DNA from: Escherichia coli
Lineage (GTDB): Bacteria; Pseudomonadota; Gammaproteobacteria; Enterobacterales; Enterobacteriaceae
NCBI RefSeq assembly: GCF_013122565.1
Contig: NZ_CP053258.1
Length of the DNA stretch: 64,000 bases
Direction: 5' to 3' (one strand)
Program-made: the position numbers and the translations under genes
In this document: positions 1 to 64,000 of the stretch, piece after piece
Position numbering within the stretch: the stretch's first letter is position 1
Layout: every line of letters starts with the position of its first letter
The notes under the pieces: generated by a model
Database searches by the model: none
What the model was told of the DNA's origin: nothing
Seen by the model: only the letters and a program-made list of their open reading frames with translations

Positions 1-23
1 ACATAAAAAATGGCTAAACTCTT

Positions 24-39
24 GTGTAAACGATTCCAC
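24..39 (+). promoter_or_regulatory. gal operator OE (GalR/GalS binding site)
   Basis: Sequence gtgtaaacgattccac upstream of galE matches the remembered external gal operator; a partner site lies inside galE. Confidence 0.6.
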
Positions 40-40
40 T

Positions 41-117
41 AATTTATTCCATGTCACACTTTTCGCATCTTTGTTATGCTATGGTTATTTCATACCATAA
101 GCCTAATGGAGCGAATT
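41..117 (+). promoter_or_regulatory. gal P1/P2 promoter region with CRP half-site and overlapping -10 hexamers
   Basis: TCACA half-site at 54-58; tatgctatggttat at 75-88 holds two overlapping -10-like hexamers (tatgct, tatggt); GGAG Shine-Dalgarno at 108-111 before the ATG at 118. Confidence 0.55.
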
Positions 118-1134
118 ATGAGAGTTCTGGTTACCGGTGGTAGCGGTTACATTGGAAGTCATACCTGTGTGCAATTACTGCAAAACGGTCATGATGTCAT
201 CATTCTTGATAACCTCTGTAACAGTAAGCGCAGCGTACTGCCTGTTATCGAGCGTTTAGGCGGCAAACATCCAACGTTTGTTGAAGGCGATATTCGTAAC
301 GAAGCGTTGATGACCGAGATCCTGCACGATCACGCTATCGACACCGTGATCCACTTCGCCGGGCTGAAAGCCGTTGGCGAATCGGTACAAAAACCGCTGG
401 AATATTACGACAACAATGTCAACGGTACTCTGCGCCTGATTAGCGCCATGCGCGCCGCTAACGTCAAAAACTTTATTTTTAGCTCCTCCGCCACCGTCTA
501 TGGCGATCAGCCCAAAATTCCATACGTTGAAAGCTTCCCGACCGGCACACCGCAAAGCCCTTACGGCAAAAGCAAGCTGATGGTGGAACAGATCCTCACC
601 GATCTGCAAAAAGCCCAGCCGGACTGGAGCATTGCCCTGCTGCGCTACTTCAACCCGGTTGGCGCACATCCGTCGGGCGATATGGGCGAAGATCCGCAAG
701 GCATTCCGAATAACCTGATGCCATACATCGCCCAGGTTGCTGTAGGCCGTCGCGACTCGCTGGCGATTTTTGGTAACGATTATCCGACCGAAGATGGTAC
801 TGGCGTACGCGATTACATCCACGTAATGGATCTGGCGGACGGTCACGTCGTGGCGATGGAAAAACTGGCGAACAAGCCAGGCGTACACATCTACAACCTC
901 GGTGCTGGCGTAGGCAGCAGCGTGCTGGACGTGGTTAATGCCTTCAGCAAAGCCTGCGGCAAACCGGTTAACTATCATTTTGCACCGCGTCGCGAGGGCG
1001 ACCTTCCGGCCTACTGGGCGGACGCCAGCAAAGCCGACCGTGAACTGAACTGGCGCGTAACGCGCACACTCGATGAAATGGCGCAGGACACCTGGCACTG
1101 GCAGTCACGCCATCCACAGGGATATCCCGATTAA
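118..1134 (+). CDS. galE: UDP-glucose 4-epimerase
   Basis: ORF 76..1134 trimmed to the ATG at 118 with an RBS; begins MRVLVTGGSGYIGSH (Rossmann GxxGxxG) and reads as GalE over its full length. Confidence 0.95.
   Translation: MRVLVTGGSGYIGSHTCVQLLQNGHDVIILDNLCNSKRSVLPVIERLGGKHPTFVEGDIRNEALMTEILHDHAIDTVIHFAGLKAVGESVQKPLEYYDNNVNGTLRLISAMRAANVKNFIFSSSATVYGDQPKIPYVESFPTGTPQSPYGKSKLMVEQILTDLQKAQPDWSIALLRYFNPVGAHPSGDMGEDPQGIPNNLMPYIAQVAVGRRDSLAIFGNDYPTEDGTGVRDYIHVMDLADGHVVAMEKLANKPGVHIYNLGAGVGSSVLDVVNAFSKACGKPVNYHFAPRREGDLPAYWADASKADRELNWRVTRTLDEMAQDTWHWQSRHPQGYPD
137..152 (+). promoter_or_regulatory. gal operator OI (internal GalR site inside galE)
   Basis: gtggtagcggttacat inside the galE 5' end, paired with OE about 113 bp upstream; matches the remembered internal operator. 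Confidence 0.55.
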
Positions 1135-1143
1135 GGAACGACC

Positions 1144-2190
1144 ATGACGCAATTTAATCCCGTTGATCATCCACATCGCCGCTACAACCCGCTCACCGGG
1201 CAATGGATTCTGGTTTCACCGCACCGCGCTAAGCGCCCCTGGCAGGGGGCGCAGGAAACGCCAGCCAAACAGGTGTTACCTGCGCACGATCCAGATTGCT
1301 TCCTCTGCGCAGGTAATGTGCGGGTGACAGGCGATAAAAACCCCGATTACACCGGGACTTACGTTTTCACTAATGACTTTGCGGCCTTGATGTCTGACAC
1401 GCCAGATGCGCCAGAAAGCAACGATCCGCTGATGCGTTGCCAGAGCGCGCGCGGTACCAGCCGGGTGATCTGCTTTTCACCGGATCACAGTAAAACGTTG
1501 CCAGAGCTCAGTGTTGCGGCATTGACGGAAATCGTCAAAACCTGGCAGGAGCAAACCGCAGAACTGGGGAAAACGTACCCATGGGTGCAGGTCTTTGAAA
1601 ACAAAGGCGCGGCGATGGGCTGCTCTAACCCGCATCCGCACGGACAGGTTTGGGCAAATAGCTTCCTGCCTAACGAAGCTGAGCGCGAAGACCGCCTGCA
1701 AAAAGAATATTTTGCCGGGCAGAAATCACCAATGCTGGTGGATTATGTTCAGCGCGAGCTGGCAGACGGTAGCCGTACCGTTGTCGAAACCGAACACTGG
1801 TTAGCCGTCGTGCCTTACTGGGCTGCCTGGCCGTTCGAAACGCTACTGCTGCCCAAAGCCCACGTTTTACGGATCACCGATTTGACCGATGCCCAGCGCA
1901 GCGATCTGGCGCTGGCGTTGAAAAAGCTGACCAGTCGTTATGACAACCTCTTCCAGTGCTCCTTCCCCTACTCTATGGGCTGGCACGGCGCGCCATTTAA
2001 TGGCGAAGAGAATCAACACTGGCAGCTGCACGCGCACTTTTATCCGCCTCTGTTGCGCTCCGCCACCGTACGTAAATTTATGGTTGGTTATGAAATGCTG
2101 GCAGAGACCCAGCGAGACCTGACCGCAGAACAGGCAGCAGAGCGTTTGCGCGCAGTCAGCGATATCCATTTTCGCGAATCCGGAGTGTAA
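1144..2190 (+). CDS. galT: galactose-1-phosphate uridylyltransferase
   Basis: 348 aa ORF starting [33 protein letters not shown]; 9 bp after galE. Confidence 0.95.
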
Positions 2191-2193
2191 GAA

Positions 2194-3342
2194 ATGAGTC
2201 TGAAAGAAAAAACGCAATCTCTGTTTGCCAACGCATTTGGCTACCCTGCCACTCACACCATTCAGGCGCCTGGCCGCGTGAATTTGATTGGTGAACACAC
2301 CGACTACAACGACGGTTTCGTTCTGCCCTGCGCGATTGATTATCAAACCGTGATCAGTTGTGCGCCACGCGATGACCGTAAAGTTCGCGTAATGGCAGCC
2401 GATTATGAAAATCAGCTCGACGAGTTTTCCCTCGATGCGCCCATTGTCGCGCATGAAAACTATCAATGGGCGAACTACGTTCGTGGCGTGGTGAAACATC
2501 TGCAACTGCGTAACAACAGCTTCGGCGGTGTGGACATGGTGATCAGCGGCAATGTGCCGCAGGGTGCCGGGTTAAGTTCTTCCGCTTCACTGGAAGTCGC
2601 GGTCGGAACCGTATTGCAGCAGCTTTATCATCTACCGCTGGACGGCGCACAAATCGCGCTTAACGGTCAGGAAGCAGAAAACCAGTTTGTTGGCTGTAAC
2701 TGCGGGATCATGGATCAACTGATTTCCGCGCTCGGCAAGAAAGATCATGCCTTGCTGATTGACTGCCGCTCACTGGGTACCAAAGCAGTTTCCATGCCGA
2801 AAGGTGTGGCTGTGGTCATCATCAACAGTAACTTCAAACGTACCCTGGTTGGCAGCGAATACAACACCCGTCGTGAACAGTGCGAAACCGGTGCGCGTTT
2901 CTTCCAGCAGCCAGCCCTGCGCGATGTCACCATTGAAGAGTTCAACGCTGTTGCGCATGAACTGGACCCGATCGTGGCGAAACGCGTGCGTCATATCCTG
3001 ACTGAAAACGCCCGCACCGTTGAAGCTGCCAGCGCGCTGGAGCAAGGCGATCTGAAACGTATGGGCGAGTTGATGGCGGAGTCTCATGCCTCTATGCGCG
3101 ATGATTTCGAAATCACCGTGCCGCAAATTGACACTCTGGTAGAAATCGTCAAAGCTGTGATTGGCGACAAAGGTGGCGTACGCATGACCGGCGGCGGATT
3201 TGGCGGCTGTATCGTCGCGTTGATCCCGGAAGAGCTGGTGCCTGCCGTACAGCAAGCTGTCGCTGAACAATATGAAGCAAAAACAGGTATTAAAGAGACT
3301 TTTTACGTTTGTAAACCATCACAAGGAGCAGGACAGTGCTGA
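2194..3342 (+). CDS. galK: galactokinase
   Basis: 382 aa ORF starting [21 protein letters not shown] with a GHMP-kinase glycine-rich motif; 3 bp after galT. Confidence 0.95.
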
Positions 3343-4376
3343 ACGAAACTCCCGCACTGGCACCCGATGGTCAGCCGTACCGACTGTTAACTTTGCGTAA
3401 CAACGCAGGGATGGTAGTCACGCTGATGGACTGGGGTGCGACTTTACTTTCAGCCCGTATTCCGCTTTCCGATGGCAGCGTCCGCGAGGCGCTGCTCGGC
3501 TGTGCCAGCCCGGAATGCTATCAGGATCAGGCCGCGTTTCTGGGGGCCTCTATTGGTCGTTATGCCAACCGTATCGCCAATAGCCGTTATACCTTTGACG
3601 GTGAAACCGTGACGCTTTCGCCAAGTCAGGGCGTTAACCAGCTGCACGGCGGCCCGGAAGGGTTCGACAAACGTCGCTGGCAGATTGTGAACCAGAACGA
3701 TCGTCAGGTGCTGTTTGCCCTGAGTTCAGATGATGGCGATCAGGGCTTCCCGGGTAATCTCGGCGCGACGGTGCAATATCGTCTGACCGACGATAACCGT
3801 ATCTCCATTACTTATCGCGCCACAGTTGATAAACCTTGCCCGGTGAATATGACTAATCACGTCTATTTCAATCTTGACGGCGAGCAGTCTGACGTGCGCA
3901 ATCACAAGTTGCAGATTCTGGCGGACGAATATCTTCCGGTTGATGAAGGCGGCATTCCGCACGACGGCCTGAAATCTGTCGCCGGAACGTCTTTTGATTT
4001 CCGCAGCGCCAAAATCATCGCCAGTGAGTTTCTTGCCGATGACGATCAGCGCAAAGTGAAAGGTTACGATCACGCGTTCTTGTTACAGGCCAAAGGCGAT
4101 GGCAAGAAAGTGGCGGCGCATGTCTGGTCAGCAGATGAAAAATTGCAGCTGAAGGTCTACACCACCGCTCCGGCTCTGCAATTCTACTCCGGCAACTTCC
4201 TTGGCGGCACACCGTCGCGGGGAACCGAACCTTACGCCGACTGGCAAGGGCTGGCTCTGGAAAGCGAGTTTCTGCCGGACAGCCCGAACCACCCTGAATG
4301 GCCGCAACCGGACTGCTTCCTGCGTCCTGGCGAAGAGTATTCCAGCCTGACGGAATATCAGTTTATTGCTGAGTAA
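3336..4376 (+). CDS. galM: aldose 1-epimerase (galactose mutarotase)
   Basis: 346 aa ORF overlapping the galK end by 7 nt; last gene of the gal operon. Confidence 0.93.
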
Positions 4377-4532
4377 TGTTAAGCCCTCGTCATGAGGGCT
4401 TTATCTTCACATTGTTCAAATCACCAGCAAACACCGACATATTTGCAACTCAATATTCACAACAACCTTACACTGCGACACTATTTTCGCTATGGTTATG
4501 CGTAAGCATTGCTGTTGCTTCGTCACGGCAAT

Positions 4533-4553
4533 ATAATGAGAATTATTATCATT
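4533..4553 (+). promoter_or_regulatory. Fur-box-like site in the gpmA promoter
   Basis: ataatgagaattattatcatt resembles the Fur consensus gataatgataatcattatc, about 25 bp upstream of the gpmA start; gpmA is remembered as Fur-regulated. Confidence 0.4.
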
Positions 4554-4578
4554 AAAAAATGATTTGAGGAGTAAGTAT

Positions 4579-5331
4579 ATGGCTGTAACTAAGCTGGTTC
4601 TGGTTCGTCATGGCGAAAGTCAGTGGAACAAAGAAAACCGTTTCACCGGTTGGTACGACGTGGATCTGTCTGAGAAAGGCGTAAGCGAAGCAAAAGCAGC
4701 AGGTAAGCTGCTGAAAGAGGAAGGTTACAGCTTTGACTTTGCTTACACTTCTGTGCTGAAACGCGCTATCCATACCCTGTGGAATGTGCTGGACGAACTG
4801 GATCAGGCATGGCTGCCCGTTGAGAAATCCTGGAAACTGAACGAACGTCACTACGGTGCGTTGCAGGGTCTGAACAAAGCGGAAACTGCTGAAAAGTATG
4901 GCGACGAGCAGGTGAAACAGTGGCGTCGTGGTTTTGCAGTGACTCCGCCGGAACTGACTAAAGATGATGAGCGTTATCCGGGTCACGATCCGCGTTACGC
5001 GAAACTGAGCGAGAAAGAACTGCCGCTGACGGAAAGCCTGGCGCTGACCATTGACCGCGTGATCCCTTACTGGAATGAAACCATTCTGCCGCGTATGAAG
5101 AGCGGTGAGCGCGTGATCATCGCTGCACACGGTAACTCTTTACGTGCGCTGGTGAAATATCTTGATAACATGAGTGAAGAAGAGATTCTTGAGCTGAATA
5201 TCCCGACAGGCGTGCCGCTGGTGTATGAGTTCGACGAGAATTTCAAACCGCTGAAACGTTATTATCTGGGTAATGCTGACGAGATCGCAGCGAAAGCAGC
5301 GGCGGTTGCTAACCAGGGTAAAGCGAAGTAA
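4579..5331 (+). CDS. gpmA: 2,3-bisphosphoglycerate-dependent phosphoglycerate mutase
   Basis: ORF 4564..5331 (TTG) trimmed to the ATG at 4579 after GAGGA; begins [17 protein letters not shown] (RHGE histidine-phosphatase motif). Confidence 0.93.
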
Positions 5332-5355
5332 ACGTCATTCGTTTAAAAATAAGAA

Positions 5356-5387
5356 AGCCGACTGCAACAAGTGAGTCGGCTTTTTTG
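5356..5387. terminator. bidirectional rho-independent terminator between convergent gpmA and aroG
   Basis: Stem agccgact / agtcggct around a 10-nt loop, followed by tttttt on the + strand and an A-rich run before it. Confidence 0.7.
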
Positions 5388-5408
5388 TTGCTAACAATGG
5401 AGCACATT

Positions 5409-5486
5409 GCCTGATGCGACGCTGGCGCGTCTTATCAGGCCTATGGTGATTCATCGGATACGCCACTCTGGCGGTGCATCCGACAA
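5409..5486. repeat. REP/BIME-like palindromic element
   Basis: gcctgatgcgacgctggcgcgtcttatcaggcc is the typical REP palindrome (gcctgatg...atcaggc), followed by a second GC-rich palindromic unit. Confidence 0.6.
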
Positions 5487-5493
5487 TTAAACC

Positions 5494-6546
5494 TTACCCG
5501 CGACGCGCTTTTACTGCATTCGCCAGTTGACGTAACAGAGCATCGGTATCATCCCAGCCAATGCAGGCATCGGTGATGCTCTTACCGTAGGCCAGCGGCT
5601 CCCCGCTCTCGAGGCTCTGATTGCCTTCCACCAGATGGCTTTCCACCATCACGCCAATAATGGCCTTTTCGCCACCGGCAATCTGCTGGCAAACGTCAGC
5701 ACAAACATCCATCTGCTTTTTGAATTGTTTTGACGAGTTAGCATGGCTGAAATCGATCATCACCTGTGCTGGCAGTCCTGCTTTGTTCAGCCCTTCTTTC
5801 ACTTCAGCAACGTGCTTCGCGCTGTAGTTAGGCTCTTTACCGCCGCGCAGAATGATATGGCAATCGCCGTTACCACTGGTATTCACAATCGCCGAATGCC
5901 CCCATTTCGTTACGGACAGGAAGCAGTGCGGCGCACCGGCGGCATTAATGGCATCGATAGCCACTTTAATCGTACCGTCGGTGCCATTTTTGAAGCCGAC
6001 CGGACAAGAAAGCCCTGATGCCAGTTCGCGGTGCACCTGCGATTCGGTGGTACGTGCGCCAATTGCGCCCCAGCTCATCAGGTCAGCGAGATATTGTGGG
6101 GTGATCATATCGAGAAACTCACCCGCCGCTGGCAGACCGCTGTCGTTAATATCAAGCAGCAATTTACGGGCAATACGCAGACCGTCGTTGATCTGGAAGC
6201 TGTTATCCATATGCGGATCGTTAATCAGCCCTTTCCAGCCCACCGTGGTACGCGGCTTTTCAAAATAGACGCGCATTACGATTTCCAGCTCATCTTTCAG
6301 CTCTTCACGCAGCGCCAGCAAGCGAGTGGCATACTCTTTTGCCGCGACAGGATCATGAATTGAGCATGGGCCAATCACAACCAACAGGCGATCATCATTA
6401 CCTTTCAGGATCTTATGGATCGCTTTTCGGGCATAGGCAACCGTATTCGCGGCATTTTCAGTAGCGGGGAATTTTTCCAGCAATGCGACAGGAGGAAGTA
6501 ACTCTTTGATTTCTTTGATGCGTAAATCGTCGTTCTGATAATTCAT
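5494..6546 (-). CDS. aroG: 3-deoxy-7-phosphoheptulonate (DAHP) synthase, Phe-sensitive
   Basis: 350 aa minus-strand ORF starting MNYQNDDLRIKEIKELLPP, typical AroG/AroF/AroH N-terminus. Confidence 0.93.
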   Translation of the reverse strand: MNYQNDDLRIKEIKELLPPVALLEKFPATENAANTVAYARKAIHKILKGNDDRLLVVIGPCSIHDPVAAKEYATRLLALREELKDELEIVMRVYFEKPRTTVGWKGLINDPHMDNSFQINDGLRIARKLLLDINDSGLPAAGEFLDMITPQYLADLMSWGAIGARTTESQVHRELASGLSCPVGFKNGTDGTIKVAIDAINAAGAPHCFLSVTKWGHSAIVNTSGNGDCHIILRGGKEPNYSAKHVAEVKEGLNKAGLPAQVMIDFSHANSSKQFKKQMDVCADVCQQIAGGEKAIIGVMVESHLVEGNQSLESGEPLAYGKSITDACIGWDDTDALLRQLANAVKARRG

Positions 6547-6616
6547 GTCTGTTCCAGTGTTGCCATACTTATCTTAGTGAATGCAATACTTCCAATCTAT
6601 ATCTTCCGTCAGAATG

Positions 6617-6634
6617 TGTAAACGGGGTTTTACA
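6617..6634 (-). promoter_or_regulatory. TyrR box in the aroG promoter
   Basis: Perfect dyad tgtaaa-cggggt-tttaca (TGTAAA-N6-TTTACA consensus) about 70 bp upstream of the aroG start. Confidence 0.7.
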
Positions 6635-6861
6635 CTATGAACGGATTAATCCTGGAATTAGCAAGAAAAACGCCAGATTGTCGCGAAAAACGAGATCTCT
6701 CCTACAATTTCTAACTGTAACTCCTTTGTTTGTTAATTATTTCAAGATTCTCTGCTGCGTTTCATAACCTGGCTGAAATCTTAAACCAATGCCTTATATT
6801 CACCTGCAAATGCACTGTTGGAAGAGGTTATCCGACATAACGACCATAACAGGAGCATCCT

Positions 6862-7242
6862 ATGAAAATGACAAAACTGGCCACACTATTTCTGACTGCC
6901 ACTCTAAGCCTTGCCAGCGGTGCCGCACTGGCTGCCGATAGCGGAGCGCAAACTAATAACGGCCAGGCAAACGCCGCAGCTGATGCGGGCCAGGTAGCCC
7001 CTGACGCCCGTGAAAATGTCGCGCCAAATAACGTCGACAATAACGGGGTAAATACCGGTTCTGGCGGCACAATGCTGCATTCGGATGGTTCTTCAATGAA
7101 CAATGACGGCATGACCAAAGATGAAGAGCACAAGAACACCATGTGTAAAGATGGTCGCTGTCCGGATATCAATAAAAAGGTACAAACCGGTGATGGCATC
7201 AATAATGATGTCGATACCAAAACCGACGGTACCACGCAGTAA
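6862..7242 (+). CDS. ybgS: secreted low-complexity protein YbgS
   Basis: 126 aa ORF with an N-terminal signal peptide ([24 protein letters not shown]) and an Asn/Gly/Asp-rich mature part. Confidence 0.8.
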
Positions 7243-7263
7243 CCCTGCAAAATAGCCAATAAT

Positions 7264-7294
7264 GGGAGAGCGGAGTCTCTCCCTTTTAATTTTT
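7264..7294 (+). terminator. rho-independent terminator after ybgS
   Basis: Stem gggagag / ctctccc with a short loop, followed by ttttaattttt. Confidence 0.65.
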
Positions 7295-7355
7295 CCCTTC
7301 TAAAAGCAGTATGATGTCATAAAGTTAAGTGAGAATAACTAAGGGATGACTCGTC

Positions 7356-8297
7356 ATGGCGCACTCACACTCACACACTTCCCCACACCTGCCAGAAGAT
7401 AATAATGCTCGTCGCTTGTTGTATGCTTTCGGCGTGACTGCCGGGTTTATGCTGGTAGAAGTCGTTGGTGGTTTTCTTTCTGGTTCTCTGGCATTGCTGG
7501 CCGATGCGGGTCATATGTTGACCGATACTGCTGCCCTGCTTTTTGCCCTACTCGCCGTGCAATTTTCACGTCGTCCTCCCACCATTCGCCACACTTTCGG
7601 TTGGCTAAGATTGACCACGCTCGCGGCGTTTGTGAATGCCATAGCCCTGGTGGTGATTACTATTTTGATTGTCTGGGAGGCGATAGAACGCTTCCGCACA
7701 CCGCGTCCGGTCGAGGGCGGCATGATGATGGCAATTGCCGTGGCTGGGTTGCTGGCAAATATACTTTCTTTCTGGTTACTTCATCACGGCAGCGAAGAGA
7801 AAAACCTCAACGTACGAGCAGCGGCACTGCATGTGCTCGGGGACCTGCTGGGTTCGGTTGGGGCTATTATTGCCGCGTTGATTATTATCTGGACCGGCTG
7901 GACACCTGCTGACCCTATTCTCTCGATACTGGTGTCGCTTCTGGTTCTGCGTAGCGCGTGGCGACTGTTGAAAGATAGCGTGAATGAATTACTTGAAGGT
8001 GCACCGGTATCGCTGGATATCGCTGAACTGAAGCGTCGTATGTGCCGGGAAATCCCGGAAGTCCGCAATGTGCACCATGTACATGTATGGATGGTAGGCG
8101 AGAAGCCGGTGATGACGCTGCATGTGCAGGTGATCCCGCCACACGATCACGATGCCTTGTTGGATCAGATCCAACACTACCTGATGGATCACTATCAGAT
8201 TGAGCACGCCACCATTCAGATGGAATATCAACCTTGTCATGGGCCAGACTGCCACCTGAATGAAGGGGTGTCTGGCCATTCACATCATCACCATTAA
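7356..8297 (+). CDS. zitB: cation diffusion facilitator zinc exporter
   Basis: 313 aa ORF with His-rich N- and C-termini ([11 protein letters not shown] ... GHSHHHH) and CDF transmembrane core. Confidence 0.9.
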
Positions 8298-9013
8298 TGG
8301 GACAGCGCGCGTGAGCCTCTTTCGCGTGCGCTGTTGATCCACATCCGACTGCCGTTGAGCGCAATAAAGGTCAGGATGATGTACTCCAGAGACATGGCGT
8401 AAACGCCCTGAAGTGCAAAAATAACGACGCTAATCACGTTAATAATCACCCACAACAGCCAGTTTTCCACATACTTACGCGTCATCAGAATCATTGCCAC
8501 GATAGATAACACCATCATGCATGAATCCCAGAACGGAAAAGCGTCCGGTTGCAGTTCAGGCATCACAACCTGTAATCCTAATGCTTGCATGATCATGACT
8601 GCCACGCGGGTCAAAAATGCAAACACCGGATTGATAAATACCGTCATCAGACCAATCGAAACAACGCAAACCGCCAACCAGCTGAGCGCCTTCGGCAATG
8701 GCAACCAGCGAATTTTCAACTCCGCCTCGTTCTGACTGGTTTGTCGCGACCACGCATACCAACCGTAAATATTCGCGGCAAAGAAAAACACCTGTAATAG
8801 CAGGCTGGCATACAGCTGAATCTGAAAGAAAATAATGCCAAACAAAGTGACGTTGATCAGGCCAAAGAAGTAGTTGCTGATCTTCTCCAGACTGGCAAGG
8901 CCAATACACAGCAACCCGGCGATCGTGCCTACCGCTTCGATCCATGAGAGATCATAACCGCCTGCCCCTATTGGTATATGTACCAGGATATTCTGCACAC
9001 TAAAAAAATCCAT
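8294..9013 (-). CDS. pnuC: nicotinamide riboside transporter
   Basis: 239 aa polytopic membrane ORF directly downstream of nadA; its stop overlaps the zitB stop (shared TTAA). Confidence 0.9.
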
Positions 9014-9050
9014 CTTTCCCCCAAAGCGTAACGTTACGCCTTATTATTCG

Positions 9051-10094
9051 TTATCCACGTAGTGTAGCCGCAAAATCCAGCATACGATTGAGCGGCACCA
9101 GCGCCCTCTCTCGCAGCCTCTCATCAACATGAACCTCGTGATTACTTCCTTCCTGTTCTAATGCCTCTGCGATAGCCTGAAGGCCATTCATGGCCATCCA
9201 CGGACAATGCGCGCAGCTGCGGCAGGTTGCACCCTCACCTGCGGTTGGTGCTTCCAGTAACTCTTTATCTGGCACCGCCTGCTGCATTTTGTAGAAAATA
9301 CCCCGATCGGTTGCCACAATAAGCCGCTGATGAGGCAATGCTTTTGCAGCAGCGATCAGTTGACTGGTGGAACCGACCGCATCCGCCATATCGACAATAG
9401 CTTGTGGTGATTCTGGATGCACCAGTATGGCAGCATCCGGGTATTCTTCTTGCAAGCGGGTTAACGCCTGAGTCTTAAATTCATCATGCACAATGCAGGC
9501 ACCCTGCCAGCATAAAATATCTGCGCCCGTCTGTTTTTGCACGTAACGCCCCAGATGTTTGTCGGGTGCCCAGATGATTTTTTCACCCAAACTATCCAGA
9601 TGATCAATAAGTTCGACGGCAATGCTTGAAGTTACCACCCAATCTGCCCGCGCTTTTACCGCAGCAGAAGTGTTGGCGTAGACGACGACAGTACGATCGG
9701 GATGGGCATCGCAAAATGCGTTAAATTCTTCAACAGGGCAGCCGAGATCCAGTGAACACTCAGCCTGAAGTGTCGGCATCAGAATTGTTTTTTCCGGACT
9801 GAGAATTTTGGCGGTTTCTCCCATAAATCTCACCCCAGCGACTAACAACGTAGAAGCGGGATGCTTTGCACCGAAGCGCGCCATTTCCAGAGAATCAGAA
9901 ATACAGCCACCGGTTTCTTCTGCCAGTTGTTGAATTTCGGGATCGGTATAGTAATGGGCAACCATCACCGCATTACGTTCTTTTAGCAGACGTTTTATCT
10001 TCTCGCGGTAATACGCTTTTTCATCAATGCTTAACGGCGTCGGCTTCGGGGGGAAAGGATAAATCGCCGTGTCTGGATCAAACATCACGCTCAT
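9051..10094 (-). CDS. nadA: quinolinate synthase A
   Basis: 347 aa ORF starting [22 protein letters not shown] with conserved Cys residues for the Fe-S cluster. Confidence 0.93.
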
Positions 10095-10166
10095 CTTACC
10101 ATCTCGTTTTACAGGCTTAACGTTAAAACCGACATAAGCGTGATATTCGCTGTTATCGGTGTAATT

Positions 10167-10184
10167 TGTTTTATATGCTAAACA
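10167..10184 (-). promoter_or_regulatory. NadR-operator-like dyad in the nadA promoter
   Basis: tgttttatatgctaaaca is a TGTTT ... AAACA inverted repeat about 75 bp upstream of the nadA start. Confidence 0.45.
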
Positions 10185-10340
10185 AGATAGTCGAATGGTG
10201 GGGAAAAGTCACTCGAATTACGCCTAATGTGCAGGATGCGTCATTTTACGCCTAATTCTACCGACATAGAGTTGCTTGCACAGTAAGCTCTGACTATGTC
10301 ATCAGGTTTACAAAGTTAAATTGAGGGATGCCTGAATAGC

Positions 10341-10367
10341 AAAAAAGCGCCTTTAGGGCGCTTTTTT
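10341..10367 (-). terminator. rho-independent terminator at the 3' end of the lysT tRNA operon
   Basis: aaaaaagcgcc-tttag-ggcgctttttt: GC stem flanked by A- and T-runs, just 3' of the last tRNA on the minus strand. Confidence 0.75.
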
Positions 10368-10371
10368 ACAT

Positions 10372-10447
10372 TGGTGGGTCGTGCAGGATTCGAACCTGCG
10401 ACCAATTGATTAAAAGTCAACTGCTCTACCAACTGAGCTAACGACCC
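10372..10447 (-). tRNA. lysQ: tRNA-Lys (UUU)
   Basis: 76-nt exact copy of the tRNA-Lys sequence on the minus strand, CCA encoded, anticodon loop CUUUUAA. Confidence 0.9.
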
Positions 10448-10480
10448 CTTGCGGGATTATGCTGCTTTAATCATTCAGGA

Positions 10481-10556
10481 TGGTGGGTCGTGCAGGATTC
10501 GAACCTGCGACCAATTGATTAAAAGTCAACTGCTCTACCAACTGAGCTAACGACCC
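10481..10556 (-). tRNA. lysZ: tRNA-Lys (UUU)
   Basis: Identical 76-nt tRNA-Lys copy. Confidence 0.9.
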
Positions 10557-10604
10557 ATACGGGTGTTACCTGAAAGATTTCTACTCGGAACCAATCTTTA
10601 AAAT

Positions 10605-10702
10605 TGGTGGGTCGTGCAGGATGACTCGCTTCGCTCGCCCTACGGGCCGTTGCTGGCGCAACGTTATCCTTCACGCTTAACATCTGAGTTTGATGTTAAA
10701 AC
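10605..10702 (-). repeat. spacer repeat carrying a truncated tRNA-Lys 3' end (copy A)
   Basis: Starts with the 3'-terminal ~17 nt of tRNA-Lys (rc tggtgggtcgtgcagga) then diverges into a GC-rich ~80 bp unit; near-identical to the copy at 10909-11006. Confidence 0.6.
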
Positions 10703-10778
10703 TGGTGGGTCGTGCAGGATTCGAACCTGCGACCAATTGATTAAAAGTCAACTGCTCTACCAACTGAGCTAACGACCC
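10703..10778 (-). tRNA. lysY: tRNA-Lys (UUU)
   Basis: Identical 76-nt tRNA-Lys copy. Confidence 0.9.
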
Positions 10779-10781
10779 GAG

Positions 10782-10857
10782 TGGTGGGTGATGACGGGAT
10801 CGAACCGCCGACCCCCTCCTTGTAAGGGAGGTGCTCTCCCAGCTGAGCTAATCACCC
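10782..10857 (-). tRNA. valZ: tRNA-Val (UAC)
   Basis: 76-nt tRNA on the minus strand (rc gggtgattagctcagctgggagagcacctcccttacaagg...), anticodon UAC, CCA encoded. Confidence 0.9.
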
Positions 10858-10908
10858 GATACTGCGCTGGATACTACAAACTACTTCCACCGAACCCACC
10901 GTAATTAG

Positions 10909-11006
10909 TGGTGGGTCGTGCAGGATGACTCGCTTCGCTCGCCCTACGGGCCGTTGCTGACGCAACGTTATCCTACACGCTTAACATCTGTCTTCGATGT
11001 TAAAAT
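10909..11006 (-). repeat. spacer repeat carrying a truncated tRNA-Lys 3' end (copy B)
   Basis: Same structure as copy A with 3-4 substitutions. Confidence 0.6.
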
Positions 11007-11082
11007 TGGTGGGTCGTGCAGGATTCGAACCTGCGACCAATTGATTAAAAGTCAACTGCTCTACCAACTGAGCTAACGACCC
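11007..11082 (-). tRNA. lysW: tRNA-Lys (UUU)
   Basis: Identical 76-nt tRNA-Lys copy. Confidence 0.9.
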
Positions 11083-11084
11083 GG

Positions 11085-11160
11085 TGGTGGGTGATGACGG
11101 GATCGAACCGCCGACCCCCTCCTTGTAAGGGAGGTGCTCTCCCAGCTGAGCTAATCACCC
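11085..11160 (-). tRNA. valT: tRNA-Val (UAC)
   Basis: Identical 76-nt tRNA-Val copy. Confidence 0.9.
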
Positions 11161-11195
11161 GATACTACGCTGGATACTACAACTAACTATGTTAG

Positions 11196-11268
11196 TGGTG
11201 GGTCGTGCAGGATGACTCGACTTCGTCTCGCCCTTCGGGCCGTTGCTGACGCAACGTTATCCTTCACG
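11196..11268 (-). repeat. spacer repeat carrying a truncated tRNA-Lys 3' end (copy C, more diverged)
   Basis: Same tRNA-Lys 3' fragment followed by a related but more diverged GC-rich segment. Confidence 0.5.
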
Positions 11269-11295
11269 TTTTACTACCGCTTCCACCTTAGCGCT

Positions 11296-11371
11296 TGGTG
11301 GGTCGTGCAGGATTCGAACCTGCGACCAATTGATTAAAAGTCAACTGCTCTACCAACTGAGCTAACGACCC
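11296..11371 (-). tRNA. lysT: tRNA-Lys (UUU)
   Basis: Identical 76-nt tRNA-Lys copy; first gene of the operon on the minus strand. Confidence 0.9.
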
Positions 11372-11535
11372 ACTTTTTCGTTGCTTTCGGTTTGTTTGAT
11401 ATCCCGTGGCAACGGCGGCATATATTACTGATTTCAGACTTGAGCGCAACAAAAATTTCGATGTAGATCACTCAACTGCTTATGATTCGCACGACACGAC
11501 CAGAAATAATGCGACTTCTGGTCGTGTGTTATGCA

Positions 11536-12327
11536 TTACATCGCGTTCAGACGTTTTTGCGCCTGTTTAGCGCCATCAGTACCAGGGTATTTACTGATAA
11601 CCTGCTGGTATACGGCTTTCGCTTTTGCGGTGTCACCTTTGTCCTGCATGATGACGCCGACTTTAAACATCGCATCTGCAGCCTTTGGTGACTTCGGATA
11701 GTTTTTCACTACCGAAGCAAAATAGTACGCCGCATCATCTTTTTTACCCTTGTTGTAGTTTAACTGACCCAGCCAATAATTGGCGTTTGGCAGGTAAGTT
11801 GAATCAGGGTAATTTTTGATGAAATTCTGAAATGCCACCATTGCGTCATCCTGGCGGGATTTATCCTGCACCAGCGCAATAGCTGCATTGTAATCCGTGT
11901 TTGCATCGCCGCTTTTCACCGGCGCGCCAGCATTCGCAGTACCAGCATCAGCTGTCGGCGTCGTTGATGCCGCCGCACCGCTTTGATCACCGCTGGTTGA
12001 TTGCGCCGCTGCACCACCGCTGCTGAGGCTGTCGATCTGCAACAGGATCTGCTTTTGCCGCTCCACGACCTGATTCAGTTGATACTGATTTTCCTGAATC
12101 TGACCACGCAGGGAATCAATATCGGATTGATTATCAGAGAGTTGTTGCTGGAGTTGGGTTAAAAGCTGGCTGTGAGCATTAGAAATACGCTCAAGTTGAG
12201 TGACGCGGTCTTCGACCGAGCCTGAGCCGACACTACTGATTGGTGCCTGAGCAAAAGCGGCCCAGGGGGCCGCTATACCAACCAGTAACGACAGACTCAA
12301 TAGTTGATGTCTGAAGTTACTGCTCAT
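11536..12327 (-). CDS. cpoB: cell division coordinator CpoB (YbgF), periplasmic TPR protein
   Basis: 263 aa ORF with a signal peptide, Gln-rich coiled-coil N-domain and C-terminal TPR-like repeats; last gene of the tol-pal cluster. Confidence 0.9.
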   Translation of the reverse strand: MSSNFRHQLLSLSLLVGIAAPWAAFAQAPISSVGSGSVEDRVTQLERISNAHSQLLTQLQQQLSDNQSDIDSLRGQIQENQYQLNQVVERQKQILLQIDSLSSGGAAAQSTSGDQSGAAASTTPTADAGTANAGAPVKSGDANTDYNAAIALVQDKSRQDDAMVAFQNFIKNYPDSTYLPNANYWLGQLNYNKGKKDDAAYYFASVVKNYPKSPKAADAMFKVGVIMQDKGDTAKAKAVYQQVISKYPGTDGAKQAQKRLNAM

Positions 12328-12336
12328 GCAATTCTC

Positions 12337-12882
<546 letters not shown>

Positions 12883-12892
12883 TTAATTATTA

Positions 12893-14185
12893 TCACAGAT
12901 ACGGCGACCAGGCAGGGAATTTGACCTGTCCATCAGTTGCCGGAAGACGCGCTTTGAAACGCCCATCTGTAGAAACCAAATTCAGCACGGATCCCATCCC
13001 CTGAGAAGAGCTGTAGATTACCATAGTGCCGTTAGGTGCCAGACTTGGCGTTTCATCCAGGAACGTGGACGACAGAACTTGTACGCCTCCCGTTGCCAGA
13101 TCTTGTTTGGCAATGTGCTGCTGCCCACCGTTGGAGCTGACCATTACCATAAATTTACCGTCGCTGCTGACATCCGCATCCTGGTTCTGCGAACCTTCCC
13201 AGGTAATACGTTGTGGCGCACCGCCGTTGATATTCACTTTATAAACCTGTGGACGACCGGCCTGGTCAGAAGTAAATGCCAGGTTCTGGCTGTCCGGGAA
13301 CCAGGTCGGTTCGGTATTGTTACTGCGACCATCAGTCACCTGGCGGATCTGACCAGAAGCCAAATCCATTACGTACAGGTTCAGACTACCGGTTTTCGAC
13401 AAGGCGAATGCCAGTTTGCTGCCGTCTGGCGAGAATGCAGGTGCACCGTTGTGACGCGGGAATGAAGCCACCTGACGTACAGCGCCATTTGCCAGCGTTT
13501 GGATGACCAGCGCGGAACGACCACTTTCGAAGGTCACATAAGCCAGTTTAGAACCGTCTGGTGACCATGCCGGAGACATCAGCGGCTGCGGTGAACGGTG
13601 AACGACAAACTGGTTGTAACCGTCATAGTCAGATACGCGCAGTTCATACGGGAACTGACCGCCGTTGGTCTGAACAACGTAGGCAATACGGGTACGGAAC
13701 GCACCTTTAATGCCGGTCAGTTTTTCAAACACTTCATCACTGGCGGTATGACCAGCATAACGCAGCCACTGCTTGTTCACTTTGTACGAGTTCTGAGCAA
13801 GTACAGTACCCGGTGCGCCGCCAGTGTCAACAAGTTGATAAGCAACATTGTAAGAACCATCCGGATTCGGAGTGACCTGACCGACAACCACAGCGTCAAT
13901 GCCCAGCGCAGACCATGCAGCTGGTTGTACTTCCTGCGCACTACCCGGCTGCTGTGGCAGACGAGCGCGATCTAACGGATTAAATTTACCGCTGTTACGC
14001 AAGTCAGCAGCAACGATGCCGCCAATATCTTCAGGTGCCGCACCTGGCCCCGCCCACTGGAAAGGAACAACACCAATAGGACGACCGGAATCTACACCGC
14101 TATCGATCACAATGCGGACTTCAGCATGCAGAACTGATGCCCACAGTATGAGAAAACCAAATGCTACTCGTAATGCCTGCTTCAT
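12893..14185 (-). CDS. tolB: Tol-Pal system periplasmic beta-propeller protein
   Basis: 430 aa starting [21 protein letters not shown] (signal peptide); second Met chosen on RBS spacing. Confidence 0.93.
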
Positions 14186-14317
14186 CATATCTCCCTTATC
14201 TGGACCGATGGCCCACGATAATTTAGCAGAATGTTAACAAACTAAAATACACAAAACTACCAGAACCCCGTGGCAACCGGTGCCTGATGTTGACCGTCGG
14301 AACAGTCAGCATCGCGA

Positions 14318-15598
14318 TTACGGTTTGAAGTCCAATGGCGCGTTTTTGAACACTTCATATACTGCCTGGCTTGGTGGTTTCGGGATCTTCGCAAGTTTAG
14401 CCGCTGCCAACGCAGCCTGACAAAGTGCGGGATCGCCACCTTCAGGTTTGATATCCAGTAACATACCATCGGGTGCCAGTTTTATGCGCAGCGTACAGGT
14501 TTTGCCTGCATAGGACGATGCGTCATAGAACTTACTTTCGATAGCAGATTTAATCTGCCCGGCATAGTTATTGATATCGGCCCCTGATGCGCCATTGTTT
14601 TTAGTATTACCACTCCCGGCAGGCGAAGCATTGTTCCCTTTCGCTCCTCCCCCCGTTTTCGGTGCATTCTTACCAGAGCTTAGCTCACCGAAAATATCAT
14701 CTGCCTCTGCGGCAGCTTTTGCTGCAGCGGCTTTTTCAGCTGCTGCTTTTTCAGCTGCTGCTTTTGCAGCTGCCGCTTTTTTGTCTGCGGCGGCTTTTTC
14801 TGCCGCTGCTTTCTTATCAGCTGCTGCCTTTTCAGCAGCCGCTTTTTCTGCTGCTTTTTTGTCGGCTGCAGCTTTCTCTGCTGCCGCTTTCTTATCAGCT
14901 GCTGCCTTTTCAGCAGCCGCTTTCTTCTCAGCTTCTGCCTTGGCTTTTTCAGCAGCTTCAGTTGCTGCTTTCTTTCTTGCTTCAGCTGCAGCCGCTTCTG
15001 CCGCTTCCGCTTTCTTCTTCAGTGCCGCAGCGGCTGCCTCGGCTTTTTTCTGCGCTTCGGCTGCGGCTTTGGCGGCTTCTGCTTCTGCTTTTTTCTTCGC
15101 GTCTGCAGCCGCTTTCTTCGCTGCTTCTTCCGCAGCTTTAGCATCCGCTTCGGCCTTCGCTTTAGCATCTGCCGCCGCTTTCGCTGCCGCCTCTTCCGCT
15201 TGCTTCTGCTTTAACTCGGCCTGTTTTGCGGCTTCTTCAGCCTGCTTTTTCTGTTCCTGAGCAGCTAACCGCTCTTTCTCAAGTTGCTTCAGGCGTTCCT
15301 GTTCAGCCGCTTGTTTCTCACGCAGTTCTTCAGCAGCCTGCTGTTCCTTCATCTTGCGCTGCTCATCAGAACGCTTCGCGCTTGATTCCTGGCTTTGCAT
15401 GCGTTTGTACTGCTCAACTACCGCACCTGAATCAACCATGACAGCGTCGATGGACGAACCACCGCCGCCTCCGGCTGAAGCTTCTATATTCTCATCGAAC
15501 GAACTCCAGATCAGCGCCGCAAATAAGATGACATGCAGCACTGCTGAAATAATTATCGCCCGCTTGAGCTTGTCGTTTTGTTCGGTTGCCTTTGACAC
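14318..15598 (-). CDS. tolA: Tol-Pal system protein TolA
   Basis: 426 aa: N-terminal TM helix, long Ala/Lys/Glu-rich helical domain II, C-terminal domain III. Confidence 0.93.
   Translation of the reverse strand: MSKATEQNDKLKRAIIISAVLHVILFAALIWSSFDENIEASAGGGGGSSIDAVMVDSGAVVEQYKRMQSQESSAKRSDEQRKMKEQQAAEELREKQAAEQERLKQLEKERLAAQEQKKQAEEAAKQAELKQKQAEEAAAKAAADAKAKAEADAKAAEEAAKKAAADAKKKAEAEAAKAAAEAQKKAEAAAAALKKKAEAAEAAAAEARKKAATEAAEKAKAEAEKKAAAEKAAADKKAAAEKAAADKKAAEKAAAEKAAADKKAAAEKAAADKKAAAAKAAAEKAAAEKAAAAKAAAEADDIFGELSSGKNAPKTGGGAKGNNASPAGSGNTKNNGASGADINNYAGQIKSAIESKFYDASSYAGKTCTLRIKLAPDGMLLDIKPEGGDPALCQAALAAAKLAKIPKPPSQAVYEVFKNAPLDFKP
14700..15230. repeat. imperfect tandem repeats inside tolA (domain II coding region)
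   Basis: Near-identical ~40 bp blocks (gccgc(tg)ctttcttatcagctgctgccttttcagcagccgcttt) recur at 14802-14846 and 14883-14923 among many shorter gctgc/cttt units. Confidence 0.7.
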
Positions 15599-15662
15599 TC
15601 TCGGTTTCCAAAAACTGTTCGCCTGTTACCCGCTATCTTTCAAGCAAGGGAAACGCAGATGT

Positions 15663-16091
15663 TTAGATAGGCTGCGTCATTAAACCAACCGATTTCACAC
15701 CCGCACTATGTAACAAGTTCAGTGCTTTAATTATTTCATCGTAAGGCACATCTTTTGCGCCACCGATCAGAAAGACCGTTTTCGGGTTGGCCTTGAAACG
15801 GCTGGACACTTCCGCCACCACCTGCTCTGGTGGTAAACGCTCCAGGCGATCTTTCTCAACCACCACGGTGTACTGACCAATACCAGACACTTCAACAATC
15901 ACTGGCGGATTATCGTTACTGCTCACCGCCTGTGATTCAGTAGCGTCTGGCAGATCGACCTCCACGCTCTGGGTGATGATGGGCGCTGTCGCCATAAAGA
16001 TCAGCAACAGCACCAGCAGTACGTCCAGCAACGGTACAATGTTGATTTCGGACTTGAGATCGCGACGACCTCGTCCACGCGCTCTGGCCAT
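15663..16091 (-). CDS. tolR: Tol-Pal system protein TolR
   Basis: 142 aa ExbD/TolR-family ORF with a single TM helix. Confidence 0.93.
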   Translation of the reverse strand: MARARGRGRRDLKSEINIVPLLDVLLVLLLIFMATAPIITQSVEVDLPDATESQAVSSNDNPPVIVEVSGIGQYTVVVEKDRLERLPPEQVVAEVSSRFKANPKTVFLIGGAKDVPYDEIIKALNLLHSAGVKSVGLMTQPI

Positions 16092-16094
16092 GGC

Positions 16095-17188
<1,094 letters not shown>

Positions 17189-17337
17189 TTTACATCCCGG
17201 TAATGCAACAAAAGTTAGAGCTTTTAAACGCTGCTACTATACGCGCGCGATTGAGGTTTGGGAATGAGGGCAAGTTAAGGGAGCGTAAAAATTTATGGGC
17301 CTGAAGCGGCCCATAATTTTTTAAAGAGAATTCTGAT

Positions 17338-17631
17338 TTAAAAGAAGAAGAAAATCAGCCCGACAATGAGAACAATATCGGCAAGCAATGGGCAAAAAAT
17401 CCCTTGCCAGAGAACCTTCTGCGGACGAAAGCCCACGCCGTGAATCACACCAGCACAGACGGCCCACATCAGCAATAAACCATGCCAGATTTCCAGCTCA
17501 CTGGTCTTCGCGGCAAAACGAGATGGGTCCCAAAACATACATCCTGCTAACAGAAGCGCCATCACGAAGGAAAGCGCCCGCAGGGGGCGCTTGTCCATTA
17601 CCGCATACAAGGTCGCGATAATCTTACTCAT
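17338..17631 (-). CDS. ybgE: small inner-membrane protein YbgE (cyd operon)
   Basis: 97 aa hydrophobic ORF downstream of cydX; its start codon overlaps the cydX stop by 1 nt. Confidence 0.8.
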   Translation of the reverse strand: MSKIIATLYAVMDKRPLRALSFVMALLLAGCMFWDPSRFAAKTSELEIWHGLLLMWAVCAGVIHGVGFRPQKVLWQGIFCPLLADIVLIVGLIFFFF

Positions 17632-17744
17632 CAGATGTCTTCTTGACCGGCTTTGCCTGATTCGACGTGCTCAAGCGCCAGCGCGGTGATTACCCCAAAC
17701 GAACAGGCAAGAAGCGTTCCCAGAATCCATGCGAAATACCACAT
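17631..17744 (-). CDS. cydX: cytochrome bd-I accessory small subunit CydX (YbgT), 37 aa
   Basis: Absent from the ORF track (too short). Minus-strand ATG at 17744 after an aggagc RBS, 14 nt downstream of the cydB stop; translates to MWYFAWILGTLLACSFGVITALALEHVESGKAGQEDI. Confidence 0.85.
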   Translation of the reverse strand: MWYFAWILGTLLACSFGVITALALEHVESGKAGQEDI

Positions 17745-17758
17745 TTTTAGCTCCTTAC

Positions 17759-18898
17759 TTAGTACAGAGAGTGGGTGTTACGTTCAATATCTTCTTTGGT
17801 GATACGACCGAACATTTTCCAGTAACACCAGGCGGTGTAGAGCAGAATGATCGGTACCAGAACCACCGCAACCCAGGTCATGACGTTAAGCGTCAGCTGG
17901 CTGGAAGTTGCATCCCACATTGTCAGACTTGCGTTCATCATGGTGCTGGACGGCATCACAAACGGGAACATTGCGATACCGGCAGTCAGGATGATGCAGG
18001 CCAGCGTCAGGGAGGAGAACACAAACGCCCACGCGGCTTTATCCATACGTGCAGTCAGGATGGTCAGCAGCGGCAGAACTACACCCAGTGCCGGAATAGC
18101 CCACAGAATTGGCGTGTTGTTGAAGTTAACCAGCCATGCGCCAGCTTCACGAACCACTACTTTATTCTGCGGGTTAGAGGCTGCGTAATGGTCCATTGTC
18201 GATTTCACGACATAACCATCGATACCGTACATCACCCATACGCCAGCCAGTGCGAAGCAGACCAGTGTCACCAGTGCCGCCACCTGAGCCGTTGCACGGG
18301 TACGCAGGTGCAGTTCGCCCACGGTACGCATTTGCAGATAGGTTGCGCCCTGAGTAATGATCATCCCTACGCTCACCACGCCTGCCAGCAGGCCGAACGG
18401 ATTAAGCAACTGAAAGAAGTTACCGGTGTAGTACAGACGCAGATATTCATCAACGTTGAACGGTACGCCCTGCAACAGGTTACCGAACGCTACACCAATT
18501 ACCAGCGGCGGAACGAAGCTACCAATGAAGATGCCCCAGTCCCACATGTTACGCCAGCGGGTTTCTTCAATCTTGGAGCGGTAGTCAAAACCGACCGGAC
18601 GGAAGAACAAAGACGCCAGCACGAGGATCATCGCCACATAGAAGCCGGAGAACGCAGCGGCATAGACCATCGGCCAGGCAGCAAAGAGTGCGCCGCCCGC
18701 GGTGATCAGCCAAACCTGGTTACCGTCCCAGTGTGGAGCAATGGAGTTAATCATAATTCGACGCTCGGTGTCGTTACGACCGAGAAAACGGGTGAGCATG
18801 CCCACCCCCATGTCGAAACCGTCAGTGACTGCAAAACCAATCAGCAGAACGCCAACCAGCAGCCACCAGATAAAACGCAATACTTCATAATCGATCAT
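17759..18898 (-). CDS. cydB: cytochrome bd-I ubiquinol oxidase subunit II
   Basis: 379 aa polytopic membrane ORF directly downstream of cydA. Confidence 0.95.
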   Translation of the reverse strand: MIDYEVLRFIWWLLVGVLLIGFAVTDGFDMGVGMLTRFLGRNDTERRIMINSIAPHWDGNQVWLITAGGALFAAWPMVYAAAFSGFYVAMILVLASLFFRPVGFDYRSKIEETRWRNMWDWGIFIGSFVPPLVIGVAFGNLLQGVPFNVDEYLRLYYTGNFFQLLNPFGLLAGVVSVGMIITQGATYLQMRTVGELHLRTRATAQVAALVTLVCFALAGVWVMYGIDGYVVKSTMDHYAASNPQNKVVVREAGAWLVNFNNTPILWAIPALGVVLPLLTILTARMDKAAWAFVFSSLTLACIILTAGIAMFPFVMPSSTMMNASLTMWDATSSQLTLNVMTWVAVVLVPIILLYTAWCYWKMFGRITKEDIERNTHSLY

Positions 18899-18913
18899 TT
18901 GACGACTCCTGTC

Positions 18914-20482
18914 TTAGCGTGCCGGCTGAGTAGTCGTGGAAGACTGCTCAAAGTGATAGCGACCGGTTTTCAGGCTGCTTGGGCCGAGGCGTGCAAACTT
19001 GAACATTAAGAACAATTCTGCCACCAGGAACAGGGTATACAGGCCGCAAATCAGCACCATTGAGAAGATGAGATCGCCTGCGGTCAGTGACGAGTTCGCC
19101 ACAGCTGTCGGCAGCACTTCACCGATAGCCCACGGTTGGCGGCCATATTCAGCCACGAACCAGCCCGCTTCTACAGCAATCCACGGCAGCGGAATACCGT
19201 ACAGCGCGGCGCGCAGCAGCCATTTTTTCTCGCCAATGCGGTTGCGGATGACACTCCAGAAAGAGAGCGCGATGATTGCCAGCAGCAGGAAGCCACACGC
19301 CACCATGATACGGAACGCGAAGTACAGCGGCGCTACACGCGGAATGGAGTCTTTGGTTGCCTGTTGAATCTGAGCTTCAGTCGCATCAGCCACGTTTGGC
19401 GTATAGCGTTTCAGCAGCAGACCGTAACCGAGGTCTTTCTTCATGCTATTGAACTGGTCACGAACCGCCTGGTCGGTAGAACCAGAACGCAGTTGTTCGA
19501 GCAGAGAGTAAGCCTTCATCCCGTTACGAATGCGTTCTTCATGCTGCACCATCAGTTCTTTCAGGCCGATAACTGGAGTATCCACGGAACGCGTTGCAAT
19601 GATGCCCAGCGCGTAAGGGATCTGGATCGCAAATTTGTTCGTCTCCTCTTCCTGATCAGGAATGCCGAACAGAGTAAAGGCAGCAGGCGCAGGTTGCGTT
19701 TCCCACTCGGCTTCAATAGCAGCCAGTTTGGTTTTCTGCACGTCGCCCATTTCGTAACCAGATTCATCACCCAGAACAATAACAGACAGAACGGCAGCCA
19801 TACCGAAGCTGGCAGCGATAGCAAAGGAGCGTTTAGCGAAGGCGAAGTCACGACCTTTCAGCATATACCATGCGCTGATACCGAGGATGAACATCGCGCC
19901 AGTCACATAACCAGACGCTACAGTGTGAACGAATTTCACCTGAGCAACCGGGTTAAGCACCAGCTCGGAGAAGCTCACCATCTCCATACGCATAGTTTCA
20001 AAGTTGAAATCGGACGCGATTGGGTTTTGCATCCAGCCGTTCGCAACCAGAATCCACAGTGCGGACAGGTTTGAACCGAGCGCCACCAGCCAGGTGACAC
20101 ACATATGCTGAACTTTACCCAGACGATCCCAACCGAAGAAGAACAGACCTACAAAGGTGGATTCGAGGAAGAAGGCCATCAGACCTTCGATTGCCAGCGG
20201 CGCACCGAAGATATCCCCTACATAGTGGGAATAGTAAGACCAGTTAGTCCCGAACTGGAACTCCATAGTCAGACCGGTAGCCACACCCAGAGCGAAGTTG
20301 ATACCAAACAACTTGCCCCAGAACTTGGTCATATCTTTATAAATCTGTTTGCCGGAAAGGACGTAGACCGTTTCCATAATGGCCAGCAGGAACGCCATAC
20401 CGAGCGTCAGTGGCACAAAAAGGAAGTGGTACATCGCGGTCAAGGCAAACTGTAAGCGCGACAGTTCGACTATATCTAACAT
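18914..20482 (-). CDS. cydA: cytochrome bd-I ubiquinol oxidase subunit I
   Basis: ORF 18914..20485 trimmed to the second Met ([28 protein letters not shown]) after an aggag RBS; 522 aa. Confidence 0.95.
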
Positions 20483-21287
20483 CATGACTCCTTGCTCATC
20501 GCATGAAGACTCCGAGAGTGAACCCCGTTAGAAAGGGTCACACGCATGCCCCAATACAAAATTATTTGCTCGCCTCTATCGTTGCCATTTCATCAAAAGA
20601 GGAAAAGACAATGATAAAAAAGTTGCAAATATGTTAATGAATAAACCAAATTGATCCCGTAATTATATTACGCCGCAAAATCCTTACAATAAACAGGTTT
20701 TTATTGAGCAAATTTGCATTTTTCGACAGTGATCAATTTATAGCGAAATTGTCACGATCTCACCAATTTGATCTACGACAATTTATCGTGTTTTGCAGAT
20801 TTTTTTCAAGAATTAAAAATTGATTTATATCAAAACTAACCAAATATGTTAATTATGTATAAACCATAGATCATTAGTGATTTTATTGTTAATTTATTGT
20901 GAAATATTTATGCAACACAATTATTACAATGAAAAGGTATAGATAAAAAACCAGTGTTGTATTTAACAGAACCGCCTTATCCACTTTTTATAATACCAAT
21001 TGATTAGAGTAGCCAATTTGTTGCTATTTTACATAACATATTTTTATCAAAGTTAATTGATTGTTGCCTTTATGAGCACCGACCGTAAGCCCGTTATGTT
21101 ATTGTTTCATTGGTAATAATCACTTAAATGTATCGATGGAACAGGTATGACTTAGCGGGAGTGATTGTTTCTGAGTGAACAGGGGCCACTTTTGCCTGAT
21201 AAATGAAAAATGAGCGATTTTTGCAAGTTAGTTTTTCTATAGCCGTGTACGCTCAGCGCCTCGCTTGATTACAATGAGGTTGCTGCT
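20483..21287. promoter_or_regulatory. long AT-rich cydA upstream regulatory region, shared with the divergent 314-aa ORF
   Basis: About 800 bp non-coding, strongly AT-rich with several TTGAT/ATCAA-like half-sites; the cydAB promoter region is remembered as long and multi-promoter. Individual sites not resolved. Confidence 0.5.
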
Positions 21288-22232
21288 ATGAGTCCTGATA
21301 ATATCGGTTCGGCTGTCAATCGCTTCTCAGGTTGGCCATCTAATGATCCTCTAAAAACAGATAAAGAATCAACGACATCACCCGTGACAGTGCAGGTAAT
21401 AAAGATGATTGCCGCCATCCTTGACCCACATCGGATAGTCGTTGGAATCGATACACTTTATACAACGCAGCGCGAAACATTTACCTCAGAGAGTCAACAG
21501 CTCATTGAATCAGCATTGCAAACACTTCATGTGATGAATTTAAATAACCTGGAAACAAATCGCGATGAAGAAGGTCACTATCTGGCTTTTGAATATAACG
21601 TTGACACCTCTGACAGAATAACCGTTTCTGCTTACAATGAAAAAAATCCTGGCTGCTATGGCCAATGTCTTTTAATACAGGATGACGAAACAGACTTATT
21701 CAACCTGATAAAAATTAAAATTTTTGAAGCCAGGCATAATTATGTCGCTCAATTGATGAGCGATCCAGAATTTATGTTCAAATTCAGTTATAGCGCTCAA
21801 CAAAATAGATTAGAACCTCATCTTCTGGTTCCCGCTTATTTCCCTCTAAAAACAAACGAACCGGTTACGCAAGAGGATGTACTGTTACTTTATCGTTTCT
21901 TTAAAATGAATGATGATTTTAACAAATTAACATCAGATGAATACATGAGTATCCTGACACCTCTGATGAAGTGTGAGCGTAGCGTCCACGACAACAACAG
22001 GTATGTGACGGGCAAAGATACCCTTCTTCTGGACTATCCTCCTTCTGGTAACCAGATACATTTCCATGTTTTCCCTGACGAATCAGCAACACTAGTCCTT
22101 TATTTTTCAAACAATGACCTTGAATATTTCGTCTTTGAAAGAGATATTCCGAGCCAGTATCGCTTTTTCAAAATGTTTACCAATCTGGCACTGGTTATAG
22201 ATCAGTTAACCGAAGCCCATAAAATACTTTAA
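21288..22232 (+). CDS. hypothetical protein, 314 aa, AT-rich codon usage, no recognisable motif
   Basis: ATG at 21288 with a GAGG RBS 8 nt upstream; Ser/Thr/Pro-rich N-terminus; no family recognised by eye. Confidence 0.55.
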   Translation: MSPDNIGSAVNRFSGWPSNDPLKTDKESTTSPVTVQVIKMIAAILDPHRIVVGIDTLYTTQRETFTSESQQLIESALQTLHVMNLNNLETNRDEEGHYLAFEYNVDTSDRITVSAYNEKNPGCYGQCLLIQDDETDLFNLIKIKIFEARHNYVAQLMSDPEFMFKFSYSAQQNRLEPHLLVPAYFPLKTNEPVTQEDVLLLYRFFKMNDDFNKLTSDEYMSILTPLMKCERSVHDNNRYVTGKDTLLLDYPPSGNQIHFHVFPDESATLVLYFSNNDLEYFVFERDIPSQYRFFKMFTNLALVIDQLTEAHKIL

Positions 22233-22312
22233 TTTTCTATATATCCCTATGGCAAATATTGCTAAACAATGCCTGGGGATTAATTTTTATTACTCACGGA
22301 AAGATTTAAATA

Positions 22313-22735
22313 ATGATATCATCTCAGATCTCTTTCAGTACTCTTCCTGTCAATGCAACATACGCTTCAGAGACAACAGTTGACACACAAAAATTCTCTG
22401 ACATCCTCTACTCAGCGGGGTGTTCCCTAAAGGATATGGCTTATCTGAGCAGATGTCTGGCATCAATACACCCGACTATCGCCAAAAACATTTATGAAAC
22501 AGAAAATCTCAGCGATCAAAAATTACTGCATATTGATTGCCGTAGTACAAATGACATCAAGATAAATATCTTTTTTGGTCAGCAACGAGAAGGATTAATT
22601 GAAATTAGTTCTGACACAGTTATTTTTTCGATACTGTCTTCATTGATTGACTCCGCCATTTCTAAATTTCAACATCAAAACCCGGTTAACGGTTCAGTTA
22701 ATCCTGAACTATTGTATGAGGATTATACTGATTAA
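22313..22735 (+). CDS. hypothetical small acidic protein, 140 aa
   Basis: Co-directional ORF 80 bp after the 314-aa ORF, same AT-rich composition; weak RBS, so the start is uncertain. Confidence 0.45.
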   Translation: MISSQISFSTLPVNATYASETTVDTQKFSDILYSAGCSLKDMAYLSRCLASIHPTIAKNIYETENLSDQKLLHIDCRSTNDIKINIFFGQQREGLIEISSDTVIFSILSSLIDSAISKFQHQNPVNGSVNPELLYEDYTD

Positions 22736-23281
22736 ATCCACCCTGTCGCGAAAAATGGCCTGCGTTATTGCCAGACGTAATAAAACCTTTGATTAACGTT
22801 ACTCATACTGATAGCACCTTCATGTACCTCTCTTTTTTACGCAAATCAAAAGAGCTAACGAAGGTCATAATTCGCATGAATCATTAACCATTTGTTATTT
22901 TCAACATTACTTTTACATTAAGCAGAAATGAATGGTAGTGAAATTCGACTTAAATTTTATGAAATGCATTTACTTATGGCTAAACCCATATCACTAAAAT
23001 GCAAATTAGAAGTAGATCACAAATATCTCAATACACCAAATCAAGTTAATTTTAAAAATTTAACATTCATGACATTAGTTGACATAACACACTGAATTAA
23101 CATGGAAATTTAAAAACACACTTTAAACAATCATTTCCCGAAAGACATTTTGAAAATAGATCAATTGCAACATTACGGTCAGATAAAGACACTCCTGTGA
23201 TATTAAACCTGTGCCGTTATGAACGGCCATAAATACGACGTGTGTAACTTATTTTACTCTCTGTCTTACAAAGGATTACCC

Positions 23282-23731
23282 ATGAAGAAAGCAACACTTG
23301 TGATTGGCGTTATTGGCGCGGACTGCCATGCAGTAGGCAATAAAGTTCTGGACCGCGTTTTTAGCAACCACGACTTCAGAGTCATTAATCTGGGCGTAAT
23401 GGTCAGCCAGGACGAATATATTGATGCTGCCATTGAAACTGGCGCTGACGCGATTGTCGTCTCCTCTATCTATGGGCATGGCGATATCGACTGTCTGGGC
23501 ATGCGCGAACGCTGCATCGAGCGTGGACTGGGGGACATCCTGCTCTATGTGGGCGGTAACCTGGTGGTAGGAAAACATGACTTCGCTGACGTGGAAAACA
23601 AGTTCAAAGAGATGGGATTTGATCGCGTCTTTGCCCCAAGTCATGACTTAGAAGAGGTTTGTCAGCTGATGGCCCACGATATCAACCAACGTCATGACGT
23701 TGATACTCGCATTCTTGAAGAGGCAATCTGA
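23282..23731 (+). CDS. mamA: glutamate mutase sigma (S) subunit, B12-binding (methylaspartate mutase small subunit)
   Basis: ORF 23219..23731 trimmed to the ATG at 23282 after AAGGA; [24 protein letters not shown] carries the DxHxxG cobalamin-binding motif and aligns with clostridial GlmS/MutS. Confidence 0.85.
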
Positions 23732-25119
23732 TGCAAATCGTCTCTGTCGATATTGGATCGACGTGGACCAAAGCAGCCCTCTTCACCCGGGAGGGGGACG
23801 CGTTAACGTTGGTTAACCACGTACTGACCCCAACCACCACCCATCATCTGGCGAAGGGGTTTTTCTCCAGCCTGAACCAGGTGTTAAACGTAGATAATGC
23901 CCTCCCCCTGTTAAACAGCGGTGAGGTTGCATTGAAGTATTCCTCCTCTGCCAAAGGTGGGCTGGCGGTTGCCGCAATGGGATTGGTGCCTTCTATCACC
24001 CTGGAAACCGCGAAAGTAACCGCTCACTCTGCGGGTGCTAAAATTGCGCAATATTACGCCTACAAGCTGAACCGCCGTGATATCCAGGCACTGGAAGAAA
24101 CGCAGCCCGATATTCTCTTGTTCACCGGCGGCACCGACGGCGGAGAAGAAAGCTACGGACTGAATAACGCCCGTGTGCTGGCAGAATCCAAACTCGACTG
24201 CGCCATTATTTATGCCGGAAACCGGGATATTCAGGACGAGGTGCAGGAGATCCTCGGACATAAAGACCTGACCATCGTCGACAACGTTCTGCCCGATCTT
24301 GACCATCCGAACCCTTTAGCCGCACGCCAGGCTATCTGCGACATATTCCTTAAACGCATCGTTAAAGGGAAAGGGCTGGATGTCATTGTTGATAAAACAG
24401 GCGAAGAACCAATGCCGACACCATGGACGGTCTTTGAACTGGTTAAGGCAATCAGTAACGTCGATCACAGCTGGAAAGAGTTCATGCTGATCGACATGGG
24501 CGGCGCAACCACCGATGTCTATTCCGCCTGTGCCAACACGCTCTCGCCCGACACCGTTTTACACGGCGTACCGGAACCCTTCGTAAAACGGACGGTGGAA
24601 GGCGATCTGGGAATGCGCGTCTCGGCAATGGTGGTTGGTGAAAGTGCGAAAGAGTTAGTCAATGTAAATTTTGCTCAGCAACCCGCACAGCTGGACGCTT
24701 TTTATCATTACCTCCGTCATTTAGTCGCTCATCCCGACTACTTACCCGCGAATGCAGAAGAAAAATATTTCGATACCGTCCTGGCCGGACTGTGTGTGGG
24801 TTATGCCACCGAAAGACATGCGGGCACCAAAAAAGAGGTCTGCACCTGCGTCGGCAATGTCGATTTACAAATGGGACGTGACCTGACAACCGTGCGTAAA
24901 GTCGTCGGATCCGGCGGATGGCTCTCGCGTGCCAGTCAGTTCGATATGCATCACTGGTTGAAATACCGCGAGTTAAACGACGACGGTAAACGCATTCTCT
25001 TACCGACCGAATTTGAATATTACCGCGATTCCCGGGGGCTATTACCACTGCTGGCAAACGTCGCCAGAGTCGATCCGCTGGCCGCCGCGCGCACCAGTAT
25101 TCAATGCTTAACCCTATAA
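23731..25119 (+). CDS. glmL: glutamate mutase L protein (GlmL/MutL, putative chaperone/reactivase)
   Basis: 462 aa, starts [18 protein letters not shown] (actin-like ATPase N-terminus); start overlaps the S-subunit stop (tgATG); sits between S and E as in clostridial operons. Confidence 0.8.
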   Translation: MQIVSVDIGSTWTKAALFTREGDALTLVNHVLTPTTTHHLAKGFFSSLNQVLNVDNALPLLNSGEVALKYSSSAKGGLAVAAMGLVPSITLETAKVTAHSAGAKIAQYYAYKLNRRDIQALEETQPDILLFTGGTDGGEESYGLNNARVLAESKLDCAIIYAGNRDIQDEVQEILGHKDLTIVDNVLPDLDHPNPLAARQAICDIFLKRIVKGKGLDVIVDKTGEEPMPTPWTVFELVKAISNVDHSWKEFMLIDMGGATTDVYSACANTLSPDTVLHGVPEPFVKRTVEGDLGMRVSAMVVGESAKELVNVNFAQQPAQLDAFYHYLRHLVAHPDYLPANAEEKYFDTVLAGLCVGYATERHAGTKKEVCTCVGNVDLQMGRDLTTVRKVVGSGGWLSRASQFDMHHWLKYRELNDDGKRILLPTEFEYYRDSRGLLPLLANVARVDPLAAARTSIQCLTL

Positions 25120-25137
25120 CAATTAAGGCTGCAATCA

Positions 25138-26583
25138 ATGGAACTTCGAAATAAGAAATTAACCCATGACGAATTCATGACCGAGCGGCAACAGGTACTG
25201 AAAACCTGGGAAACCGGCAAGGATGTTGAAAATTTTGAAGATGGCGTTAAATACCAACAAACCATTCCTGAGCATAAACGCTTCTCTCTCGCCCTGCTGA
25301 AAGCAGACAAGGAAGGTAAAACCCTTAGCCAACCGCGCGCAGGTGTGGCGCTGATGGACGAACACATCGAACTACTGAAAACACTACAAGAAGAGTGCGA
25401 TCTGCTGCCAAGCACCATCGATGCATATACCCGTCTGAATCGGTACGAAGAAGCGGCTGTAGGGATTAAAAAATCCATCGAAGCCGGAACCTCTAAACTG
25501 AACGGTTTACCGGTAGTTAACCACGGAGTCGCAGCTTGCCGTCGCCTCACCGAAACCCTGCAAAAACCGCTACAGATCCGCCACGGCACGCCAGATGCGC
25601 GTCTGCTGGCTGAAATCTCGATGGCCAGTGGCTTTACCAGTTACGAAGGCGGCGGCATTTCCTACAACATTCCGTATGCCAAACGCGTAACGCTGGAAAA
25701 ATCGATCCGCGACTGGCAGTACTGCGACCGTTTAATGGGGATGTATGAAGAACACGGGATCCGCATCAACCGCGAACCATTTGGCCCACTAACGGGTACG
25801 CTGATCCCGCCGTTTATCTCGCACTCTATCGCCATAATCGAAGGCTTGCTGGCGCTGGAACAGGGTGTGAAATCTATCACCGTTGGTTATGGCCAGGTCG
25901 GCAGCCTGACGCAGGATGTTGCGGCGATCCAGTCTCTGCGTGAACTTGCACATGAATACTTTCAGAGCTATGGCTATACCGACTATGAATTAAGTACCGT
26001 GTTTCACCAGTGGATGGGCGGCTTTCCGGAAGACGAATCGAAAGCGTTCGCTATTATCTCCTGGGGCGCAGCCGTCGCGGGGATGTCTGGTGCCACCAAA
26101 GTCATCACCAAAAGTCCGCACGAAGCCTGGGGTATCCCAACTGCCGCTGCCAACATTCAGGGGCTGAAAGCCTCCCGCCAGATGCTCAACATGGTCAATG
26201 AGCAGAAATTCCCGCCATGCCCTGCGGTTGAACTGGAAATTGAACTGATTAAGAGCGAGGTTCGCGCGGTACTGAATAAAGTGTTCGAACTGGGTAATGG
26301 TGATATTGCGCGCGGTACGGTGCTGGCATTTGAAGCGGGCGTACTGGATGTGCCGTTTGCGCCAGCCGCCTGCAACGCGGGCAAAATTCTTCCGGTCCGT
26401 GACAACACCGGCGCGATACGCGTACTGGAAGCCGGAGCCGTTCCATTGCCAAAAGATATTCTCGACCTCCACCACGATTACGTTGCGGAACGCGCACGCT
26501 GTGAAGGACGCCAACCGACATTCCAGATGGTTGTAGATGACATCAATGCTGTATCCCACAGTAAATTAATAGGAAGACCATAA
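25138..26583 (+). CDS. mamB: glutamate mutase epsilon (E) catalytic subunit (methylaspartate mutase large subunit)
   Basis: 481 aa, starts MELRNKKLTHDEFMTERQQVLKTW; conserved blocks PRAGVALMDEHIELL, HGTPDARLLAEI, FHQWMGGFPEDESKAF match clostridial GlmE. Confidence 0.88.
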   Translation: MELRNKKLTHDEFMTERQQVLKTWETGKDVENFEDGVKYQQTIPEHKRFSLALLKADKEGKTLSQPRAGVALMDEHIELLKTLQEECDLLPSTIDAYTRLNRYEEAAVGIKKSIEAGTSKLNGLPVVNHGVAACRRLTETLQKPLQIRHGTPDARLLAEISMASGFTSYEGGGISYNIPYAKRVTLEKSIRDWQYCDRLMGMYEEHGIRINREPFGPLTGTLIPPFISHSIAIIEGLLALEQGVKSITVGYGQVGSLTQDVAAIQSLRELAHEYFQSYGYTDYELSTVFHQWMGGFPEDESKAFAIISWGAAVAGMSGATKVITKSPHEAWGIPTAAANIQGLKASRQMLNMVNEQKFPPCPAVELEIELIKSEVRAVLNKVFELGNGDIARGTVLAFEAGVLDVPFAPAACNAGKILPVRDNTGAIRVLEAGAVPLPKDILDLHHDYVAERARCEGRQPTFQMVVDDINAVSHSKLIGRP

Positions 26584-27824
26584 TGAAAATAAAACAGGCC
26601 CTGTTCACCGCTGGCTATTCCTCATTCTATTTCGATGACCAGCAGGCGATAAAAAACGGAGCGGGTCACGACGGCTTTTTTTATACCGGGGAGCCAGTAA
26701 CACAGGGGTTTAACGCCGTACGTCAGGCCGGGGAGTGCGTATCGGTACAGTTGATTCTGGAAAACGGCGCGGTCGCTGTAGGTGACTGTGCTGCCGTACA
26801 GTATTCCGGGGCAGGTGGTCGCGATCCACTGTTCCTCGCAGAGCACTTTATTCCGTTCCTCAACGACCATATTAAGCCATTACTGGTAGGCCGCGATGTG
26901 GATACTTTCCTGCCGAATGCCCGTTTCTTCGACAAATTGCGTATTGACGGCAACTTGCTGCATACCGCCGTGCGCTACGGATTATCACAGGCGCTGCTTG
27001 ATGCTACCGCGCTGGCAACCGGCCGTCTGAAAACTGAAGTGGTCTGTGATGAATGGCAGTTGCCACGCGTGGCGGAATCCATTCCATTATTTGGTCAGAG
27101 CGGCGACGATCGATATATCGCCGTCGATAAGATGATCCTTAAGGGCATCGACGTGCTGCCCCATGCGCTGATTAATAACGTCGAAGAGAAGCTGGGCTTT
27201 AAAGGTGAAAAACTGAGCGAATATGTCCGCTGGTTGTCGGATCGCATTCTAAGCAAGCGCACCAGCGCGCGCTACCACCCTACCCTGCACATCGATGTAT
27301 ACGGCACTATCGGTCTGATCTTCGATATGGATCCGCTCCGCTGTGCGCAATACATCGCCAGCCTGGAAAAAGAAGCGCAAGGCCTGCCGCTCTACATCGA
27401 AGGGCCGGTCGATGCCGGTAACAAGCCCGATCAAATTCGCCTGCTGACCGCGATTACCAAAGAGCTGACGCGCCTCGGTTCCGGCGTGAAAATTGTGGCC
27501 GATGAATGGTGTAACACCTACCAGGATATTGTTGATTTCACTGATGCTGCCAGTTGTCACATGGTGCAAATCAAAACCCCGGATCTGGGCAGTATTCACA
27601 ACATCGTCGATGCGGTTCTTTACTGCAACAGCCACAGCATGGAAGCGTACCAGGGCGGCACCTGCAATGAAACTGATGTCAGTGCCCGCACCTGTGTCCA
27701 CGTCGCCCTTGCCGCTCGCCCTATGCGTATGCTGGTAAAACCAGGGATGGGCTTTGACGAAGGCCTCGATATCGTCTTCAACGAAATGAATCGTACTATC
27801 GCGCTGTTGCAGGCTAAGGATTAA
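26583..27824 (+). CDS. 3-methylaspartate ammonia-lyase (beta-methylaspartase)
   Basis: 413 aa, start overlaps the E-subunit stop (taATG); blocks CAAVQYSGAGGRDPLF, FGQSGDDRY, HMVQIKTPDLG, CNET match clostridial methylaspartase (enolase superfamily). Confidence 0.88.
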   Translation: MKIKQALFTAGYSSFYFDDQQAIKNGAGHDGFFYTGEPVTQGFNAVRQAGECVSVQLILENGAVAVGDCAAVQYSGAGGRDPLFLAEHFIPFLNDHIKPLLVGRDVDTFLPNARFFDKLRIDGNLLHTAVRYGLSQALLDATALATGRLKTEVVCDEWQLPRVAESIPLFGQSGDDRYIAVDKMILKGIDVLPHALINNVEEKLGFKGEKLSEYVRWLSDRILSKRTSARYHPTLHIDVYGTIGLIFDMDPLRCAQYIASLEKEAQGLPLYIEGPVDAGNKPDQIRLLTAITKELTRLGSGVKIVADEWCNTYQDIVDFTDAASCHMVQIKTPDLGSIHNIVDAVLYCNSHSMEAYQGGTCNETDVSARTCVHVALAARPMRMLVKPGMGFDEGLDIVFNEMNRTIALLQAKD

Positions 27825-27827
27825 CAA

Positions 27828-29198
27828 ATGGCTCGTTCTTTTAAAGTCTTATCGCCAACGGCAATCCTCGGGTATGGATTCCCGGAAGAGAGCTTCCGCA
27901 AAGCGATGGCAGAATCGCCCGATCTGATCGCCGTTGATGCCGGCTCTTCCGATCCAGGCCCCCACTACCTCGGGGCAGGCAAACCGTTTACCGATCGCGC
28001 AGGGGTCAAGCGCGATCTGCGCTATATGATCACCGCAGGCGTGCAAAATAATATACCGGTGGTGATCGGAACGGCTGGCGGTTCTGGTGCCGCACCACAC
28101 CTGGAGTGGTGCCGAGAAATAATTCATGAGATTGCCCGGGAAGAGCACCTCTCGTTCTCGATGGCGTTGATCCCGGCAGACGTTGACAAAGCCATCGTCC
28201 ACCAGGCGCTGGATAACGGCAAAATCACGGCGCTGGATTTTGTCCCGCCGTTAACCCACGACGCGATTGACGAAAGTACGTATATCGTTGCGCAAATGGG
28301 CATCGAACCCTTCCAGCGGGCTCTGAAAGAAGGCGCGCAAGTGGTGCTGGGCGGGCGCGCTTACGACCCGGCCTGCTTTGCTGCGCTCCCGATCATGCAA
28401 GGCTTTGATGAAGGTCTGGCGCTGCATTGTGGGAAAATCCTTGAGTGCGCAGCAATCGCCGCAACGCCCGGCTCAGGCTCTGACTGTGCGATGGGCATCA
28501 TTGATGACAACGGCTTTACGCTGAAGACATTTAATCCGAAGCGTAAATTTACCGAAACGTCAGCAGCTGCACACACACTGTATGAAAAATCCGATCCCTA
28601 CTTCCTGCCAGGACCTGGCGGCGTGTTGAACCTGAAAGGCTGCACATTTAAAGCAGTCAATGACGGCGAAGTCTACGTCAGCGGTTCTAAGCATGAAGAA
28701 ACGCCGTATGCCCTGAAACTGGAAGGTGCACGACGGGTGGGCTTCCGCTGTCTGACCATCGCCGGAACGCGCGACCCGATCATGATCGCCGGGATCGATA
28801 AAATCATCGATGAAGTCAAAATCAGCGTTTCGCGTAACCTGTCGCTTGACGATGACAGCATTCGCATCAATTTCCACCTGTACGGCAAAAACGGGGTGAT
28901 GGGCGACCATGAACCGATGCAAACTACCGGGCATGAGCTGGGGATTGTCCTTGATGTAGTTGCACCGACCCAGGAAATTGCCAACAGCGTTTGCTCGCTG
29001 GTGCGCTCTACCATGCTGCACTACGGCTATGAAAACCGCATCGCTACCGCAGGCAACCTGGCGTTCCCGTTCTCCCCTTCTGATATCCAGGGCGGGCCGG
29101 TATACGAATTTTCCATATATCACCTGATTGAAGCCAACGACGCTCTGCGTTTTGATTTCCATATTGAACAGGTGACGCCAGAAGGAGTTCAGGTATGA
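27828..29198 (+). CDS. uncharacterised protein, 456 aa (tentatively AtuA-like/DUF1446-type; family not verified)
   Basis: ATG at 27828 with AAGGA 7 nt upstream, 3 bp after the methylaspartase stop; Gly-rich, no cofactor motif recognised by eye. Confidence 0.6.
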   Translation: MARSFKVLSPTAILGYGFPEESFRKAMAESPDLIAVDAGSSDPGPHYLGAGKPFTDRAGVKRDLRYMITAGVQNNIPVVIGTAGGSGAAPHLEWCREIIHEIAREEHLSFSMALIPADVDKAIVHQALDNGKITALDFVPPLTHDAIDESTYIVAQMGIEPFQRALKEGAQVVLGGRAYDPACFAALPIMQGFDEGLALHCGKILECAAIAATPGSGSDCAMGIIDDNGFTLKTFNPKRKFTETSAAAHTLYEKSDPYFLPGPGGVLNLKGCTFKAVNDGEVYVSGSKHEETPYALKLEGARRVGFRCLTIAGTRDPIMIAGIDKIIDEVKISVSRNLSLDDDSIRINFHLYGKNGVMGDHEPMQTTGHELGIVLDVVAPTQEIANSVCSLVRSTMLHYGYENRIATAGNLAFPFSPSDIQGGPVYEFSIYHLIEANDALRFDFHIEQVTPEGVQV

Positions 29199-29512
29199 AA
29201 CAGTCAATTGTCTCACTGGCGCAAGTCATTCGTTCGAAAAATGCCGGTCCTTACGAACTGGTTTTAGATATTTTATTTAAAACGAAAGAAAACTATGAGC
29301 GAGTTAAATCATCAGGGCAATTAACCCCAGAACTGATTGCGCGCTTATATCATGTTGAACCTGACTTTATTCATCGTATTGTCTGGTTTGATCCTTCTAA
29401 CGCAGTAAAAATCGTCATGCCACGAGATATTATCTCCGGGAATGTAGGTGACAATGATGTCTATGGTGCACAGCAACATGCACCTTTATTAAATATGAGT
29501 TTCGATTTGTAA
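29195..29512 (+). CDS. uncharacterised small protein, 105 aa, translationally coupled to the preceding ORF
   Basis: ATG at 29195 overlaps the upstream stop (ATGA); no recognisable motif. Confidence 0.55.
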   Translation: MKQSIVSLAQVIRSKNAGPYELVLDILFKTKENYERVKSSGQLTPELIARLYHVEPDFIHRIVWFDPSNAVKIVMPRDIISGNVGDNDVYGAQQHAPLLNMSFDL

Positions 29513-29672
29513 AAATCCGAACACTTTTAGCCAACTGACATCCCATCACTTATTGCAGTTCAACACTTCAGCTATTTGTAAGGTTGTAATAGCAGGTAGA
29601 TGCCTGAGTCTCTATTCAGGCATCTACTTCTCCTGATTCTGATTTATCGCCGTGCACCTGATGGAGGAAAAA

Positions 29673-30953
29673 ATGAAGAAAATAAGTTTAACCACGATGA
29701 TTCTTTTGGCGCTGGTACTTGGAATGATTATCGGCGTAGTGCTCAATAACACTGCTTCACCGGAAACCGCAAAACTCTATGCGCAAGAAATATCGATATT
29801 CACGACGATTTTCTTACGACTGATAAAAATGATTATCGCTCCGTTAGTGGTCTCTACCCTGGTGGTAGGTATAGCTAAAATGGGCGATGCCAAAGCCCTT
29901 GGTCGTATTTTTTCTAAAACACTTTTTTTATTTATTTGCGCCTCATTGCTGTCAATTGCCTTAGGCTTGATAACAGTAAATTTCTTCATGCCAGGCACAG
30001 GAATTAATTTTGTTGCACACGGAGCCGAAACCACCGGAGTGGTCGCGTCAGAACCCTTTACGCTAAAAGTATTTATTTCGCATGCTTTCCCCACCAGCAT
30101 TGTCGATGCCATGGCGCACAATGAAATTTTGCAAATCGTGGTGTTCTCAATTTTCCTCGGCTGTAGCCTGACGGCGATTGGCGAGAAAGGCAGCGCCATC
30201 GTTCACGCCTTAGATTCGCTGGCACATGCCATGTTAAAGCTCACTGGCTACGTCATGCTCTTCGCTCCCCTGACCGTATTCGCCGCTATTTCAGCATTGA
30301 TTGCTGAACGAGGACTGGCAGTTATGGTGAGCGCCGGGATCTTTATGGGTGAATTTTATTTCACCATGTTGTTACTTTGGGTACTGCTTATCGGTCTGGC
30401 CATCGTTTATGTCGGCCCCTGCATCAGACGCCTGACCCGCGCCCTTTCGGAACCCGCCCTGCTGGCATTTACCACATCCAGTTCTGAAGCGGCTTTTCCG
30501 GGAACGCTTGAAAAACTGGAGCAATTTGGCGTTTCCCCCAAAATTGCCAGCTTTGTCTTACCCATTGGCTACTCATTTAATCTCGTTGGATCAATGGCCT
30601 ACTGCTCCTTCGCCACAGTTTTCATCGCCCAGGCCTGCAATATCCATTTATCCATCGGTGAGCAAATCACCATGCTGTTGATCCTGATGTTGACCTCGAA
30701 AGGAATGGCTGGCGTACCACGCGCCTCAATGGTGGTTATCGCCGCCACGCTCAACCAGTTCAATATTCCGGAAGCAGGGCTGATCTTGCTGATGGGCGTT
30801 GATCCGTTCCTTGATATGGGGCGTTCCGCGACAAACGTCATGAGCAACGCAATGGGCGCTGCGATGGTGAGTCGGTGGGAAGGCGAACATTTCGGCGAGG
30901 GCTGTCGGGGTAAAGCATTAAAACCCAATGAATCGAACGTTGCTCTGCCCTGA
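29673..30953 (+). CDS. dicarboxylate/amino acid:cation symporter (GltP/DctA family), candidate glutamate or C5-dicarboxylate transporter
   Basis: ORF 29652..30953 trimmed to the ATG at 29673 after GGAGGA; polytopic, with the family serine-rich motif (TTSSSEAAFPGTLEKLE) as in GltP. Confidence 0.8.
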   Translation: MKKISLTTMILLALVLGMIIGVVLNNTASPETAKLYAQEISIFTTIFLRLIKMIIAPLVVSTLVVGIAKMGDAKALGRIFSKTLFLFICASLLSIALGLITVNFFMPGTGINFVAHGAETTGVVASEPFTLKVFISHAFPTSIVDAMAHNEILQIVVFSIFLGCSLTAIGEKGSAIVHALDSLAHAMLKLTGYVMLFAPLTVFAAISALIAERGLAVMVSAGIFMGEFYFTMLLLWVLLIGLAIVYVGPCIRRLTRALSEPALLAFTTSSSEAAFPGTLEKLEQFGVSPKIASFVLPIGYSFNLVGSMAYCSFATVFIAQACNIHLSIGEQITMLLILMLTSKGMAGVPRASMVVIAATLNQFNIPEAGLILLMGVDPFLDMGRSATNVMSNAMGAAMVSRWEGEHFGEGCRGKALKPNESNVALP

Positions 30954-31060
30954 GGGGGATCTTAAGCAATCAGAAGCCAATGACTACGCATTTTTATAAG
31001 CCGGATCATGAAGTTAGACGGCAATTAAGTAACACTAACGTTTAAGGTGAAAAGTGAAAT

Positions 31061-32713
31061 ATGTCCAAACCATTTATCTGGCAAGAACCGTTTCTACAAA
31101 ATAAAGACGGTACAGAATATACATTAATTAGCGATCAACATATTACAGTAACGGAATTAGACGGCGAAGAAGTGATAAAAATCGCTCCTGAAGCATTAAC
31201 GCTGCTTGCCCGGCAGGCATTTTATGAAGCCTCTTTTTTCTTACGTTCCGCTCATTTGCAACAGGTCGCCAGCATTCTTAACGATCCGCAGGCCAGTAGT
31301 AATGATAAATACGTTGCGTTGCAGTTATTACGTAATGCTGAAGTCTCAGCAAAAGGGGTATTACCCAACTGTCAGGATACCGGCACCGCAACTATTGTTG
31401 CCAGGAAAGGGCAACAGATATGGACCGGAGGTAACGACGCTGAAGCCTTAAGCAAAGGCATTTACACCACTTTCCAGGAAAATAATCTGCGCTTTTCACA
31501 AAATGCGCCGCTGGATATGTATACCGAAGTCAATACGCAAACCAATCTCCCGGCGCAGATTGATATCAGCGCCGTCGCTGGTGATGAGTACCATTTTCTC
31601 TGTGTTAATAAAGGGGGCGGCTCCGCCAATAAAGCCACGCTTTATCAGGAAACCAAATCCTTATTGCAACCAGAAAAACTGACCGCATTTTTAATCGAAA
31701 AAATGAAATCGCTGGGCACCGCTGCCTGCCCGCCTTACCACATCGCCTTTGTCGTCGGAGGGCTTTCAGCCGATCAAACCTTAAAAGTTGCCAAGCTGGC
31801 TTCTACGAAATATTACGACAATTTGCCCACCAGCGGAAACGAGCAGGGACAAGCATTCCGTGATATTGAGCTGGAAAAAGTGATGCTCGAGGCCAGTCAG
31901 CAATTTGGTATTGGTGCGCAATTTGGGGGTAAATATTTCGCTCATGATATTCGCGTCATTCGTCTGCCGCGTCACGGTGGCTCCTGCCCGATAGCTATGG
32001 CGCTCTCCTGTTCAGCCGATCGCAATATCAAAGCAAAAATTAACAAGCACGGTATCTGGCTGGAAAAACTCGAACACAATCCGGGGCAATATATTCCAGC
32101 CTCACTATGGGAAGAAAATCACGCGCAACATGTACAACTGGATCTAAACCGTCCGTTGCGTGACGTGATGCAGGATCTCGCCAGATTACCGGTAGGTACC
32201 CGCGTGTCGTTAAGTGGTCCCATCGTAGTGGCGCGCGATATCGCCCACGCCAAAATAAAAGCGCGGCTGGATAGCGGCGAATCGATGCCGGAGTACCTGA
32301 AGCATCATATTGTCTATTACGCTGGCCCGGCGAAAACACCGGAGAACATGGCCTGCGGTTCACTAGGTCCAACCACGGGCGGTCGAATGGACGGTTATGT
32401 CGATACCTTCCAGGCTGCTGGCGGCAGTCTGGTGATGTTATCGAAAGGTAACCGCAGCCAGCAGGTCACCGATGCCTGTCACAAACATGGTGGCTTCAAT
32501 CTGGGAAGTATTGGCGGTGCAGCTGCGTTACTGGCGCAAGAATATGTCAAAAGTCTGCGTTGCCTGGAATACCCGGAGCTGGGTATGGAAGCGGTGTGGA
32601 TGATGGAAGTGGAAAATCTGCCCGCATTCATCCTGGTAGATGATAAAGGCAATAATTTCTTTAGTCAGTTTGAGCAGCAACACCGCTGCGCCAGTTGCCC
32701 TGCGGGACATTAA
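31061..32713 (+). CDS. class I (Fe-S) fumarate hydratase family protein, FumA/FumB paralogue; candidate mesaconase
   Basis: 550 aa, full-length similarity to FumA as remembered (blocks [55 protein letters not shown]); context suggests mesaconate hydration. Confidence 0.85.
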
Positions 32714-32722
32714 GGAAAATGA

Positions 32723-33325
32723 ATGGAAGCGCGAATTTCAACTGAACGGCATGTGCAGCGCCAGCAGAAATTGAAGGAACAGGTCGATACGCGCGTCGCG
32801 GCGGCGATAGAGAAAAAAGGGATCTTGATTGTTTTCACCGGCAATGGCAAAGGGAAATCCACTGCCGCGTTTGGTACGGTGACGCGCGCGGTGGGTCATG
32901 GCAAAACGGTGGGGGTTGCGCAGTACATCAAGGGGCAATGGGACAACGGCGAATACAACCTTCTCCAGCCGCTCGGGGTTGAGTTTCATATTATGGGAAC
33001 CGGTTTTACCTGGGAGACACAGAACCGGCAAGCGGATATCGACGCGGCGAAAGAGGTCTGGTCGGAAAGCAAACGGATGCTGGCTGACAAGCGTTACGAC
33101 TTAGTGGTGCTTGATGAGCTGACCTATATGCTGGCTTACCATTATCTGGATACCGAAGAAGTGATCGCTTCTCTGCAAAACCGCCCGGCACAACAAAGTG
33201 TCATTGTCACCGGACGCGGTTGCCACAGTCAGATATTAAAAATGGCGGATACGGTCAGCGAAATCCGCCCCGTCAAACATGCTTTTGATAACGGCATTCA
33301 GGCCCAGCCGGGTATCGACTGGTAA
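32723..33325 (+). CDS. cob(I)alamin adenosyltransferase, BtuR/CobA-family paralogue
   Basis: 200 aa with P-loop GNGKGKSTAAFG and full-length similarity to BtuR as remembered; AAGGA RBS; last gene of the operon. Confidence 0.85.
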   Translation: MEARISTERHVQRQQKLKEQVDTRVAAAIEKKGILIVFTGNGKGKSTAAFGTVTRAVGHGKTVGVAQYIKGQWDNGEYNLLQPLGVEFHIMGTGFTWETQNRQADIDAAKEVWSESKRMLADKRYDLVVLDELTYMLAYHYLDTEEVIASLQNRPAQQSVIVTGRGCHSQILKMADTVSEIRPVKHAFDNGIQAQPGIDW

Positions 33326-33328
33326 TAA

Positions 33329-33356
33329 CTGCGCCTGGCATCCCGCCAGGCGCAGG
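33329..33356. terminator. bidirectional terminator between the B12-operon end and the convergent LysR gene
   Basis: Perfect 11-bp inverted repeat ctgcgcctggc / gccaggcgcag around a 5-nt loop, followed by gtttt. Confidence 0.7.
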
Positions 33357-33358
33357 TT

Positions 33359-34264
33359 TTACATCTCCTGCGGTACGACCGATTTCGCCAGCAACCATTC
33401 ACGAAATTGCTGCAAGTGCGGCGAGTCAGACTTCTCTTCCTGCCACGTCATAATAAAACGATTACCGGTACGAATAGGCACATCACAGGGAATCACCATA
33501 TCGCCACTATCCAAATCATGTTGAATAGCGAACCGTGGTAACAGCGCCACGCCGAGATTAGAGCGCACGGCGGCAATCAACATTGAAAGCAAATCGAAAC
33601 GTGGCCCGTTGTTGACCAGCGGACTGCTAACGCCAGATAAAGCAAACCACTCTTCCCAGCCAGTAATACGGGTGCTTTGATGCAGAAGTGGTAACTCAGT
33701 AAGCAGTTCTGCCACTGACAGTTTTTGATCGGACATTGCAAGCAAACTGCCGCTGCATACCGGCAAAATCTCCTCTTCAAAGAGATATTCTACTTCCGCC
33801 CAGGGCGCGCAAAAATTTTCGCGCATAATGACAGCATCGTACTCCCGATTAAGAAAATCGCCGTTATTAGCTAAAGAATGAATATTAACAATAATATCGG
33901 GATGTAACTTTGTGAATTCATGTAAATTTGGGATTAACCAGTGGGTACTAAAAGTAGGATTAACGGCAAGTTCAATAACCTGAACCGTAGGCTGCCAGGT
34001 CATAATGGTATTGGTATCGCGTTCCAGCTTATTTAATGTTTCTTTTACTATCCCCAGGTAATACTTCCCTGCATCATTAAGAAAAATACGTTTTTTAGAG
34101 TGTGAAAATAACGGAGTACGTAAAAATTCCTCCAGCGCACTTACTTGTCTGAATACTGCACTTTGGGTTAACGCTAACTCCTCTGCCGCTCTGGTATAAC
34201 TTTCATGACGTGCGACGACCTCAAAAGTCACCAGCAGTTCCGTTTTAGGTATTTTTCCTCGCAT
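33359..34264 (-). CDS. LysR-family transcriptional regulator
   Basis: ORF 33359..34294 trimmed to the Met after a ggaagg RBS (MRGKIPKTELLVTFEVVARHESYTRAAEELALTQSAVFRQVSALEE is a typical LysR HTH); about 301 aa. Confidence 0.85.
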   Translation of the reverse strand: MRGKIPKTELLVTFEVVARHESYTRAAEELALTQSAVFRQVSALEEFLRTPLFSHSKKRIFLNDAGKYYLGIVKETLNKLERDTNTIMTWQPTVQVIELAVNPTFSTHWLIPNLHEFTKLHPDIIVNIHSLANNGDFLNREYDAVIMRENFCAPWAEVEYLFEEEILPVCSGSLLAMSDQKLSVAELLTELPLLHQSTRITGWEEWFALSGVSSPLVNNGPRFDLLSMLIAAVRSNLGVALLPRFAIQHDLDSGDMVIPCDVPIRTGNRFIMTWQEEKSDSPHLQQFREWLLAKSVVPQEM

Positions 34265-34854
34265 AATGCCTTCCGTGAAAAAATAACAATTCAAAAAATT
34301 ATTTTATAAAAAACAGTAGCGCTAATGAATATCATAATTCAAATAAACAAACCAGTCAGCTATATGTCTAACCAGGAAAATAAAGTGACAATAATCCTAA
34401 AACAGGAATTTCACCTCAGTTATCCGCATGCAATGCTTTAAAGCCATTATTGCAAGAATATTATTCATATACATGAATATACTCTAAATAAGTCGAGTTG
34501 GAGGAAGGGAACAAATAATGAATTTCCAGAAGCTTACATAAGTAAGTGACCTGGGTGAGCGAACATCGATGCAGCACATGCAACTTGAATTATGACAAGT
34601 ATACAATGATAAATTTAGATACCCTATGTTATATATTATCTATGTCCGGTTAAATTGAATGAGTCATGGCCTTCAAAGACATCGCAAAAGATAATTTCTC
34701 TTTAACAATAAGCCAGATTTACCACTTGTAAAAATTGCTATCGCCACATACACTACGCGCGTTTTCTTTCCCTTTTGCTGGCTGCTGACCGGAAAGACAA
34801 AATTACCCTCGCAATACAGGGGGTTGTTTAACGTCTATATTTCAGGACAGCGTT

Positions 34855-36252
34855 ATGCATCATCTTTCAAGGCTTGATAAAGCCTTTCTGCGCAAAGGGA
34901 TCCAACTTTCCCGCGCCAACAATATTGTTTCATTATCTCGTCCATCAGGTGTCAGTGCCCGCGTACTGCTGCCAGACGAACTGCCGCTGGAAGAAAAAGC
35001 AGTAACACAACTGCTTGATTTTGCAGAAGTGAAGCTACCAGACCACCCAGGTTATGTACGCCAGACGTGTGCGACGCCAGATTTTCATCCCGGCAATGGC
35101 GTCCCCGTTGGCGCGGTGGTAGCCTCAACGCCGGATTTAGTCATTCCCGCCGCCATCGGCACCGATATTTCTTGTGGCATGCGGCTGCTGACGACCGGAA
35201 TAACACTTGAGCAAGCCGAAGCGCATAAAGACGTCATCACTCAGCGGTTAACGCAAGTGTTACTGCAAAATGAGCGCGATGTTCCGTTATCTGCACGAGC
35301 GTTCACCGCGCTTTTTGATGGCGGGCCGGCAGATTGCATGTCGGCCTTGCCATCAGCAGGTCTCTGGACACGCACGAATATCCCCCGAATGGTACAAGAG
35401 ATTGACCGCTGCATTGGGCTGAACGAGCATAAAAGTCATTCGCGTTATGCCCCACCCGCCCTGCTGGCAACGGACCGCGCATTACTCCGCGACCCTTGTC
35501 TGGGTACGCCGGGTTCAGGTAATCATTTTATTGAACTTCAGGTAGTTGATAGCGTGATCGATCGCCATGTAGCCTGGCAACAAGGGCTGAAAACAGGCGA
35601 TATCGTGGTGATGATCCATAGTGGATCGCGAGATGTCGGCTTTTACGTCGGACGACGCTGGACGGACCGTGCCCGCGCAGACTGGCCCGCTGGGCATAAA
35701 CATCCACAAAGCGGGTTATATGGTCTGGCTGGTGGACTGGCGGAGGAATATCTACAAGCGATGGGAATGGCGGCGCGTTACGCATGGTTAAATCGCGTGA
35801 CCATTACGGAAATGGTGCGCGTATGTTTTGCCGATTTATTCCATCAGGATGAATCACATCTGGTGGTGGATGTGCCGCATAACATCATCCTTCGCGAGCA
35901 TGAGATGAATATTCATCGCAAAGGCGCAACACCGGCACGTGCGGGCGATCTGGCGTTAATCCCCGGTTCAATGGGCGATTATTCGTGGCTTGCGGTAGGT
36001 TGCGGCAACCCGGAGTGGTTGTGGTCATGCAGTCACGGAGCAGGACGCAGCCAGCGTCGGCAGGCCATGCGCGCACACGCGACTGAAGAGTCAACGCTGC
36101 CGTGGCAATGCGTAACACTGCGTGAAGAACGGCGTATTGAGGAAGCGCCAGCTGCTTATAAAGATATTGGTCCGGTTATCGAAGCCCAACAAGAAGCTGG
36201 ATTAATTCAGCCAGCGGTCAGATTTCGACCGTGGTTAACGTTTAAGGCATAA
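34855..36252 (+). CDS. RtcB-family RNA ligase paralogue (465 aa, N-terminally extended)
   Basis: Motifs typical of RtcB: PDFHPGNG, GTDISCGM (cf. GVDIGCGM), and HGAGR near the C-terminus; divergent from the LysR gene across 590 bp. Confidence 0.75.
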   Translation: MHHLSRLDKAFLRKGIQLSRANNIVSLSRPSGVSARVLLPDELPLEEKAVTQLLDFAEVKLPDHPGYVRQTCATPDFHPGNGVPVGAVVASTPDLVIPAAIGTDISCGMRLLTTGITLEQAEAHKDVITQRLTQVLLQNERDVPLSARAFTALFDGGPADCMSALPSAGLWTRTNIPRMVQEIDRCIGLNEHKSHSRYAPPALLATDRALLRDPCLGTPGSGNHFIELQVVDSVIDRHVAWQQGLKTGDIVVMIHSGSRDVGFYVGRRWTDRARADWPAGHKHPQSGLYGLAGGLAEEYLQAMGMAARYAWLNRVTITEMVRVCFADLFHQDESHLVVDVPHNIILREHEMNIHRKGATPARAGDLALIPGSMGDYSWLAVGCGNPEWLWSCSHGAGRSQRRQAMRAHATEESTLPWQCVTLREERRIEEAPAAYKDIGPVIEAQQEAGLIQPAVRFRPWLTFKA

Positions 36253-36274
36253 AAAAGGCCATCATACGATGGCC
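36251..36274 (-). terminator. rho-independent terminator of the sdh-suc transcript / SdhX
   Basis: Hairpin ggccatc-gtat-gatggcc followed on the minus strand by a U-run (plus-strand aaaaaa at 36251-36256); begins immediately after the RtcB-like stop codon. Confidence 0.75.
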
Positions 36275-36349
36275 AACCATGTCGAAACCGACAGCCCTTC
36301 GCCATTCCTGTAGAGGGAAGCGGCGAGGGCTATTTCTTATTACAGATAT
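36251..36349 (-). ncRNA. sdhX: putative SdhX (RybD) sRNA from the sucD 3' UTR
   Basis: About 100 nt between the sucD stop (36350) and the terminator; contains ...caggaauggcgaagggcugucgguuucgacaugguuggccaucguaugauggccuuuu, which matches my recollection of the SdhX 3' region. Confidence 0.5.
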
Positions 36350-37219
36350 TTATTTCAGAACAGTTTTCAGTGCTTCACCGATATCCGCCAGGCTGCGAAC
36401 GGTTTTCACGCCTGCGGCTTCCAGAGCCGCGAATTTCTCATCCGCAGTCCCTTTCCCACCGGCAATGATGGCACCTGCGTGGCCCATACGTTTGCCTTTC
36501 GGCGCAGTCACACCAGCGATGTAACCTACAACTGGCTTGGTAACGTGCTCTTTGATGTACGCTGCTGCTTCTTCTTCAGCGCTACCGCCGATCTCACCGA
36601 TCATCACGATCGCTTCGGTCTGCGGATCTTTTTCGAACATTTCGAGGATGTCGATAAAGTTAGAGCCAGGGATCGGGTCACCGCCGATACCAACACAGGT
36701 CGACTGACCGAAACCGTAATCCGTGGTCTGTTTAACCGCTTCATAGGTCAGTGTACCGGAACGGGAAACGATACCCACTTTACCCGGTTTGTGAATGTGA
36801 CCAGGCTGGATACCGATTTTGCATTCACCTGGGGTGATAACGCCCGGGCAGTTCGGGCCGATCATACGAACGCCGGCTTCATCCAGTTTCACTTTCACAG
36901 TCAGCATATCCAGCGTCGGGATGCCTTCAGTGATGGTGATAATCAGTTTGATGCCTGCGTCGATGGCTTCCAGAATGGAGTCTTTGCAGAACGGTGCTGG
37001 TACGTAGATAACAGAAGCGGTAGCGCCAGTGGCAGCAACGGCTTCACGCACGGTGTTGAACACCGGCAGGCCGAGGTGGGTGGTGCCGCCTTTACCTGGG
37101 GTTACGCCGCCAACCATTTTAGTGCCGTATGCAATAGCCTGTTCTGAGTGGAAAGTCCCCTGGCTACCGGTAAAACCCTGGCAGATAACCTTGGTGTTTT
37201 TATCAATTAAAATGGACAT
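36350..37219 (-). CDS. sucD: succinyl-CoA synthetase alpha subunit
   Basis: 289 aa, [45 protein letters not shown]. Confidence 0.95.
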
Positions 37220-38385
37220 TATTTCCCCTCCACTGCGGCAACAACCTGCTGAGCTGCATCCGTCAGACCTTTTGCTGCAATAATATTCAGGCCGCTGTCA
37301 GCCAGTTTCTTCGCGCCGAGTTCGGCGTTGTTACCTTCCAGACGTACCACGACCGGTACGTTAACACCCACTTCCGCTACCGCGCCGATGATACCGTCAG
37401 CGATCAGGTCGCAACGAACGATACCGCCGAAGATGTTAACCAGAACGGCTTTCACTTTGTCGTCAGAGAGGATGATTTTGAACGCTTCGGTTACACGTTC
37501 TTTGGTTGCGCCGCCGCCAACGTCCAGGAAGTTAGCCGGTTCGCCGCCGTGCAGTTTAACGATGTCCATCGTACCCATCGCCAGACCTGCGCCGTTAACC
37601 ATACAACCGATGTTACCGTCCAGCGCAACGTAGTTCAGTTCCCACTGTGCAGCTTGTGCTTCACGTGGATCTTCCTGCGACTGGTCACGCATTTCGCGCA
37701 GATCAGGCTGGCGGAACAGTGCGTTGCCATCAGCGCCCAGTTTGCCGTCGAGGCAAATCAGATCGCCCTGTTTGGTAATGACCAGCGGGTTGATTTCGAT
37801 CAGCGCCAGGTCACGCTCCAGGAAAATGGTCGCCAGGCCCATGAAGATTTTGGTGAACTGCTGAACCAGTTTACCTTCCAGACCAAGTTTGAACGCCAGC
37901 TCGCGTCCCTGATACGGCATCGGGCCAGTCAGCGGATCAAGCGCAACTTTATGGATCAGGTGCGGAGTTTCTTCCGCCACTTTTTCGATTTCCACGCCGC
38001 CTTCGGTGGAGGCCATAAAGACCACGCGACGTGAACTACGGTCTACAACGGCACCGAGATACAGCTCTTTAGCGATATCGGTCGCCGCTTCAACCAGAAT
38101 CTGGTTAACCGGTTGGCCATTGGCATCTGTTTGATACGTTACCAGACGCTTGCCCAGCCAGTTTTCTGCAAAAGCACGGATGTCTTCTTTGCTGTTTACA
38201 ACTTTCACACCGCCCGCTTTACCGCGGCCACCAGCGTGAACCTGACATTTCACTACCCACGGACCGGCACCGATTTTTGAAGCGGCTTCTTCTGCTTCGC
38301 GCGGAGTAGTACAGGCATAACCCACCGGTGCTGGTAAGCCATAGCGGGCAAAAAGTTGTTTTGCCTGATATTCATGTAAGTTCAT
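37219..38385 (-). CDS. sucC: succinyl-CoA synthetase beta subunit
   Basis: 388 aa, [20 protein letters not shown]; its stop overlaps the sucD start. Confidence 0.95.
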
Positions 38386-38467
38386 GTGTTCTGTCCATCC
38401 TTCAGTAATCGTTATCTTTTAAACCGTAGACCGAATATTTCGTATCGCTTCCGGGTATTGTCGGTCA

Positions 38468-38640
38468 CCCGTAGGCCTGATAAGACGCGTCAGCGTCGCA
38501 TCAGGCATCGCTTGTCGGATGCGGCGCGAGCGCCTTATCCGACCTACATCGGTGCTTCCCGTAGGCCTGATAAGACGCGTTAAGCGTCGCATCAGGCTTC
38601 AATGGCCGGAGAAGGCGATAATGCCTTATCCGGTCTACAG
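38468..38640. repeat. REP/BIME cluster in the sucB-sucC spacer
   Basis: Two tandem ~85 bp units each beginning cccgtaggcctgataagacgcg...gcgtcgcatcaggc, typical REP palindromes. Confidence 0.75.
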
Positions 38641-38660
38641 TGCAGGTGAAGCTTAAACTA

Positions 38661-39878
38661 CTACACGTCCAGCAGCAGACGCGTCGGATCTTCCAGCAAC
38701 TCTTTGATCGTTACCAGGAAGCCCACGGATTCGCGACCATCGATCAGACGGTGATCGTAGGACAGCGCCAGGTACATCATCGGCAGGATCTCAACCTGAC
38801 CATTCACCGCCATCGGACGATCTTTGATAGCGTGCATACCCAGAATTGCGCTCTGCGGCGGGTTGATGATCGGCGTAGACATCAGGGAACCGAACACACC
38901 ACCGTTGGTGATAGTGAAGTTACCACCGGTCAGATCTTCAACGGTCAGCTTGCCGTCACGGCCTTTGACTGCCAGCTCTTTGATTTTCTTCTCGATGTCT
39001 GCCATGCCGAGGGTATCGACATCACGCAGTACCGGCGTCACCAGGCCGCGCGGCGTAGAAACCGCCATGCTGACGTCGAAATAGTTGTGGTAAACCACAT
39101 CATCGCCGTCGATAGAAGCATTCACTTCCGGGTAACGTTTCAGGGCTTCAACCACCGCTTTCACGTAGAAGGACATAAAGCCCAGACGGATGCCGTGACG
39201 TTTTTCAAACGCTTCACCGTACTGCTTACGCAGATCCATAATCGGCTTCATGTTGACTTCGTTGAACGTGGTCAGCATGGCGGTGGAGTTTTTCGCTTCC
39301 AGCAGACGCTCTGCCACACGCTTACGCAGGCGAGTCATCGGGACACGTTTTTCGCTACGTGCAGCCAGAGCCGGTTGCGCCGCCGGAGCAGCCGCTGCCG
39401 GAGCAGACTCTTTCGCCGGGGCTTTCGCCAGATGTTTTTCCACATCTTCACGAGTCAGACGACCACCCACACCGGTGCCTTTAATGGCGCTGGCGTCGAG
39501 ATTGTGTTCAGCCAGCAGGCGACGGATCGCCGGGCTTAACGCATCGTTGTTTTGCTCTTCCAGAGACGCCTGCTGGCGTTGCGCCGGAGTGGACGCTTTC
39601 TCTTCAGATTTGGCGCTGGTTTCTTTACCGGCGCTGTTGCCTTCACGCAGGCGACCAAGGATCTGACGAGACGTTACCGTTGTACCTTCATCTTCCAGAA
39701 CCGCATCCAGAATGCCGTCTGCTGATGCCGGTACTTCCAGTACCACTTTGTCAGTTTCGATTTCTACCAGCACTTCATCACGTACGACTGCGTCGCCGGG
39801 TTTTTTATGCCAGGTTGCGACGGTGGCATCGGCTACGGATTCAGGCAGGTCAGGGACCAGAATATCTACGCTACTCAT
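38661..39878 (-). CDS. sucB: dihydrolipoyllysine-residue succinyltransferase (2-oxoglutarate dehydrogenase E2)
   Basis: 405 aa with N-terminal lipoyl domain ([13 protein letters not shown]), Ala/Pro linker and catalytic domain with DHRLIDG. Confidence 0.95.
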
Positions 39879-39892
39879 TGTGTATCCTTTAT

Positions 39893-42694
39893 TTATTCGA
39901 CGTTCAGCGCGTCATTAACCAGATCTTGTTGCTGTTTCTGGTGAACGGACATATACCCTACCGCCGGAGAGGCGGAGGCCGGGCGGCCTGCATAACGCAG
40001 AGAAGCCCCAAACGGAATCACTTCACGGAAATGATGCTGGCTGCAGTACCATGCGCCCTGGTTGAGCGGCTCTTCCTGGCACCAGACAAAATCCTTGACG
40101 TGAGCAAACTGCTGCAACACTTCCTGCATCGCTTTATGCGGGAACGGGTAGAGTTGCTCGATACGCACAATGGCGACATCGTGTTGATTGTTCTTACGAC
40201 GCTGTTCCAGCAGGTCGTAATAAACCTTACCAGAACACATCACTACGCGCTTCACGCCCTTCGGATCAAGCTCGTCGATTTCACCGATGGCTGGCAGGAA
40301 GGTGCCGTTCGCCAGTTCTTCGAGGCTGGAAACCGCCAGCGGATGACGCAGCAGGGATTTCGGCGACATCACGACCAGCGGACGACGCATCCCGCGCAGC
40401 GCCTGACGACGCAGCATGTGGTAAACCTGTGCCGGGGTAGACGGTACGCACACCTGCATGTTTTGCTCAGCGCAAAGTTGCAGATAACGTTCCAGACGCG
40501 CGGAGGAGTGCTCCGGCCCCTGCCCTTCGTAACCGTGTGGCAGCAACATCACCAGGCCACACATCCGGCCCCATTTCTGTTCGCCAGAGGAGATGAACTG
40601 GTCGATAACCACCTGAGCACCGTTAGCGAAGTCACCGAACTGCGCTTCCCAGATGGTCAGAGTGCGTGGTTCTGCGGTGGCATAACCGTATTCAAACGCC
40701 AGCACGGCTTCTTCAGACAGTACGGAGTCCCAGACACGGAACGCGCCCTGGCCGTTATGGATGTGTTGCAGCGGCGTGTAAGTGGAACCGTTAGACTGGT
40801 TGTGGATCACCGCGTGGCGGTGGAAGAAGGTACCGCGACCGGAGTCTTCACCCGACAGGCGAACCGGAATGCCTTCGTCAACCAGCGTGGCGTAAGCGAG
40901 GTTTTCCGCGCCGCCCCAGTCGAACAGTTTCTCACCGGCTGCCATCGCCTGGCGATCGCCATAAATCTTGGCAACGCGAGACTGCATTTCAACTGCTTCC
41001 GGCACCGTGCTGATGCGTTTAGCCAGTTCCTGCAGGCGCTTCATCTCAACTTTGTTCGGGTACTCTTCGTCCCATTCGTGGTTGAGGTACGGCGACCAGG
41101 TGAAGGAGTGCATGTTCATCGGACGCCACTCTGCTACCACGCAATCGCCAGCATCCAGCGCATCGCGGTACAGGTTAACCATCTCGGTGGCATCTTCCAG
41201 CGTCGCGACTTTTTCCTGCTCCAGCTTGTCTGCGTAGATTTTGCGCGGCGTTGGATGTTTTTTGATTTTCTGATACATCAGCGGCTGGGTTGCGCTCGGC
41301 TCGTCGGCTTCGTTGTGGCCGTGACGGCGGTAGCACACCAGGTCGATGAAGACATCACGTTTAAAGGTGTTACGGAAATCGAGCGCCAGACGGGTCACAA
41401 AGGCAACGGCTTCCGGATCATCCGCGTTAACGTGGAAAATCGGTGCCTGAACCATCTTACCGATATCAGTACAGTACGGCGTCGAACGTGCATCCAGCGG
41501 ATTAGAGGTGGTGAAGCCAACCTGGTTGTTGATAACGATACGTACCGTACCGCCAACTTCATAACCACGCGCTTTCGACATGTTCAGGGTTTCCTGAACC
41601 ACGCCCTGCCCGGTCACTGCGGCGTCACCGTGGATGGTGATTGGCAGCACTTTGTTGCTGCTCGGCTCATCGAGTCTGTCCAGACGGGCACGAACAGAAC
41701 CGATAACGACCGGGCTGACAATCTCAAGGTGAGACGGGTTAAACGCCAGCGCCAGGTGCACCAGGCCGCCATCGGTCTGGAAGTCAGACGAGAAGCCCAT
41801 GTGGTATTTCACGTCGCCTGTGCCGAGGTGTTCTTTATGTTTACCGGCAAACTCGTCGAACAAGTCTTGCGGTTTTTTACCCAGCACGTTCACCAGCACG
41901 TTCAGACGACCACGGTGCGCCATCCCGAGAACCACTTCGCGGGTGCCGCTGTTGCCCGCGTGGCGGATCATCTCTTTAAGCATCGGGATTAACGCGTCAC
42001 CGCCTTCCAGCGAGAAGCGTTTTGCGCCAGGGAATTTTGCGCCGAGGTAACGTTCAAGGCCTTCAGCGGCGGTCAGTTCGCTTAAGAAGCGTTTTTTCTC
42101 TTCGCTATTGAAAGTCGCGCGACCAGACTCGATACGCTGTTGGATCCAGCGTTTTTCTTCGGTGCTGGTAATGTGCATATACTCGGCGCCAATCGGGCCG
42201 CAGTAGGTTTGCTTCAGGGCTTCCAGCAGTTCACCGAGTTTCATGGTTTCTTTGCCGCTGGCAAATGAACCGACGTTGAAGGTCTCCTGGAAGTCTGCTT
42301 CGGTCAGATCGTGGAAAGACGGATCCAGATCGGCCACTTTATCTTGCTGCCACAGTCCCAGCGGATCGAGATTCGCATGCTGGTGACCACGGAAGCGGTA
42401 TGCGTTAATGAGCTGCAGGACTTTAACCTGCTTCACATTGGTGTCAGGGTCGGAGATCGTTGAAGAGTAACGTGAAGCGTCTTTCGCCAGGCGGCGGAAA
42501 TATTCACGCGTTTGAGAGTGGAATTGATCCGGTTTGACTCCCGTACCAGGTAACTGCTGGAACGTCGAACGCCAGTTAGCGTCAACCGAGTCAGGATCGG
42601 TTAAGAAGTCTTCATAGAGCTGTTCTATCCAGCTCTGGTTTGCGCCAGAGAGGTAAGAAGAGTCCAACCAGGCTTTCAAAGCGCTGTTCTGCAT
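39893..42694 (-). CDS. sucA: 2-oxoglutarate dehydrogenase E1 component
   Basis: 933 aa [34 protein letters not shown]. Confidence 0.95.
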
Positions 42695-42872
42695 CGTGAT
42701 CCCTTAAGCATCTTTTTTATGCTTACTTCGCCGTGGATACTACCACGCACAGTGATGTGCGTGCCGGGGTTCACTTGCGAGCTCTTGTCTACGTAGTGGC
42801 TCGCGAAGGAACCTTTAAAAACTGTCTTAGTGTCAGGGGCAGTTTTTAAAGATTTCCTGCATTTCTTTGTTA

Positions 42873-42993
42873 CGCCTGATGCGCTGCGCTTATCAGGCCT
42901 ACGGGTAATGACGTGTAGGCCGGATAAGGCGTTCACGCCGCATCCGGCACTGGTTGCCTGATAAGACGCTTGAGCGTCTTATCAGGCCTACGG
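42873..42993. repeat. REP/BIME cluster in the sdhB-sucA spacer
   Basis: gcctgatgcgctgcgcttatcaggcctacg ... gcctgataagacgcttgagcgtcttatcaggcctacg palindromic units. Confidence 0.75.
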
Positions 42994-42994
42994 T

Positions 42995-43711
42995 TTACGC
43001 ATTACGTTGCAACAACATCGACTTGATATGACCGATGGCGCGCGTCGGGTTCAGCCCCTTCGGACATACACTGACGCAGTTCATGATGCTGTGACAGCGG
43101 AATACACTGAATGCATCGCTCAAACCGTCGAGGCGGCTGTCAGTCTCGGTATCACGGCTATCGATCAGGAAACGATATGCCGCTAACAAGCCTGCCGGGC
43201 CGATAAACTTATCGGGATTCCACCAGAAAGACGGACAAGAGGTTGAACAACATGCGCAGAGAATACATTCATACAGCCCGTCGAGTTTTTCGCGCTGCTC
43301 TGGCATCTGTAAATGCTCGCGAGCTGGCGGATTTTGTTCATTATTCAACAGGTAAGGCTTAATTTTCTCATATTGCGCATAGAATTGTCCCATGTCTACC
43401 ACCAAATCGCGGATCACCGGTAAACCTGGCAGAGGGCGAATCACAATCTTCTTGCCCGGCTGGTTGAGTGCCGAAATTGGGGTAATACAGGCCAGACCAT
43501 TCTTGCCGTTCATGTTCAGACCGTCGGAACCGCACACACCTTCACGACAGGAGCGACGGAACGACAGGCTGGGATCTTTCTCTTTCAGCTGGATAAGCGC
43601 ATCCAGCAGCATCATGTCACGACCTTCTTCCGCTTCCAGGGTGTAATCCTGCATACGCGGAGCATCATCAACATCCGGGTTATAGCGATAAATTGAAAAC
43701 TCGAGTCTCAT
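42995..43711 (-). CDS. sdhB: succinate dehydrogenase iron-sulfur subunit
   Basis: 238 aa with Cys clusters (CREGVCGSDG, CILCACCSTSCP, CHSIMNCVSVCP). Confidence 0.95.
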   Translation of the reverse strand: MRLEFSIYRYNPDVDDAPRMQDYTLEAEEGRDMMLLDALIQLKEKDPSLSFRRSCREGVCGSDGLNMNGKNGLACITPISALNQPGKKIVIRPLPGLPVIRDLVVDMGQFYAQYEKIKPYLLNNEQNPPAREHLQMPEQREKLDGLYECILCACCSTSCPSFWWNPDKFIGPAGLLAAYRFLIDSRDTETDSRLDGLSDAFSVFRCHSIMNCVSVCPKGLNPTRAIGHIKSMLLQRNA

Positions 43712-43726
43712 TTTCCTGTCTCCGCA

Positions 43727-45493
43727 TTAGTAAGTACGAATCTTCGGCGGGAATGCCGGACGCAGTTTCGGTTCCATGTTGACGCTTCGGCGCGTCATGG
43801 ATTCCGACTCTGGCAGATACAGGGAGTGGCACAGCCAGTTTTCATCATCACGATCCGGGAAGTCGAAGCGGCTATGCGCGCCACGGCTTTCGGTACGGAA
43901 GTTGGCAGAAACAGCCGTTGCATACGCCGTTTCCATCAGGTTATCCAGTTCCAGGCACTCAACGCGCTGGGTGTTGAACTCGCTGGAAGTGTCATCCAGA
44001 CGGGCATTTTTCAGACGCTCGCGGATAACTTTCAACTGCTCAAGCCCTTTCGCCATCGCATCACCTTCACGGAAGACCGAGAAGTTATGCTGCATACATT
44101 CTTGCAGCGCTTTACGAATCGCCACCGGATCTTCACCGTTACGATTATTGTTCCAGCGGTTCAGACGATCCAGAGATGCTTCAACATCAGACTCGCTGGC
44201 ATCGCGCAATGCGCCCTGCTCGGCGATAGACTCTTGCAGATGCAGACCCGCTGCGCGACCAAAGACCACCAGGTCCAGCAGCGAGTTGCCGCCCAGACGG
44301 TTAGCACCGTGTACCGATACGCAGGCAATTTCACCTACCGCGAACAGCCCCGGAACAACCACATCTTCGCCTTTCTCATTCACAGTCAGCGCCTGACCGG
44401 TAACTTTGGTCGGAATACCGCCCATCATGTAGTGACAGGTTGGGATAACCGGAATCGGCTCTTTCACCGGATCAACGTGAGCAAAGGTACGGGAAAGCTC
44501 CAGGATACCCGGCAGACGGGATTCGAGAACTTCTTTACCCAGGTGATCGAGTTTCAGTTTCGCGTGTGGCCCCCACGGACCATCACAGCCGCGACCTTCA
44601 CGGATTTCAATCATGATGGAACGCGCCACCACATCACGGCCCGCCAGGTCTTTGGCGTTCGGCGCATAACGCTCCATAAAGCGTTCGCCATGTTTGTTCA
44701 GCAGATAACCGCCTTCACCACGGCAACCTTCGGTGACCAGTACGCCCGCACCGGCAATGCCGGTCGGGTGGAATTGCCACATTTCCATATCCTGCACCGG
44801 TACGCCTGCGCGGATAGCCATGCCGACACCGTCACCGGTGTTAATGTGGGCGTTAGTGGTGGACTGATAAATACGCCCTGCCCCGCCAGTCGCCAGCACG
44901 GTAGCGCGGGCTTTGAAATAAACCACTTCACCGGTTTCGATGCACAGTGCGGTACAACCCACCACCGCGCCATCCTGGTTTTTCACCAGATCCAGCGCAT
45001 ACCACTCGGAGAAAATGGTGGTGTGGTTTTTCAGGTTCTGCTGATAAAGCGTGTGCAACAGTGCGTGACCGGTACGGTCAGCCGCTGCCGCAGTGCGTGC
45101 CGCCTGCTCGCCGCCGAAGTTTTTCGACTGACCGCCAAACGGACGTTGATAGATACGACCATCATCGAGACGCGAGAACGGCAGGCCCATGTGTTCCAGT
45201 TCCAGAATCGCTTCCGGCCCGGTTTTACACATATATTCAATCGCGTCCTGGTCACCGATATAGTCCGACCCTTTCACGGTGTCGTACATATGCCATTCCC
45301 AGTTATCTTCATGGGTATTACCCAGCGCAACGGTAATGCCGCCTTGCGCAGAAACGGTATGGGAACGGGTCGGGAAGACTTTAGAGAGCAGCGCACAGGT
45401 CTGGCCGCTCTGGGAAATTTGCAGCGCCGCGCGCATACCTGCGCCGCCGGCACCAATCACAACTGCATCAAATTCTCTGACTGGCAATTTCAT
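43727..45493 (-). CDS. sdhA: succinate dehydrogenase flavoprotein subunit
   Basis: ORF 43727..45505 trimmed to [24 protein letters not shown] (FAD-binding GxGxxG); start overlaps the sdhD stop by 1 nt. Confidence 0.95.
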
Positions 45494-45840
45494 CACACAC
45501 CCCACACCACAACGAATCCATAAATCACGTAAACCACCAGTGCAACGACAATCACCAGTTGCAGCATCAGGCGCAAAGCCAGCGGTTTAACGTAGTCGGT
45601 CAACACCTGCCACATGCCGATCCAGGCATGGATCAAGATAGAAAACAGCGCCAGCAGGGTGAACACTTTGGTGAACGCAGAGGCGAAGAAACCGATCCAG
45701 ACTTCATATGTCAGTTCGCCACTGGTGGCGAAAAAACCGACCATATAAATGATGTAGAGCGTCAGGACGATAGCGGTAGCGCGAACGAGGATGAAATCAT
45801 GTACGCCATTGCGTCCTAATGCGGAGGCGTTGCTTACCAT
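45493..45840 (-). CDS. sdhD: succinate dehydrogenase membrane anchor subunit
   Basis: 115 aa hydrophobic ORF between sdhC and sdhA. Confidence 0.92.
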
Positions 45841-46223
45841 ACGAGGACTCCTGCGAGAAGTGAAAGCACGACAGTAATAACAAAGGAGATTTTGGCGGAG
45901 CGTTTACCCGCTTCGAATGTTTCTTCCAGATAGCCAAAATCCATCATCATGTGGCGAATACCTACGACGACGTGATACGCCAGAGCGGTAAGGATGCCCC
46001 ACATGATAAATTTGACGAAGAAGCTGCCCATAATCGCGGAAGCTTGCTCGAAACCTTCAGGGGAAGAGAGGCTGGTACCCAGAAGCCACAGCAGGATGCC
46101 CACAGCAACAAAGGTGATCACACCGGAAACGCGATGGAGAATGGACGCTATCGCCGTGATGGGGAACCGGATGGTCTGTAGGTCCAGATTAACAGGTCTT
46201 TGTTTTTTCACATTTCTTATCAT
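45834..46223 (-). CDS. sdhC: succinate dehydrogenase cytochrome b556 subunit
   Basis: ORF 45834..46238 trimmed to [34 protein letters not shown] (129 aa). Confidence 0.92.
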
Positions 46224-46931
46224 GAATAACGCCCACATGCTGTTCTTATTATTCCCTGGGGACTACGGGCACAGAGGTTAACTTTCTGTTACCTGGAGAC
46301 GTCGGGATTTCCTTCCTCCGGTCTGCTTGCGGGTCAGACAGCGTCCTTTCTATAACTGCGCGTCATGCAAAACACTGCTTCCAGATGCGAAAACGACACG
46401 TTACAACGCTGGGTGGCTCGGGATTGCAGGGTGTTCCGGAGACCTGGCGGCAGTATAGGCCGTTCACAAAATCATTACAATTAACCTACATATAGTTTGT
46501 CGGGTTTTATCCTGAACAGTGATCCAGGTCACGATAACAACATTTATTTAATTTTTAATCATCTAATTTGACAATCATTCAACAAAGTTGTTACAAACAT
46601 TACCAGGAAAAGCATATAATGCGTAAAAGTTATGAAGTCGGTATTTCACCTAAGATTAACTTATGTAACAGTGTGGAAGTATTGACCAATTCATTCGGGA
46701 CAGTTATTAGTGGTAGACAAGTTTAATAATTCGGATTGCTAAGTACTTGATTCGCCATTTATTCGTCATCAATGGATCCTTTACCTGCAAGCGCCCAGAG
46801 CTCTGTACCCAGGTTTTCCCCTCTTTCACAGAGCGGCGAGCCAAATAACAAACGGGTAAAGCCAGGTTGATGTGCGAAGGCAAATTTAAGTTCCGGCAGT
46901 CTTACGCAATAAGGCGCTAAGGAGACCTTAA
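46224..46931. promoter_or_regulatory. divergent sdhC / gltA promoter region
   Basis: About 700 bp non-coding between divergent sdhCDAB-sucABCD and gltA, AT-rich in its centre; individual sites not resolved. Confidence 0.5.
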
Positions 46932-48215
46932 ATGGCTGATACAAAAGCAAAACTCACCCTCAACGGGGACACAGCTGTTGAACTGGATGTGCTGAAAGGC
47001 ACGCTGGGTCAAGATGTTATTGATATCCGTACTCTCGGTTCAAAAGGTGTGTTCACCTTTGACCCAGGCTTCACTTCAACCGCATCCTGCGAATCTAAAA
47101 TTACTTTTATTGATGGTGATGAAGGTATTTTGCTGCACCGCGGTTTCCCGATCGATCAGCTGGCGACCGATTCTAACTACCTGGAAGTTTGTTACATCCT
47201 GCTGAATGGTGAAAAACCGACTCAGGAACAGTATGACGAATTTAAAACTACGGTGACCCGTCATACCATGATCCACGAGCAGATTACCCGTCTGTTCCAC
47301 GCTTTCCGTCGCGACTCACATCCAATGGCAGTCATGTGTGGTATTACCGGCGCGCTGGCGGCGTTCTATCACGACTCGCTGGATGTTAACAATCCTCGTC
47401 ATCGTGAAATTGCCGCGTTCCGCCTGCTGTCGAAAATGCCGACCATGGCAGCGATGTGTTACAAGTATTCCATTGGTCAGCCATTTGTTTATCCGCGCAA
47501 CGATCTCTCCTACGCCGGTAACTTCCTGAATATGATGTTCTCCACGCCGTGCGAACCGTATGAAGTTAATCCGATTCTGGAACGTGCTATGGACCGTATT
47601 CTGATCCTGCACGCTGACCATGAACAGAACGCCTCTACCTCCACCGTGCGTACTGCTGGCTCTTCGGGTGCGAACCCGTTTGCCTGTATCGCAGCAGGTA
47701 TTGCTTCACTGTGGGGACCTGCGCACGGTGGTGCTAACGAAGCGGCGCTGAAAATGCTGGAAGAAATCAGCTCCGTTAAACACATTCCGGAATTTGTTCG
47801 TCGTGCGAAAGACAAAAATGATTCTTTCCGCCTGATGGGCTTCGGTCACCGCGTGTACAAAAATTACGACCCGCGCGCCACCGTAATGCGTGAAACCTGC
47901 CATGAAGTGCTGAAAGAGCTGGGCACCAAAGATGACCTGCTGGAAGTGGCTATGGAGCTGGAAAACATCGCGCTGAACGACCCGTACTTTATCGAGAAGA
48001 AACTGTACCCGAACGTCGATTTCTACTCTGGTATCATCCTGAAAGCGATGGGTATTCCTTCTTCCATGTTCACCGTCATCTTCGCCATGGCCCGTACCGT
48101 TGGCTGGATCGCTCACTGGAGCGAAATGCACAGTGACGGCATGAAGATCGCCCGTCCGCGCCAGTTGTATACAGGATATGAAAAACGCGACTTTAAAAGC
48201 GATATCAAGCGTTAA
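46932..48215 (+). CDS. gltA: citrate synthase
   Basis: 427 aa, [36 protein letters not shown]; GGAGA RBS. Confidence 0.95.
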
Positions 48216-48243
48216 TGGTTGATTGCTAAGTTGTAAATATTTT

Positions 48244-48275
48244 AACCCGCTGTTCATATGGCGGGTTAATTTTTA
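48244..48275 (+). terminator. rho-independent terminator after gltA
   Basis: aacccgc-tgttcatatg-gcgggtt stem-loop followed by aatttttat. Confidence 0.7.
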
Positions 48276-48606
48276 TATGCCTAAATACAAATATTTGTAA
48301 AAATAAAATCCACTATCGGATATCCATATATTTTTAATAAAAATATATCGGTATGAATTATAAACAGTTCAGTGAACTTTAATCACCTATATTCCTGTCA
48401 GTCACATGAATAAATCACCAAACATAGCGCACCCCTATAATTTCCAATGGTTTATTCATTAAACAATTAATTCACGACATCAATTAATTACTTTTACATT
48501 TAATAAAATTAATAATATTTTTAAGAAAAACTAAAAACATTCGACAATCAAATAAGATATTCTTGCACCGATATACCTTTTTTCTTTTCTGTTAAAGGAC
48601 TCTGTT

Positions 48607-49173
48607 ATGTTTAAAGGACAAAAAACATTGGCCGCACTGGCCGTATCTCTGCTGTTCACTGCACCTGTTTATGCAGCTGATGAAGGATCCGGTGAAATTC
48701 ACTTTAAAGGTGAGGTTATTGAAGCGCCTTGTGAAATACATCAGGATGATATTGATAAAGAAGTTGAACTCGGTCAGGTGACCACCAGCCACATTAATCA
48801 AACTCATCACAGCGATGCCGTTGCTGTCGACCTGCGCTTGGTGAATTGCGATTTGGAAAACTCCAACAACGGTTCCGGTGACAAGATTTCTAAAGTTGCA
48901 GTCACCTTTGATAGCTCAGCGAAAACCACCGGCGCAGATCCGATTCTCAACAACACCAGCACGGGTGAAGCCACCGGCGTCGGCGTGCGTTTATTGAATA
49001 AAAATCAAACCAATATCGTTTTAGGCACCGCTGCTCCAGACATCGACCTGGCTCCGACCTCCAGCGAGCAAACGCTGAATTTCTTTGCCTGGATGGAACA
49101 AATTGATCAGGCAACACCAGTAACGCCAGGTGCAGTTACGGCGAATGCAACCTACGTGCTGGATTATAAATAA
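48607..49173 (+). CDS. ybgD: fimbrial major subunit-like protein
   Basis: 188 aa with signal peptide and paired Cys typical of chaperone-usher pilins; first gene of a four-gene fimbrial operon after an AT-rich leader. Confidence 0.85.
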   Translation: MFKGQKTLAALAVSLLFTAPVYAADEGSGEIHFKGEVIEAPCEIHQDDIDKEVELGQVTTSHINQTHHSDAVAVDLRLVNCDLENSNNGSGDKISKVAVTFDSSAKTTGADPILNNTSTGEATGVGVRLLNKNQTNIVLGTAAPDIDLAPTSSEQTLNFFAWMEQIDQATPVTPGAVTANATYVLDYK

Positions 49174-49223
49174 GTATTACTTTGGCGGCGCTATCGCCGC
49201 CTTTCTTCAAATATTTATCAGGT

Positions 49224-51683
49224 ATGGACACCGTGAATATTTATCGACTCTCTTTTGTATCCTGCCTGGTCATGGCGATGCCTTCCGCATTAGCGGTCGA
49301 ATTCAACCTGAATGTCCTCGATAAATCGATGCGCGATCGTATTGATATATCATTATTAAAGGAAAAAGGTGTCATTGCTCCAGGCGAATATTTTGTTAGC
49401 GTTGCGGTAAATAATAACCAAATCAGTAACGGGCAAAAGATTAACTGGCAAAAAAATGACGATAAAACCATTCCGTGCATCAATGATTTACTGGTCGATA
49501 AATTTGGCTTAAAACCTGAAGTCCGTCAGTCGTTACCATTGATAAATCAGTGCATCGATTTTAGCTCCCGACCTGAAATGCTCTTCAATTTTGATCAGGC
49601 CAGTCAGCAACTGAATATCACCATTCCGCAGGCCTGGCTGGCGTGGCACTCAGATAACTGGACCCCACCCTCCACATGGAAAGAAGGTGTCGCCGGTGTC
49701 CTGATGGATTACAACTTGTTTGCTAGCAGCTACCGCCCACAGAATGGCAGCAGCAGCACTAATCTTAACGCCTACGGAACAGCAGGAATCAACACGGGGG
49801 CATGGCGCTTACGCAGTGATTACCAGTTGAATCAGACGGATAGCGATGATGACCATGAACAGTCAGGCGAAATATCACGTACCTATCTTTTTCGCCCGTT
49901 ACCGCAATTAGGTTCAAAATTAACCCTCGGCGAAACGGATTTTAGTTCCAATATTTTCGACGGTTTTTCTTATACCGGTGCGGCACTGGCGAGTGACGAT
50001 CGAATGTTGCCATGGGAACTACGCGGCTACGCTCCACAAATTAGCGGTATTGCACAGACCAATGCCACGGTGACGATCAGTCAATCAGGCCGCGTCATTT
50101 ACCAGAAAAAAGTCACACCAGGTCCGTTTATCATTGATGACCTTAATCAGTCCGTCCAGGGAACGCTGGATGTCAAAGTAACGGAAGAAGATGGTCGGGT
50201 GAACAATTTCCAGGTTTCGGCAGCATCGACGCCCTTCCTGACTCGCCAGGGACAGGTTCGCTATAAACTGGCCGCGGGTCAGCCACGGCCTTCCATGTCA
50301 CATCAAACTGAAAATGAAACCTTTTTTAGCAATGAAGTTTCCTGGGGGATGCTCTCCAACACCTCGCTGTACGGCGGCCTGCTGATTTCGGGTGATGACT
50401 ACCATTCTGCCGCAATGGGTATCGGGCAAAATATGCTGTGGCTTGGCGCGCTGTCGTTTGATGTCACCTGGGCCAGTAGCCATTTTGATACTCAGCAGGA
50501 CGAGCGGGGCTTAAGCTACCGATTTAACTACAGCAAACAAGTGGATACCACCAACAGCACGATTTCACTTGCCGCTTATCGTTTCTCCGATCGTCATTTT
50601 CACAGCTACGCCAACTATCTGGATCACAAATACAACGACAGCGATGCGCAGGACGAAAAACAGACAATCAGCTTATCCGTAGGCCAACCGATTACCCCAC
50701 TAAACCTCAATCTTTACGCCAACCTGTTGCATCAAACCTGGTGGAATGCAGACGCCTCCACGACCGCCAACATCACGGCAGGTTTTAATGTTGATATTGG
50801 TGACTGGAGAGATATCTCGATTTCGACGTCATTCAATACAACCCATTACGAAGATAAAGATCGCGATAACCAGATTTACCTGTCGATTTCGCTCCCCTTC
50901 GGTAACGGTGGCCGGGTTGGCTATGACATGCAAAACAGTAGCCACAGCACCACACACCGCATGTCGTGGAACGATACGCTGGATGAACGTAATAGCTGGG
51001 GCATGTCTGCCGGACTGCAATCCGACCGTCCGGACAGTGGAGCCCAGGTGAGCGGTAACTATCAGCACCTGAGTTCAGCGGGTGAGTGGGATATTTCTGG
51101 TACCTATGCCGCCAATGATTACAGTTCTGTAAGCAGCAGCTGGAGCGGTTCTTTCACCGCAACCCAATATGGTGCAGCGTTTCATCGCCGCAGCTCCACC
51201 AATGAACCACGCCTGATGGTCAGCACCGATGGCGTGGCAGATATTCCGGTTCAGGGCAATCTCGACTACACCAACCATTTTGGCATTGCGGTGGTGCCGT
51301 TGATTTCCAGTTACCAGCCTTCCACCGTGGCGGTGAACATGAATGACTTACCCGACGGCGTAACAGTTGCAGAAAACGTTATCAAAGAAACGTGGATTGA
51401 AGGCGCAATAGGTTACAAATCACTGGCTTCCCGTTCCGGTAAAGACGTTAACGTCATCATTCGCAACGCCAGCGGTCAGTTCCCTCCCCTCGGTGCGGAT
51501 ATCCGCCAGGATGACAGCGGCATTAGCGTGGGGATGGTTGGCGAGGAAGGACACGCCTGGTTAAGCGGAGTCGCTGAAAATCAAAAGTTTACCGTGGTCT
51601 GGGGTGATAGTCAGCGTTGCTCGATCCATCTTCCTGAACATATGGAAGACACCGCAAATCGCCTGATTTTACCTTGTCATTAA
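49224..51683 (+). CDS. ybgQ: fimbrial outer-membrane usher
   Basis: ORF 49182..51683; start placed at the ATG at 49224 giving a signal peptide (MDTVNIYRLSFVSCLVMAMPSALA); about 819 aa. Start is uncertain. Confidence 0.85.
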   Translation: MDTVNIYRLSFVSCLVMAMPSALAVEFNLNVLDKSMRDRIDISLLKEKGVIAPGEYFVSVAVNNNQISNGQKINWQKNDDKTIPCINDLLVDKFGLKPEVRQSLPLINQCIDFSSRPEMLFNFDQASQQLNITIPQAWLAWHSDNWTPPSTWKEGVAGVLMDYNLFASSYRPQNGSSSTNLNAYGTAGINTGAWRLRSDYQLNQTDSDDDHEQSGEISRTYLFRPLPQLGSKLTLGETDFSSNIFDGFSYTGAALASDDRMLPWELRGYAPQISGIAQTNATVTISQSGRVIYQKKVTPGPFIIDDLNQSVQGTLDVKVTEEDGRVNNFQVSAASTPFLTRQGQVRYKLAAGQPRPSMSHQTENETFFSNEVSWGMLSNTSLYGGLLISGDDYHSAAMGIGQNMLWLGALSFDVTWASSHFDTQQDERGLSYRFNYSKQVDTTNSTISLAAYRFSDRHFHSYANYLDHKYNDSDAQDEKQTISLSVGQPITPLNLNLYANLLHQTWWNADASTTANITAGFNVDIGDWRDISISTSFNTTHYEDKDRDNQIYLSISLPFGNGGRVGYDMQNSSHSTTHRMSWNDTLDERNSWGMSAGLQSDRPDSGAQVSGNYQHLSSAGEWDISGTYAANDYSSVSSSWSGSFTATQYGAAFHRRSSTNEPRLMVSTDGVADIPVQGNLDYTNHFGIAVVPLISSYQPSTVAVNMNDLPDGVTVAENVIKETWIEGAIGYKSLASRSGKDVNVIIRNASGQFPPLGADIRQDDSGISVGMVGEEGHAWLSGVAENQKFTVVWGDSQRCSIHLPEHMEDTANRLILPCH

Positions 51684-51697
51684 TTAAGGAAATGAAA

Positions 51698-52429
51698 ATG
51701 ACATTTATGAAAGGACTTCCCCTTTTGTTGTTGGTAGCCAGTCTGTGCAGCCACGCAGCACTACAACCCGATCGTACTCGTATTGTGTTTAACGCTAATG
51801 ATAAAGCTACCAGTCTGCGAGTAGATAATCGTAGCGATAAACTCCCCTACCTCGCTTATTCCTGGCTCGAAAATGAAAAAGGGGAGAAAAGCGACGATCT
51901 TCTGGTCGCCCTGCCACCGATACAACGTCTGGAACCGAAAGCAACAACGCAGGTGCGGATAGTCAAGCAAGCCTCGACCGCGAAATTACCGGGCGATCGC
52001 GAAACGCTATTTTTCTACAATATACGTGAAATTCCTCCCGCCCCGGAAAAAAACAGCGACCATGCCGTTCTGCAGGTCGCCATCCAGAGCCGTATCAAGG
52101 TGTTCTGGCGACCGTCTGCGTTACGCAAGAAAGCAGGGGAAAAGGTCGAACTGCAGTTACAGGTCAGCCAGAATGGCAACCAACTTAGCTTAAAAAACCC
52201 GACCGGCTATTATCTGACAATCGCCTACCTGGGACGAAATGAGCAAGGCGTTCTCCCCGGCTTCAAAACCGTGATAGTTGCACCTTTTAGTACGGTCAGC
52301 ACTAATACCGGAAGCTATAGCGGCAGCCAGTTTTATCTCGGTTATATGGATGATTACGGCGCGTTACGCATGACGACGCTCAATTGTAGCGGACAATGCC
52401 GTTTACAAGCCGTGGAGGCGAAGAAATGA
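51698..52429 (+). CDS. ybgP: fimbrial periplasmic chaperone
   Basis: ORF 51674..52429 (TTG) trimmed to [20 protein letters not shown]; PapD-like chaperone of 243 aa. Confidence 0.85.
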
Positions 52430-53487
52430 GTGCTGGTAAGGGATTATTGCTCATCTTTTTTCTTCTTTTTCTACCCTTGAAGTCTGCGCTGGCGCTGAAC
52501 TGCTATTTTGGTACTTCCGGCGGGGCGGTAGAAAAATCGGAAGCTATTCAACCATTTGCTGTACCAGGCAATGCCAAACCAGGCGATAAAATCTGGGAGT
52601 CTGACGATATTAAAATTCCCGTTTATTGTGACAACAATACCAACGGCAACTTTGAAAGCGAGCATGTCTACGCCTGGGTAAACCCGTATCCGGGGGTGCA
52701 GGATCCTTATTATCAACTCGGCGTGACATACAATGGTGTCGATTACGATGCCAGCCTGGGGAAAAGCCGTATCGACACTAACCAGTGTATCGACAGTAAA
52801 AACATTGATATTTATACCCCTGAGCAGATCATCGCGATGGGATGGCAGAACAAAATTTGCTCGGGCGATCCCGCTAATATTCATATGTCGCGTACCTTTC
52901 TCGCTCGCATGCGGTTATACGTCAAAATTCGCGAAATGCCACCGCATGATTATCAAAGCACGCTTAGCGATTACATCGTGGTGCAATTTGATGGCGAAGG
53001 CAGTGTTAATGAGGACCCTACCGCTCAAAACCTGAAATATCATATTACCGGTCTGGAAAACATTCGCGTGCTGGACTGCAGCGTCAATTTTGCCATTACG
53101 CCTGCCAACCAGGTGATTGATTTTGGTAAATTTAACTTGCTGGATATTCGGCGACATAACATGACTAAAACGTTCAGTATTAAAACGACCAAGAGCCAAA
53201 ACGATCAATGTACCGACGGATTTAAAGTCAGTTCCTCCTTTTATACCGAAGAAACATTGATTGAAGAAGATAAAGCATTGTTGATTGGTAATGGTCTGAA
53301 GCTACGTTTACTGGATGAAAACGCCTCGCCTTATACATTCAATAAATATGCTGAATACGCCGATTTCACCAGTGACATGTTGATCTACGAAAAAACCTAT
53401 ACAGCTGAACTTTCGTCCATTCCAGGCACCCCCATCGAGGCTGGGCCCTTCGATACAGTGGTGCTTTTTAAGATTAACTATAACTGA
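52426..53487 (+). CDS. ybgO: fimbrial adhesin-like protein
   Basis: ORF 52396..53487 trimmed to [23 protein letters not shown]; start overlaps the ybgP stop (ATGA). Confidence 0.8.
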
Positions 53488-53638
53488 TTTACCATCATGC
53501 CCTTTGCAGCCGAAAAGGGCATCTCATTCAGAAAATTGCTGATTTTCCCCTTTTCCTTGATTGCTGTTATTTTTTCCTGGCCCGGCTTTCTTTATGCTGT
53601 ATCGATACACCAAAGAGAAAATAATGAGGGAGCAAAGG

Positions 53639-54685
53639 ATGCCAGTTTTGCAGTGGGGAATGTTATGTGTGTTATCACTTCTCCTTTCTATTGGTTTCCT
53701 CGCGGTACATCTCCCGGCGGCGCTATTACTTGGGCCGATGATCGCCGGGATCATCTTTAGTATGCGCGGAATTACTCTGCAACTTCCCCGCTCCGCTTTT
53801 CTCGCCGCCCAGGCCATTCTTGGCTGCATGATTGCGCAAAACCTCACTGGTTCGATCCTGACCACGCTGGCGGTGAACTGGCCGATTGTGTTAGCTATTT
53901 TACTGGTGACGCTGCTTTCCAGCGCCATTGTTGGGTGGCTACTGGTGCGCTATAGCTCATTACCTGGAAATACCGGTGCCTGGGGTTCTTCTCCTGGCGG
54001 CGCGGCGGCAATGGTCGCTATGGCGCAAGATTACGGCGCAGATATTCGCCTGGTGGCGTTTATGCAATATCTGCGAGTGCTGTTCGTCGCAGGGGCCGCT
54101 GTTCTGGTCACACGCATGATGCTGGGCGATAACGCTGAAGCGGTTAACCAGCAGATCGTCTGGTTTCCGCCAGTGAGCATTAATCTCCTGCTTACGATTT
54201 TGCTCGCGGTCGTTGCCGGTACAGTGGGATGCCTGCTGCGTCTTCCTTCCGGCACGATGCTCATCCCGATGCTGGCGGGCGCAGTGCTCCAGTCTGGTCA
54301 GCTCATCACCATCGAACTACCGGAATGGCTGCTGGCGATGGCGTATATGGCAATTGGCTGGCGAATTGGTCTGGGCTTCGATAAACAAATCTTATTGCGG
54401 GCATTGCGACCGCTGCCGCAAATCTTGATGTCGATTTTTGCTCTGCTGGCTATTTGTGCGGGTATGGCGTGGGGGCTGACCCGGTTTATGCACATTGATT
54501 TTATGACTGCCTACCTCGCCACCAGCCCCGGCGGGCTTGATACCGTGGCGGTCATCGCCGCAGGGAGCAATGCCGATATGGCGCTCATTATGGCGATGCA
54601 AACCCTGCGCCTGTTCAGTATTTTGCTGACAGGGCCTGCCATTGCGCGGTTTATTTCAACCTATGCGCCGAAACGTACGGCTTAG
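53639..54685 (+). CDS. abrB: AbrB-family membrane protein (putative transporter/regulator)
   Basis: ORF 53561..54685 trimmed to [23 protein letters not shown] after a GGGAG RBS; 348 aa polytopic protein. Confidence 0.85.
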
Positions 54686-55473
54686 TGCTGGCAGCCAGGA
54701 CACCAGTAAAACGGGCGCGATGACAACGTGGTTTTCTCAATGATGTCGCCACAGCGTTCGCACGGTTCGCCATCACGATGAAAAACCTTAAAGCGAAACA
54801 GCGCCCCATGATGCTTATTCTCATCCACCTGCCCCCGCGTAGCGTAAGAAAGTCGAGGAATATCCAGTAACGCGTGTGCGAGTGCATCCAGTTGCGCCGC
54901 CTTGAGATCTTTCGCTTTATGATTCCCAGTCAACCCAACCTGCCAGAGGATCTCCACCCGCAGATAATTGCCAAGCCCAGCGAGAAACGCCTGATCGAGC
55001 AGTAATCCAGCAAACTGACGGTTACGAAAGCGCGGCGACAATAACCGTTCTTTCACCACCTCCGGCGTCAGATTCGGATCCAGCACATCGGGACCAACGC
55101 GTTGTAAAAACGGATGCGTGGTCAGTTGTTCCGGGGTCAACATCTCAATATCCGAGGCGCTATAAAGCAGAATGGTTTTGTCGGCAGTTTGCAGCTTCAC
55201 CCGCAGCACGCGCGTGGTTTGCGGCTCTTCACCGGTATCAACCACCCGCCACACGCCGTACAGCTGGTTATGGCTGTAGAGCGTTAAGCCATCGGAAAAA
55301 TGGGTCAGCAACGCTTTTCCGCGTGTTTCCATATGAGTGACGTGTTGACCGATAAGTTGTGACTGATACGGTTGTAACTGCGGGAAGGCAAACCAGACAT
55401 CAGTTAGTGGTTTGCCTTTAATCGCCACCTCCAGGTTATCCGCTGCGCGGCGGATCTCCGGACCTTCAGGCAT
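54682..55473 (-). CDS. nei: endonuclease VIII (DNA glycosylase/AP lyase)
   Basis: 263 aa, [18 protein letters not shown] (Fpg/Nei N-terminal PEGPE) with a C-terminal zinc finger (CERCG...CPGCQ). Confidence 0.93.
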
Positions 55474-55507
55474 GGTGATATCCTTTTTTCGTTTTTATTC
55501 AGCGGGA

Positions 55508-56242
55508 TTATGCTGAGACAACAATCCCCTTTTTGGCAAATGCAGAGCGTAATCGGTGGGCAAACGCCAGCGCGTGCTCGCCGTCACCATGCAGGCAGAC
55601 CGTTTGTGCCGTTACTTTCGCCCATTCGCCAGTGATGCTTTTAACTCTGCCGTTTTGCACCATCTCCAGCGTCTGTGCAAGCGCCTGTTCTTCGTCTTCA
55701 ATCAGCGCGCCTGGCTGGCTTCGCGGCACCAGCGAGCCGTCAGCCTTGTAACCGCGATCGGCAAACACTTCCTCGCGCGTTGTCAGGCCATATTGCTTGC
55801 CTGCACGAATCAGCTCGCTTCCCGCCAGCCCGACGAGAATCAATGCCGGATCGCAAGCGTATACCGCTCTGGCGATGGCGTCTGCCAGTTGTGCCTCTTT
55901 CGCCGCCTGGTTGTATAACATGCCGTGCGGTTTAACATGGCGCATAACACCGCCTTGCGCACGGGCAATCGTTGCCAGCGCGCCAATTTGATACAGCGTC
56001 TGGGCGTAAACGGTTTCTGGCGGCAGCTGCATGACGCTGCGCCCAAAATTTTCCCTGTCGGGAAAACTCGGGTGAGCGCCAATCGCAACACCATTTTTTA
56101 TTGCTTCACGCACGCAAGCCTGCATGGTTTGCGCATCGCCTGCATGAAATCCACAGGCAATATTGGCAGAGGAAACCAGCGTTAATAGCTCTGCGTCGCT
56201 GGCATAGCCTTCGCCCAGATCGGCGTTCAGGTCAATTTTCAT
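55508..56242 (-). CDS. pxpA: 5-oxoprolinase subunit A (LamB/YcsF family)
   Basis: 244 aa, [36 protein letters not shown]. Confidence 0.9.
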
Positions 56243-57164
56243 TGTGCAGCCGCCACGCTAATTGTTCGAAATAACGTTGCTGATCTTGCCGTGCTTTCAG
56301 TGCTTCTTCCAGTGAACACTGGACAAAATGAATCGGCTGACCGAGCGGAATTTGCGCCAGATGGTACATATCAGCCTCGATGATACAGGCAATACGCGGA
56401 TAACCACCGGTGGTCTGTGCGTCGTTCATCAACACAATCGGCTGCCCGTTATGCGGCACCTGCACCACGCCCGGTAACAAACCGTGAGATAACAGTTCGC
56501 GATCGGTGGTGCGTTTTAAAATTTGCCCCTGTAAGCGATAGCCCATACGGTTGCTTTGCGGGCTAAGCTGCCAGGGCGAACGCCAGAATGCATCCTGCGA
56601 GGCGCGATCGAACTCATGATATTCCGGCCCCGGCAAGGCACGAATGCGGTTGCCCCACAGCAGCTGTTTAACGCCCTGCGCTTCCATAAAATCACGCTTC
56701 GCTTTGCCAATCGGGAGCCGGTCACCATCCTTCAGTAAACGGCCTTCCAGCCCGCCAATCCCCACGTTGAGATCGGTGCTGCATGACCCCATTACCGGCG
56801 GAACATCAATACCACCCGCGACCGCCAGATAACTGCGCATCCCGTGCTGCGGGCGTTTAAGCGTTAAACGCTGGCCTGCTTTCATCGGCAATCGCCAGCC
56901 GGTCCAGACGGCGTTATCATCCAGCCGCGCTTCGCAACCTGCACCCGTCAGGGCAAACCACCCATCAGTTTCGAACTCAACCGTTAACTGACCGAGCGTG
57001 ATTTCCAGCGCGGGGGCATTGTCGTCATTACCCACCAGCAGGTTAGCAATGCGCAGCGCAGGCATATCCAGTGCGCCACAGTGGCTGATACCCGACTGGC
57101 GAAAACCGTGACGACCGCCATCCTGCACAGTGGTATACATGCCCGCACGAATAATCTTCAGCAT
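56232..57164 (-). CDS. pxpC: 5-oxoprolinase subunit C
   Basis: 310 aa ORF overlapping the pxpA start and the pxpB stop; conserved three-gene operon. Confidence 0.88.
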
Positions 57165-57814
57165 ACTCCCTCCTTCTGCGGTACAAAGCGCACGCTGTCT
57201 CCCGGACGTAATAAGATGGGTTCGTCACGCGCCGGATCAAACAGGCTGAGTGAGGTGTGACCAATCAACTGCCAGCCACCCGGCGTCGCCAGCGGATAAA
57301 CGCCAGTCTGCGGCCCGCCGATCCCGACAGAACCTGCAGGAACGAGCAAGCGCGGTTCAGCGCGCCGTGGCGTGTGTAGTTGTTCCGGCAAACTCCCGAG
57401 ATACGGGAAGCCCGGTTGAAAACCTAAAAACCAGACCACGTATTCCACGGAGGAGTGCAATTCAACAACCTGTTTTTCGCTCAACCCACAATGCGCCGCG
57501 ACCACCGCCAAATCCGGTCCGCCTGCTCCACCGTAAACCACCGGAATTTCAATAAAGCGAGAATCCGGCTCCAGCGCCTCACTCTCCTCCCACCAGCGTT
57601 GCAAACGCTCTATGGCATCCAGCGCCAGCGACTCAGGATTACGCAAAATCACCGTGATATTGTTCATGCCGGGAATAGCTTCAACCACATTCGGCATATC
57701 CACCAGACGCTGTGCCAGTCGCCAGATCCGTTTCTGGCTAGCCAGCGTCACCGGCGGTTCCAGTTCCAGCACTACCGCCGTTTCACCTATCAGATAACAA
57801 CGCGCTCGTTGCAC
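57158..57814 (-). CDS. pxpB: 5-oxoprolinase subunit B
   Basis: 218 aa ORF downstream of ybgI. Confidence 0.88.
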
Positions 57815-57836
57815 TTTCGATCCCTCTGATTATTCG

Positions 57837-58580
57837 TTATGCAGGATTAGGAATATCAATAAAGGTCACATCAAGATCGGTATTTCCATTCAGCCACTCG
57901 CTCAACGCGCGAATACCACCGCGTTCAGTGGCATGGTGACCCGCAGCATAAAAATGCAATCCCTGCTCGCGGGCTGAATGAATGGTCTGTTCAGAAACTT
58001 CGCCAGTAATAAAAGCATCCACGCCAAAACGCGCGGCGCTATCGATAAAACTTTGCCCGCCGCCCGTGCACCAGGCAACACGCTGGACCACCTCAGGTCC
58101 GGTATCGCCACACCATAACGGCTTACGTCCCAGGCGCGCTTCAATCCAGGAAGCCAGCTCCAGTCCCGGCACAGGCATGGTCAGCTCGCCCCACGGCACC
58201 AATGGCTCAATTTCGCCCATGACCGTGATCCCCAGTAACGCCGCCAGCTGTGCGTTATTGCCCAGCTCAGGATGTGCGTCAAGCGGCAAATGCCAGCCAT
58301 ACAGGTTGATATCATTCGCCAGCAAGGTTTTTAAACGGTTACGCTTCATGCCGCGAATGACCGGAGATTCGCCTTTCCAGAAGTAGCCATGATGCACAAT
58401 GACCGCATCCGCACCCAGACGCACTGCCTCATCGAGCAAAGCCTGGCTGGCGGTGACACCGGTAACAATTTTTTGCACCGTCTCTTTGCCTTCCACCTGC
58501 AAACCATTCGGCGCGTAATCACTAATCGCCGCGCTGTTCAGTTTTTCGTTAATCAGTTGTTCCAGTTCGGTGTTTTTCAT
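57837..58580 (-). CDS. ybgI: Nif3-family dinuclear metal-centre protein
   Basis: 247 aa, MKNTELEQLINEKLNSAAISDYAPNGLQVEG. Confidence 0.9.
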   Translation of the reverse strand: MKNTELEQLINEKLNSAAISDYAPNGLQVEGKETVQKIVTGVTASQALLDEAVRLGADAVIVHHGYFWKGESPVIRGMKRNRLKTLLANDINLYGWHLPLDAHPELGNNAQLAALLGITVMGEIEPLVPWGELTMPVPGLELASWIEARLGRKPLWCGDTGPEVVQRVAWCTGGGQSFIDSAARFGVDAFITGEVSEQTIHSAREQGLHFYAAGHHATERGGIRALSEWLNGNTDLDVTFIDIPNPA

Positions 58581-58667
58581 CTTCGCGCCTTCCGTATTCT
58601 GATAGCTACACCGTTAACATAGCGTTACCTCGCCTGTTCGTCGATAGCCAATCTTTTGACATATTAA

Positions 58668-60332
<1,665 letters not shown>

Positions 60333-60347
60333 CAGGCCAGCACCGAT

Positions 60348-60380
60348 GCCTGATAAGACGCTCGCTGCGTTTTATCAGGC
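60348..60380. repeat. REP-like palindrome between convergent dtpD and phr
   Basis: gcctgataagacgctcgctgcgttttatcaggc; its right arm overlaps the phr stop codon. Confidence 0.5.
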
Positions 60381-61793
60381 TCCTTTCCTCGCTTCTTCAT
60401 ACGCTGCCAGCGTTCGCAGCCTTGCCTCTTTGTGATCAACTATCGGTTGCGGATAATCCAGCATCACACCTGCTTTCTGCGCCCACTTCCACGGCTCATG
60501 CACCGCTTTCCCTGGTACATCGCGCAGCTCCGGTAACCATCGGCGGATAAACTCACCTTCGCGATCAAATTTCTCGCCCTGGGTTGTCGGGTTAAAAATA
60601 CGAAAATACGGCGCAGCATCGGTTCCGGTGGAGGCCGCCCATTGCCAGCCACCGTTATTGGCTGCCAAATCACCATCAATCAGCTGCGACATGAAATATC
60701 GCTCGCCTTCGCGCCAGTCGATCAATAAATCTTTCACCAGAAAACTGGCTGTAATCATCCGTAGCCGGTTATGCATCCAGCCAGTGTTGTTAAGCTGACG
60801 CATGGCGGCATCGACAATCGGGTATCCGGTTTTACCTTCCTGCCAGGCCTGTAAATGGGCGGGATTGCTTTGCCATTGCACGCGGTCGGTCCAGGCAATA
60901 AACGGTCGATGTTTACACAACGAGGGGTAATACGTCATTAGATGACGGTAGAACTCGCGCCAGATCAGCTCATTAAGCCAGACACTACCGGCCCCACCGT
61001 CCAGCGCCTGAGGCTGTTCCGCCAACAGGCGATGCAAACACTGGCGAGGCGATAACCCGCCCGTTGCCAGACTGGCGGACAAACGACTGGTGCCTTCCAC
61101 TGCCGGAAAATCTCGTTGTTGCTCATACTCTCCGGCACCGTTCTGGCAAAACTGGCGTAATTGCGCAATCACCGCTTTTTCTTCCACCGGGAAATGCGCA
61201 GTATCGAAAGACTGACGAGGATAATTCAGCGTAATGGATGGCGCGGGCTCTATCGATCCGCTACTACGAACTTTTGGTGCAGTGACGCACTCCGGCATCC
61301 CTTCCCGCAGCCGTTTCAGCCAGGCATTCTTAAAAGGCGTAAAGACTTTGTACATCTCGTGATTGCCGGTCATCACCGCCCCCGGCGGCAGGATCACGCT
61401 GTCATCAAATCCTTCACACACCACGTTACGCAGCGCCCTCTCAGCCTGCACATCCCGCGCCCGCTCATTCACCTCATACTGATAGTTATAAAACAGATGG
61501 GTAATGCGATTTTCCACGCACACCTGTTTAACTGTTTCGACACTGGCAGCAAAGTCATCCACTTCACGGAACAATAAAGGAATGCCTTTTTCCGCCAGCG
61601 CTATTCGTAGCCCATTCAGTTGCGCATTGATAAATTCAGCCTGACGCGGCGACATATTATGCACTGCCCACTGGCGCGGTGTAGCGATATACAACGCCAG
61701 CACGCGTGCAGACGAATTGCGGCAGGCGGCAGCCAGCGCGAGATTATCATGCAGACGTAAATCCTGGCGAAACCAGACCAGATGGGTAGTCAT
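60375..61793 (-). CDS. phr: deoxyribodipyrimidine photolyase
   Basis: 472 aa, MTTHLVWFRQDLRLHDNLAL (photolyase N-terminus) with a C-terminal FAD-binding domain. Confidence 0.93.
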   Translation of the reverse strand: MTTHLVWFRQDLRLHDNLALAAACRNSSARVLALYIATPRQWAVHNMSPRQAEFINAQLNGLRIALAEKGIPLLFREVDDFAASVETVKQVCVENRITHLFYNYQYEVNERARDVQAERALRNVVCEGFDDSVILPPGAVMTGNHEMYKVFTPFKNAWLKRLREGMPECVTAPKVRSSGSIEPAPSITLNYPRQSFDTAHFPVEEKAVIAQLRQFCQNGAGEYEQQRDFPAVEGTSRLSASLATGGLSPRQCLHRLLAEQPQALDGGAGSVWLNELIWREFYRHLMTYYPSLCKHRPFIAWTDRVQWQSNPAHLQAWQEGKTGYPIVDAAMRQLNNTGWMHNRLRMITASFLVKDLLIDWREGERYFMSQLIDGDLAANNGGWQWAASTGTDAAPYFRIFNPTTQGEKFDREGEFIRRWLPELRDVPGKAVHEPWKWAQKAGVMLDYPQPIVDHKEARLRTLAAYEEARKGA

Positions 61794-62299
61794 AAAGCTC
61801 CTGCATGGCGCAAGTTAATCACACGCGGCCAAAGTTCGAAATAACGCTGCCCTGAAAGCCAGGCGTCAGGATAAAGCGCCATATAGTGTTTGATACGCAT
61901 CAGCGGCGCAAGAAGCGGTTGCTCGCCACGGCGATAACTGTCGATAAGCGCAGCCAGCTGCTGGCGTTCTGTGGAATCAATATGTGGGCGAAAATAACCC
62001 TGAACGTGCATCAAAACGTTGGTGTGATCGCGCGTGTTGGCGGGGTGAGAAAGTAAAACGATTACACGTTGGCGGTACTGGTTGTAATAGTCATCCAGAT
62101 TTTGCCACCGATGAATATCAGCCACAAACGGGCCAAGTTTGCGGTATTCCGGCTGGTAATGCGCCAGAAAGACGAGTTTATAGCGGCTGTGATAATCGTT
62201 GAACGCCCCACGCGTTAGCCCATGTTCTTTCAGTCGATGTAACTCATGAAGGGCGAAGATACGGATTAGGGTGCTTTCATCAAATCGTTGCTGATTCAT
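61790..62299 (-). CDS. ybgA: DUF1722-family protein YbgA (co-transcribed with phr)
   Basis: ORF 61790..62368 trimmed to MNQQRFDESTLIRIFALHELHRLKEHGL after an aggag RBS; 169 aa; stop overlaps the phr start. Confidence 0.85.
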   Translation of the reverse strand: MNQQRFDESTLIRIFALHELHRLKEHGLTRGAFNDYHSRYKLVFLAHYQPEYRKLGPFVADIHRWQNLDDYYNQYRQRVIVLLSHPANTRDHTNVLMHVQGYFRPHIDSTERQQLAALIDSYRRGEQPLLAPLMRIKHYMALYPDAWLSGQRYFELWPRVINLRHAGAL

Positions 62300-62343
62300 T
62301 ACTGCTCCTGAACGGTTTACAGGAGTAAGTGTAGACGGCGAAA

Positions 62344-62372
62344 AGAAAAAAACCGCCAGCGTTTCCACTAGC
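62344..62372 (-). terminator. putative rho-independent terminator after ybfA
   Basis: Minus-strand aaaccgc-(loop)-gcggttt followed by uuuuuuucuuu; the loop is long, so confidence is moderate. Confidence 0.45.
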
Positions 62373-62400
62373 GGTTTTCAATGTATTCAAAACTCAGCAA

Positions 62401-62607
62401 TCAGTAAAAATCACCGGTTGCCTTTTCGGCCTGATCCATCCAAACCGGTTTATCGCTGGTTTTCGACCAGACGCGATGCAGGTAGCTGTAAAAGCGGGCG
62501 CGGTCTTTCCAGAAAAGCATGAAAGGCAGCGCCAGAACGCCCGCTGCAACCGCATAAGTACGGCGTAAAAAGATAAGCCATGCAGGATATTCTCTGTAGA
62601 GTTCCAT
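62401..62607 (-). CDS. ybfA: small membrane protein YbfA (DUF2517)
   Basis: 68 aa, [49 protein letters not shown]; divergent from kdpF. Confidence 0.8.
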
Positions 62608-62919
62608 ACTTTTCTCCCCCTTTTGTATCTACCCGGTGAATAGCACCGGAAAAATGAATTTGTTTATCTGATGAAAATAGTACCGCCTTTTGTGTAATTT
62701 TACTACTCATCCGACCACTTATTTTTGCTTATTGATGGTTTATTTACATTCATCCTGTAATTAAGTTACACAAAAGTTAAATTAATACTAAACGTTAGTT
62801 AAATCATGGCTTTTGCCATTTTTATACTTTTTTTACACCCCGTCCGCAGATTTTTGCGAAATCTTTGCAGCCAGAATTCTACCCTTCCGGTATCACTTTT
62901 AGGCCACTGGAGGTGCACT

Positions 62920-63009
62920 GTGAGTGCAGGCGTGATAACCGGCGTATTGCTGGTGTTTTTATTACTGGGTTATCTGGTTTATGCCCTGATCAATGCGGAG
63001 GCGTTCTGA
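62920..63009 (+). CDS. kdpF: K+-transporting ATPase small subunit KdpF (29 aa)
   Basis: GTG at 62920 after a GGAGG RBS; translates to (M)[28 protein letters not shown]; the 67-aa track ORF 62806..63009 is an unsupported extension of this frame. Confidence 0.8.
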
Positions 63010-64000
63010 TGGCTGCGCAAGGGTTCTTACTGATCGCCACGTTTTTACTGGTGTTAATGGTGCTGGCGCGCCCTTTAGGCAGCGGGCTGGCGCGGCTGAT
63101 TAATGACATACCTCTTCCCGGTACAGCGGGCGTTGAACGTATACTCTTTCGTTTACCTGGCGTCTCTGACAGTGAGATGAACTGGAAGCAGTATCTCTGT
63201 GCCATTCTCGGCCTGAACATGCTGGGGCTGGCGGTGCTGTTTTTCATGCTGCTCGGTCAGCACTATCTACCGCTTAATCCACAGCAGTTGCTGGGGCTGT
63301 CGTGGGATCTGGCGCTGAATACCGCCGTCAGCTTTGTCACGAATACCAACTGGCAATCTTATAGCGGTGAAACCACGTTGAGCTATTTCAGCCAGATGGC
63401 GGGCTTAACGGTGCAAAACTTTCTTTCTGCCGCCAGCGGGATTGCGGTGATTTTTGCCTTCATCCGTGCATTTACCCGCCAGAGCATGAGCACACTCGGG
63501 AATGCCTGGGTCGATCTGCTACGCATCACGTTATGGGTGCTAGTCCCTGTGGCGTTGTTGATCGCACTGTTTTTTATTCAACAAGGTGCACTGCAAAACT
63601 TTCAGCCTTATCAGGCGGTGAATACCGTTGAAGGAGCGCAACAGCTGTTACCAATGGGTCCGGTGGCTTCTCAGGAAGCGATCAAGATGCTCGGCACTAA
63701 CGGCGGTGGTTTCTTTAATGCCAACTCGTCGCATCCGTTTGAAAACCCAACCGCACTGACCAACTTCGTGCAGATGCTGGCGATCTTCTTGATCCCAACA
63801 GCGCTGTGCTTTGCCTTTGGTGAAGTGACGGGCGATCGCCGTCAGGGGCGCATGTTGCTGTGGGCGATGTCGGTGATTTTTGTCATCTGCGTAGGCGTGG
63901 TGATGTGGGCAGAAGTTCAGGGTAATCCTCATCTGCTGGCGCTGGGTGCGGACAGCAGCATCAATATGGAAGGTAAAGAGAGCCGTTTCGGCGTGCTGGT
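63009..64000 (+). CDS. kdpA: K+-transporting ATPase subunit A, 5' partial (runs past the window end)
   Basis: ATG at 63009 overlaps the kdpF stop (ATGA); begins [35 protein letters not shown]; open frame to the window edge, so absent from the ORF track. Confidence 0.9.

Follow-up and report, generated by a model that had tools for sequence, protein, structure and literature searches.

Short-variant RtT RNA repeats in the tRNA-Lys spacers of an Escherichia coli lysT operon

Three intergenic spacers of the lysT operon in this E. coli strain repeat the 3′ end of tRNA-Lys without the rest of the tRNA, and the question is whether these repeats are recombination scars of tRNA gene duplication or processed spacer RNAs with tRNA-like 3′ ends, the two origins proposed in a first-pass annotation. 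The window analysed is a stretch of 64,000 nucleotides from contig NZ_CP053258.1. The operon lies between cpoB and nadA, an arrangement common to all E. coli, and ARAGORN identifies seven minus-strand tRNA genes between 10372 and 11371, five Lys-UUU and two Val-UAC, in agreement with the seven-tRNA operon first described; the features are listed in Table 1. A consensus promoter and terminator scan of the window found no promoter and also missed the lysQ terminator; its two matches are P2 hairpins on the wrong strand, and are at chance level. A match to the YrlA/Y RNA-like family (RF02553) scores 44 bits, below the gathering score of 69, and spans two adjacent tRNA-Lys genes rather than the repeats.

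Table 1. Features of the lysT operon in the window, in order of transcription.
Feature	Position	Strand	Basis
tRNA-Lys(UUU), first gene of the operon, lysT position	11296..11371	-	ARAGORN; Rfam tRNA 79.2 bits; K-12 lysT gene order
RtT unit A, lysT-valT spacer to pseudo-CCA, core 11196-11268	11196..11295	-	Rfam RtT; own model R1; MFE
Copy A P1 5′ arm CGUGAAGGAU	11259..11268	-	MFE and centroid structures; pair counts, alignment A3
Copy A P2 hairpin CGUUGC-GUCA-GCAACG	11241..11256	-	Covarying helix in family (helices 6-7)
Copy A P3 hairpin CCC-GAA-GGG	11231..11239	-	Fold and pair counts
Copy A P4 region CGAG-ACGAAGU-CGAG	11216..11230	-	P4 covaries strongly in family (helix 9)
Copy A tail, last 18 nt of tRNA-Lys (AUCCUGCACGACCCACCA)	11196..11213	-	Exact match
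tRNA-Val(UAC), valT position	11085..11160	-	ARAGORN
tRNA-Lys(UUU), lysW position	11007..11082	-	ARAGORN
RtT unit B, lysW-valZ spacer; 5′ hairpin UUAACAUC...GAUGUUAA, then core 10909-10979	10909..11006	-	
Copy B parts: P1 arm; P2; P3; P4 region; tail	10970..10979; 10952..10967; 10942..10950; 10929..10941; 10909..10926	-	
tRNA-Val(UAC), valZ position	10782..10857	-	ARAGORN
tRNA-Lys(UUU), lysY position	10703..10778	-	ARAGORN
RtT unit C, lysY-lysZ spacer; 5′ hairpin, then core 10605-10675	10605..10702	-	
Copy C parts: P1 arm; P2; P3; P4 region; tail	10666..10675; 10648..10663; 10638..10646; 10625..10637; 10605..10622	-	
tRNA-Lys(UUU), lysZ position	10481..10556	-	ARAGORN
lysZ-lysQ spacer, 33 nt, without RtT	10448..10480	-	Sequence comparison with K-12
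tRNA-Lys(UUU), lysQ position	10372..10447	-	ARAGORN
Operon terminator A6-GCGCC-CUAAA-GGCGC-U6, single copy	10341..10367	-	Read from sequence

Each of lysT, lysW and lysY is followed by a G+C-rich module of 71–73 nt whose 3′ end is that of tRNA-Lys itself. The reverse complement of this end, the 18-mer TGGTGGGTCGTGCAGGAT, occurs eight times in the window compared to 0.00 expected from shuffled sequences; five of these are the tRNA genes, and the three extra occurrences are the tails of copies A, B and C, just where truncated tRNA-Lys ends had been noticed. The CCA-containing fragment is exactly 18 nt in all three units, rather than the ∼17 nt originally estimated, and a further 53–55 nt are shared by all three copies, so that the repeat is not confined to the tRNA fragment, the outcome that had been named as refuting it. 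The cores (73 nt in A, 71 nt in B and in C) have a G+C content of 0.60–0.63, and B and C are 97% identical, with A sharing 94.5% identity with each; when the 18-nt tail is left out these values are 96% and 93%. Copies B and C also have in common a 9-bp hairpin 5′ of the core, and as whole units are 94% identical. The description of two near-identical copies and one diverged copy is thus correct in that A is the odd one, but its divergence lies mainly outside the core. Every unit begins at the base directly after a tRNA-Lys on the minus strand, with a gap of 80–82 nt between the tRNA-Lys end and the repeated 3′ end. We note that the interval 10605–11268 starts at the CCA end of copy C and stops exactly at the base where the shared segment begins in copy A.

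The tRNA content of each repeat unit is limited to those last 18 nt, and a reading as tRNA genes or pseudogenes was rejected, as no cloverleaf is present and neither ARAGORN nor the Rfam tRNA model calls anything beyond the seven genes. All three units match the RtT RNA family (Rfam RF00391), whose name comes from the tyrT operon's rtT RNA, with scores of 60.6, 54.9 and 54.4 bits for A, B and C, above the curated gathering score of 45 bits, although these alignments take in the upstream tRNA-Lys for model positions 1–56; the spacer of unit C alone scores 41.6 bits (E=2e-7) against that same gathering score. Our own model, R1, gives 50.8 bits (E=1.2e-9) for A, and 43.6 and 44.5 bits for B and C. 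The resemblance to tyrT rtT, which is likewise present in repeated copies above the Rfam threshold, includes several components. First, the units belong to a tRNA operon, where each immediately follows a tRNA gene on the same strand. Secondly, the core motif ACGRCCCGNAGGGYGAG ... CGARUNAUCC is present in all three copies, together with hairpins P2, P3 and P4. Thirdly, each ends in the last 18–19 nt of the cognate tRNA including the CCA, with a closing helix, P1, between the 5′ arm and this tRNA-derived strand. The window copies differ from those of tyrT in that the tail is of tRNA-Lys and not tRNA-Tyr, and in that they sit between tRNA genes, whereas the tyrT copies follow the last tRNA gene. 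They also have no counterpart to the 5′ domain of the full-length, 130-nt tyrT form (hairpins Pa, GAACC..GGUUC, and Pb, CUCGAG..CGAGAG), and the P1 arm leads straight to P2. This short architecture is also seen in Arg-ACG arrays and in Lys spacers of other enterics, and therefore represents a variant within the RtT family. In K-12 there are five RtT matches in the lysT operon and four in tyrT, the latter at 133–137 bits, and a further copy in the lysT operon of other strains carries the label ‘RtT sRNA’ from RefSeq PGAP. The three repeats are short-variant members of this catalogued family and their detection here is a rediscovery, such that three unannotated spacers in the window can now be labelled correctly. 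The rtT RNA was reportedly first seen in 1991, and Rudd is said to have described RtT repeats in several tRNA operons in Res Microbiol in 1999; our literature search found no treatment of the lysT-operon spacers as RtT.

In the predicted fold of the short variant, P1 encloses the three hairpins P2, P3 and P4. Within P1 the tail strand AUCCUGCACG pairs with the complementary arm CGUGNAGGAU while ACCCACCA stays single-stranded, giving a 3′ overhang of 8 nt, compared to 4 nt in a tRNA. Copy A forms nine of the ten P1 pairs, with a single A.G mismatch that is also present in copy C, and its P4 consists of a C-G pair, tandem G.A, and then GAC/GUC; in copy B all ten P1 positions pair, one of them as U.G, and in B and C only about two P4 pairs are left. 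The minimum free energies are −35.5 kcal/mol (z=−3.05), −38.7 kcal/mol (z=−5.03) and −32.7 kcal/mol (z=−3.52) for units A, B and C. Folding of the spacers, which had been proposed as a check, recovers the closing helix in all three copies, with z about −2 to −5.

This fold is supported by covariation across the family. In 131 distinct sequences among the matches listed, 85.3% of cells are paired compared to 30–44% in slid registers, 34 of the 41 pairs have changed on both sides, and none of 500 shuffles reached the observed values; the fitting of alignment A2 to the model structure biases it towards that structure. Because the search pattern dictated P3 and the motifs on either side of it, the invariance of P3 in the collected set says little. 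The short form was given an alignment of its own, as the long-form model, applied to the window, takes the 3′ end of the upstream tRNA for the P1 arm, and with the window copies included 86% of cells are paired, compared to 29–45%. Pairing in the stems is kept through many double substitutions and the loops are variable, with conservation concentrated in the helices and junction motifs and an invariant segment, ACGGCCCGNAGGGCGAG. With a plain MAFFT alignment as input, the RNAalifold consensus was poor (−6.8 kcal/mol), since hairpin-loop indels put the stems out of register; a structure defined by hand, a covariance model and a re-alignment were used in its place. Unanchored duplex energies between the 5′ region and cognate or non-cognate tails, and refolding with swapped tails, were also not discriminating, with the cognate tail being best in only a few classes. 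This is due to G+C-rich tails (Arg-CCG, Pro) that pair with many G-rich segments, and anchored pair counts and comparison with the reverse-complemented tRNA were therefore used.

A scan of the genome collection with the core motif returned at least 120 stretches, those listed being from Enterobacterales, Orbales, Alteromonadales, Oceanospirillales, Thioalkalivibrio, Xanthomonadales, Nevskiales, and others. The tRNAs upstream of the cores are Lys, Tyr, Arg-ACG, Arg-CCG, Pro-CGG, Pro-UGG, Ser and Gln, and the sequence after AUCC is the 3′ end of the upstream tRNA in 129 of the 147 cores with an identified upstream tRNA among the matches listed. RtT is thus found behind several tRNA species across Gammaproteobacteria, under clear structural selection and with a 3′ end that tracks the neighbouring tRNA.

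Tyrosine recombinases that target tRNA genes leave a characteristic footprint of an intact tRNA, an insert, and a 3′ fragment beginning in the T-loop. RtT units match this arrangement, and like attL/attR duplications comprise an intact tRNA gene and, some way off, a direct repeat of the gene's 3′ part from the T-loop onwards. The long forms also have inverted ends, beginning with the reverse complement of the 3′ 28 nt of the cognate tRNA, and copy number is variable and distribution wide, as might be expected of an integration remnant (a miniature attL/attR pair) or a MITE-like element. We regard such an origin as very unlikely. The repeats are spaced by ∼80 nt and not by kilobases of foreign DNA, the insert is only ∼55–150 nt, no integrase or other recombinase gene is nearby, and what lies between the repeats is a conserved, structured core common to different tRNA species. 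Moreover, the core sits within the would-be T-loop, between GGUUCGA and AUCC, whereas an att site would be expected to keep an uninterrupted T-arm there, and the inverted arm and tail vary with the tRNA species and so are not fixed element ends. Viral contigs hardly ever carry the core (7 of 2.9 million), and several of those that do have it close to the end of the contig; G.U pairs are present on the transcribed strand. We note that part of the complementarity in P1 and Pa could derive from the inverted tRNA 3′ copy rather than from selection on the RNA.

The reading that we prefer, at a probability of roughly 70%, is that the three repeats are RtT short variants which would be excised as structured RNAs, and which at the DNA level act as direct repeats. 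The lysT operon is expressed as a single transcript in which RNase P cuts the tRNA 5′ ends and RNase E cuts these spacers; Northern probes to the spacers reveal precursors in K-12 RNase P and RNase E mutants, with no discrete stable spacer species reported in wild-type K-12 (PMC4176162), so the lysine RtTs could be transient by-products. In Actinobacillus pleuropneumoniae, Northern signals have been obtained for RtT members beside tRNA-Lys and tRNA-Asn genes, and Arrc21, an RtT member adjoining tRNA-Lys, is conserved across the Pasteurellaceae (PMC4986893). Release of the RNA is documented for tyrT RtT, where the K-12 record places the 3′ end of rttR precisely at the pseudo-CCA of the first RtT copy. 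The proposal of processed spacer RNAs with tRNA-like 3′ ends fits what is seen in the RtT family, the wild-type Northerns standing against it for the lysine copies.

Most likely, tRNA processing releases the lysine modules as structured RNAs with a tRNA-like 3′ end. Each would be transcribed within the polycistronic precursor immediately after a tRNA-Lys, and would fold with P1 enclosing P2–P4 and the terminal segment unpaired. The RNase P cut that generates the 5′ end of the following tRNA, together with RNase E cleavage in the A/U-rich spacer, would then free a fragment, probably trimmed on its 3′ side to a helix-plus-CCA end in the manner of a tRNA, yielding a discrete RNA of ∼70–100 nt similar to the rtT RNA of tyrT. 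The released RNA is predicted to end in ...GAGUCAUCCUGCACGACCCACCA, and the junction of GAGUC with AUCC would distinguish it from tRNA-Lys. The present data show the family membership, the covariation-backed fold, the cognate-tRNA rule and the copy-number polymorphism; for the lysine copies we infer excision and 3′ trimming, and also any function in trans. The cognate-tail rule, the covariation-backed helix map, the long and short variants, and the natural presence/absence alleles provide starting points for experiments.

Acceptor-T minihelices are model substrates of RNase P, the CCA-adding enzyme and some synthetases, and related structures include viral 3′ tRNA-like structures and mascRNA. 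RtT shares with these a continuous helix that copies the stacked T-stem and acceptor 3′ strand and is followed by single-stranded NCCA. In the Gln and Arg classes of RtT the helix reaches the last acceptor base, leaving a 4-nt overhang as in a tRNA; the window copies depart from the minihelices in their 10-bp helix and 8-nt overhang, and in having the ‘T-loop’ replaced by a three-hairpin domain. Judging by this anatomy, the released RNA may be an acceptor-arm mimic of its cognate tRNA that engages or competes for tRNA-end enzymes, rather than a base-pairing regulator. A broader proposal, which we put forward as doubtful, is that RtT is a class-wide gammaproteobacterial non-coding RNA with a six-helix core always capped by an acceptor/T-arm and NCCA mimic, with a covariation-backed fold that differs from the Rfam structure, and that it serves as an isoacceptor-specific decoy or sensor for tRNA-end factors (e.g. 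RNase P, 3′ exonucleases, the CCA-adding enzyme, stringent-response signalling, or acceptor-stem-cleaving toxins). According to a recent preprint, how RtT acts is still unknown.

The internal spacers of the metZWV operon are regulatory RNAs derived from tRNA spacers. These and 3′ETS-leuZ (Lalaouna et al. 2015) resemble the proposed RtT RNAs as by-products of tRNA-operon processing that persist as functional RNAs, and use short single-stranded seeds to pair with RyhB or RybB on Hfq. That tRNA spacers can be functional sponges (3′ETS-leuZ; cited in bioRxiv 10.1101/2025.09.11.675593), and that RtT RNAs are detectable in A. pleuropneumoniae, where targets have been predicted computationally (PMC4986893), would suit a trans-acting RNA or sponge that pairs with sRNAs or mRNAs, probably with Hfq. 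RtT is unlike these RNAs in being almost wholly helical with a tRNA-like end, and its conservation lies in helices and junction motifs rather than in an accessible seed. The only long single-stranded stretch is the tRNA-derived segment, which differs between tRNA classes, and our literature search found no partner or interaction data; such a role therefore seems improbable.

Coding for a small basic peptide is also suggested by tpr, annotated within rttR of the K-12 tyrT RtT as encoding the ‘protamine-like protein’ Tpr, since short open reading frames over the lysine cores read ...RQQRPVGRAKR..., reminiscent of RRQRPEGR of Tpr. However, the resemblance follows from a homologous core being read in one frame, the reading frames (20–54 aa) start with TTG or GTG inside hairpin P2 and differ in frame and length among the three copies, and the stem substitutions are compensatory rather than codon-like. 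We consider this coding role extremely improbable.

At the DNA level, the RtT units are polymorphic in copy number. The valT-lysW-spacer and valZ-lysY-spacer blocks form an obvious 304-bp tandem duplication (93% identical), and compared to K-12 the window has one unit fewer at an 18-nt repeat and one fewer at a 54-nt repeat. The first of these is in the lysZ-lysQ spacer, which is 132 nt in K-12, the extra 99 bases being one RtT unit bounded by the 18-nt repeat. The second is at the operon end, where K-12 has a terminator, an RtT and a second terminator (the 54-nt direct repeat) and the window has the terminator once. A comparison of copy number across strains, another suggested check, shows that both extra units vary among 5,426 E. 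coli genomes: the lysZ-lysQ unit is present in 1996, and the K-12-type terminal copy, annotated as ‘RtT sRNA’, in 3075. Both are absent from this strain; units are thus dispensable, which counts against the reading preferred above. The identical 18-nt ends and near-identical cores act as direct repeats that drive recombination, and through them whole units come and go.

That units come and go at repeat boundaries, and that in other taxa many end-of-operon copies sit past a terminator as tandem duplications that include it, would be expected of neutral scars, produced by unequal crossing-over of tandem tRNA-Lys genes and similar only through recent duplication. The suggestion of recombination scars is upheld to the extent that the repeats are recombination substrates. 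As a whole explanation it fails to account for a non-tRNA core with homologues that follow five further tRNAs (Tyr, Arg, Pro, Ser and Gln) in distant orders, since local duplication cannot join one core to different tRNA ends, nor for stems that vary by compensatory change. The neutral-scar reading is largely refuted by the cognate-tRNA rule and covariation, and we hold it to be highly improbable. The differences in copies at repeat boundaries explain why the tRNA-operon spacers of E. coli strains vary in length, a variation that matters for genome assembly and typing.

The seven tRNA genes (minus strand, window 10300-11460) lie in the order Lys, Val, Lys, Val, Lys, Lys, Lys, and a 1151-bp stretch of the operon shares 99.0% identity with many E. 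coli chromosomes, where its neighbours are cpoB on one side, with pal and tolB further out, and nadA-pnuC on the other. The window holds eight occurrences of the terminal 18-mer of tRNA-Lys, AUCCUGCACGACCCACCA, where none is expected; five belong to the tRNA-Lys genes and three are extra. Upstream of each extra 18-mer on the RNA strand, 53–55 nt more are common to all three spacers, which gives cores of 73 nt (copy A) and 71 nt (B and C) with 60–63% G+C, and a repeat finder returns the same three-member family. The 18-mer positions, the core identities and this family confirm both the description and the coordinates in the first-pass annotation, which had reported three spacer repeats carrying a tRNA-Lys 3′ fragment; the artefact it considered, with no sharing beyond that fragment, is excluded by the shared 53–55 nt. 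Two copies are near-identical (B and C, 97%) and one is more diverged, as it had noted, this being A, the copy after lysT (94.5% to each of the others), most of whose divergence falls in the 27 nt that precede the core.

Positions in the window of the repeats, their predicted folds and other features discussed
Feature	Position	Strand	Basis or content	Core MFE (kcal/mol)	Core z
Extra 18-mer, copy A	11196-11213	-	18-mer count	-28.5	-3.8
Extra 18-mer, copy B	10909-10926	-	18-mer count	-30.5	-3.6
Extra 18-mer, copy C	10605-10622	-	18-mer count	-25.3	-1.9
Short TTG-initiated ORF across RtT core	10581-10661	-	...RQQRPVGRAKR...		
Short TTG-initiated ORF across RtT core	10852-10965	-	...RQQRPVGRAKR...		
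Short TTG-initiated ORF across RtT core	11192-11254	-	...RQQRPVGRAKR...		
lysZ-lysQ spacer	10448-10480		33 nt		
Stretch after lysQ	10341-10371		holds one terminator		
YrlA (Y RNA-like) match, rejected	10396-10536	-	44 bits, threshold 69		
CpoB/ybgF intercistronic RNA thermometer	12298-12436	-	RF02782, full-length, 142 bits, gathering score 51		
naRNA4	42918-42988	+	RF02564, 83.5 bits		
naRNA4	38474-38544	-	RF02564, 74 bits		

The three repeats are real and accurately placed, and are a rediscovery of the already known RtT family. Copies A, B and C match Rfam RF00391 (RtT RNA) at 60.6, 54.9 and 54.4 bits (gathering score 45), in alignments whose model positions 1-56 are taken up by the upstream tRNA-Lys body, and are its only matches in the 64-kb window; the spacer alone scores 41.6 bits (E=2e-7). 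In K-12 there are five matches in the lysT operon and four at tyrT, the type locus (133–137 bits), where the annotation includes rttR, an ncRNA, and tpr, a small ORF; the annotated 3′ end of rttR (L004, the tyrT record, position 2067) coincides with the final A of the pseudo-CCA in the first RtT copy after tyrV. In other E. coli strains RefSeq/PGAP places an 'RtT sRNA, processed from tyrT transcript' on the copy that stands alone downstream of lysQ (L001 1572-1697; L002), and leaves the three internal lysine copies without annotation despite their passing the Rfam threshold, probably because these hits overlap tRNA genes. The window itself is of modest interest, and it is the question of function across the family that the comparative results sharpen.

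When 48 non-redundant long-form RtT units were folded segment by segment, hairpins fell at fixed places with varying stem sequences, and six helices were defined: P1, the closing helix, in which a 5′ arm pairs with AUCC and the tRNA-derived strand; Pa (GAACC..GGUUC); Pb (CUCGAG..CGAGAG, CUAACACGC..GCGUGUUAG or CCGGUGGCGC..GCGACACCGG); P2 (CGUUGCC..GGCAACG or CGUCACC..GGUGACG); P3 (CCC-GNA-GGG); and P4 (GCCAC..GUGGC, GGAGC..GCUCC or GCAU..AUGC). Pb and P4 each have a C-G pair and tandem G.A before the stem; the structure holds two C-GA-G...C-GA-G motifs. A covariance model from 43 of the 48 units gave 136 hits from 88 loci, which were re-aligned. Among the 131 distinct sequences, standard pairs fill 85.3% of cells, compared with 72.6% in column shuffles and 30–44% with partners slid by 1–3 columns, in an alignment that was itself adjusted to the model and in which the search pattern dictated P3 with its flanks; under the same proviso, 34 of 41 pairs change on both sides, and the covariation score is 0.294 against 0.04–0.06 in slid registers (0 of 500 shuffles reached the observed values). 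In the Rfam consensus, by contrast, it is the GGUUCGA segment that partners the CCCGAAGGGCG segment, and P4 is absent; the variation in the 131 sequences supports the local hairpins (Pa, Pb, P2, P3, P4) as the better fit.

The lysine copies in the window are of a short form, in which the P1 arm (CGUGNAGGAU) leads straight into P2, P3 and P4, a layout shared with lysine spacers of Citrobacter, Pluralibacter, Pseudescherichia and others and with tRNA-Arg(ACG) arrays. Across 27 short-form sequences 86% of cells are paired versus 29–45% in slid registers; P1 column 11/75 is G-C in the Arg class and U-A in the Lys class, P4 takes several pair types, and in a Serratia oryzae tRNA-Arg copy, as read from the sequences, a C-to-U change in the tail is met by G-to-A in the arm. 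Folding of the spacers, a check proposed in the first pass, predicts the closing helix in all three cores (whole units, z -3.0 to -5.0). The predicted P1 has 10 bp, perfect in B including one U.G and with one A.G mismatch in A and C, and leaves ACCCACCA unpaired; B and C have an additional 9-bp hairpin right after the tRNA. In the Arg(ACG) arrays a short-form RtT follows each gene (L014, Enterobacter sp. Bisph1, 700-1960; L108, E. coli), with the tRNA-Arg 3′ end as tail and a complementary arm, GCACCAGGGAGGAU, the same design as in the lysine copies.

The core motif ACGRCCCGNAGGGYGA-N5-20-GARUNAUCC, for which we estimate about one chance match, was sought in GTDB genomes, one from each species, and at least 120 stretches carry it. 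The matches listed include many Enterobacterales, together with Gilliamella, Alteromonas, Salinimonas, Marinobacterium, Amphritea, Neptuniibacter, Thioalkalivibrio, Tahibacter, Xanthomonadaceae, Nevskiales, the SAR92 clade and a Mariprofundus MAG. With the window and K-12 loci these listed matches provide at least 175 cores; 147 of 175 have an identifiable same-strand upstream tRNA, and in 129 of the 147 the 14 nt after AUCC are that tRNA's 3′ end, the capping tRNAs being Lys-UUU, Tyr-GUA, Arg-ACG, Arg-CCG, Pro-CGG, Pro-UGG, Ser and Gln. Judged from these sequences, there is one conserved core, capped by whichever tRNA precedes it. We also note RtT-like cores on two ~2.3 kb contigs of the zetaproteobacterial Mariprofundus sp. 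MAG (L073, L074); if these are not binning contamination, the family reaches beyond the Gammaproteobacteria.

The first-pass annotation had suggested that the repeats may be recombination scars of tRNA gene duplication. Local duplication of tRNA-Lys genes cannot give a single core with differing tRNA caps, and to that extent the suggestion fails, the core being common to several tRNA species; what stands is that the repeats recombine, with units gained and lost at their boundaries. Base-by-base comparison with the K-12 lysT operon shows that the lysZ-lysQ spacer is 132 nt in K-12 (L003 3446-3577) and 99 nt shorter in the window, a difference that corresponds exactly to a single RtT unit with the 18-nt repeat at its boundaries. 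Beyond lysQ, K-12 (L003 3654-3845) has a terminator, an RtT and an identical terminator, a 54-nt direct repeat, where the window has one terminator and lacks the unit. The breakpoints of both missing units are exactly these direct repeats. The comparison of copy number across strains, also proposed in the first pass, finds both units polymorphic: the lysZ-lysQ copy is present in 1,996 of 5,426 complete E. coli genomes (37%) and the post-lysQ copy in 3,075 (57%), from which we conclude that the repeats are active recombination substrates and the units dispensable.

As to origin, the 5′ arm of long forms, taken together with the 5′ strand of Pa, is similar to the 28 nt that precede NCCA in the cognate tRNA when these are reverse-complemented (e.g. 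Gln, UGGGGGACUGGGAUGAGAACCUCAGG vs UGGGGGACUAGGAUUCGAACCUAGG; Lys, GUCGUGCGGAUUUGAACCUGCG vs GUCGUGCAGGAUUCGAACCUGCG), with alignment scores of 11.8–18 for cognate and 7.8–11.9 for non-cognate tRNAs. Since the Pa 3′ strand is a direct GGUUCGA, the core occupies the place of the T-loop, between GGUUCGA and AUCC, and the whole has the appearance of a tRNA 3′ part copied in snap-back fashion, with a structured, foreign core filling its loop. At the ends of operons, RtT copies (Lys long form, Pro, Ser, Gln, Tyr) are usually found past the tRNA's terminator, the direct repeat extending through a second terminator copy, an arrangement that fits tandem duplication plus conversion against the neighbouring gene. 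Such conversion, with the adjacent tRNA as partner, would keep the tail cognate, and arm pairing would then be restored. The core is found in just 7 of 2.9 million viral contigs, several of the seven near a contig end, and so the element is not phage-borne.

The K-12 lysT operon is one transcript, from which freeing of the tRNAs requires RNase P, while RNase E cuts within these spacers (PMC4176162). After the processing cuts each RtT would sit on a fragment extending 35–51 nt past its CCA, and 3′ exonucleases may then trim it to a helix-plus-CCA end, as with tRNAs, following the tyrT precedent implied by the rttR annotation. Support for release comes from another genus: in A. pleuropneumoniae, Northern blots detect RtT members that neighbour tRNA-Lys and tRNA-Asn genes, the tRNA-Lys member, Arrc21, being conserved across Pasteurellaceae (PMC4986893). 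Against it, few intermediates are reported in wild-type K-12 with probes in the lysT-operon spacers themselves (PMC4176162), and the lysine RtTs may thus be unstable. Recent papers still cite an older suggestion, that of an effect on the stringent response; according to a 2024 preprint the mode of action is unknown. In the predicted fold the RNA is nearly all helical and its sole free strand is the tRNA-like end, which speaks for a mimic of the acceptor arm rather than a regulator that pairs through a seed.

A peptide-coding reading was set aside. The ORFs through the cores resemble Tpr (RRQRPEGR), annotated as a 'protamine-like protein' at tyrT; they start at TTG or GTG inside P2, differ among the copies, and probably arise incidentally from the shared core. 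The sub-threshold YrlA match covers the lysZ 3′ part, the spacer and the lysQ 5′ part, and is not a real YrlA; two adjacent tRNAs imitate the model. The match to the RNA thermometer is at the junction of pal and cpoB, which lies upstream of the tRNA operon, and two matches to naRNA4, a nucleoid-associated non-coding RNA, are found elsewhere in the window.

Follow-up and report, generated by a model that had tools for sequence, protein, structure and literature searches.

TolA, the stalk that transduces force in the Tol-Pal system, is also used as a co-receptor for entry by filamentous phages and group A colicins, and repetitive coding sequence in the middle of its gene raises the question of whether the stalk differs in length between strains of Escherichia coli by whole repeat units, and how such units would be gained or lost. 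The gene analyzed here lies on the minus strand of a 64,000-nucleotide stretch of E. coli contig NZ_CP053258.1 (hereafter, the window). Its product passed the curated equivalog models for TolA, NF007065 (557.9 bits, cutoff 213) and TIGR02794 (310.5 bits, cutoff 59.45), and is identical to the protein encoded by a 1281-nt CDS annotated as tolA in E. coli Res13-Sevr-PER07-33 (WP_001624913.1). Matches in PDB were 1S62, 3QDP, 2X9A, 1TOL and the full-length entry 9K49 (421 aa), with E-values from 3e-59 to 7e-225. Translations of the flanking ORFs (TolR, TolQ, YbgC, TolB, Pal, and CpoB) gave the gene order ybgC-tolQ-tolR-tolA-tolB-pal-cpoB, which is also annotated in the aligned O157:H7 record. Helix boundaries were taken from an AlphaFold model predicted from the single sequence (mean pLDDT 70, pTM 0.28). 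The gene and its domains are as follows.

14318–15598, minus strand: tolA CDS, 426 aa, GTG start (ORF list)
15497–15598, minus strand: domain I, N-terminal membrane-anchor helix, aa 1–34 (AlphaFold helix 2–34)
14678–15421, minus strand: domain II, long Ala/Lys/Glu-rich alpha-helical region, aa 60–307 (AlphaFold single-sequence model)
14585–14677, minus strand: Gly/Ser/Asn-rich unstructured linker between domains II and III, aa 308–338 (AlphaFold and sequence)
14327–14611, minus strand: domain III, globular TolA C-terminal domain, aa 330–424 (Pfam PF06519, 130.9 bits)

The translation of domain I contains the residues S18, H22, L29, and S33 of the SHLS motif, a motif of the TolA anchor that includes His22 (PMC10666116). 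Domain II was predicted to form two helices, aa 60–206 and aa 211–307, separated by a helix break at aa 207–210, and the hairpin geometry was taken from the published TolA II hairpin model (PMC8928145). Ala (105), Lys (50), and Glu (39) make up 79% of the 247 residues at aa 66–312. The linker to domain III is without predicted secondary structure, with pLDDT below 50 at aa 311–335. Two ORFs on the plus strand, of 229 aa (14571–15260) and 159 aa (14662–15141), were rejected as antisense genes; their products are of low complexity (Ala/Phe/Ser or Leu/Gln), and they are spurious because they are the complement of GCN/AAR codon repeats. RefSeq records covering this region annotate no gene antisense to tolA.

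The earlier note, made from the letters of the window, had described imperfect repeats at 14700–15230 that included two nearly identical blocks of about 40 bp, and had proposed that these expand or contract by slippage. Its range covers a core tract of 14 units together with more degenerate repeats upstream, and the two blocks correspond to an exact direct repeat of 38 bp, AAAGCGGCTGCTGAAAAGGCAGCAGCTGATAAGAAAGC on the coding strand, found by an exact-repeat search. The features of the tract are listed below.

14705–14926, minus strand: core tandem-repeat tract, 14 in-frame units of 15 or 18 bp, aa 225–298 (unit-by-unit parse, Tandem Repeats Finder)
15040–15211, minus strand: degenerate upstream repeats of domain II, period 12/15/24 (weaker Tandem Repeats Finder arrays of period 12/24)
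14886–14923, minus strand: copy A of the 38-bp repeat, units 1–2 and the start of unit 3 (exact-repeat search)
14808–14845, minus strand: copy B of the 38-bp repeat, units 6–7 and the start of unit 8 (exact-repeat search)
14735–14764, minus strand: the extra unit relative to K-12, two identical 15-mers AAAGCAGCAGCTGAA encoding KAAAE, aa 279–283 and aa 284–288 (K-12 alignment)

The units of the core tract encode K(1–2)A(3–4)(E/D), and in the predicted hairpin the tract accounts for 74 of the 97 residues that form the second helix. Tandem Repeats Finder reported overlapping arrays of periods 15, 33, and 78 over 14706–14928, the period-78 array having 2.8 copies, 85% matches, and a score of 291. 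Copy B lies 78 bp, which is five units, downstream of copy A within the gene. Identity at a lag of 78 nt was at least 80% across gene nt 659–753 and about 93–96% over roughly 95 bp. In 2000 permutations in which synonymous codons were shuffled among positions of the same amino acid, the longest exact repeat had a mean length of 16.8 nt (SD 2.9), and just one permutation reached 38 nt. The 38-bp repeat thus exceeds what the protein sequence forces.

TolA of K-12 (C600 and MG1655) has 421 aa and 13 units. Pairwise alignment showed that the window allele is the K-12 allele plus one perfect 15-bp tandem duplication of unit 11, which accounts for the entire 5-aa difference; the suggestion that a length of 426 aa might differ from other strains by whole units was therefore correct. 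The 15-nt insertion is 100% identical to the next 15 nt and lies within a 21-nt exact repeat of period 15. The same length has been reached by two different duplications, that of unit 11 in the window allele and L001, and that of a unit-10-type KAAAA in L019 and L020. The exact match between the 78-bp-spaced blocks is 20 bp in K-12 and 38 bp in the window allele, a lengthening produced by one synonymous change at gene nt 696, which is T in K-12 and L001 and A in the window.

Of 5,426 complete E. coli genomes, 5,425 had a match to tolA, and the rows listed from these 5,425 included 16 in-frame lengths, from 1185 to 1311 nt (394–436 aa). The expansion and contraction of the repeats predicted from the sequence is thus seen among strains, whose unit count is clearly not one and the same. 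In two samples of rows taken at even spacing from the ranked list, 25 of 40 and 39 of 60 had the K-12 length of 1266 nt (13 units), which gives an estimate of about 62–65%; for two O157 alleles, genomes were counted by identity band. All 19 intact alleles that were fetched are in frame, with every length difference within domain II and with the protein of domains I and III identical throughout. The 17 of them with a length other than that of K-12 differ solely by in-frame indels inside domain II, in agreement with the view that it is the helical periplasmic linker that changes in length. The degenerate upstream repeats also vary: one 24-bp site at gene nt 427–450 (15149–15172 in the window) carries a perfect 24-bp duplication in L007 and a 24-bp deletion in L017.

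The alleles are largely lineage-specific, as with the O157:H7 types and the 1311-nt allele found in many similar records, indicating that change is slow on epidemiological time scales and that tolA is not a classic rapidly switching locus. On/off phase variation, in which a change of repeat number alters the reading frame or promoter spacing and so switches expression, was rejected, given that all units are multiples of 3 nt and that 19 of the 19 intact alleles are in frame. The only disrupted copy among those fetched is that of NIPH17_0036 (L013), annotated as frameshifted and containing internal stops. An inversion inside this copy was considered and rejected; BLAST against K-12 aligned only plus-strand flanks (91–93% identity) around a noisy, unalignable center, and the disruption looks like assembly noise or uncorrected read noise. 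Lengths not divisible by three were also listed for NCTC9112 (1298 nt) and 19KM2326N (1265 nt).

The junctions of the natural indels were then compared. Insertions are perfect tandem duplications of 6, 15, 15, 24, 30, 30, 33, and 60 bp whose ends share 6–14 nt. Deletions of 45–81 bp are flanked by direct repeats of 8–12 nt, where the 95th percentile for random positions in domain II is 6–8 nt. The indels of L005, L009, and L012 relative to K-12 are flanked by weak homology of 0–5 nt, and for this reason some events are regarded as composite or as having arisen on a different ancestor. A natural 1188-nt allele, L014, equals K-12 minus 78 bp, with the junction inside the higher-order repeat of about 78 bp. 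Four alleles of different length in the O55:H7/O157:H7 lineage show 0 substitutions between them and are set apart by an 81-bp deletion and by duplications of 30 bp and 60 bp: 1266 nt in O55:H7 CB9615, 1185 nt in the EDL933/Sakai type of O157:H7, 1215 nt in the 121/FRIK2455 type, and 1275 nt in PNUSAE151637. At 99% identity or higher, 106 genomes matched the 1185-nt allele (carriers include EDL933, Sakai, Xuzhou21, and 86-24) and 144 matched the 1215-nt allele. Indels without substitutions also separate K-12 from O111:H8, and L005 from L007 and L017. Hence, indels in tolA outpace point substitutions in several allele pairs. The series of four O55:H7/O157:H7 alleles is also the nearest natural proxy for change of copy number within a clonal population.

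Polymorphism of this tract is ordinary and has been known since 2012. Zhou, Michiels, and Aertsen (PLoS One 2012, PMC3477136) described 13 units of 15/18 bp in tolA of MG1655 and, by PCR sizing and sequencing of 234 isolates, found 8–16 units, with 66% of isolates having 13. In K-12, contraction occurred at a frequency of 6.9 × 10⁻⁵, dropped to 15% in recA, increased 3.3-fold in uvrD, and was not affected by mutS (PMC3477136). The dominant event in their experiments was a deletion of five units, which equals the 78-bp spacing of the blocks described above, and deletions reaching upstream of unit 1 were also observed (PMC3477136). Copy number was further found to tune tolerance of deoxycholate, osmotic/acid tolerance (high salt at low pH), and the plating of filamentous phage fd (PMC3477136).

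We conclude that the tract in the window is almost certainly the variable-number tandem repeat already known within E. coli tolA, whose units are probably gained and lost by both slippage and RecA recombination. Head-to-tail units of 15/18 bp encode the C-terminal half of domain II; each contributes about 1.4 turns of Ala/Lys/Glu helix, and together they form a higher-order repeat with a period of about 78 bp. Tandem duplication adds units, and deletions between short direct repeats remove them. Two routes are likely: misalignment at microhomologies of 5–14 nt during replication and, between the longer blocks spaced 78 bp apart, unequal recombination that depends on RecA. Slippage or template switching and recombination probably both contribute, the split between the two routes being one that we infer. 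The earlier note had proposed slippage as the mechanism, which fits the 5–14 nt microhomologies at natural junctions; contraction in K-12, on the other hand, is mainly RecA-dependent and suppressed by UvrD according to the published experiments, a pattern indicative of recombination and not of slippage alone, and that part of the proposal has to be amended (PMC3477136). As every unit is a multiple of 3 nt, TolA stays in frame and just the length of the helical stalk changes, by an expected 7.5–9 Å or so per unit if the stalk is helical at 1.5 Å per residue, and a change in unit number leaves the membrane anchor and the TolB/phage/colicin-binding domain III unaffected. The 14-unit allele of the window corresponds to the common 13-unit allele with unit 11 perfectly duplicated. 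The anatomy of the repeat, its polymorphism between strains, the junctions, and the excess of indels over substitutions were observed directly in the present analysis; the phenotypes of copy-number change and its dependence on RecA and UvrD are taken from the literature (PMC3477136).

Errors of sequencing or assembly in a low-complexity repeat could in principle produce length differences, and the noise-like, frameshifted copy in NIPH17_0036 and the lengths not divisible by three in NCTC9112 and 19KM2326N are of the kind that such errors would leave. However, none of the 19 other fetched alleles is disrupted or out of frame, their indels are whole units with clean junctions, identical alleles turn up in many independent assemblies (the 106 and 144 genomes mentioned above), and PCR sizing and sequencing of 234 isolates agree (PMC3477136). 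We give this explanation almost no credence and consider it effectively refuted. It is no more credible that the repeat is merely a protein-level Ala/Lys/Glu helix whose DNA similarity reflects composition and codon bias without special mutability. Some repetition of DNA is unavoidable in a domain that is 79% Ala, Lys, and Glu, and most units of the core tract differ from each other at synonymous sites, yet the exact repeat is 38 nt against 16.8 ± 2.9 nt in the permuted sequences, indels exceed point substitutions in several allele pairs, and contractions in K-12 were measured directly at the frequency given above (PMC3477136). 

A reading in which copy-number change is essentially RecA-dependent unequal homologous recombination between the 78-bp-spaced blocks, with no real part for slippage, is favored by the recA and uvrD effects and the dominance of the 78-bp deletion (PMC3477136), and by the identity of about 93–96% at the 78-bp lag. 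Against this, 15% of events remain without RecA, and the assay used in those experiments selected for clones that had lost unit 3, which biases it towards the 78-bp event. For efficient exchange by RecA in E. coli, a minimum of roughly 25 bp is usually given. The 38-bp perfect match in the window is longer than this and favors the RecA route, whereas the identity of 5–14 nt that bounds most natural events of 6–81 bp is too short for such exchange. We therefore regard recombination as the exclusive route as unlikely and retain the reading in which both routes operate. That the variation, though real, is selectively neutral, any stalk of about 394–436 aa being equally good and the alleles simply marking lineages, is somewhat doubtful but a reading to be taken seriously. 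Consistent with neutrality, alleles track lineages (as do the O157:H7 types and the 1311-nt allele shared by a block of similar records), natural copy numbers fall within a narrow band, and constructs with 6–13 units did not differ from wild type in their response to SDS, salt, and salt plus acid (PMC3477136). However, each increase in copy number raised deoxycholate tolerance, over a total of four orders of magnitude, and fd plating was highest at 13 units and fell to 28–43% for all non-13 constructs, although these phenotypes were measured on constructs with 2–39 units and not on 13 versus 14 (PMC3477136). About two thirds of strains have 13 units in two independent surveys, which likewise do not amount to a one-unit comparison, and the shared majority suggests stabilizing selection.

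For the allele of the window itself, a stronger reading is that it is measurably less stable than the K-12 allele and alters partner binding. We consider this quite improbable, and the predicted instability comes from the sequence of the allele. The rate of the five-unit contraction could lie well above the 6.9 × 10⁻⁵ of K-12, because 38 bp is longer than the 25 bp or so usually quoted for RecA. The TolA segment reported to bind CpoB/YbgF is K-12 residues 280–313, a region in which contractions were never recovered experimentally (PMC3477136, PMC8928145), and the extra unit (aa 284–288) is inserted at its edge. A difference of one unit, as in the window's 14-unit allele, may nevertheless have no measurable effect. 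If the general reading is true, copy number would set the resting position and the maximum reach of domain III, giving a tunable trade-off between bile tolerance and the entry of phages and colicins. As is known from the literature, steps of 5–6 residues in the stalk offer E. coli a cheap and reversible tuning of envelope robustness (e.g. to bile salts) versus phage susceptibility. As a marker of lineages, the tract also changes faster than point substitutions accumulate. Moreover, tolA confirms that a genuine mutable repeat is recognizable from raw sequence alone.

An intragenic tandem-repeat polymorphism in E. coli tolA was reportedly the subject of a further 2012 study by Zhou, Vanoirbeek, Aertsen, and Michiels (Res Microbiol 163:316). 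Compared with the PLoS One study of Zhou et al. (PMC3477136), the window shows the same gene, the same tract, and the same 15/18-bp units at the Lys/Ala-rich end of domain II; its 14 units fall inside their natural range of 8–16, and the share of 13 units here (about 62–65%) is close to their 66%. The larger census and the junction analysis thus agree with the published picture, and extend it by a sampling frame of 5,425 complete genomes versus 234 isolates, by measured junction microhomologies, by the O55:H7/O157:H7 allelic series with zero substitutions, by two independent 426-aa alleles, and by the 78-bp-spaced perfect repeat, which is 38 bp in the window allele and 20 bp in K-12.

Lahiri et al. 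2011 (Microbiology 157:1402) are said to have found a loss of domain II repeats in tolA of Salmonella enterica Typhi. As cited in a later paper (PMC8787014), that study linked a sequence difference in tolA between Salmonella enterica Typhi and Typhimurium to detergent resistance and envelope phenotypes. Differences between lineages are seen in tolA of both Salmonella and E. coli, though the Salmonella case concerns another species and is known here from the citing paper. TonB is the sister force transducer, and its domain II (Glu-Pro/Lys-Pro dipeptide repeats) is an analogous periplasm-spanning spacer that, like TolA II, consists of short repeats whose length and rigidity affect function (PMC10666116); the TonB spacer is a polyproline II helix, whereas TolA II is alpha-helical, and the two share no sequence similarity. 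Zhou et al. used the term 'hypermutable contingency loci' for tolA (PMC3477136). The phase-variable contingency loci of the Neisseria/Haemophilus type resemble tolA in that mutation is repeat-mediated, reversible, and frequent in a surface or envelope gene. Those loci switch expression on and off, whereas the units of tolA, being multiples of 3 nt, tune the length of the protein, and they do so at rates of about 10⁻⁵ to 10⁻⁴, the low end for contingency loci.

The repeats lie in an ORF whose assignment to tolA is secure by sequence comparison. Its product scored 557.9 bits against the TolA equivalog NF007065 (cutoff 213) and 310.5 bits, far above the cutoff, against TIGR02794, contained the Pfam TolA C-terminal domain at aa 330-424, and matched full-length E. 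coli TolA chains in PDB (e.g. 9K49, 421 aa, E = 7e-225). Translations of the upstream ORFs corresponded to TolR, TolQ, and YbgC, and those of the downstream ORFs to TolB, Pal, and CpoB.

Features of the tolA repeat region in the window
14318-15598, minus strand: tolA ORF, GTG start, 426 aa
14705-14926: core tolA tract, aa 225-298, 14 units of 15 or 18 bp (in-frame parse)
14886-14923 and 14808-14845: exact 38-bp direct repeat, 78 bp apart (exact-repeat search)

Units 1-7 of the tract read KKAAAE, KAAAD, KKAAAE, KAAAD, KKAAE, KAAAE, and KAAAD, and units 8-14 read KKAAAE, KAAAD, KKAAAA, KAAAE, KAAAE, KAAAA, and KAAAE. Tandem Repeats Finder reported overlapping arrays with periods of 15, 33, and 78 at 14706-14928, the period-78 array comprising 2.8 copies (score 291, 85% matches), and weaker arrays of period 12, 15, or 24 at 15040-15211. 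The two near-identical blocks of ~40 bp described in the earlier note were recovered as the exact 38-bp repeat with 78-bp spacing. When synonymous codons were shuffled among positions with the same amino acid (2000 permutations), the mean length of the longest exact DNA repeat was 16.8 nt (sd 2.9), with a single permutation attaining 38 nt, confirming that the DNA repeat exceeds what composition would give. A repeat existing purely at the protein level was rejected by this test together with allele pairs differing by indels only, such as K-12 vs O111:H8 (45-bp deletion) and, among tolA copies fetched from other E. coli genomes, L005 vs L007 or L017. Two plus-strand ORFs opposite the repeats, 14571-15260 (229 aa) and 14662-15141 (159 aa), encode low-complexity Ala/Phe/Ser or Leu/Gln sequences; they were rejected as genes and regarded as an automatic consequence of the codon repeat, and such ORFs could mislead ORF-based gene callers.

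The tolA gene of K-12 strains (C600, MG1655, and derivatives) is 1266 nt (421 aa), as is that of the unrelated B strain BL21(DE3). The window allele differs from K-12 by one 15-nt insertion, a 100% match to the 15 nt that follow it; the two identical AAAGCAGCAGCTGAA units that result at 14735-14764 duplicate K-12 unit 11 perfectly. The suspicion that the 426-aa length might differ from other strains by whole units was thus borne out, K-12 being one unit shorter. As 426 aa was reached by two different duplications, of unit 11 (window and L001) and of a unit-10-type KAAAA (L019 and L020), this length class is recurrent. At 78-bp spacing, the perfectly matching stretch measures 20 bp in K-12, 38 bp in the window, and 68 bp in a 1311-nt allele; the lengthening from 20 to 38 bp by a single synonymous change at gene nt 696 is a small new point, and the longer perfect repeat in the window could raise the recombination rate.

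tolA was present in 5,425 of 5,426 complete E. coli genomes. When the ranked match list was sampled at regular intervals, the 1266-nt form made up 25 of 40 and 39 of 60 rows, and at least 16 in-frame lengths occurred among the matches listed, the shortest 1185 nt (394 aa) and the longest 1311 nt (436 aa). The expansion and contraction between strains that had been proposed is evident from this range, and clearly several tolA lengths exist rather than one repeat count in all strains. Twenty copies were fetched, and the 19 intact alleles were all in frame, with every length difference in domain II and with domains I and III identical in protein sequence. At 1311 nt (436 aa), the allele of E. coli Ecol_AZ161 is the longest of the common ones and accounted for ~8-10% of sampled rows. 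Because its 68-bp exact repeat is the longest perfect homology at 78-bp spacing in any allele seen, it would be expected to be the likeliest to undergo five-unit contraction.

Assembly artefact was rejected as the source of the length variation, save for a few clearly poor records. In the copy from E. coli NIPH17_0036 (L013, NZ_AP024561.1), the annotation of tolA at 601-1742 records a frameshift and internal stops; compared with K-12, its flanks are only 91-93% identical and its repeat region is unalignable with a noisy centre, which looks like uncorrected long-read noise and not a real pseudogene. Two matches with lengths not divisible by three, 1298 nt (NCTC9112) and 1265 nt (19KM2326N), may be similar errors.

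The O55:H7/O157:H7 lineage contains four tolA length alleles with zero point substitutions between them.

tolA length alleles in the O55:H7/O157:H7 lineage
O55:H7 CB9615: 1266 nt
O157:H7 EDL933/Sakai type: 1185 nt, 81-bp deletion, 12-nt microhomology
strain 121, FRIK2455, Z1816 type: 1215 nt, perfect 30-bp duplication
PNUSAE151637: 1275 nt, further perfect 60-bp duplication

The 1185-nt and 1215-nt alleles were matched at ≥ 99% identity by 106 and 144 genomes, respectively. In the lineages compared, repeat changes have accumulated faster than point substitutions across the 1.2-kb gene, and the alleles are lineage markers, not rapid switchers.

Insertions were perfect tandem duplications of 6, 15, 15, 24, 30, 30, 33, and 60 bp, apart from one imperfect 45-bp insertion, and the ends of the duplications shared 6-14 nt (flanking-repeat length minus insert length). 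Deletions of 45, 66, and 81 bp had direct repeats at their edges, of 8, 10, and 12 nt, respectively; the 95th percentile at random positions in the same region was 6-8 nt. Events in L005, L009, and L012 showed little flanking identity when measured against K-12 and are probably composite or occurred in a different ancestral allele. L014, a natural allele of 1188 nt, lacks 78 bp relative to K-12; the junction falls within the higher-order 78-bp repeat, and the only substitution lies elsewhere in the gene. The best account of the variation is an in-frame variable-number tandem repeat that would change by two routes, microhomology-mediated misalignment, which fits the natural junctions, and RecA-dependent unequal exchange involving the blocks 78 bp apart, in keeping with published genetics. 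The observation on the repeats is confirmed, and its interpretation in the earlier note, as repeats whose expansion or contraction alters the length of the helical linker, is supported.

AlphaFold, run on the single window TolA sequence (mean pLDDT 70, pTM 0.28), predicted one helix spanning aa 60-206 and another spanning aa 211-307, separated by a break of low confidence (204-212), and then an unstructured Gly/Ser/Asn linker and domain III. The first predicted helix (147 residues) would span ~220 Å at 1.5 Å per residue, equal to the length of the hairpin in a published AlphaFold model of E. coli TolA II, the model on which the putative hairpin geometry of domain II rests (PMC8928145). The second predicted helix has 97 residues, 74 of which come from the repeat tract; by standard helix geometry, one unit would add ~7.5-9 Å to the stalk, and the natural 42-residue spread would amount to ~63 Å. 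E. coli ET350 carries a 6-bp GCAGCT duplication (Ala-Ala) at K-12 gene nt 603, outside the classical repeat tract, in an Ala run at ~aa 202-203 beside the predicted helix break or hairpin turn.

The best identity of the window tolA among complete RefSeq E. coli genomes was 99.3%, and the 4.8-kb tolR-cydA core segment (within 14318-20500) best matched strain 042 (99.4%), with 4,057 genomes at ≥ 99%. The window is thus clearly E. coli-like but lacks a near-identical counterpart among these genomes, and it may come from a lineage missing from them, for example a Shigella or a rare phylogroup. An insertion upstream of cydA, from ~21100 to at least 25000, carries the methylaspartate mutase genes glmS and glmL and hypothetical genes. 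Window 5000-25000 was covered to at least 80% in only 6 of 5,426 genomes; among the matches listed, four reached ≥ 97% coverage (two O157:H7 strains, FDAARGOS_1371, and ST2747) and the remainder align only to ~20860-21120. Downstream of cpoB, a tRNA array at 10372-11371 holds seven genes (five tRNA-Lys UUU, two tRNA-Val UAC) vs five (four Lys, one Val) in the aligned O157:H7 F3113 record, and can be regarded, judging from these sequences, as a second tandem copy-number polymorphism in the window.

The phenomenon has been published, with a known mechanism that earlier work has put partly to the test. Variation of the tolA repeats was described by Zhou, Michiels and Aertsen (PLoS One 2012, PMC3477136), who report 13 imperfect 15/18-bp units in MG1655, and cite a Res Microbiol 2012 paper for 8-16 units in 234 isolates, 66% with 13. 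In isogenic constructs with 2-39 units, more copies gave higher deoxycholate tolerance; 0.6 M NaCl at pH 5 was tolerated best with 6-13 units, and fd phage plating peaked at 13 (PMC3477136). Contractions in a clonal population stood at 6.9e-5, fell to 15% of that level in recA, rose 3.3-fold in uvrD, and were unaffected by mutS (PMC3477136). The commonest contraction was a 5-unit deletion (PMC3477136), and five units would correspond to the 78-bp spacing of the blocks. Units 12 and 13 were absent from all contractions, perhaps since K-12 residues ~280-313 bind YbgF/CpoB (PMC3477136); the duplicated window unit (aa 279-288) borders this segment. Domain II chimeras show outer-membrane stabilisation and colicin import to be tuned by the structure and the length of the stalk (PMC10666116). 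The tolA of Salmonella Typhi differs in sequence from that of Typhimurium, a difference tied to detergent resistance in a second-hand account (PMC8787014). The complete-genome census adds to this published picture by way of confirmation, as do the signatures at the junctions, the O157 series with zero substitutions, and the finding that the 426-aa length arose independently more than once.

Follow-up and report, generated by a model that had tools for sequence, protein, structure and literature searches.

The 37-codon minus-strand ORF lying between cydB and ybgE in the window (the whole stretch of 64,000 nucleotides of Escherichia coli DNA analysed here) is a real gene under purifying selection, and it is almost certainly the canonical E. 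coli cydX (formerly ybgT, b4515), the third gene of cydABX-ybgE. An earlier note, made from the letters of the sequence, had placed such an ORF here, and its coordinates, strand and length proved to be exact. According to the strand as read and the list of ORFs, the frame runs from 17744 to 17631 (−), with an ATG start, 37 sense codons and a TGA stop at 17633..17631, and its translation is MWYFAWILGTLLACSFGVITALALEHVESGKAGQEDI. In the minus strand of 17300..17900, the cydX frame has its start codon and contains neither a frameshift nor an internal stop, and is thus as intact as had been supposed. The cydB gene ends with a TAA codon at 17761..17759, and the spacer between this stop and the cydX ATG is 14 nt long (gtaaggagctaaaa). 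The strong ribosome-binding site (RBS) attributed to the ORF corresponds to the sequence TAAGGAG (17757..17751, minus strand), separated from the ATG by 6 nt, for which pairing with the 16S rRNA 3' end is predicted to have an energy of −8.4 kcal/mol. Among the 2,134 ATGs of the window, 98.4% have a Shine-Dalgarno (SD) sequence no stronger than this one, as do about 90% of its 57 long ORFs. Positions 1–24 of the peptide carry no charge and hydropathy reaches 2.05 over 19 residues, as expected of a protein forming a single transmembrane helix, and the tail is acidic. The features of the locus are listed in Table 1.

Table 1. Coordinates, in the window, of the cyd genes and signals and of the two shortest frames recovered in the RBS scan.
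Feature	Position	Strand	Description or basis
cydX	17631..17744	−	37 codons; one-helix accessory subunit of cytochrome bd-I
SD sequence TAAGGAG	17751..17757	−	sequence and duplex energy
TGATG junction, cydX stop/ybgE start (common base 17631)	17629..17633	−	sequence
ybgE, 97 aa, last gene of the operon	17338..17631	−	PF09600, 116 bits; NF007881, 185 bits (cut-off 116)
cydB, cytochrome bd-I subunit II, 379 aa	17759..18898	−	PF02322, 369 bits; NF011579, 861 bits (cut-off 718)
cydA, cytochrome bd-I subunit I, 522 aa	18914..20482	−	annotated cydA CDS of ET201, mapped
Terminator-like hairpin (stem of 9 bp, then a T-run)	17293..17316	−	just past the ybgE stop
Frames of 11–12 aa with a weak SD sequence	21175..21213; 38621..38656	+	RBS scan

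The identity of the protein is supported by profile, structural and annotation evidence, all of which bears out the name proposed for the ORF in the earlier note. The peptide matched the Pfam family PF08173 (YbgT_YccB) with 53.9 bits (cut-off 26.2; E = 1.8e-14) and the NCBIfam model TIGR02106 (cyd_oper_ybgT, the CydX equivalog) with 70.7 bits (cut-off 31.6; E = 9.1e-20). A search of the PDB found its sequence in nine entries, including 6RKO, chain X of which (“Cytochrome bd-I ubiquinol oxidase subunit X”) is identical at 37/37 positions. The ORF also displays the features of the family, with a length of 37 aa (members have about 30–50 residues), one hydrophobic helix, a conserved N-terminal motif (MWYFxW...G) and a variable hydrophilic C-terminus, and its position is that expected of the family, directly after cydB in the same orientation, cydA being located further upstream. 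RefSeq labels it “cydX: cytochrome bd-I oxidase subunit CydX” (WP_000270282.1), and cydX was annotated in 10/10 records among the matches listed, the K-12 MG1655 gene being b4515. The 701-nt stretch around cydX was present, at an identity of at least 95%, in 5,425 of the 5,426 complete E. coli genomes. No feature of the sequence speaks against this identity. The gene is therefore already known: CydX has been the subject of genetic, biochemical and structural studies, and the standard NCBI pipeline annotates it. It had been described as missing from the ORF track, and a cut-off of 60 aa would indeed drop it, but it is included in public annotation; its absence from the track would be due to the length cut-off alone. 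The K-12 protein (YbgT, b4515, YP_588444.1; chain X of 6RKO and 6RX4) is identical over all 37 residues. The K-12 gene occupies the same position between cydB and ybgE, with the 14-nt spacer containing the SD sequence and the 1-nt overlap with ybgE, and differs from that of the window by a single synonymous nucleotide. The identity with chain X argues that the product is a physical subunit of cytochrome bd-I here.

The conservation of the frame was assessed on 80 cyd loci from other species, fetched with CydB as the query and extending from Escherichia albertii to Shewanella and Gilliamella. The homologous ORF was open in all 80, with an ATG start and a length of 31–46 aa, directly after cydB, from which it was separated by 12–30 nt. 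Its SD sequence was also conserved, with a median energy of −8.4 kcal/mol and values of −6 kcal/mol or lower in 78/80 loci. Substitutions were counted over the ungapped first 26 codons of 81 sequences, in which 76 distinct nucleotide sequences encoded 35 peptides. The mean pairwise differences at codon positions 1, 2 and 3 were 0.17, 0.05 and 0.49, respectively, and pN/pS was about 0.14. Residues M1, Y3, W6 and C14 were invariant in the 81 sequences and positions 2, 4–5 and 7–13 were at least 90% conserved, the tail being variable in both sequence and length. This profile, with the N-terminus kept and the tail free, agrees with the functional map of CydX (PMC6005532, PMC4325964).

These alignments also bear on the possibility that the same DNA encodes some other product, namely a 23-aa frame with a GTG start (17742..17671) or one of two plus-strand frames (17653..17802 and 17667..17750), a reading that we consider very improbable. 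The GTG frame was picked up by the RBS scan because it has its SD sequence (−8.4 kcal/mol) in common with cydX, but it corresponds to the +2 sense frame, in which stops were found in 51/81 homologues (the other alternative sense frame contained stops in 62/81), and it was rejected on this basis. One antisense frame was open in 79 of the 81 homologous sequences. However, a stop in that frame requires TTA, CTA or TCA in the sense strand across codon positions 3-1-2, that is, a Tyr, His or Gln codon preceded by a T or C then T context, and the conserved hydrophobic peptide of CydX rarely gives such codons. The openness of the antisense frame therefore follows from the CydX peptide and, as neither it nor the GTG frame has a family match or an annotation, an antisense gene was also rejected.

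It is still less credible that cydX is an untranslated frame left open by chance in the cydB-ybgE spacer. We found 100 ORFs of at least 20 aa in the 7 kb around cydX, most of them meaningless, and 37 codons carry little information; length alone does not raise the ORF above chance, but homology, identity with a chain of known structure and conservation of the frame do. A chance frame would not be expected to remain open in 81/81 sequences from several genera, given the number of different nucleotide sequences and peptides involved, with variation mostly confined to third codon positions, whereas the other frames, save the antisense one discussed above, contained stops in 42–71 of the 81 sequences. 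The strength and conservation of the SD sequence, and the identity of the peptide with a chain resolved by cryo-EM in the purified enzyme, also argue against this reading, which was rejected on the basis of cross-genus frame conservation and the pN/pS value.

An equally implausible reading, in which the ORF would be the bd-II paralogue AppX/CbdX or a generic member of the YbgT family rather than the bd-I subunit, draws on the N-terminal MWY..W common to both proteins and on weak matches to 7OSE chain C (E = 0.015) and NF011333 (E = 1.3e-4), but the latter reached only 21.7 bits against a cut-off of 57, whereas the CydX model was passed; the adjacent cydB passes NF011579 and fails the alternative subunit-II model NF011602 (511 vs 681 bits); the neighbours are CydA, YbgE and tol-pal, with no appB (cbdB) upstream; and the peptide is that of the bd-I subunit in 6RKO, so that AppX/CbdX was rejected for missing the model cut-off and for the wrong gene context.

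With the ORF taken as cydX, its product can be compared with other small subunits. AppX/CbdX (7OSE chain C, 7OY2 chain X) is a one-helix PF08173 paralogue of CydX, only weakly similar to it in sequence and encoded in the app operon, outside the window; it binds subunit I in the same position as CydX (PMC8951039). CydS, from the cytochrome bd of Geobacillus thermodenitrificans (5DOQ), is also a single helix, which occupies the equivalent place on CydA and has been proposed to stabilise the complex in the same way, although its tilt is different (PMC8951039), and no match between it and the cydX peptide was obtained in the PDB search at E values up to 1. The fourth bd-I subunit, CydH/CydY (YnhF), is a one-helix protein of about 3 kDa belonging to the same complex, but it binds the opposite side of CydA, and it blocks an oxygen access site (PMC8951039); its sequence is unrelated to that of CydX, and ynhF lies outside both the cyd operon and the window. 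The Kdp K+-ATPase has a 29-aa subunit, KdpF, that resembles CydX in being a one-helix accessory subunit encoded in the operon of its own complex, with a strong SD sequence and a length below the cut-off. It differs in its unrelated sequence, its complex, its position as the first gene of the operon and its GTG start.

On the minus strand, cydA is followed by cydB, cydX and ybgE, and then by ybgC-tolQRA-tolB-pal-cpoB. The cydA start used here is the annotated second ATG, the ORF extending to 20485 from the first. Terminator-like sites were absent from the 14-nt cydB-cydX spacer and from the cydX-ybgE overlap, and the sole such site downstream of cydB within the gene block was that located after ybgE. 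The lack of an internal terminator in cydB-cydX-ybgE fits co-transcription as cydABX-ybgE, the name under which the operon has been described (PMC6005532), and we infer that cydX and ybgE are co-transcribed. The stop of cydX had been said to overlap the start of ybgE, and the two do share one base, within TGATG. The overlap was of 1 nt in 49 of the 67 loci with a YbgE homologue, and an overlap of some length was present in 58/67. The SD sequence of ybgE itself is weak (−2.4 kcal/mol). This arrangement suggests that translation of the two genes is likely to be coupled. The weak SD sequence, the shared stop base and the retention of the overlap across loci can be taken further, to a reading in which YbgE synthesis would depend on the translation of CydX, with cydX acting as a translational gate fixing the amount of YbgE, a conserved membrane protein, relative to the oxidase; we regard this gate as a tentative proposal, and rather doubtful. 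No oxidase phenotype resulted from the insertion of a kanamycin cassette in between cydX and ybgE (PMC6005532), implying that coupling, if it occurs, is of consequence for YbgE but not for the oxidase. No match was obtained at or near cydX when the window was scanned with Rfam. Further along the same strand, the cpoB/ybgF intercistronic RNA thermometer (RF02782, 142 bits) was found at 12298..12436 (−), across the pal-cpoB junction. The tolA ORF (14318..15598, −) is 426 aa long from its first start; its 1,281 nt were aligned with a reference gene of 1,266 nt, indicating that its Ala/Lys-rich central repeat differs slightly in length from that of the compared strains.

The role of CydX can be outlined from published work. 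The association of the protein with the complex and its requirement for activity come from the literature, on the basis of experiments in K-12, and would apply to the protein encoded here. CydX associates with CydAB and is needed for oxidase activity, and its homologues complement the deletion (PMC4325964). In cryo-EM structures, it lies along CydA, touching helices 1, 4, 5, 6 and 7 near haem b558, and it is needed for assembly, stability and activity, including those of the di-haem site (PMC8951039, citing Hoeser et al. 2014, FEBS Lett 588:1537). An M1P mutant of the start codon behaves like a deletion, and function is lost when residues 2–11 are replaced, whereas the last six residues are dispensable and every single alanine substitution is tolerated, so that the role of CydX is seen as mainly structural; the discussion of the same paper also states that the AppX paralogue overlaps with CydX in function (PMC6005532). 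The earlier statement that CydX is needed for bd-I activity is thus in agreement with the literature, with the nuance that its contribution is mainly structural. In the mechanism that we consider for the window, cydX would be transcribed together with cydA and cydB and would be translated from its own strong SD sequence, giving a protein of 37 residues that has one transmembrane helix (residues ~1–24, uncharged) and a short acidic C-terminal tail. This helix would pack on the transmembrane helices of CydA near haem b558, and the packing would stabilise the assembly of the oxidase, including the di-haem active site. Cells without CydX would, as a consequence of the loss of this stabilisation, have little cytochrome bd-I activity.

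It had also been inferred from cydX that the window contains functional genes too short to pass the length cut-off, and this holds, as kdpF, ybgU and ybgV are all intact. At least four proteins of less than 50 aa annotated in K-12 (CydX, KdpF, YbgU and YbgV) are encoded in the window, and kdpF, ybgU and ybgV all lie in core-genome spacers. The kdpF gene (62920..63009, +) has 29 codons, a GTG start and an SD sequence of −10.6 kcal/mol; its product reached 76.7 bits with NF011332 (cut-off 56), and an ORF cut-off of 60 aa would hide it too. The ybgU (35 aa, 46619..46726, +) and ybgV (10 aa, 46710..46742, +) genes overlap each other in the sdhC-gltA spacer and are 100% identical to K-12 b4735 and b4768. 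No NCBIfam match was found for ybgU (ybgV, at 10 aa, is too short for the scan), and neither gene has a PGAP annotation in the compared strain. Close to kdpF, ybgA is directly followed by ybfA (68 aa, 62401..62607, −) and then by kdpF itself, and the K-12 DNA carrying ybfC, ybfQ, ybfL and ybfD, fetched for comparison, had no match in the window; we take this K-12 stretch to be part of the RhsC element.

RBS scoring was applied to the intergenic ORFs of the whole window (ATG or GTG start, 10–70 aa, SD duplex of −6 kcal/mol or lower), with a gene mask transferred from annotation, and recovered cydX and kdpF as the two strongest candidates. Five candidates were obtained, as against 13.7 ± 3.8 in shuffled spacers, so the window contains no excess over the latter; the other three were the alternative frame of cydX and the two frames of 11–12 aa listed in Table 1. 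The SD sites of ybgU and ybgV are weak, and both genes were missed: RBS scoring is therefore specific, but not sensitive. A mask based on the greedy choice of the longest ORFs was discarded because cydX was missed with it, cydB having been outcompeted by an antisense ORF of 426 aa. This ORF (17729..19009, +) is longer than cydB, overlaps the start of cydX and has no annotation. A naive longest-ORF caller would take it, assign the locus to the wrong strand and hide cydX.

The spacers of the island located between the region upstream from cydA and sucD had been singled out for a closer look at short frames, but they yielded no ORF with a credible RBS or a family match. They contain 12 ORFs of at least 25 aa, the best SD sequence of which is −5.0 kcal/mol; none of the 10 compared with Pfam had a significant match (best E = 0.36, below the cut-off); the Pfam scan covered all but 29553..29636 and 34397..34474 (TTG/ATG starts, 27 and 25 aa). 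A weaker possibility is that these spacers hold small proteins lacking a canonical SD sequence, which would be invisible to a scan of this type.

The island itself extends over about 15 kb (20859..36247). It carries genes for methylaspartate mutase (glmS/L/E), methylaspartate ammonia-lyase, an AtuA-like protein, a DUF4387 protein, a dicarboxylate symporter, a class I fumarase, cobO, a LysR regulator and RtcB, and is about 98% identical to the relatives compared. The mngR-mngA-mngB genes, found at this position in K-12 and alongside the island in ET201, are absent from the window, and a direct RtcB-sucD junction was present in 156 of 5,426 complete E. coli genomes. The first gene of the island (21288..22232, +), in AT-rich DNA beside the cydA promoter region, encodes a protein of 314 aa labelled “hypothetical protein” (WP_072141578.1 in other strains), for which no NCBIfam match was found. 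Two island ORFs are intact here, one encoding a hypothetical protein of 140 aa (22313..22735, +) and the other a LysR-type regulator of up to 311 aa (33359..34294, −), and both are marked by RefSeq as frameshifted pseudogenes in ET201 and PT62. Just beyond the island, the sRNA SdhX, from the 3' UTR of sucD (36251..36349, −), is identical to that of K-12 at 99/99 aligned nucleotides, and gave no match in the Rfam scan at the gathering threshold. Elements of the naRNA4/REP type (RF02564) lie in the sucC-sucB (38474..38544, −) and sucA-sdhB (42918..42988, +) spacers. Elsewhere in the window, a tRNA array (10372..11371, −) comprises seven genes (five Lys-UUU and two Val-UAC) with three RtT-like repeats (RF00391) interspersed; the array has five genes in ET201 and seven, in a somewhat different order, in K-12. 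Divergence from K-12 is unusually high in the fimbrial genes ybgD (75% identity) and ybgP (85%).

For the biology of cytochrome bd-I, cydX in this window brings nothing new. The gene serves as a calibration point, or positive control, a gene of 37 codons having been correctly identified from raw sequence, and it illustrates that a length cut-off hides real genes in this window.

Follow-up and report, generated by a model that had tools for sequence, protein, structure and literature searches.

What occupies the interval between cydA and sucD in this strain of Escherichia coli, and has it arrived there recently? The window, which is the whole stretch of 64,000 nucleotides that was analysed, contains at 20.9-36.2 kb 13 genes without a K-12 counterpart at this site. 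They comprise, in order, two AT-rich orphan genes, a nine-gene glutamate mutase/methylaspartase operon, a LysR regulator, and RtcB (Table 1). The initial annotation reported the same gene content, with which the open reading frames and profile matches agree, and described it as one acquired block that replaces mngR-mngA-mngB.

Table 1. Features of the cydA-sucD interval and its flanks (positions in the window; GC as a fraction; profile scores in bits).
Feature	Coordinates	Strand	Basis
cydA, left core flank	18914..20485	-	ORF; protein 99-100% identical to E. coli CydA; RefSeq names orthologous loci cydA
cydA upstream regulatory region, Escherichia-type allele	20486..21123	.	Homology to other Escherichia
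hypA, AT-rich orphan gene, 314 aa	21288..22232	+	GC 0.39
hypB, AT-rich orphan gene, 140 aa	22313..22735	+	GC 0.37
glmS, glutamate (methylaspartate) mutase B12-binding subunit S	23282..23731	+	NF002612 253 vs cut-off 110
glmL (mutL), mutase accessory/reactivating protein	23731..25119	+	NF040745 511 vs cut-off 475; TIGR01319 895
glmE, glutamate mutase catalytic subunit E	25138..26583	+	TIGR01503 866 vs cut-off 390
mal, 3-methylaspartate ammonia-lyase	26583..27824	+	TIGR01502 544 vs cut-off 286
cmlA (AtuA/DUF1446 family), predicted citramalate lyase subunit A	27828..29198	+	PDB 9ERQ/9EVF chain A, E = 5.5e-291
cmlB (DUF4387), predicted citramalate lyase subunit B	29195..29512	+	PDB 9ERQ chain B, E = 5.2e-57
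gltP-like dicarboxylate/amino acid:cation symporter	29673..30953	+	DctA and GltP models 304-314, below equivalog cut-offs
fumD, class I fumarase acting as mesaconase	31061..32713	+	NF011921 1274 vs cut-off 1060
cobO/cobA-type ATP:cob(I)alamin adenosyltransferase	32723..33325	+	NF004637 296 vs 185; TIGR00708 247 vs 168
Terminator-like hairpin between cobO and convergent lysR	33329..33355	+	11-bp stem, 9 GC pairs, then T-rich tail
LysR-type regulator, GcvA-like	33359..34294	-	NF008352 221, below cut-off 288
ERIC/IRU-like repeat, about 127 bp, LysR-RtcB spacer	34477..34603	.	Core match
RtcB-family RNA ligase paralogue, stand-alone	34855..36252	+	Pfam PF01139, residues 63-464, E = 1.9e-95, full-length
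sucD 3' UTR + intrinsic terminator (SdhX/RybD sRNA region)	36253..36349	-	Hairpin; unchanged in six aligned architectures
sucD, right core flank	36350..37219	-	ORF; protein 100% identical to E. coli SucD

The left limit lies further inside than 20483, where it was originally placed. The sequence at 20486-20892 is homologous to K-12, with an identity of only 76-78%, and homology of the cydA upstream region to TPR-type E. coli, E. whittamii, and E1V33 continues to 21123/21128 with 90-95% identity. TTGAT-N4-ATCAA-type boxes are kept upstream of cydA in every allele. The K-12-type region has about 75% identity to all other Escherichia, and the rest have 92-99% among themselves. Judged by homology, the upstream region is placed outside the inserted DNA. 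Because its first part matches the cydA upstream region of K-12, the non-K-12 DNA is taken to start at 20893 and to comprise 20893-36246 (15.35 kb), not 20483-36252.

The right boundary proves exact to the base, as first described. The RtcB stop codon (36250-36252) lies inside the T-run of the sucD terminator, whose hairpin GGCCATCGTATGATGGCC (36274-36257, minus strand) is followed by TTTTTT, and the block ends in the terminator U-tail. Alignability begins at one identical base of this terminator in six different locus architectures, and on its right side the variable locus is invariably bounded by the sucD/SdhX terminator region. No Rfam match is found in the sucD 3' UTR. SdhX is produced from the 3' end of sdhCDAB-sucABCD (PMC6393394).

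The nine operon genes are all on the same strand (23282-33325). The scores of glmS, glmL, glmE, mal, fumD, and cobO exceed the curated NCBIfam equivalog/subfamily cut-offs, and the glmS translation shows the DxHxxG motif as DCHAVG. The cmlA product is about 91% identical (by eye) to 9ERQ/9EVF chain A over residues 1-455, and a cmlA-type gene occurs 3' of mal in loci from many phyla. The deposits name this chain 'Citramalate lyase, subunit A (cmlA)' and 9ERQ chain B 'subunit B (cmlB)'. On the basis of these names and one preprint, the AtuA-like and DUF4387 pair would correspond to CmlA/CmlB. The RefSeq name for the orthologue of the gltP-like gene is 'dicarboxylate/amino acid:cation symporter'; the symporter of the published cluster is labelled GltP (PMC4682846 Fig. 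5), and the protein is presumed to be a glutamate importer. FumD is 98% identical to the O157:H7 orthologue, which is characterised as a mesaconase (Kronen & Berg 2015, PMC4682846).

Together with the convergent LysR gene, the operon is predicted to encode the complete methylaspartate (mesaconate) pathway. The symporter would import glutamate, and the adenosylcobalamin-dependent mutase GlmSE would turn it into (2S,3S)-3-methylaspartate, with GlmL reactivating the mutase and CobO adenosylating the cofactor. Methylaspartate ammonia-lyase would then deaminate methylaspartate to mesaconate, FumD would hydrate this to (S)-citramalate, and the AtuA-like/DUF4387 pair would cleave the citramalate. A methylaspartate-pathway cluster of the same content is drawn for Enterobacteriaceae (PMC4682846). 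The operon is this already published, vitamin-B12-dependent enterobacterial cluster for glutamate breakdown, and the methylaspartase locus of pathogenic E. coli mentioned in the initial annotation is the same one. The pathway is presumed to operate in this strain; in O157:H7, Kronen & Berg (PMC4682846) detected neither expression of the cluster nor methylaspartase activity, and saw no growth on glutamate. Purifying selection acts on all operon genes. Their dN/dS is 0.00-0.28 except in three comparisons of the window with CP52E (fumD 0.87; DUF4387 and cobO undefined), which rest on 0-2 synonymous differences.

The remaining genes are of different character. The orphan hypA has no significant match in Pfam or PDB and none in NCBIfam, PADLOC, or PHROGs, and hypB has none in the latter three. 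Homologues of hypA are only close ones (64-98% identity), all at the cydA-sucD locus. The dN/dS is 0.26-0.62 for hypA and 0.16-0.21 for hypB, which is frameshifted in CP52E. Compared with E. whittamii and E1V33, the two genes together constitute an indel of 1.75 kb (21129-22875). The LysR gene, whose start in RefSeq corresponds to 34264, adjoins the operon across genera. The repeat in the spacer behind it has the core AAGTAAGTGACCTGGGTGAGCG, with 2 mismatches to the sequence that we take to be the ERIC core (chance expectation 0), and copies with 74-83% identity are present in the MOD1-EC7003 and Yokenella loci. RtcB (dN/dS 0.13-0.14) keeps the metal-binding and guanylyl-His positions of P. 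horikoshii RtcB, and falls below the NCBIfam cut-offs of both named subfamilies.

Among 5,426 complete E. coli genomes, about 1,125 (~21%), O157:H7 included, have the operon at cydA-sucD: 836 O157-type, 145 hut-type, and 144 with the LysR-RtcB spacer. Between cydA and sucD, K-12-like genomes have mngB-mngA-mngR alone; the 13 genes are missing there, as stated earlier, and no operon remnant was found in them. Inspection of the locus gave seven E. coli architectures, and there is an eighth with a partial RtcB plus TPR. The exact arrangement of the window occurs in 20 genomes and is thus rare, but it is one variant of a known polymorphic locus. It is without hut, having a 464-bp spacer with the ERIC-like repeat instead, and without mngRAB; tblastn for mngA, mngB, mngR, hut, and TPR homologues across the whole window found none, in line with the reported lack of mannosyl-glycerate genes. 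O157:H7, E. whittamii, and E1V33 each have different hutH and RtcB 3'-end remnants between lysR and sucD. The RtcB-sucD junction sequence is the same in the window, the hut type, and the O157 remnant.

One explanation is a single recent event in which recombination in the cydA and sucD flanks brought a 15.7-kb accessory island into a K-12-like ancestor at the expense of mngR-mngA-mngB. The mngBAR genes of K-12-like strains do occupy exactly the place of the block, with a right junction common to both, mng is absent in most operon carriers (836 + 145 + 20 + 6 of the 1,125), and flank recombination is reasonable for DNA with no mobility genes. However, the operon and mngRAB are not alternatives, as the word 'replaces' had implied: the order in CP52E is cydA-block-RtcB-mngB-mngA-mngR-sucD, the RtcB-mngB junction is found in 134 genomes, and the operon, RtcB, and mngBAR stand in tandem in no fewer than 118 genomes and possibly as many as 134. 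On the other flank of the operon, mngBAR is found in Citrobacter sedlakii and one C. amalonaticus. A single event is also unlikely because hypAB, the operon, and RtcB differ in distribution and divergence, which likewise speaks against one block. The implied direction, with K-12 as the reference state, is not supported, given synteny in at least five genera. The order cydB-cydA-glmS...lysR(-sucD) is present in 21 GTDB species representatives of Escherichia, Citrobacter, Klebsiella, Salmonella, and Pseudescherichia, and the order cydA-operon(-LysR)-sucD is seen in Salmonella arizonae/diarizonae as well as in other Escherichia species. Composition and within-species divergence are core-like. Operon genes have a GC of 0.49-0.55, except cmlB/DUF4387 (0.38), against 0.51 for the window, and operon dS within E. 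coli is mostly 0.02-0.08, close to the flanks (cydA 0.02-0.04, sucC 0.04-0.05). Other Escherichia species share the cydA upstream allele that accompanies the block, with the K-12 allele as the outlier, and Escherichia is monophyletic with Pseudescherichia as outgroup in both the operon protein and CydAB trees. A recent island is thus improbable.

The shared position might instead reflect a preferred target, with repeated independent insertion across genera rather than common descent. The Klebsiella oxytoca-group is closer to Citrobacter (freundii complex) in the operon tree than in the flank tree, which makes some inter-genus transfer of the operon likely. The operon is located elsewhere in Enterobacter, Lelliottia, Buttiauxella, Yersinia, Hafnia, and Morganella, and it diverges more than the flanks between Escherichia species: for E. 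whittamii, operon dS is 0.43-0.84 and flank dS 0.12-0.20, and for MOD1-EC7003 the respective nucleotide identities are 80-86% and 96%. This excess may partly come from codon-bias constraint on the cyd and suc genes, and is compatible with some allele replacement by recombination. Repeated insertion is nevertheless very unlikely. Neither site-specific machinery nor repeats are found, and the 12-17% divergence of the flanks is a strong obstacle to recombination through them. Operon protein identity declines with taxonomic distance, from 99% in E. coli to 95-96% in other Escherichia, 91-94% in Salmonella/Citrobacter, 87% in Pseudescherichia, and 76-80% in Yersinia/Morganella. Accessory genes, among them glsA, sumT, and a PocR/AraC-like regulator, vary by genus, as local divergence predicts. 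A decayed mobile genomic island with erased integrase and att sites would fit the AT-rich hypA, hypB, and intergenic spacers (GC 0.29-0.39), typical of horizontally acquired DNA, and the ERIC-like repeat. This idea is largely refuted and barely credible: there is no tRNA in the block, no integrase or transposase among the 13 ORFs, and no flanking direct repeat above chance length, as also observed originally; nor were a transposase fragment or flanking inverted repeats above chance length found. Phage records have no copy, and neither does any bona fide plasmid among 72,556 records; full-length 'plasmid' matches are limited to two chromosome-sized 4.9-Mb records and one 730-kb record judged to be a misfiled chromosomal piece. 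The AT-rich portion is confined to the 1.75-kb hypAB module, itself at the same locus in diverged Escherichia lineages.

Most probably, therefore, the interval represents a single haplotype of a locus, bounded by cydA and the sucD/SdhX terminator, that has long been polymorphic. Mosaic in structure, the block consists of at least three modules with separate histories: hypAB, the operon plus LysR, and RtcB. The hut and RtcB remnants of O157:H7, E. whittamii, and Escherichia sp. E1V33 suggest that an operon-hut-RtcB order came earlier. Gene identities, synteny, counts, junctions, remnants, and divergence values are shown directly by the data; the ancestral order and the direction of change are inferred from them. 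In Escherichia, the AT-rich hypA-hypB module would have been gained on the cydA side, and the histidine-utilisation (hut) module and stand-alone RtcB on the sucD side. Rather than by site-specific integration, the locus would vary by deletion and by homologous recombination within the conserved flanks. Flank recombination, the original guess, is the most plausible route of this variation, though not as a single acquisition into a K-12-like state. Because the synteny recurs across genera and the GC and dS of the operon match the flanks, the operon looks ancestral at this site, with K-12 as the state without it; loss in the K-12-like lineage is deduced from outgroups and not seen directly. Within the Escherichia-Salmonella-Citrobacter-Klebsiella group, the methylaspartate operon would thus be a long-standing occupant of the cydA-sucD interval, kept in a minority of E. 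coli and missing from K-12-like lineages.

The feature between cydA and sucD has been described before: it is a known gene cluster at a locus known to vary, and little of it is new. The methylaspartase locus that the initial annotation mentioned for pathogenic E. coli is this same cluster, with the same genes, order, and chromosomal position as in O157:H7, described in that strain and other Enterobacteriaceae by Kronen & Berg in 2015 (PLoS One, PMC4682846). The window and the O157:H7 genome have 98.7% nucleotide identity over 17500-34282, and their proteins are 95-100% identical, with FumD at 98%. Between lysR and sucD, hutH and RtcB survive in O157:H7 only as remnants; the window differs there in its spacer and in having RtcB intact. 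As in Fig. 5 of the 2015 study (PMC4682846), glmS-glmL-glmE lie beside mal, an extra class I fumarase gene (fumD) is co-localised, a DUF1446 gene follows mal, and a GltP-type transporter, a CobA-type adenosyltransferase, and a LysR-type regulator are present. FumD of O157:H7 (ECs0757) was shown to be a mesaconase, the DUF1446 gene was then without known function, the fate of citramalate was unexplained, and no expression or activity of the pathway was detected in O157:H7 under the conditions tried (PMC4682846). That study put the frequency of the mal and glm genes at 26.5% in E. coli and 90.6% among O157:H7 strains (PMC4682846), the former figure comparing with about 21% of complete genomes here.

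The 13 genes listed in the initial annotation were confirmed by ORF calls and family searches, and the description is accurate. The GlmS translation has the B12-binding DxHxxG motif of adenosylcobalamin-dependent glutamate mutase in the form D-C-H-A-V-G, and the cmlA and cmlB genes overlap by 4 bp. The GC content of the operon genes is 0.49-0.55, with the exception of cmlB (0.38), and the window average is 0.51. The operon genes are under purifying selection (dN/dS 0.00-0.28) apart from three comparisons between the window and strain CP52E, namely fumD (0.87), and DUF4387 and cobO (both undefined), which rest on 0-2 synonymous differences. No match was found for hypA or hypB in NCBIfam, PADLOC, or PHROGs, and Pfam and PDB, which were run for hypA of the two, gave nothing significant. 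In a search of 5.8 billion proteins, the relatives of hypA comprise only five clusters, all close, and no remote family. PADLOC gave no match for hypA, hypB, RtcB, CmlA, or CmlB, and no sign of a defence system. The mng genes are absent, as first noted, and tblastn of the full 64 kb also found no hut or TPR homologue.

Genes of the cydA-sucD interval and its core flanks in the window, with family scores
Feature	Position	Strand	Remarks
cydA	ends 20485	minus	left core flank
hypA	21288-22232		GC 0.39
hypB	22313-22735		GC 0.37
nine-gene operon	23282-33325	plus
glmS, glmL, glmE, mal	23282-27824	one strand	contiguous; all above NCBIfam equivalog cut-offs
glmS			NCBIfam 253 bits, cut-off 110
glmL			NCBIfam 511 bits, cut-off 475
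glmE			NCBIfam 866 bits, cut-off 390
mal			methylaspartate ammonia-lyase; NCBIfam 544 bits, cut-off 286
cmlA	27828-29198		AtuA/DUF1446-like; PDB 9ERQ/9EVF chain A match
transporter			DctA/GltP-like; below equivalog cut-offs
fumD			class I fumarase of FumD type; NF011921 1274 bits, cut-off 1060
cobO			NCBIfam 296 bits, cut-off 185
LysR-type gene	33359-34294		GcvA-like; convergent with operon; below equivalog cut-off
RtcB	34855-36252		Pfam PF01139, residues 63-464, E = 1.9e-95
sucD	36350-37219	minus	right core flank
sucC	37219-38385

The cmlA protein matches chain A of PDB 9ERQ/9EVF over residues 1-455 (E = 5.5e-291, approximately 91% identity by eye), and the DUF4387 protein matches chain B (E = 5.2e-57). 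The PDB deposit names the two chains 'citramalate lyase, subunit A (cmlA)' and 'subunit B (cmlB)', and a preprint states that CmlAB of Raoultella planticola cleaves (S)-citramalate to pyruvate and acetate. A whole-word literature search for DUF1446 and DUF4387 returned no functional paper. The two 'unknown' genes are predicted from these matches to be citramalate lyase CmlAB. Together with the family assignments, the matches indicate that the nine genes encode, by homology, the whole methylaspartate route of glutamate breakdown. The transporter would import glutamate, and the GlmSE mutase would act on it as an adenosylcobalamin enzyme that GlmL and CobO maintain in active form. The remaining steps would fall, in order, to methylaspartase, to FumD as mesaconase, and to citramalate lyase CmlAB. 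On this basis, genes now annotated as 'AtuA family' and 'DUF4387' can be labelled CmlAB, which closes the pathway left open in 2015.

The methylaspartate pathway of clostridia (Clostridium tetanomorphum, and the cluster of C. tetani type) has homologous GlmS, GlmE, GlmL (MutL), and methylaspartase, and shares with the enterobacterial one the conversion of glutamate to 3-methylaspartate, mesaconate, (S)-citramalate, and finally pyruvate and acetate (PMC4682846). In Firmicute loci, glmS, glmE, and mal are at 55-61% identity. In contrast, the mesaconase of clostridia has two subunits (MesAB) and their citramalate lyase is the citrate-lyase-like CitDEF (PMC4682846), while the enterobacterial cluster has the single-chain class I fumarase FumD and an AtuA/DUF4387-type CmlAB that is unrelated to CitDEF. 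It also adds the transporter, CobO, and the LysR regulator.

The limits of 20483-36252 first given for the block hold at the right end and fail at the left, since 20486-20892 is the homologue of the K-12 cydA upstream region (76-78% identity). Homology left of the block runs to 21123/21128 in comparison with TPR-type E. coli, E. whittamii, and Escherichia sp. E1V33, and the DNA without a K-12 counterpart is 20893-36246. At the right, the boundary is precise. A TTTTTT run comes directly after the sucD terminator hairpin (36274-36257, minus strand) and contains the stop codon of RtcB (36250-36252), and six aligned locus architectures are all identical from AAAAAAGGCCATCATACGATGGCC onward, so that the hairpin position and the alignment place the end at the sucD/SdhX terminator to the base, as originally proposed. 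The 3′ UTR of sucD is where the SdhX/RybD sRNA is made (PMC6393394). An Rfam scan of 17000-39500 at a permissive threshold detected nothing in the block and no SdhX family, the only matches being REP/BIME-like naRNA4 between sucC and sucB. Two such elements (74 and 50 bits) occupy 38474-38635, and the length of the sucC-sucB spacer varies among the compared E. coli loci.

The cluster is accessory, being present in some E. coli and absent in others at a conserved locus. The survey comprised 5,426 complete E. coli genomes, 5,425 of which have the flanks. At least 80% of window 18000-38500 is covered in 1,115 of the 5,426, and the LysR end of the block is matched in 1,125 to 1,131, giving about 1,125 carriers; these counts depend on megablast coverage thresholds. 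The carriers comprise 836 genomes with the O157-type LysR-sucD junction, 145 with a LysR-hutH junction, and 144 with the window-type LysR-RtcB spacer (836 + 145 + 144 = 1,125). An RtcB-mngB junction occurs in 134 genomes. The exact arrangement of the window is rare (20 of 5,426, with six more in the partial-RtcB/TPR form), yet it is one combination of known modules. Over the 22 kb of 40000-62000 (sucA, sdh, ybg fimbrial genes, dtpD, phrB), the best identity of the window among the 5,426 genomes is 97.2%, and its cydA is 99-100% identical to E. coli alleles versus 96-97% to those of other Escherichia species. An origin in an Escherichia species other than E. coli, which the 97.2% value had suggested, was rejected on the cydA identities. 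Either the collection contains no close relative of the strain, or 40000-62000 is made up of diverged alleles as a mosaic.

Architectures between cydA and sucD in E. coli, as read from a handful of annotated examples
Type	Modules in order
K-12	mngBAR
R8	TPR, mngBAR
GmF067	TPR
O157:H7	hypAB-operon-LysR
Ecol_881	..LysR, hut, RtcB
CP52E	..LysR, RtcB, mngBAR
window	..LysR, RtcB
SCU-172-like	..LysR, partial RtcB, TPR

The claim that the block replaces mngRAB is not right, since both modules stand in tandem in more than 100 genomes of the CP52E type; from the junction counts, operon, RtcB, and mngBAR occur together in at least 118. The order is different in Citrobacter sedlakii and one C. amalonaticus, where mngBAR occupies the opposite side of the operon, between cydA and glmS. 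The mngR-mngA-mngB genes of K-12 (mannosylglycerate PTS and hydrolase) occupy the same interval with the same right junction at the sucD terminator, but are unrelated to the operon genes, and the two are not mutually exclusive. The mng module is a neighbour and not an alternative allele. A reading of the interval as one block likewise gives way to at least three modules. Compared with E. whittamii and E1V33, the hypAB genes stand out as an indel of their own, 1.75 kb long (21129-22875), and RtcB alleles have dS values of 0.14-0.18 against 0.02-0.08 in neighbouring genes. A diverged Escherichia-like contig from Logan (SRR11658232, L087:7196-10781) has cydA, a hypA homologue (64%), a 258-aa protein, and sucD, with no operon. 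The 258-aa protein has no Pfam hit on record and was judged outer-membrane-like by eye from its sequence.

The RtcB of the window has a full-length domain and the conserved active-site motifs of its family. The motifs GTDISCG, GSGNHF, MIHSGSR, VPHN, and SHGAGR align with metal-binding and guanylylated-His positions of P. horikoshii RtcB, which we take to be D95/C98, N202/H203, H234, H329, and H404. Identity with the RtcB of the rtcBA-rtcR operon or with the PrfH-associated RtcB2 was considered and rejected, as the protein scores 202 bits against 407 for NF007153 and 165 against 272 for TIGR03073, and its only neighbours are lysR and sucD.

A classical genomic island, integrative element, or prophage could account for an accessory block of this kind, and long matches in the plasmid collection PLSDB might seem to favour it. 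Two of these records are chromosome-sized (NZ_CP134663.1 and NZ_CP141089.1, both 4.9 Mb), a third of 730 kb (CP088669.1) is judged to be a chromosomal piece filed as a plasmid, and a 416-kb Salmonella record matches at 79.5%; none of them was counted as evidence of mobility. No phage record matches the block. The absence of an integrase, transposase, flanking repeats, and tRNA site, reported from the outset, was borne out: the window has no tRNA, its ORFs include no integrase or transposase, and the junctions have only chance-length repeats or microhomology. With these features missing, a core-like operon GC, and no true plasmid or phage copy, the mobile-element explanation was rejected. In the absence of mobile copies, the original guess of recombination in the flanking core stands, and deletion with flank-mediated homologous recombination is the best available mechanism for the variation of the locus.

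Integrase-free recombination 'hotspots' with varied accessory modules between the same core genes were reportedly found in the E. coli chromosome by Touchon et al. in 2009. The present locus resembles them in its many module combinations between two fixed core genes, its lack of mobility genes, and deep adjoining allelic divergence. Within E. coli, the dS of sucD (0.09-0.15) is two to three times that of sucC (0.04-0.05) with no amino-acid change, which is consistent with recombination tracts ending in sucD. The mng modules are 91-96% identical between E. coli lineages. These diverged mng alleles, the K-12 allele upstream of cydA, and the sucD values point to old haplotypes that recombine around the hotspot. 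Unlike the imports of such hotspots, the largest module here is syntenic across genera and is not a recent import.

The initial annotation regarded the operon as acquired, whereas cross-genus synteny, trees, and GC argue for an ancestral operon. Searching GTDB with the methylaspartase protein, at one genome per species, gave 80 loci, 21 of which have cydB and/or cydA directly upstream of glmS. They include Escherichia whittamii, Escherichia sp. E1V33, MOD1-EC7003, many Citrobacter, the Klebsiella oxytoca group, Salmonella enterica subsp. arizonae, and Pseudescherichia vulneris and its relatives, and sucD follows lysR in every locus whose flank is long enough. The E. coli proteins are 99% identical to those of the window; the figure is 95-96% for the other Escherichia, 91-94% for Salmonella, Citrobacter, and Klebsiella, 87% for Pseudescherichia, and 76-80% for Yersinia and Morganella. 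In a neighbour-joining tree of GlmE, MAL, CmlA, and FumD, Escherichia is monophyletic with Pseudescherichia as outgroup, as in the CydAB tree. Because identity falls with taxonomic distance, the tree agrees, and the GC is core-like, long residence of the operon at the cydA-sucD site with repeated loss is the simplest reading, rather than recent gain.

Some exchange is also indicated. Between Escherichia species the operon diverges more than its flanks, with dS of 0.43-0.84 versus 0.12-0.20 in E. whittamii and nucleotide identity of 80-86% versus 96% in MOD1-EC7003. Codon bias in the cyd and suc genes may explain part of this excess, and allele replacement by recombination may also contribute. 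Klebsiella and Citrobacter cluster together in the operon tree, suggesting some transfer between genera. Genus-specific additions agree with the figure legend of the 2015 study (PMC4682846). In Klebsiella, a secreted glutaminase separates the transporter from fumD, the operon of Citrobacter includes a SumT-like methyltransferase, and Citrobacter and Salmonella arizonae have a PocR/AraC-like regulator between lysR and sucD (by eye from sequence); the coordinates in the compared loci are L017:14482-15483, L026:17277-18949, and L043:18090-18992. Two metagenome-assembled loci, L007 ('Collinsella sp.', 98.6% nucleotide identity to the operon of the window) and L008 ('Citrobacter sp. HRGM_Genome_0066', 97.7%, including E. 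coli-type hypAB), appear to be misbinned E. coli contigs.

Remnants between lysR and sucD carry traces of an older arrangement. The O157:H7 spacer (L002:16786-17291) comprises the lysR-hutH intergenic region with the 3′ end of hutH (87.6% to Ecol_881), a second hutH fragment, an internal RtcB fragment, and the last 44 bp of RtcB. E. whittamii (L070:15966-16998) has its own differently truncated hutH along with hutU and RtcB remnants, and E1V33 (L009:12295-13222) has yet another truncated hutH with RtcB remnants. The window, Ecol_881, and the O157 remnant share one RtcB-sucD junction sequence. These remnants and the common junction point to operon-hut-RtcB as the arrangement that preceded the split of these lineages. 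In the window and the CP52E type, a 464-bp spacer (34283-34746) stands where hut is in other strains, and contains a 127-bp ERIC/IRU-like repeat (34477-34603). Three ERIC-like copies occur in the MOD1-EC7003 locus (L010, near 5104-5972) and one in Yokenella (L049). The hut pathway yields glutamate, so its position beside a glutamate-degrading operon would make functional sense.

The K-12 type is set apart by its cydA upstream region. Across the 420 nt that precede cydA, identity is 92-99% within a group made up of the window, O157:H7, the hut and TPR types, MOD1-EC7003, E1V33, and E. whittamii. Against all of these, the allele of K-12-like genomes (L006:2984-3391, compared with window 20486-20892), to which the K-12 type of mng locus is linked, is only 74-76% identical and as distant as the Salmonella or Citrobacter alleles, in contrast to the cydA coding sequence, which is 99% identical. 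FNR-like TTGAT-N4-ATCAA boxes (e.g., TTGATATAAATCAA) are retained in every upstream allele, and between the conserved boxes the K-12-type DNA is as diverged as in Salmonella. No operon remnants were found in the K-12-type cydA-mngB spacer. It is plausible that the K-12-like haplotype arose by replacement, as opposed to deletion. A broader reading, which we regard as possible but somewhat short of probable, is that the ancestral interval was a histidine-to-glutamate-to-pyruvate/acetate supercluster (hut, operon, hypAB, RtcB) that is now decaying, and that the K-12 type is an imported replacement haplotype. Present-day lineages would then represent different stages of decay, and the K-12 type (mngBAR only, about half of E. 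coli) would derive from an unsampled distant relative. With this import would have come a xenologous regulatory region of cydAB, which shares about 75% identity with the version typical of the genus.

The locus is a clean worked example of an integrase-free hotspot that gains and loses modules between fixed core genes. It also corrects a reference-genome bias: K-12 is without an old enterobacterial glutamate-catabolic operon, and the window has gained no exotic island. The divergent K-12-type allele upstream of cydAB may interest the field of respiratory regulation, as most regulatory work was done on this allele. If the imported-haplotype reading is true, operon-positive and K-12-like strains could differ in how oxygen controls cytochrome bd-I.

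Follow-up and report, generated by a model that had tools for sequence, protein, structure and literature searches.

Positions 23282–33325 of the window, the 64,000-nucleotide stretch of the Escherichia coli contig NZ_CP053258.1 that was analysed, hold nine co-directional genes that we take, with a probability of roughly 85%, to be the enterobacterial FumD island, encoding every step of the methylaspartate (mesaconate) route from glutamate to NH4+, pyruvate, and acetate. This island has been known since 2015, when Kronen and Berg described the same cluster in E. coli O157:H7, with FumD as ECs0757 (PMC4682846). The original prediction from the DNA is largely right in its interpretation, but it is not new and its novelty was overstated: the 2015 paper already contains the cluster, kinetic data for FumD, and growth tests of the kind proposed, with cobalamin and without it (PMC4682846). 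The potential for glutamate use has been recognised for equally long, and the question of what becomes of citramalate has meanwhile been answered by the lyase CmlAB. About one-fifth of E. coli strains, among them almost every O157:H7 strain, have the genetic means for a B12-dependent, redox-neutral conversion of glutamate, an abundant compound in the gut, to pyruvate and acetate.

Gene content and proposed pathway

All nine genes are full-length + strand open reading frames at the positions first predicted. Proteins were named by their scores against curated NCBIfam equivalog or subfamily cut-offs, which seven of the nine exceed, in agreement with the gene identities and the methylaspartate (mesaconate) route originally proposed. 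The first gene, glmS (23282..23731, 149 aa), encodes the B12-binding subunit S of glutamate (methylaspartate) mutase (NF002612, 253 bits, cut-off 110; TIGR01501, 246 bits); its residues 14–19 read DCHAVG, which fits the B12-binding DxHxxG motif, and its ATG is preceded by AGGA 8 nt upstream. It is followed by glmL (mutL; 23731..25119, 462 aa) for the accessory or reactivating protein (NF040745, 511 bits, cut-off 475; TIGR01319, 895 bits) and by glmE (25138..26583, 481 aa) for the catalytic subunit E (TIGR01503, 866 bits, cut-off 390), which aligns over its full length with the Clostridium GlmE structures 1CCW and 6H9E at 629–633 bits. The product of mal (26583..27824, 413 aa), 3-methylaspartate ammonia-lyase (MAL; TIGR01502, 544 bits, cut-off 286), shares 93.2% sequence identity with the Citrobacter amalonaticus enzyme (PDB 1KKO). 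Next come the AtuA/DUF1446 and DUF4387 genes, discussed below as cmlA and cmlB, a symporter gene of the DAACS family, a class I fumarase gene, and cobO.

The junctions had been described as overlapping or very short, which is true of six of the eight (−1, 18, −1, 3, −4, and 9 nt). The overlaps quoted for 23731, 26583, and 29195 are real: glmS and glmL overlap by 1 nt (TGATG at 23731), glmE and mal share position 26583, and cmlA and cmlB share 29195–29198, a 4-nt ATGA overlap. The description does not extend to the gaps of 160 nt between the DUF4387 and symporter genes and of 107 nt between the symporter and fumarase genes. The former contains a 16-bp hairpin (29594..29629, + strand; RNA fold −25.6 kcal/mol, z −4.0 versus shuffles), possibly an attenuator or a processing or stability element. 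Homology and context point to transcription as a single operon, with room for more than one transcript at the 107- and 160-nt junctions, one of which carries this stable hairpin.

In the proposed pathway, substrate, presumably glutamate, would be imported by the DAACS symporter and converted from L-glutamate to (2S,3S)-3-methylaspartate by GlmS and GlmE, together an adenosylcobalamin-dependent mutase whose activity GlmL would maintain. Scavenged corrinoid would be adenosylated by CobO; to our knowledge, E. coli does not synthesise B12 de novo. MAL would then release NH4+ and form mesaconate, which FumD, an oxygen-sensitive Fe-S hydratase, would hydrate to (S)-citramalate. Finally, CmlA (AtuA/DUF1446) and CmlB (DUF4387), with a nucleotide held in their active site, would split citramalate into pyruvate and acetate, with no need for CitDEF acyl-carrier/CoA machinery. 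The net conversion of glutamate to NH4+, pyruvate, and acetate would be redox neutral, and in a host with pyruvate formate-lyase, ATP could follow via acetyl-CoA and acetyl phosphate.

Genes for class I fumarases (fumA/fumB) and a corrinoid adenosyltransferase (btuR) are present elsewhere in E. coli, and dedicated roles had been predicted for the additional copies in the cluster. For the fumarase, fumD (31061..32713, 550 aa), this role is borne out: the protein falls in the FumD equivalog NF011921 (1274 bits, cut-off 1060), whereas the FumA model stays below its cut-off (926 < 1105). Identity with its O157:H7 orthologue reaches 98.4%, and the FumD characterised from O157:H7 strain ATCC 700728 was reported to have a kcat/Km of 2e6 for mesaconate versus 7.5e5 for fumarate and to be 2–3-fold better on mesaconate (PMC4682846). 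The window's fumarase is accordingly best described as a predicted mesaconase. E. coli FumA and FumB have the same fold and Fe-S chemistry and show promiscuous mesaconate hydration, with efficiencies that are 4% and 19% of those on fumarate (PMC4682846), but FumD is placed in an NCBIfam equivalog of its own and prefers mesaconate. The adenosyltransferase prediction fares equally well, as the product of cobO (32723..33325, 200 aa), a cobO/cobA-type ATP:cob(I)alamin adenosyltransferase, lies above the TIGR00708 cut-off (247 bits, cut-off 168; NF004637, 296 bits) and matches Salmonella CobA (PDB 1G5R) with 298 bits over residues 6–200.

The symporter (29673..30953, 426 aa; the longest open reading frame starts from GTG at 29652) had been assigned to the GltP/DctA family. 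It is indeed a DAACS member, but it scores below both curated cut-offs (GltP, 302 < 638 bits; DctA, 312 < 513 bits). It is marked GltP in Fig 5 of Kronen and Berg (PMC4682846), and context suggests that its substrate is glutamate. Since the score for DctA, a C4-dicarboxylate transporter, is as high as that for GltP, the protein might instead import an external C5 compound (3-methylaspartate, mesaconate, or citramalate) released by gut microbes, with the mutase marginal or running in reverse. The 160-nt gap and its hairpin, which divide glmSLE-mal-cmlAB from symporter-fumD-cobO, would suit such an arrangement, as would the reported lack of growth of E. coli on glutamate (PMC4682846). We nevertheless consider an external C5 substrate improbable: the genes for the mutase, its reactivase, and a dedicated adenosyltransferase are under strong purifying selection, which would be unexpected for a dispensable mutase step, and cobO shares a sub-block with the symporter gene and fumD.

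Breakdown of glutamate itself thus remains the preferred reading. The activities of the window's own gene copies would follow from homology and context, while others have measured the kinetics of FumD, detected MAL activity in Enterobacteriaceae, and shown that mesaconate use in vivo depends on CmlAB. In O157:H7 ATCC 700728, MAL activity was not detected, and glutamate neither supported anaerobic growth nor stimulated it, with or without three cobalamins (PMC4682846). In view of these negative results, operation of the pathway in vivo in Escherichia is a prediction from the genes.

Probable citramalate lyase and the end of the pathway

The two genes after mal had been listed as unknowns, and the cluster was said to encode no citramalate lyase, leaving the end of the pathway unresolved. 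Neither statement holds. The cmlA product (27828..29198, + strand, 456 aa), an AtuA/DUF1446-type large subunit, and the cmlB product (29195..29512, + strand, 105 aa), the DUF4387 small subunit, match chains A and B, respectively, of PDB 9ERQ and 9EVF at 92% and 85% identity (for CmlB and 9ERQ_B, 84.6% across 104 aa). These chains carry the 2025 deposit names "citramalate lyase subunit A (cmlA) / B (cmlB)"; entry 9ERQ was released on 2025-10-22 and 9EVF on 2025-10-08. In both the deposited and the window pair, the two subunits measure 456 and 105 aa, and the window's genes are adjacent and overlapping. Moreover, CmlAB from Raoultella planticola has served in vivo as a functional lyase that converts citramalate to pyruvate and acetate; growth on mesaconate required the Raoultella cmlAB, and the acetyl units were confirmed by 13C (bioRxiv 10.64898/2026.01.16.699985). 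Homology and context suggest that the window's CmlAB likewise cleaves (S)-citramalate to pyruvate and acetate.

The genomic context of the pair was conserved at a distance. In six of seven distant bacterial loci, the AtuA and DUF4387 genes share the locus with glmS, glmE, and mal, and in five of those six cmlA lies directly after mal; no CitDEF-type genes were found within 9–10 kb of the pair in the distant loci. A distant P-loop open reading frame, considered as a relative of CobO, was rejected. In the island itself, a classical CitDEF acyl-carrier lyase with CitCXG is absent: all open reading frames are accounted for, and none is CitD-, CitE-, or CitF-like. The citramalate step is predicted to be covered by CmlAB, which is non-homologous to CitDEF. 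In the literature searched, we found no primary paper on CmlAB biochemistry, and neither that search nor one for the locus tags led to anything besides the 2015 paper and the 2026 preprint, so that the lyase assignment rests on the names of the PDB deposits, the use of the enzyme in one preprint, and genomic context.

This evidence also bears on a pathway that would stop at (S)-citramalate, with citramalate excreted, for instance as a metabolite aimed at the host, while the AtuA/DUF4387 pair would serve an unrelated role. Kronen and Berg could not detect citramalate lyase activity in extracts from cells grown on citrate, acetate, or propionate and raised secretion as a possibility (PMC4682846). 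However, MAL activity was not detected in those extracts either, which indicates that the cluster was not expressed, and the missing lyase activity in the 2015 extracts is therefore uninformative. Given also that the 9ERQ/9EVF orthologues are named citramalate lyase and have citramalate and pyruvate bound, that CmlAB sustains mesaconate-dependent growth in vivo, and that tight synteny of the pair with mal extends across phyla, we regard citramalate as a very unlikely end point and retain cleavage by CmlAB as the last step.

The titles of the two PDB entries, 'AMPPNP - citramalate complex' and 'ADP - pyruvate complex', offer a hint at the chemistry, as such complexes suggest ATP activation of the C4 carboxylate to an acyl phosphate. 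The CmlAB fold has no other solved relative. By extension from CmlAB, the AtuA family as a whole may consist of lyases that split acetate from tertiary beta-hydroxy acids. For annotation, 'AtuA family' and 'DUF4387' genes beside mal should be corrected to citramalate lyase.

The island, its conservation, and its presumed regulatory DNA

Comparison of the window with K-12 MG1655 by blastn places the cluster in an accessory island of 15.4 kb (20859..36242) between sucD/sdhX and cydA, where it replaces mngR-mngA-mngB of K-12. On one side, 16940–20858 corresponds to the K-12 MG1655 region from ybgC to upstream of cydA; on the other, 36243–36399 corresponds to its sdhX/sucD end. Of 5426 complete E. 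coli genomes, 1135 carry the cluster (10.5 kb) at 95–99% identity, a patchy distribution (21%), and such identity over this length in so many genomes puts the gene set far beyond chance. In the lineage of the window, an RtcB-family gene lies between the LysR gene and sdhX/sucD, an arrangement present in only 26 of the 5426 genomes.

The nine genes are under purifying selection, with a dN/dS of 0.067 from 94 synonymous versus 21 non-synonymous differences; in glmE, 22 differences are synonymous and none is non-synonymous. All nine open reading frames are intact, and their proteins are 98.4–100% identical to the O157:H7 orthologues. Such conservation, kept in 1135 genomes, makes it hardly credible that present-day Escherichia carries the island as a silent relic of horizontal transfer that has lost all function there, despite its patchy distribution, AT-rich upstream DNA with no recognisable promoter, and the failure to detect expression in any of the laboratory conditions tried (PMC4682846).

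Upstream of glmS lies an AT-rich region of 546 nt (22736..23281, + strand), which is presumed to be the promoter or regulatory region; GC content is 36–40% over 20500–23000. A sigma-70 promoter scan gave no + strand site in 22736–23281, with counts overall below those of shuffles, and matches to the FNR and CRP consensus upstream of glmS were limited to sites with two mismatches, at chance level. A perfect FNR site occurs at 20820, inside the K-12-homologous cydA promoter region. An Rfam search of 20000–37000 (E <= 1) gave no cobalamin riboswitch or other relevant known RNA. Also upstream of glmS is a low-GC open reading frame of 314 aa (21288–22232), for which Pfam and NCBIfam profile searches gave no match; its identification with a conserved gene of about 310 aa that follows cmlB in other phyla was rejected, as the two show no similarity.

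Downstream, a LysR-family regulator gene (LTTR; 33359..34252, − strand; longest open reading frame to 34294) is convergent with the cluster. This gene is present as an annotation in E. coli records, and its similarity to the GcvA subfamily (219 bits) is below the cut-off. Between it and cobO lies an 11-bp hairpin with nine G-C pairs (33329..33355), the best terminator-like site in the scan and likely the terminator at the operon end. Homology and context suggest that the LysR protein regulates the operon. A broader proposal, which we offer tentatively and hold to be more doubtful than probable, is that CmlAB splits off a C2 unit at the level of acetyl phosphate after ATP activation and that the island, silent in the laboratory and under strong purifying selection, is switched on by a signal that the neighbouring LysR protein presumably senses.

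Comparison with known systems

The closest known system is the FumD cluster of E. coli O157:H7, which has the same gene order as the window (glmS-glmL-glmE-mal-DUF1446-(DUF4387)-GltP-like-fumD-cobA, then the LTTR) and occupies the same chromosomal site between sucD and cydA, but lacks the RtcB-family gene of the window lineage. The clostridial cluster of C. tetanomorphum and C. tetani comprises glmSLE, mal, mesAB, and citDEF/citCXG (PMC4682846). It shares with the window the chemistry from glutamate to pyruvate and acetate, and its GlmS, GlmL, GlmE, and MAL are homologous. In contrast, one fused class I fumarase is the predicted mesaconase in the window, where clostridia have the two-subunit MesAB, and the lyase is of the AtuA/DUF4387 type, unrelated to the clostridial acyl-carrier CitDEF with CitCXG. 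Unlike the clostridial cluster, that of the window also has a transporter and an adenosyltransferase built in.

Identities and layout of the cluster

The feature is real, and its annotation in the original prediction is mostly right. An ORF map of window positions 20000-37000 shows nine co-directional plus-strand ORFs filling 23282-33325: glmS, glmL, glmE, mal, cmlA (AtuA/DUF1446), cmlB (DUF4387), a symporter gene, fumD, and cobO. The map and the sequence bear out the predicted coordinates and the quoted overlaps at glmS/glmL (-1 nt; TGATG at 23731), glmE/mal (-1 nt), and cmlA/cmlB (-4 nt; ATGA at 29195). The very short junctions that had been proposed are found in six of eight cases, these three and glmL/glmE (18 nt), mal/cmlA (3 nt), and fumD/cobO (9 nt), but not on either side of the symporter gene, where the gaps are 160 nt (from cmlB) and 107 nt (to fumD). 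The 160-nt gap holds a very stable 16-bp hairpin (29594-29629; -25.6 kcal/mol, z = -4.0) followed by a U-poor tail; the hairpin might act as an attenuator, might stabilise the RNA, or might belong to a REP-like repeat. The region's strongest terminator-like hairpin (33329-33355; 11 bp, 9 G-C) directly follows the cobO stop, between cobO and the convergent LysR gene.

When scored against curated NCBIfam cut-offs, 7 products pass, among them GlmS (253 bits, cut-off 110), which contains the cobalamin-binding motif DxHxxG, GlmL (511, 475), GlmE (866, 390), methylaspartate ammonia-lyase (MAL; 544, 286), the class I fumarate hydratase (model NF011921; 1274, 1060), and the CobA-type adenosyltransferase (247, 168). 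The fumarase falls below the cut-off of the FumA model (926 < 1105), and MAL shares 93% identity with the Citrobacter amalonaticus enzyme, whose crystal structure is known. The symporter, predicted to be of the GltP/DctA family, is indeed a DAACS member but scores under both the GltP and the DctA cut-offs, so that its substrate can be suggested from context only. PGAP annotation of the cluster uses these same gene names.

Exactly this cluster was described in Enterobacteriaceae by Kronen and Berg (PLoS One 2015, PMC4682846), with a map comprising GlmS, MutL/GlmL, GlmE, Mal, a DUF1446 protein, GltP, FumD, CobA, and an LTTR; both the cluster and its mesaconase, along with the experiments suggested in the original prediction, were already in the literature. 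At that time, 26.5% of E. coli strains had the cluster, and among O157:H7 strains the share was 90.6% (PMC4682846). The suggested hydratase assay had been run on purified FumD (ECs0757), which favoured mesaconate with a kcat/Km of 2 x 10^6 M^-1 s^-1 versus 7.5 x 10^5 for fumarate (PMC4682846). The growth experiment was negative: in anaerobic cultures, with or without hydroxo-, cyano-, or adenosylcobalamin, glutamate supported no growth and gave no stimulation, and MAL activity was undetectable (PMC4682846).

Probable citramalate lyase and the proposed pathway

The 2015 authors left the fate of citramalate open; extracts with citrate lyase, isocitrate lyase, or methylisocitrate lyase failed to cleave it (PMC4682846). 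The original prediction likewise counted two unknowns and no citramalate lyase, which is contradicted by structures deposited in 2025 and a 2026 preprint. The 456-aa AtuA/DUF1446 protein is 91.9% identical to chain A, and the 105-aa DUF4387 protein 84.6% identical to chain B, of PDB entries 9ERQ ('AMPPNP - citramalate complex') and 9EVF ('ADP - pyruvate complex'), chains that the depositors named 'Citramalate lyase, subunit A (cmlA)' and 'subunit B (cmlB)'. The preprint worked with Raoultella planticola cmlAB, donated by the Berg laboratory, and reports that an acetyl-CoA auxotroph grew on mesaconate in a plasmid-dependent manner, as isotope data confirmed (bioRxiv 10.64898/2026.01.16.699985). 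No primary biochemical paper on CmlAB was found in the literature searched.

In the pathway we propose, the DAACS symporter would take up the substrate, and AdoCbl-dependent GlmSE, with GlmL as reactivase, would by homology convert glutamate to 3-methylaspartate. E. coli depends on imported corrinoid, and CobO, judging from its homologues, would adenosylate what is scavenged. MAL would deaminate 3-methylaspartate to mesaconate, as homology and the published enterobacterial MAL activity suggest; FumD would hydrate mesaconate to (S)-citramalate, as shown for the O157:H7 enzyme; and CmlAB would cleave this to pyruvate and acetate, to which the PDB names and ligands, the preprint, and the context point. 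The overall conversion is redox neutral, and ATP could be gained afterwards in an enteric host by way of pyruvate formate-lyase, Pta, and AckA. Since acetate in its free form leaves poorly as a carbanion, and since an ATP analogue is bound alongside the substrate in one complex and ADP alongside a product in the other, transient carboxyl phosphorylation in the CmlAB step is a plausible speculation, to which the depositors presumably know the answer.

Island, selection, and regulation

Of 5426 complete E. coli genomes, 1135 carry the 10.5-kb cluster, with 95-99% identity. Relative to K-12, window positions 20859-36242 are an insertion flanked by sdhX/sucD and the cydA promoter region, in place of mngR-mngA-mngB (mannosylglycerate utilisation in K-12), which is absent from both the window and O157:H7. 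In strain CP52E, mngB and mngA are retained alongside the island, which is therefore associated with differing deletion states of the neighbouring locus. O157:H7 shares the window's arrangement without the RtcB-family gene (34855-36252, plus strand; 465 aa), which stands alone between the LysR gene and sdhX/sucD, scores under the NCBIfam RtcB cut-offs, and has neither rtcA nor rtcR nearby. The order cobO-LysR-RtcB-sucD occurs in only 26 of the 5426 genomes, where identity reaches 97.1% at most. The best identity of the window's core genes to any complete E. coli genome is 99.0%; the host is therefore E. coli itself or something very closely related, and its lineage is not closely represented among those genomes.

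The window's nine genes show 94 synonymous and 21 non-synonymous differences from their O157:H7 counterparts (dN/dS = 0.067), with no amino-acid change in glmE, cmlB, or cobO; although the cluster is silent in the laboratory, this speaks against a relic in decay. Searches of the cluster revealed no riboswitch and no convincing promoter, and matches to FNR or CRP sites did not exceed chance. The only leads to its regulation are the adjacent LysR gene and the AT-rich leader, the island's upstream 2.4 kb (20859-23281; 36-40% G+C). The leader has two co-directional, family-less ORFs, of 314 aa (21288-22232; no NCBIfam or Pfam match) and 140 aa (22313-22735; no NCBIfam match); each has a conserved counterpart in O157:H7, and the shorter is frameshifted in CP52E. 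A perfect FNR consensus, TTGATTTATATCAA, lies at 20820-20833 in the K-12-homologous cydA promoter region, 26 nt from the island boundary; it serves cydAB regulation, not the glutamate cluster.

Context of the probable lyase genes in distant bacteria

We examined seven loci from distant bacteria, whose CmlA homologues are still 62-70% identical. AtuA and DUF4387 are clustered with glmS, glmE, and mal in six of the seven (Rifleibacterium, one Lentisphaerae MAG, and four contigs from genomes or metagenomes); the AtuA gene lies directly 3' of mal in five of these six, and a class I fumarase is nearby in three.

All six glm-mal-cmlAB clusters also have a conserved ORF of ~307-318 aa directly 3' of the DUF4387 gene (L004 11712-12665; L005 11677-12618; L006 11698-12654; L008 14269-15201; L009 10698-11621; L010 10706-11629). 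The copies whose sequence was read (L004-L006) carry the Walker-A motif GAEGxGKST and match no NCBIfam family; the L005 copy, 62% identical to that of L004, gives no significant match to a Pfam or PDB family. The ORF may encode a so far uncharacterised NTPase with an accessory role in the pathway. The Escherichia cluster lacks it and has cobO instead; no CobA-type gene is listed within 9-10 kb in the six distant loci.

In the seventh locus, an Accumulibacter-labelled contig (L007 10001-11679), the AtuA and DUF4387 pair adjoins rpoBC without glm or mal and can therefore occur outside the glutamate pathway. None of the seven loci has CitD/E/F-type genes within 9-10 kb. This pattern is as expected if AtuA and DUF4387 supply the lyase step, for which the clostridial counterpart is CitDEF.
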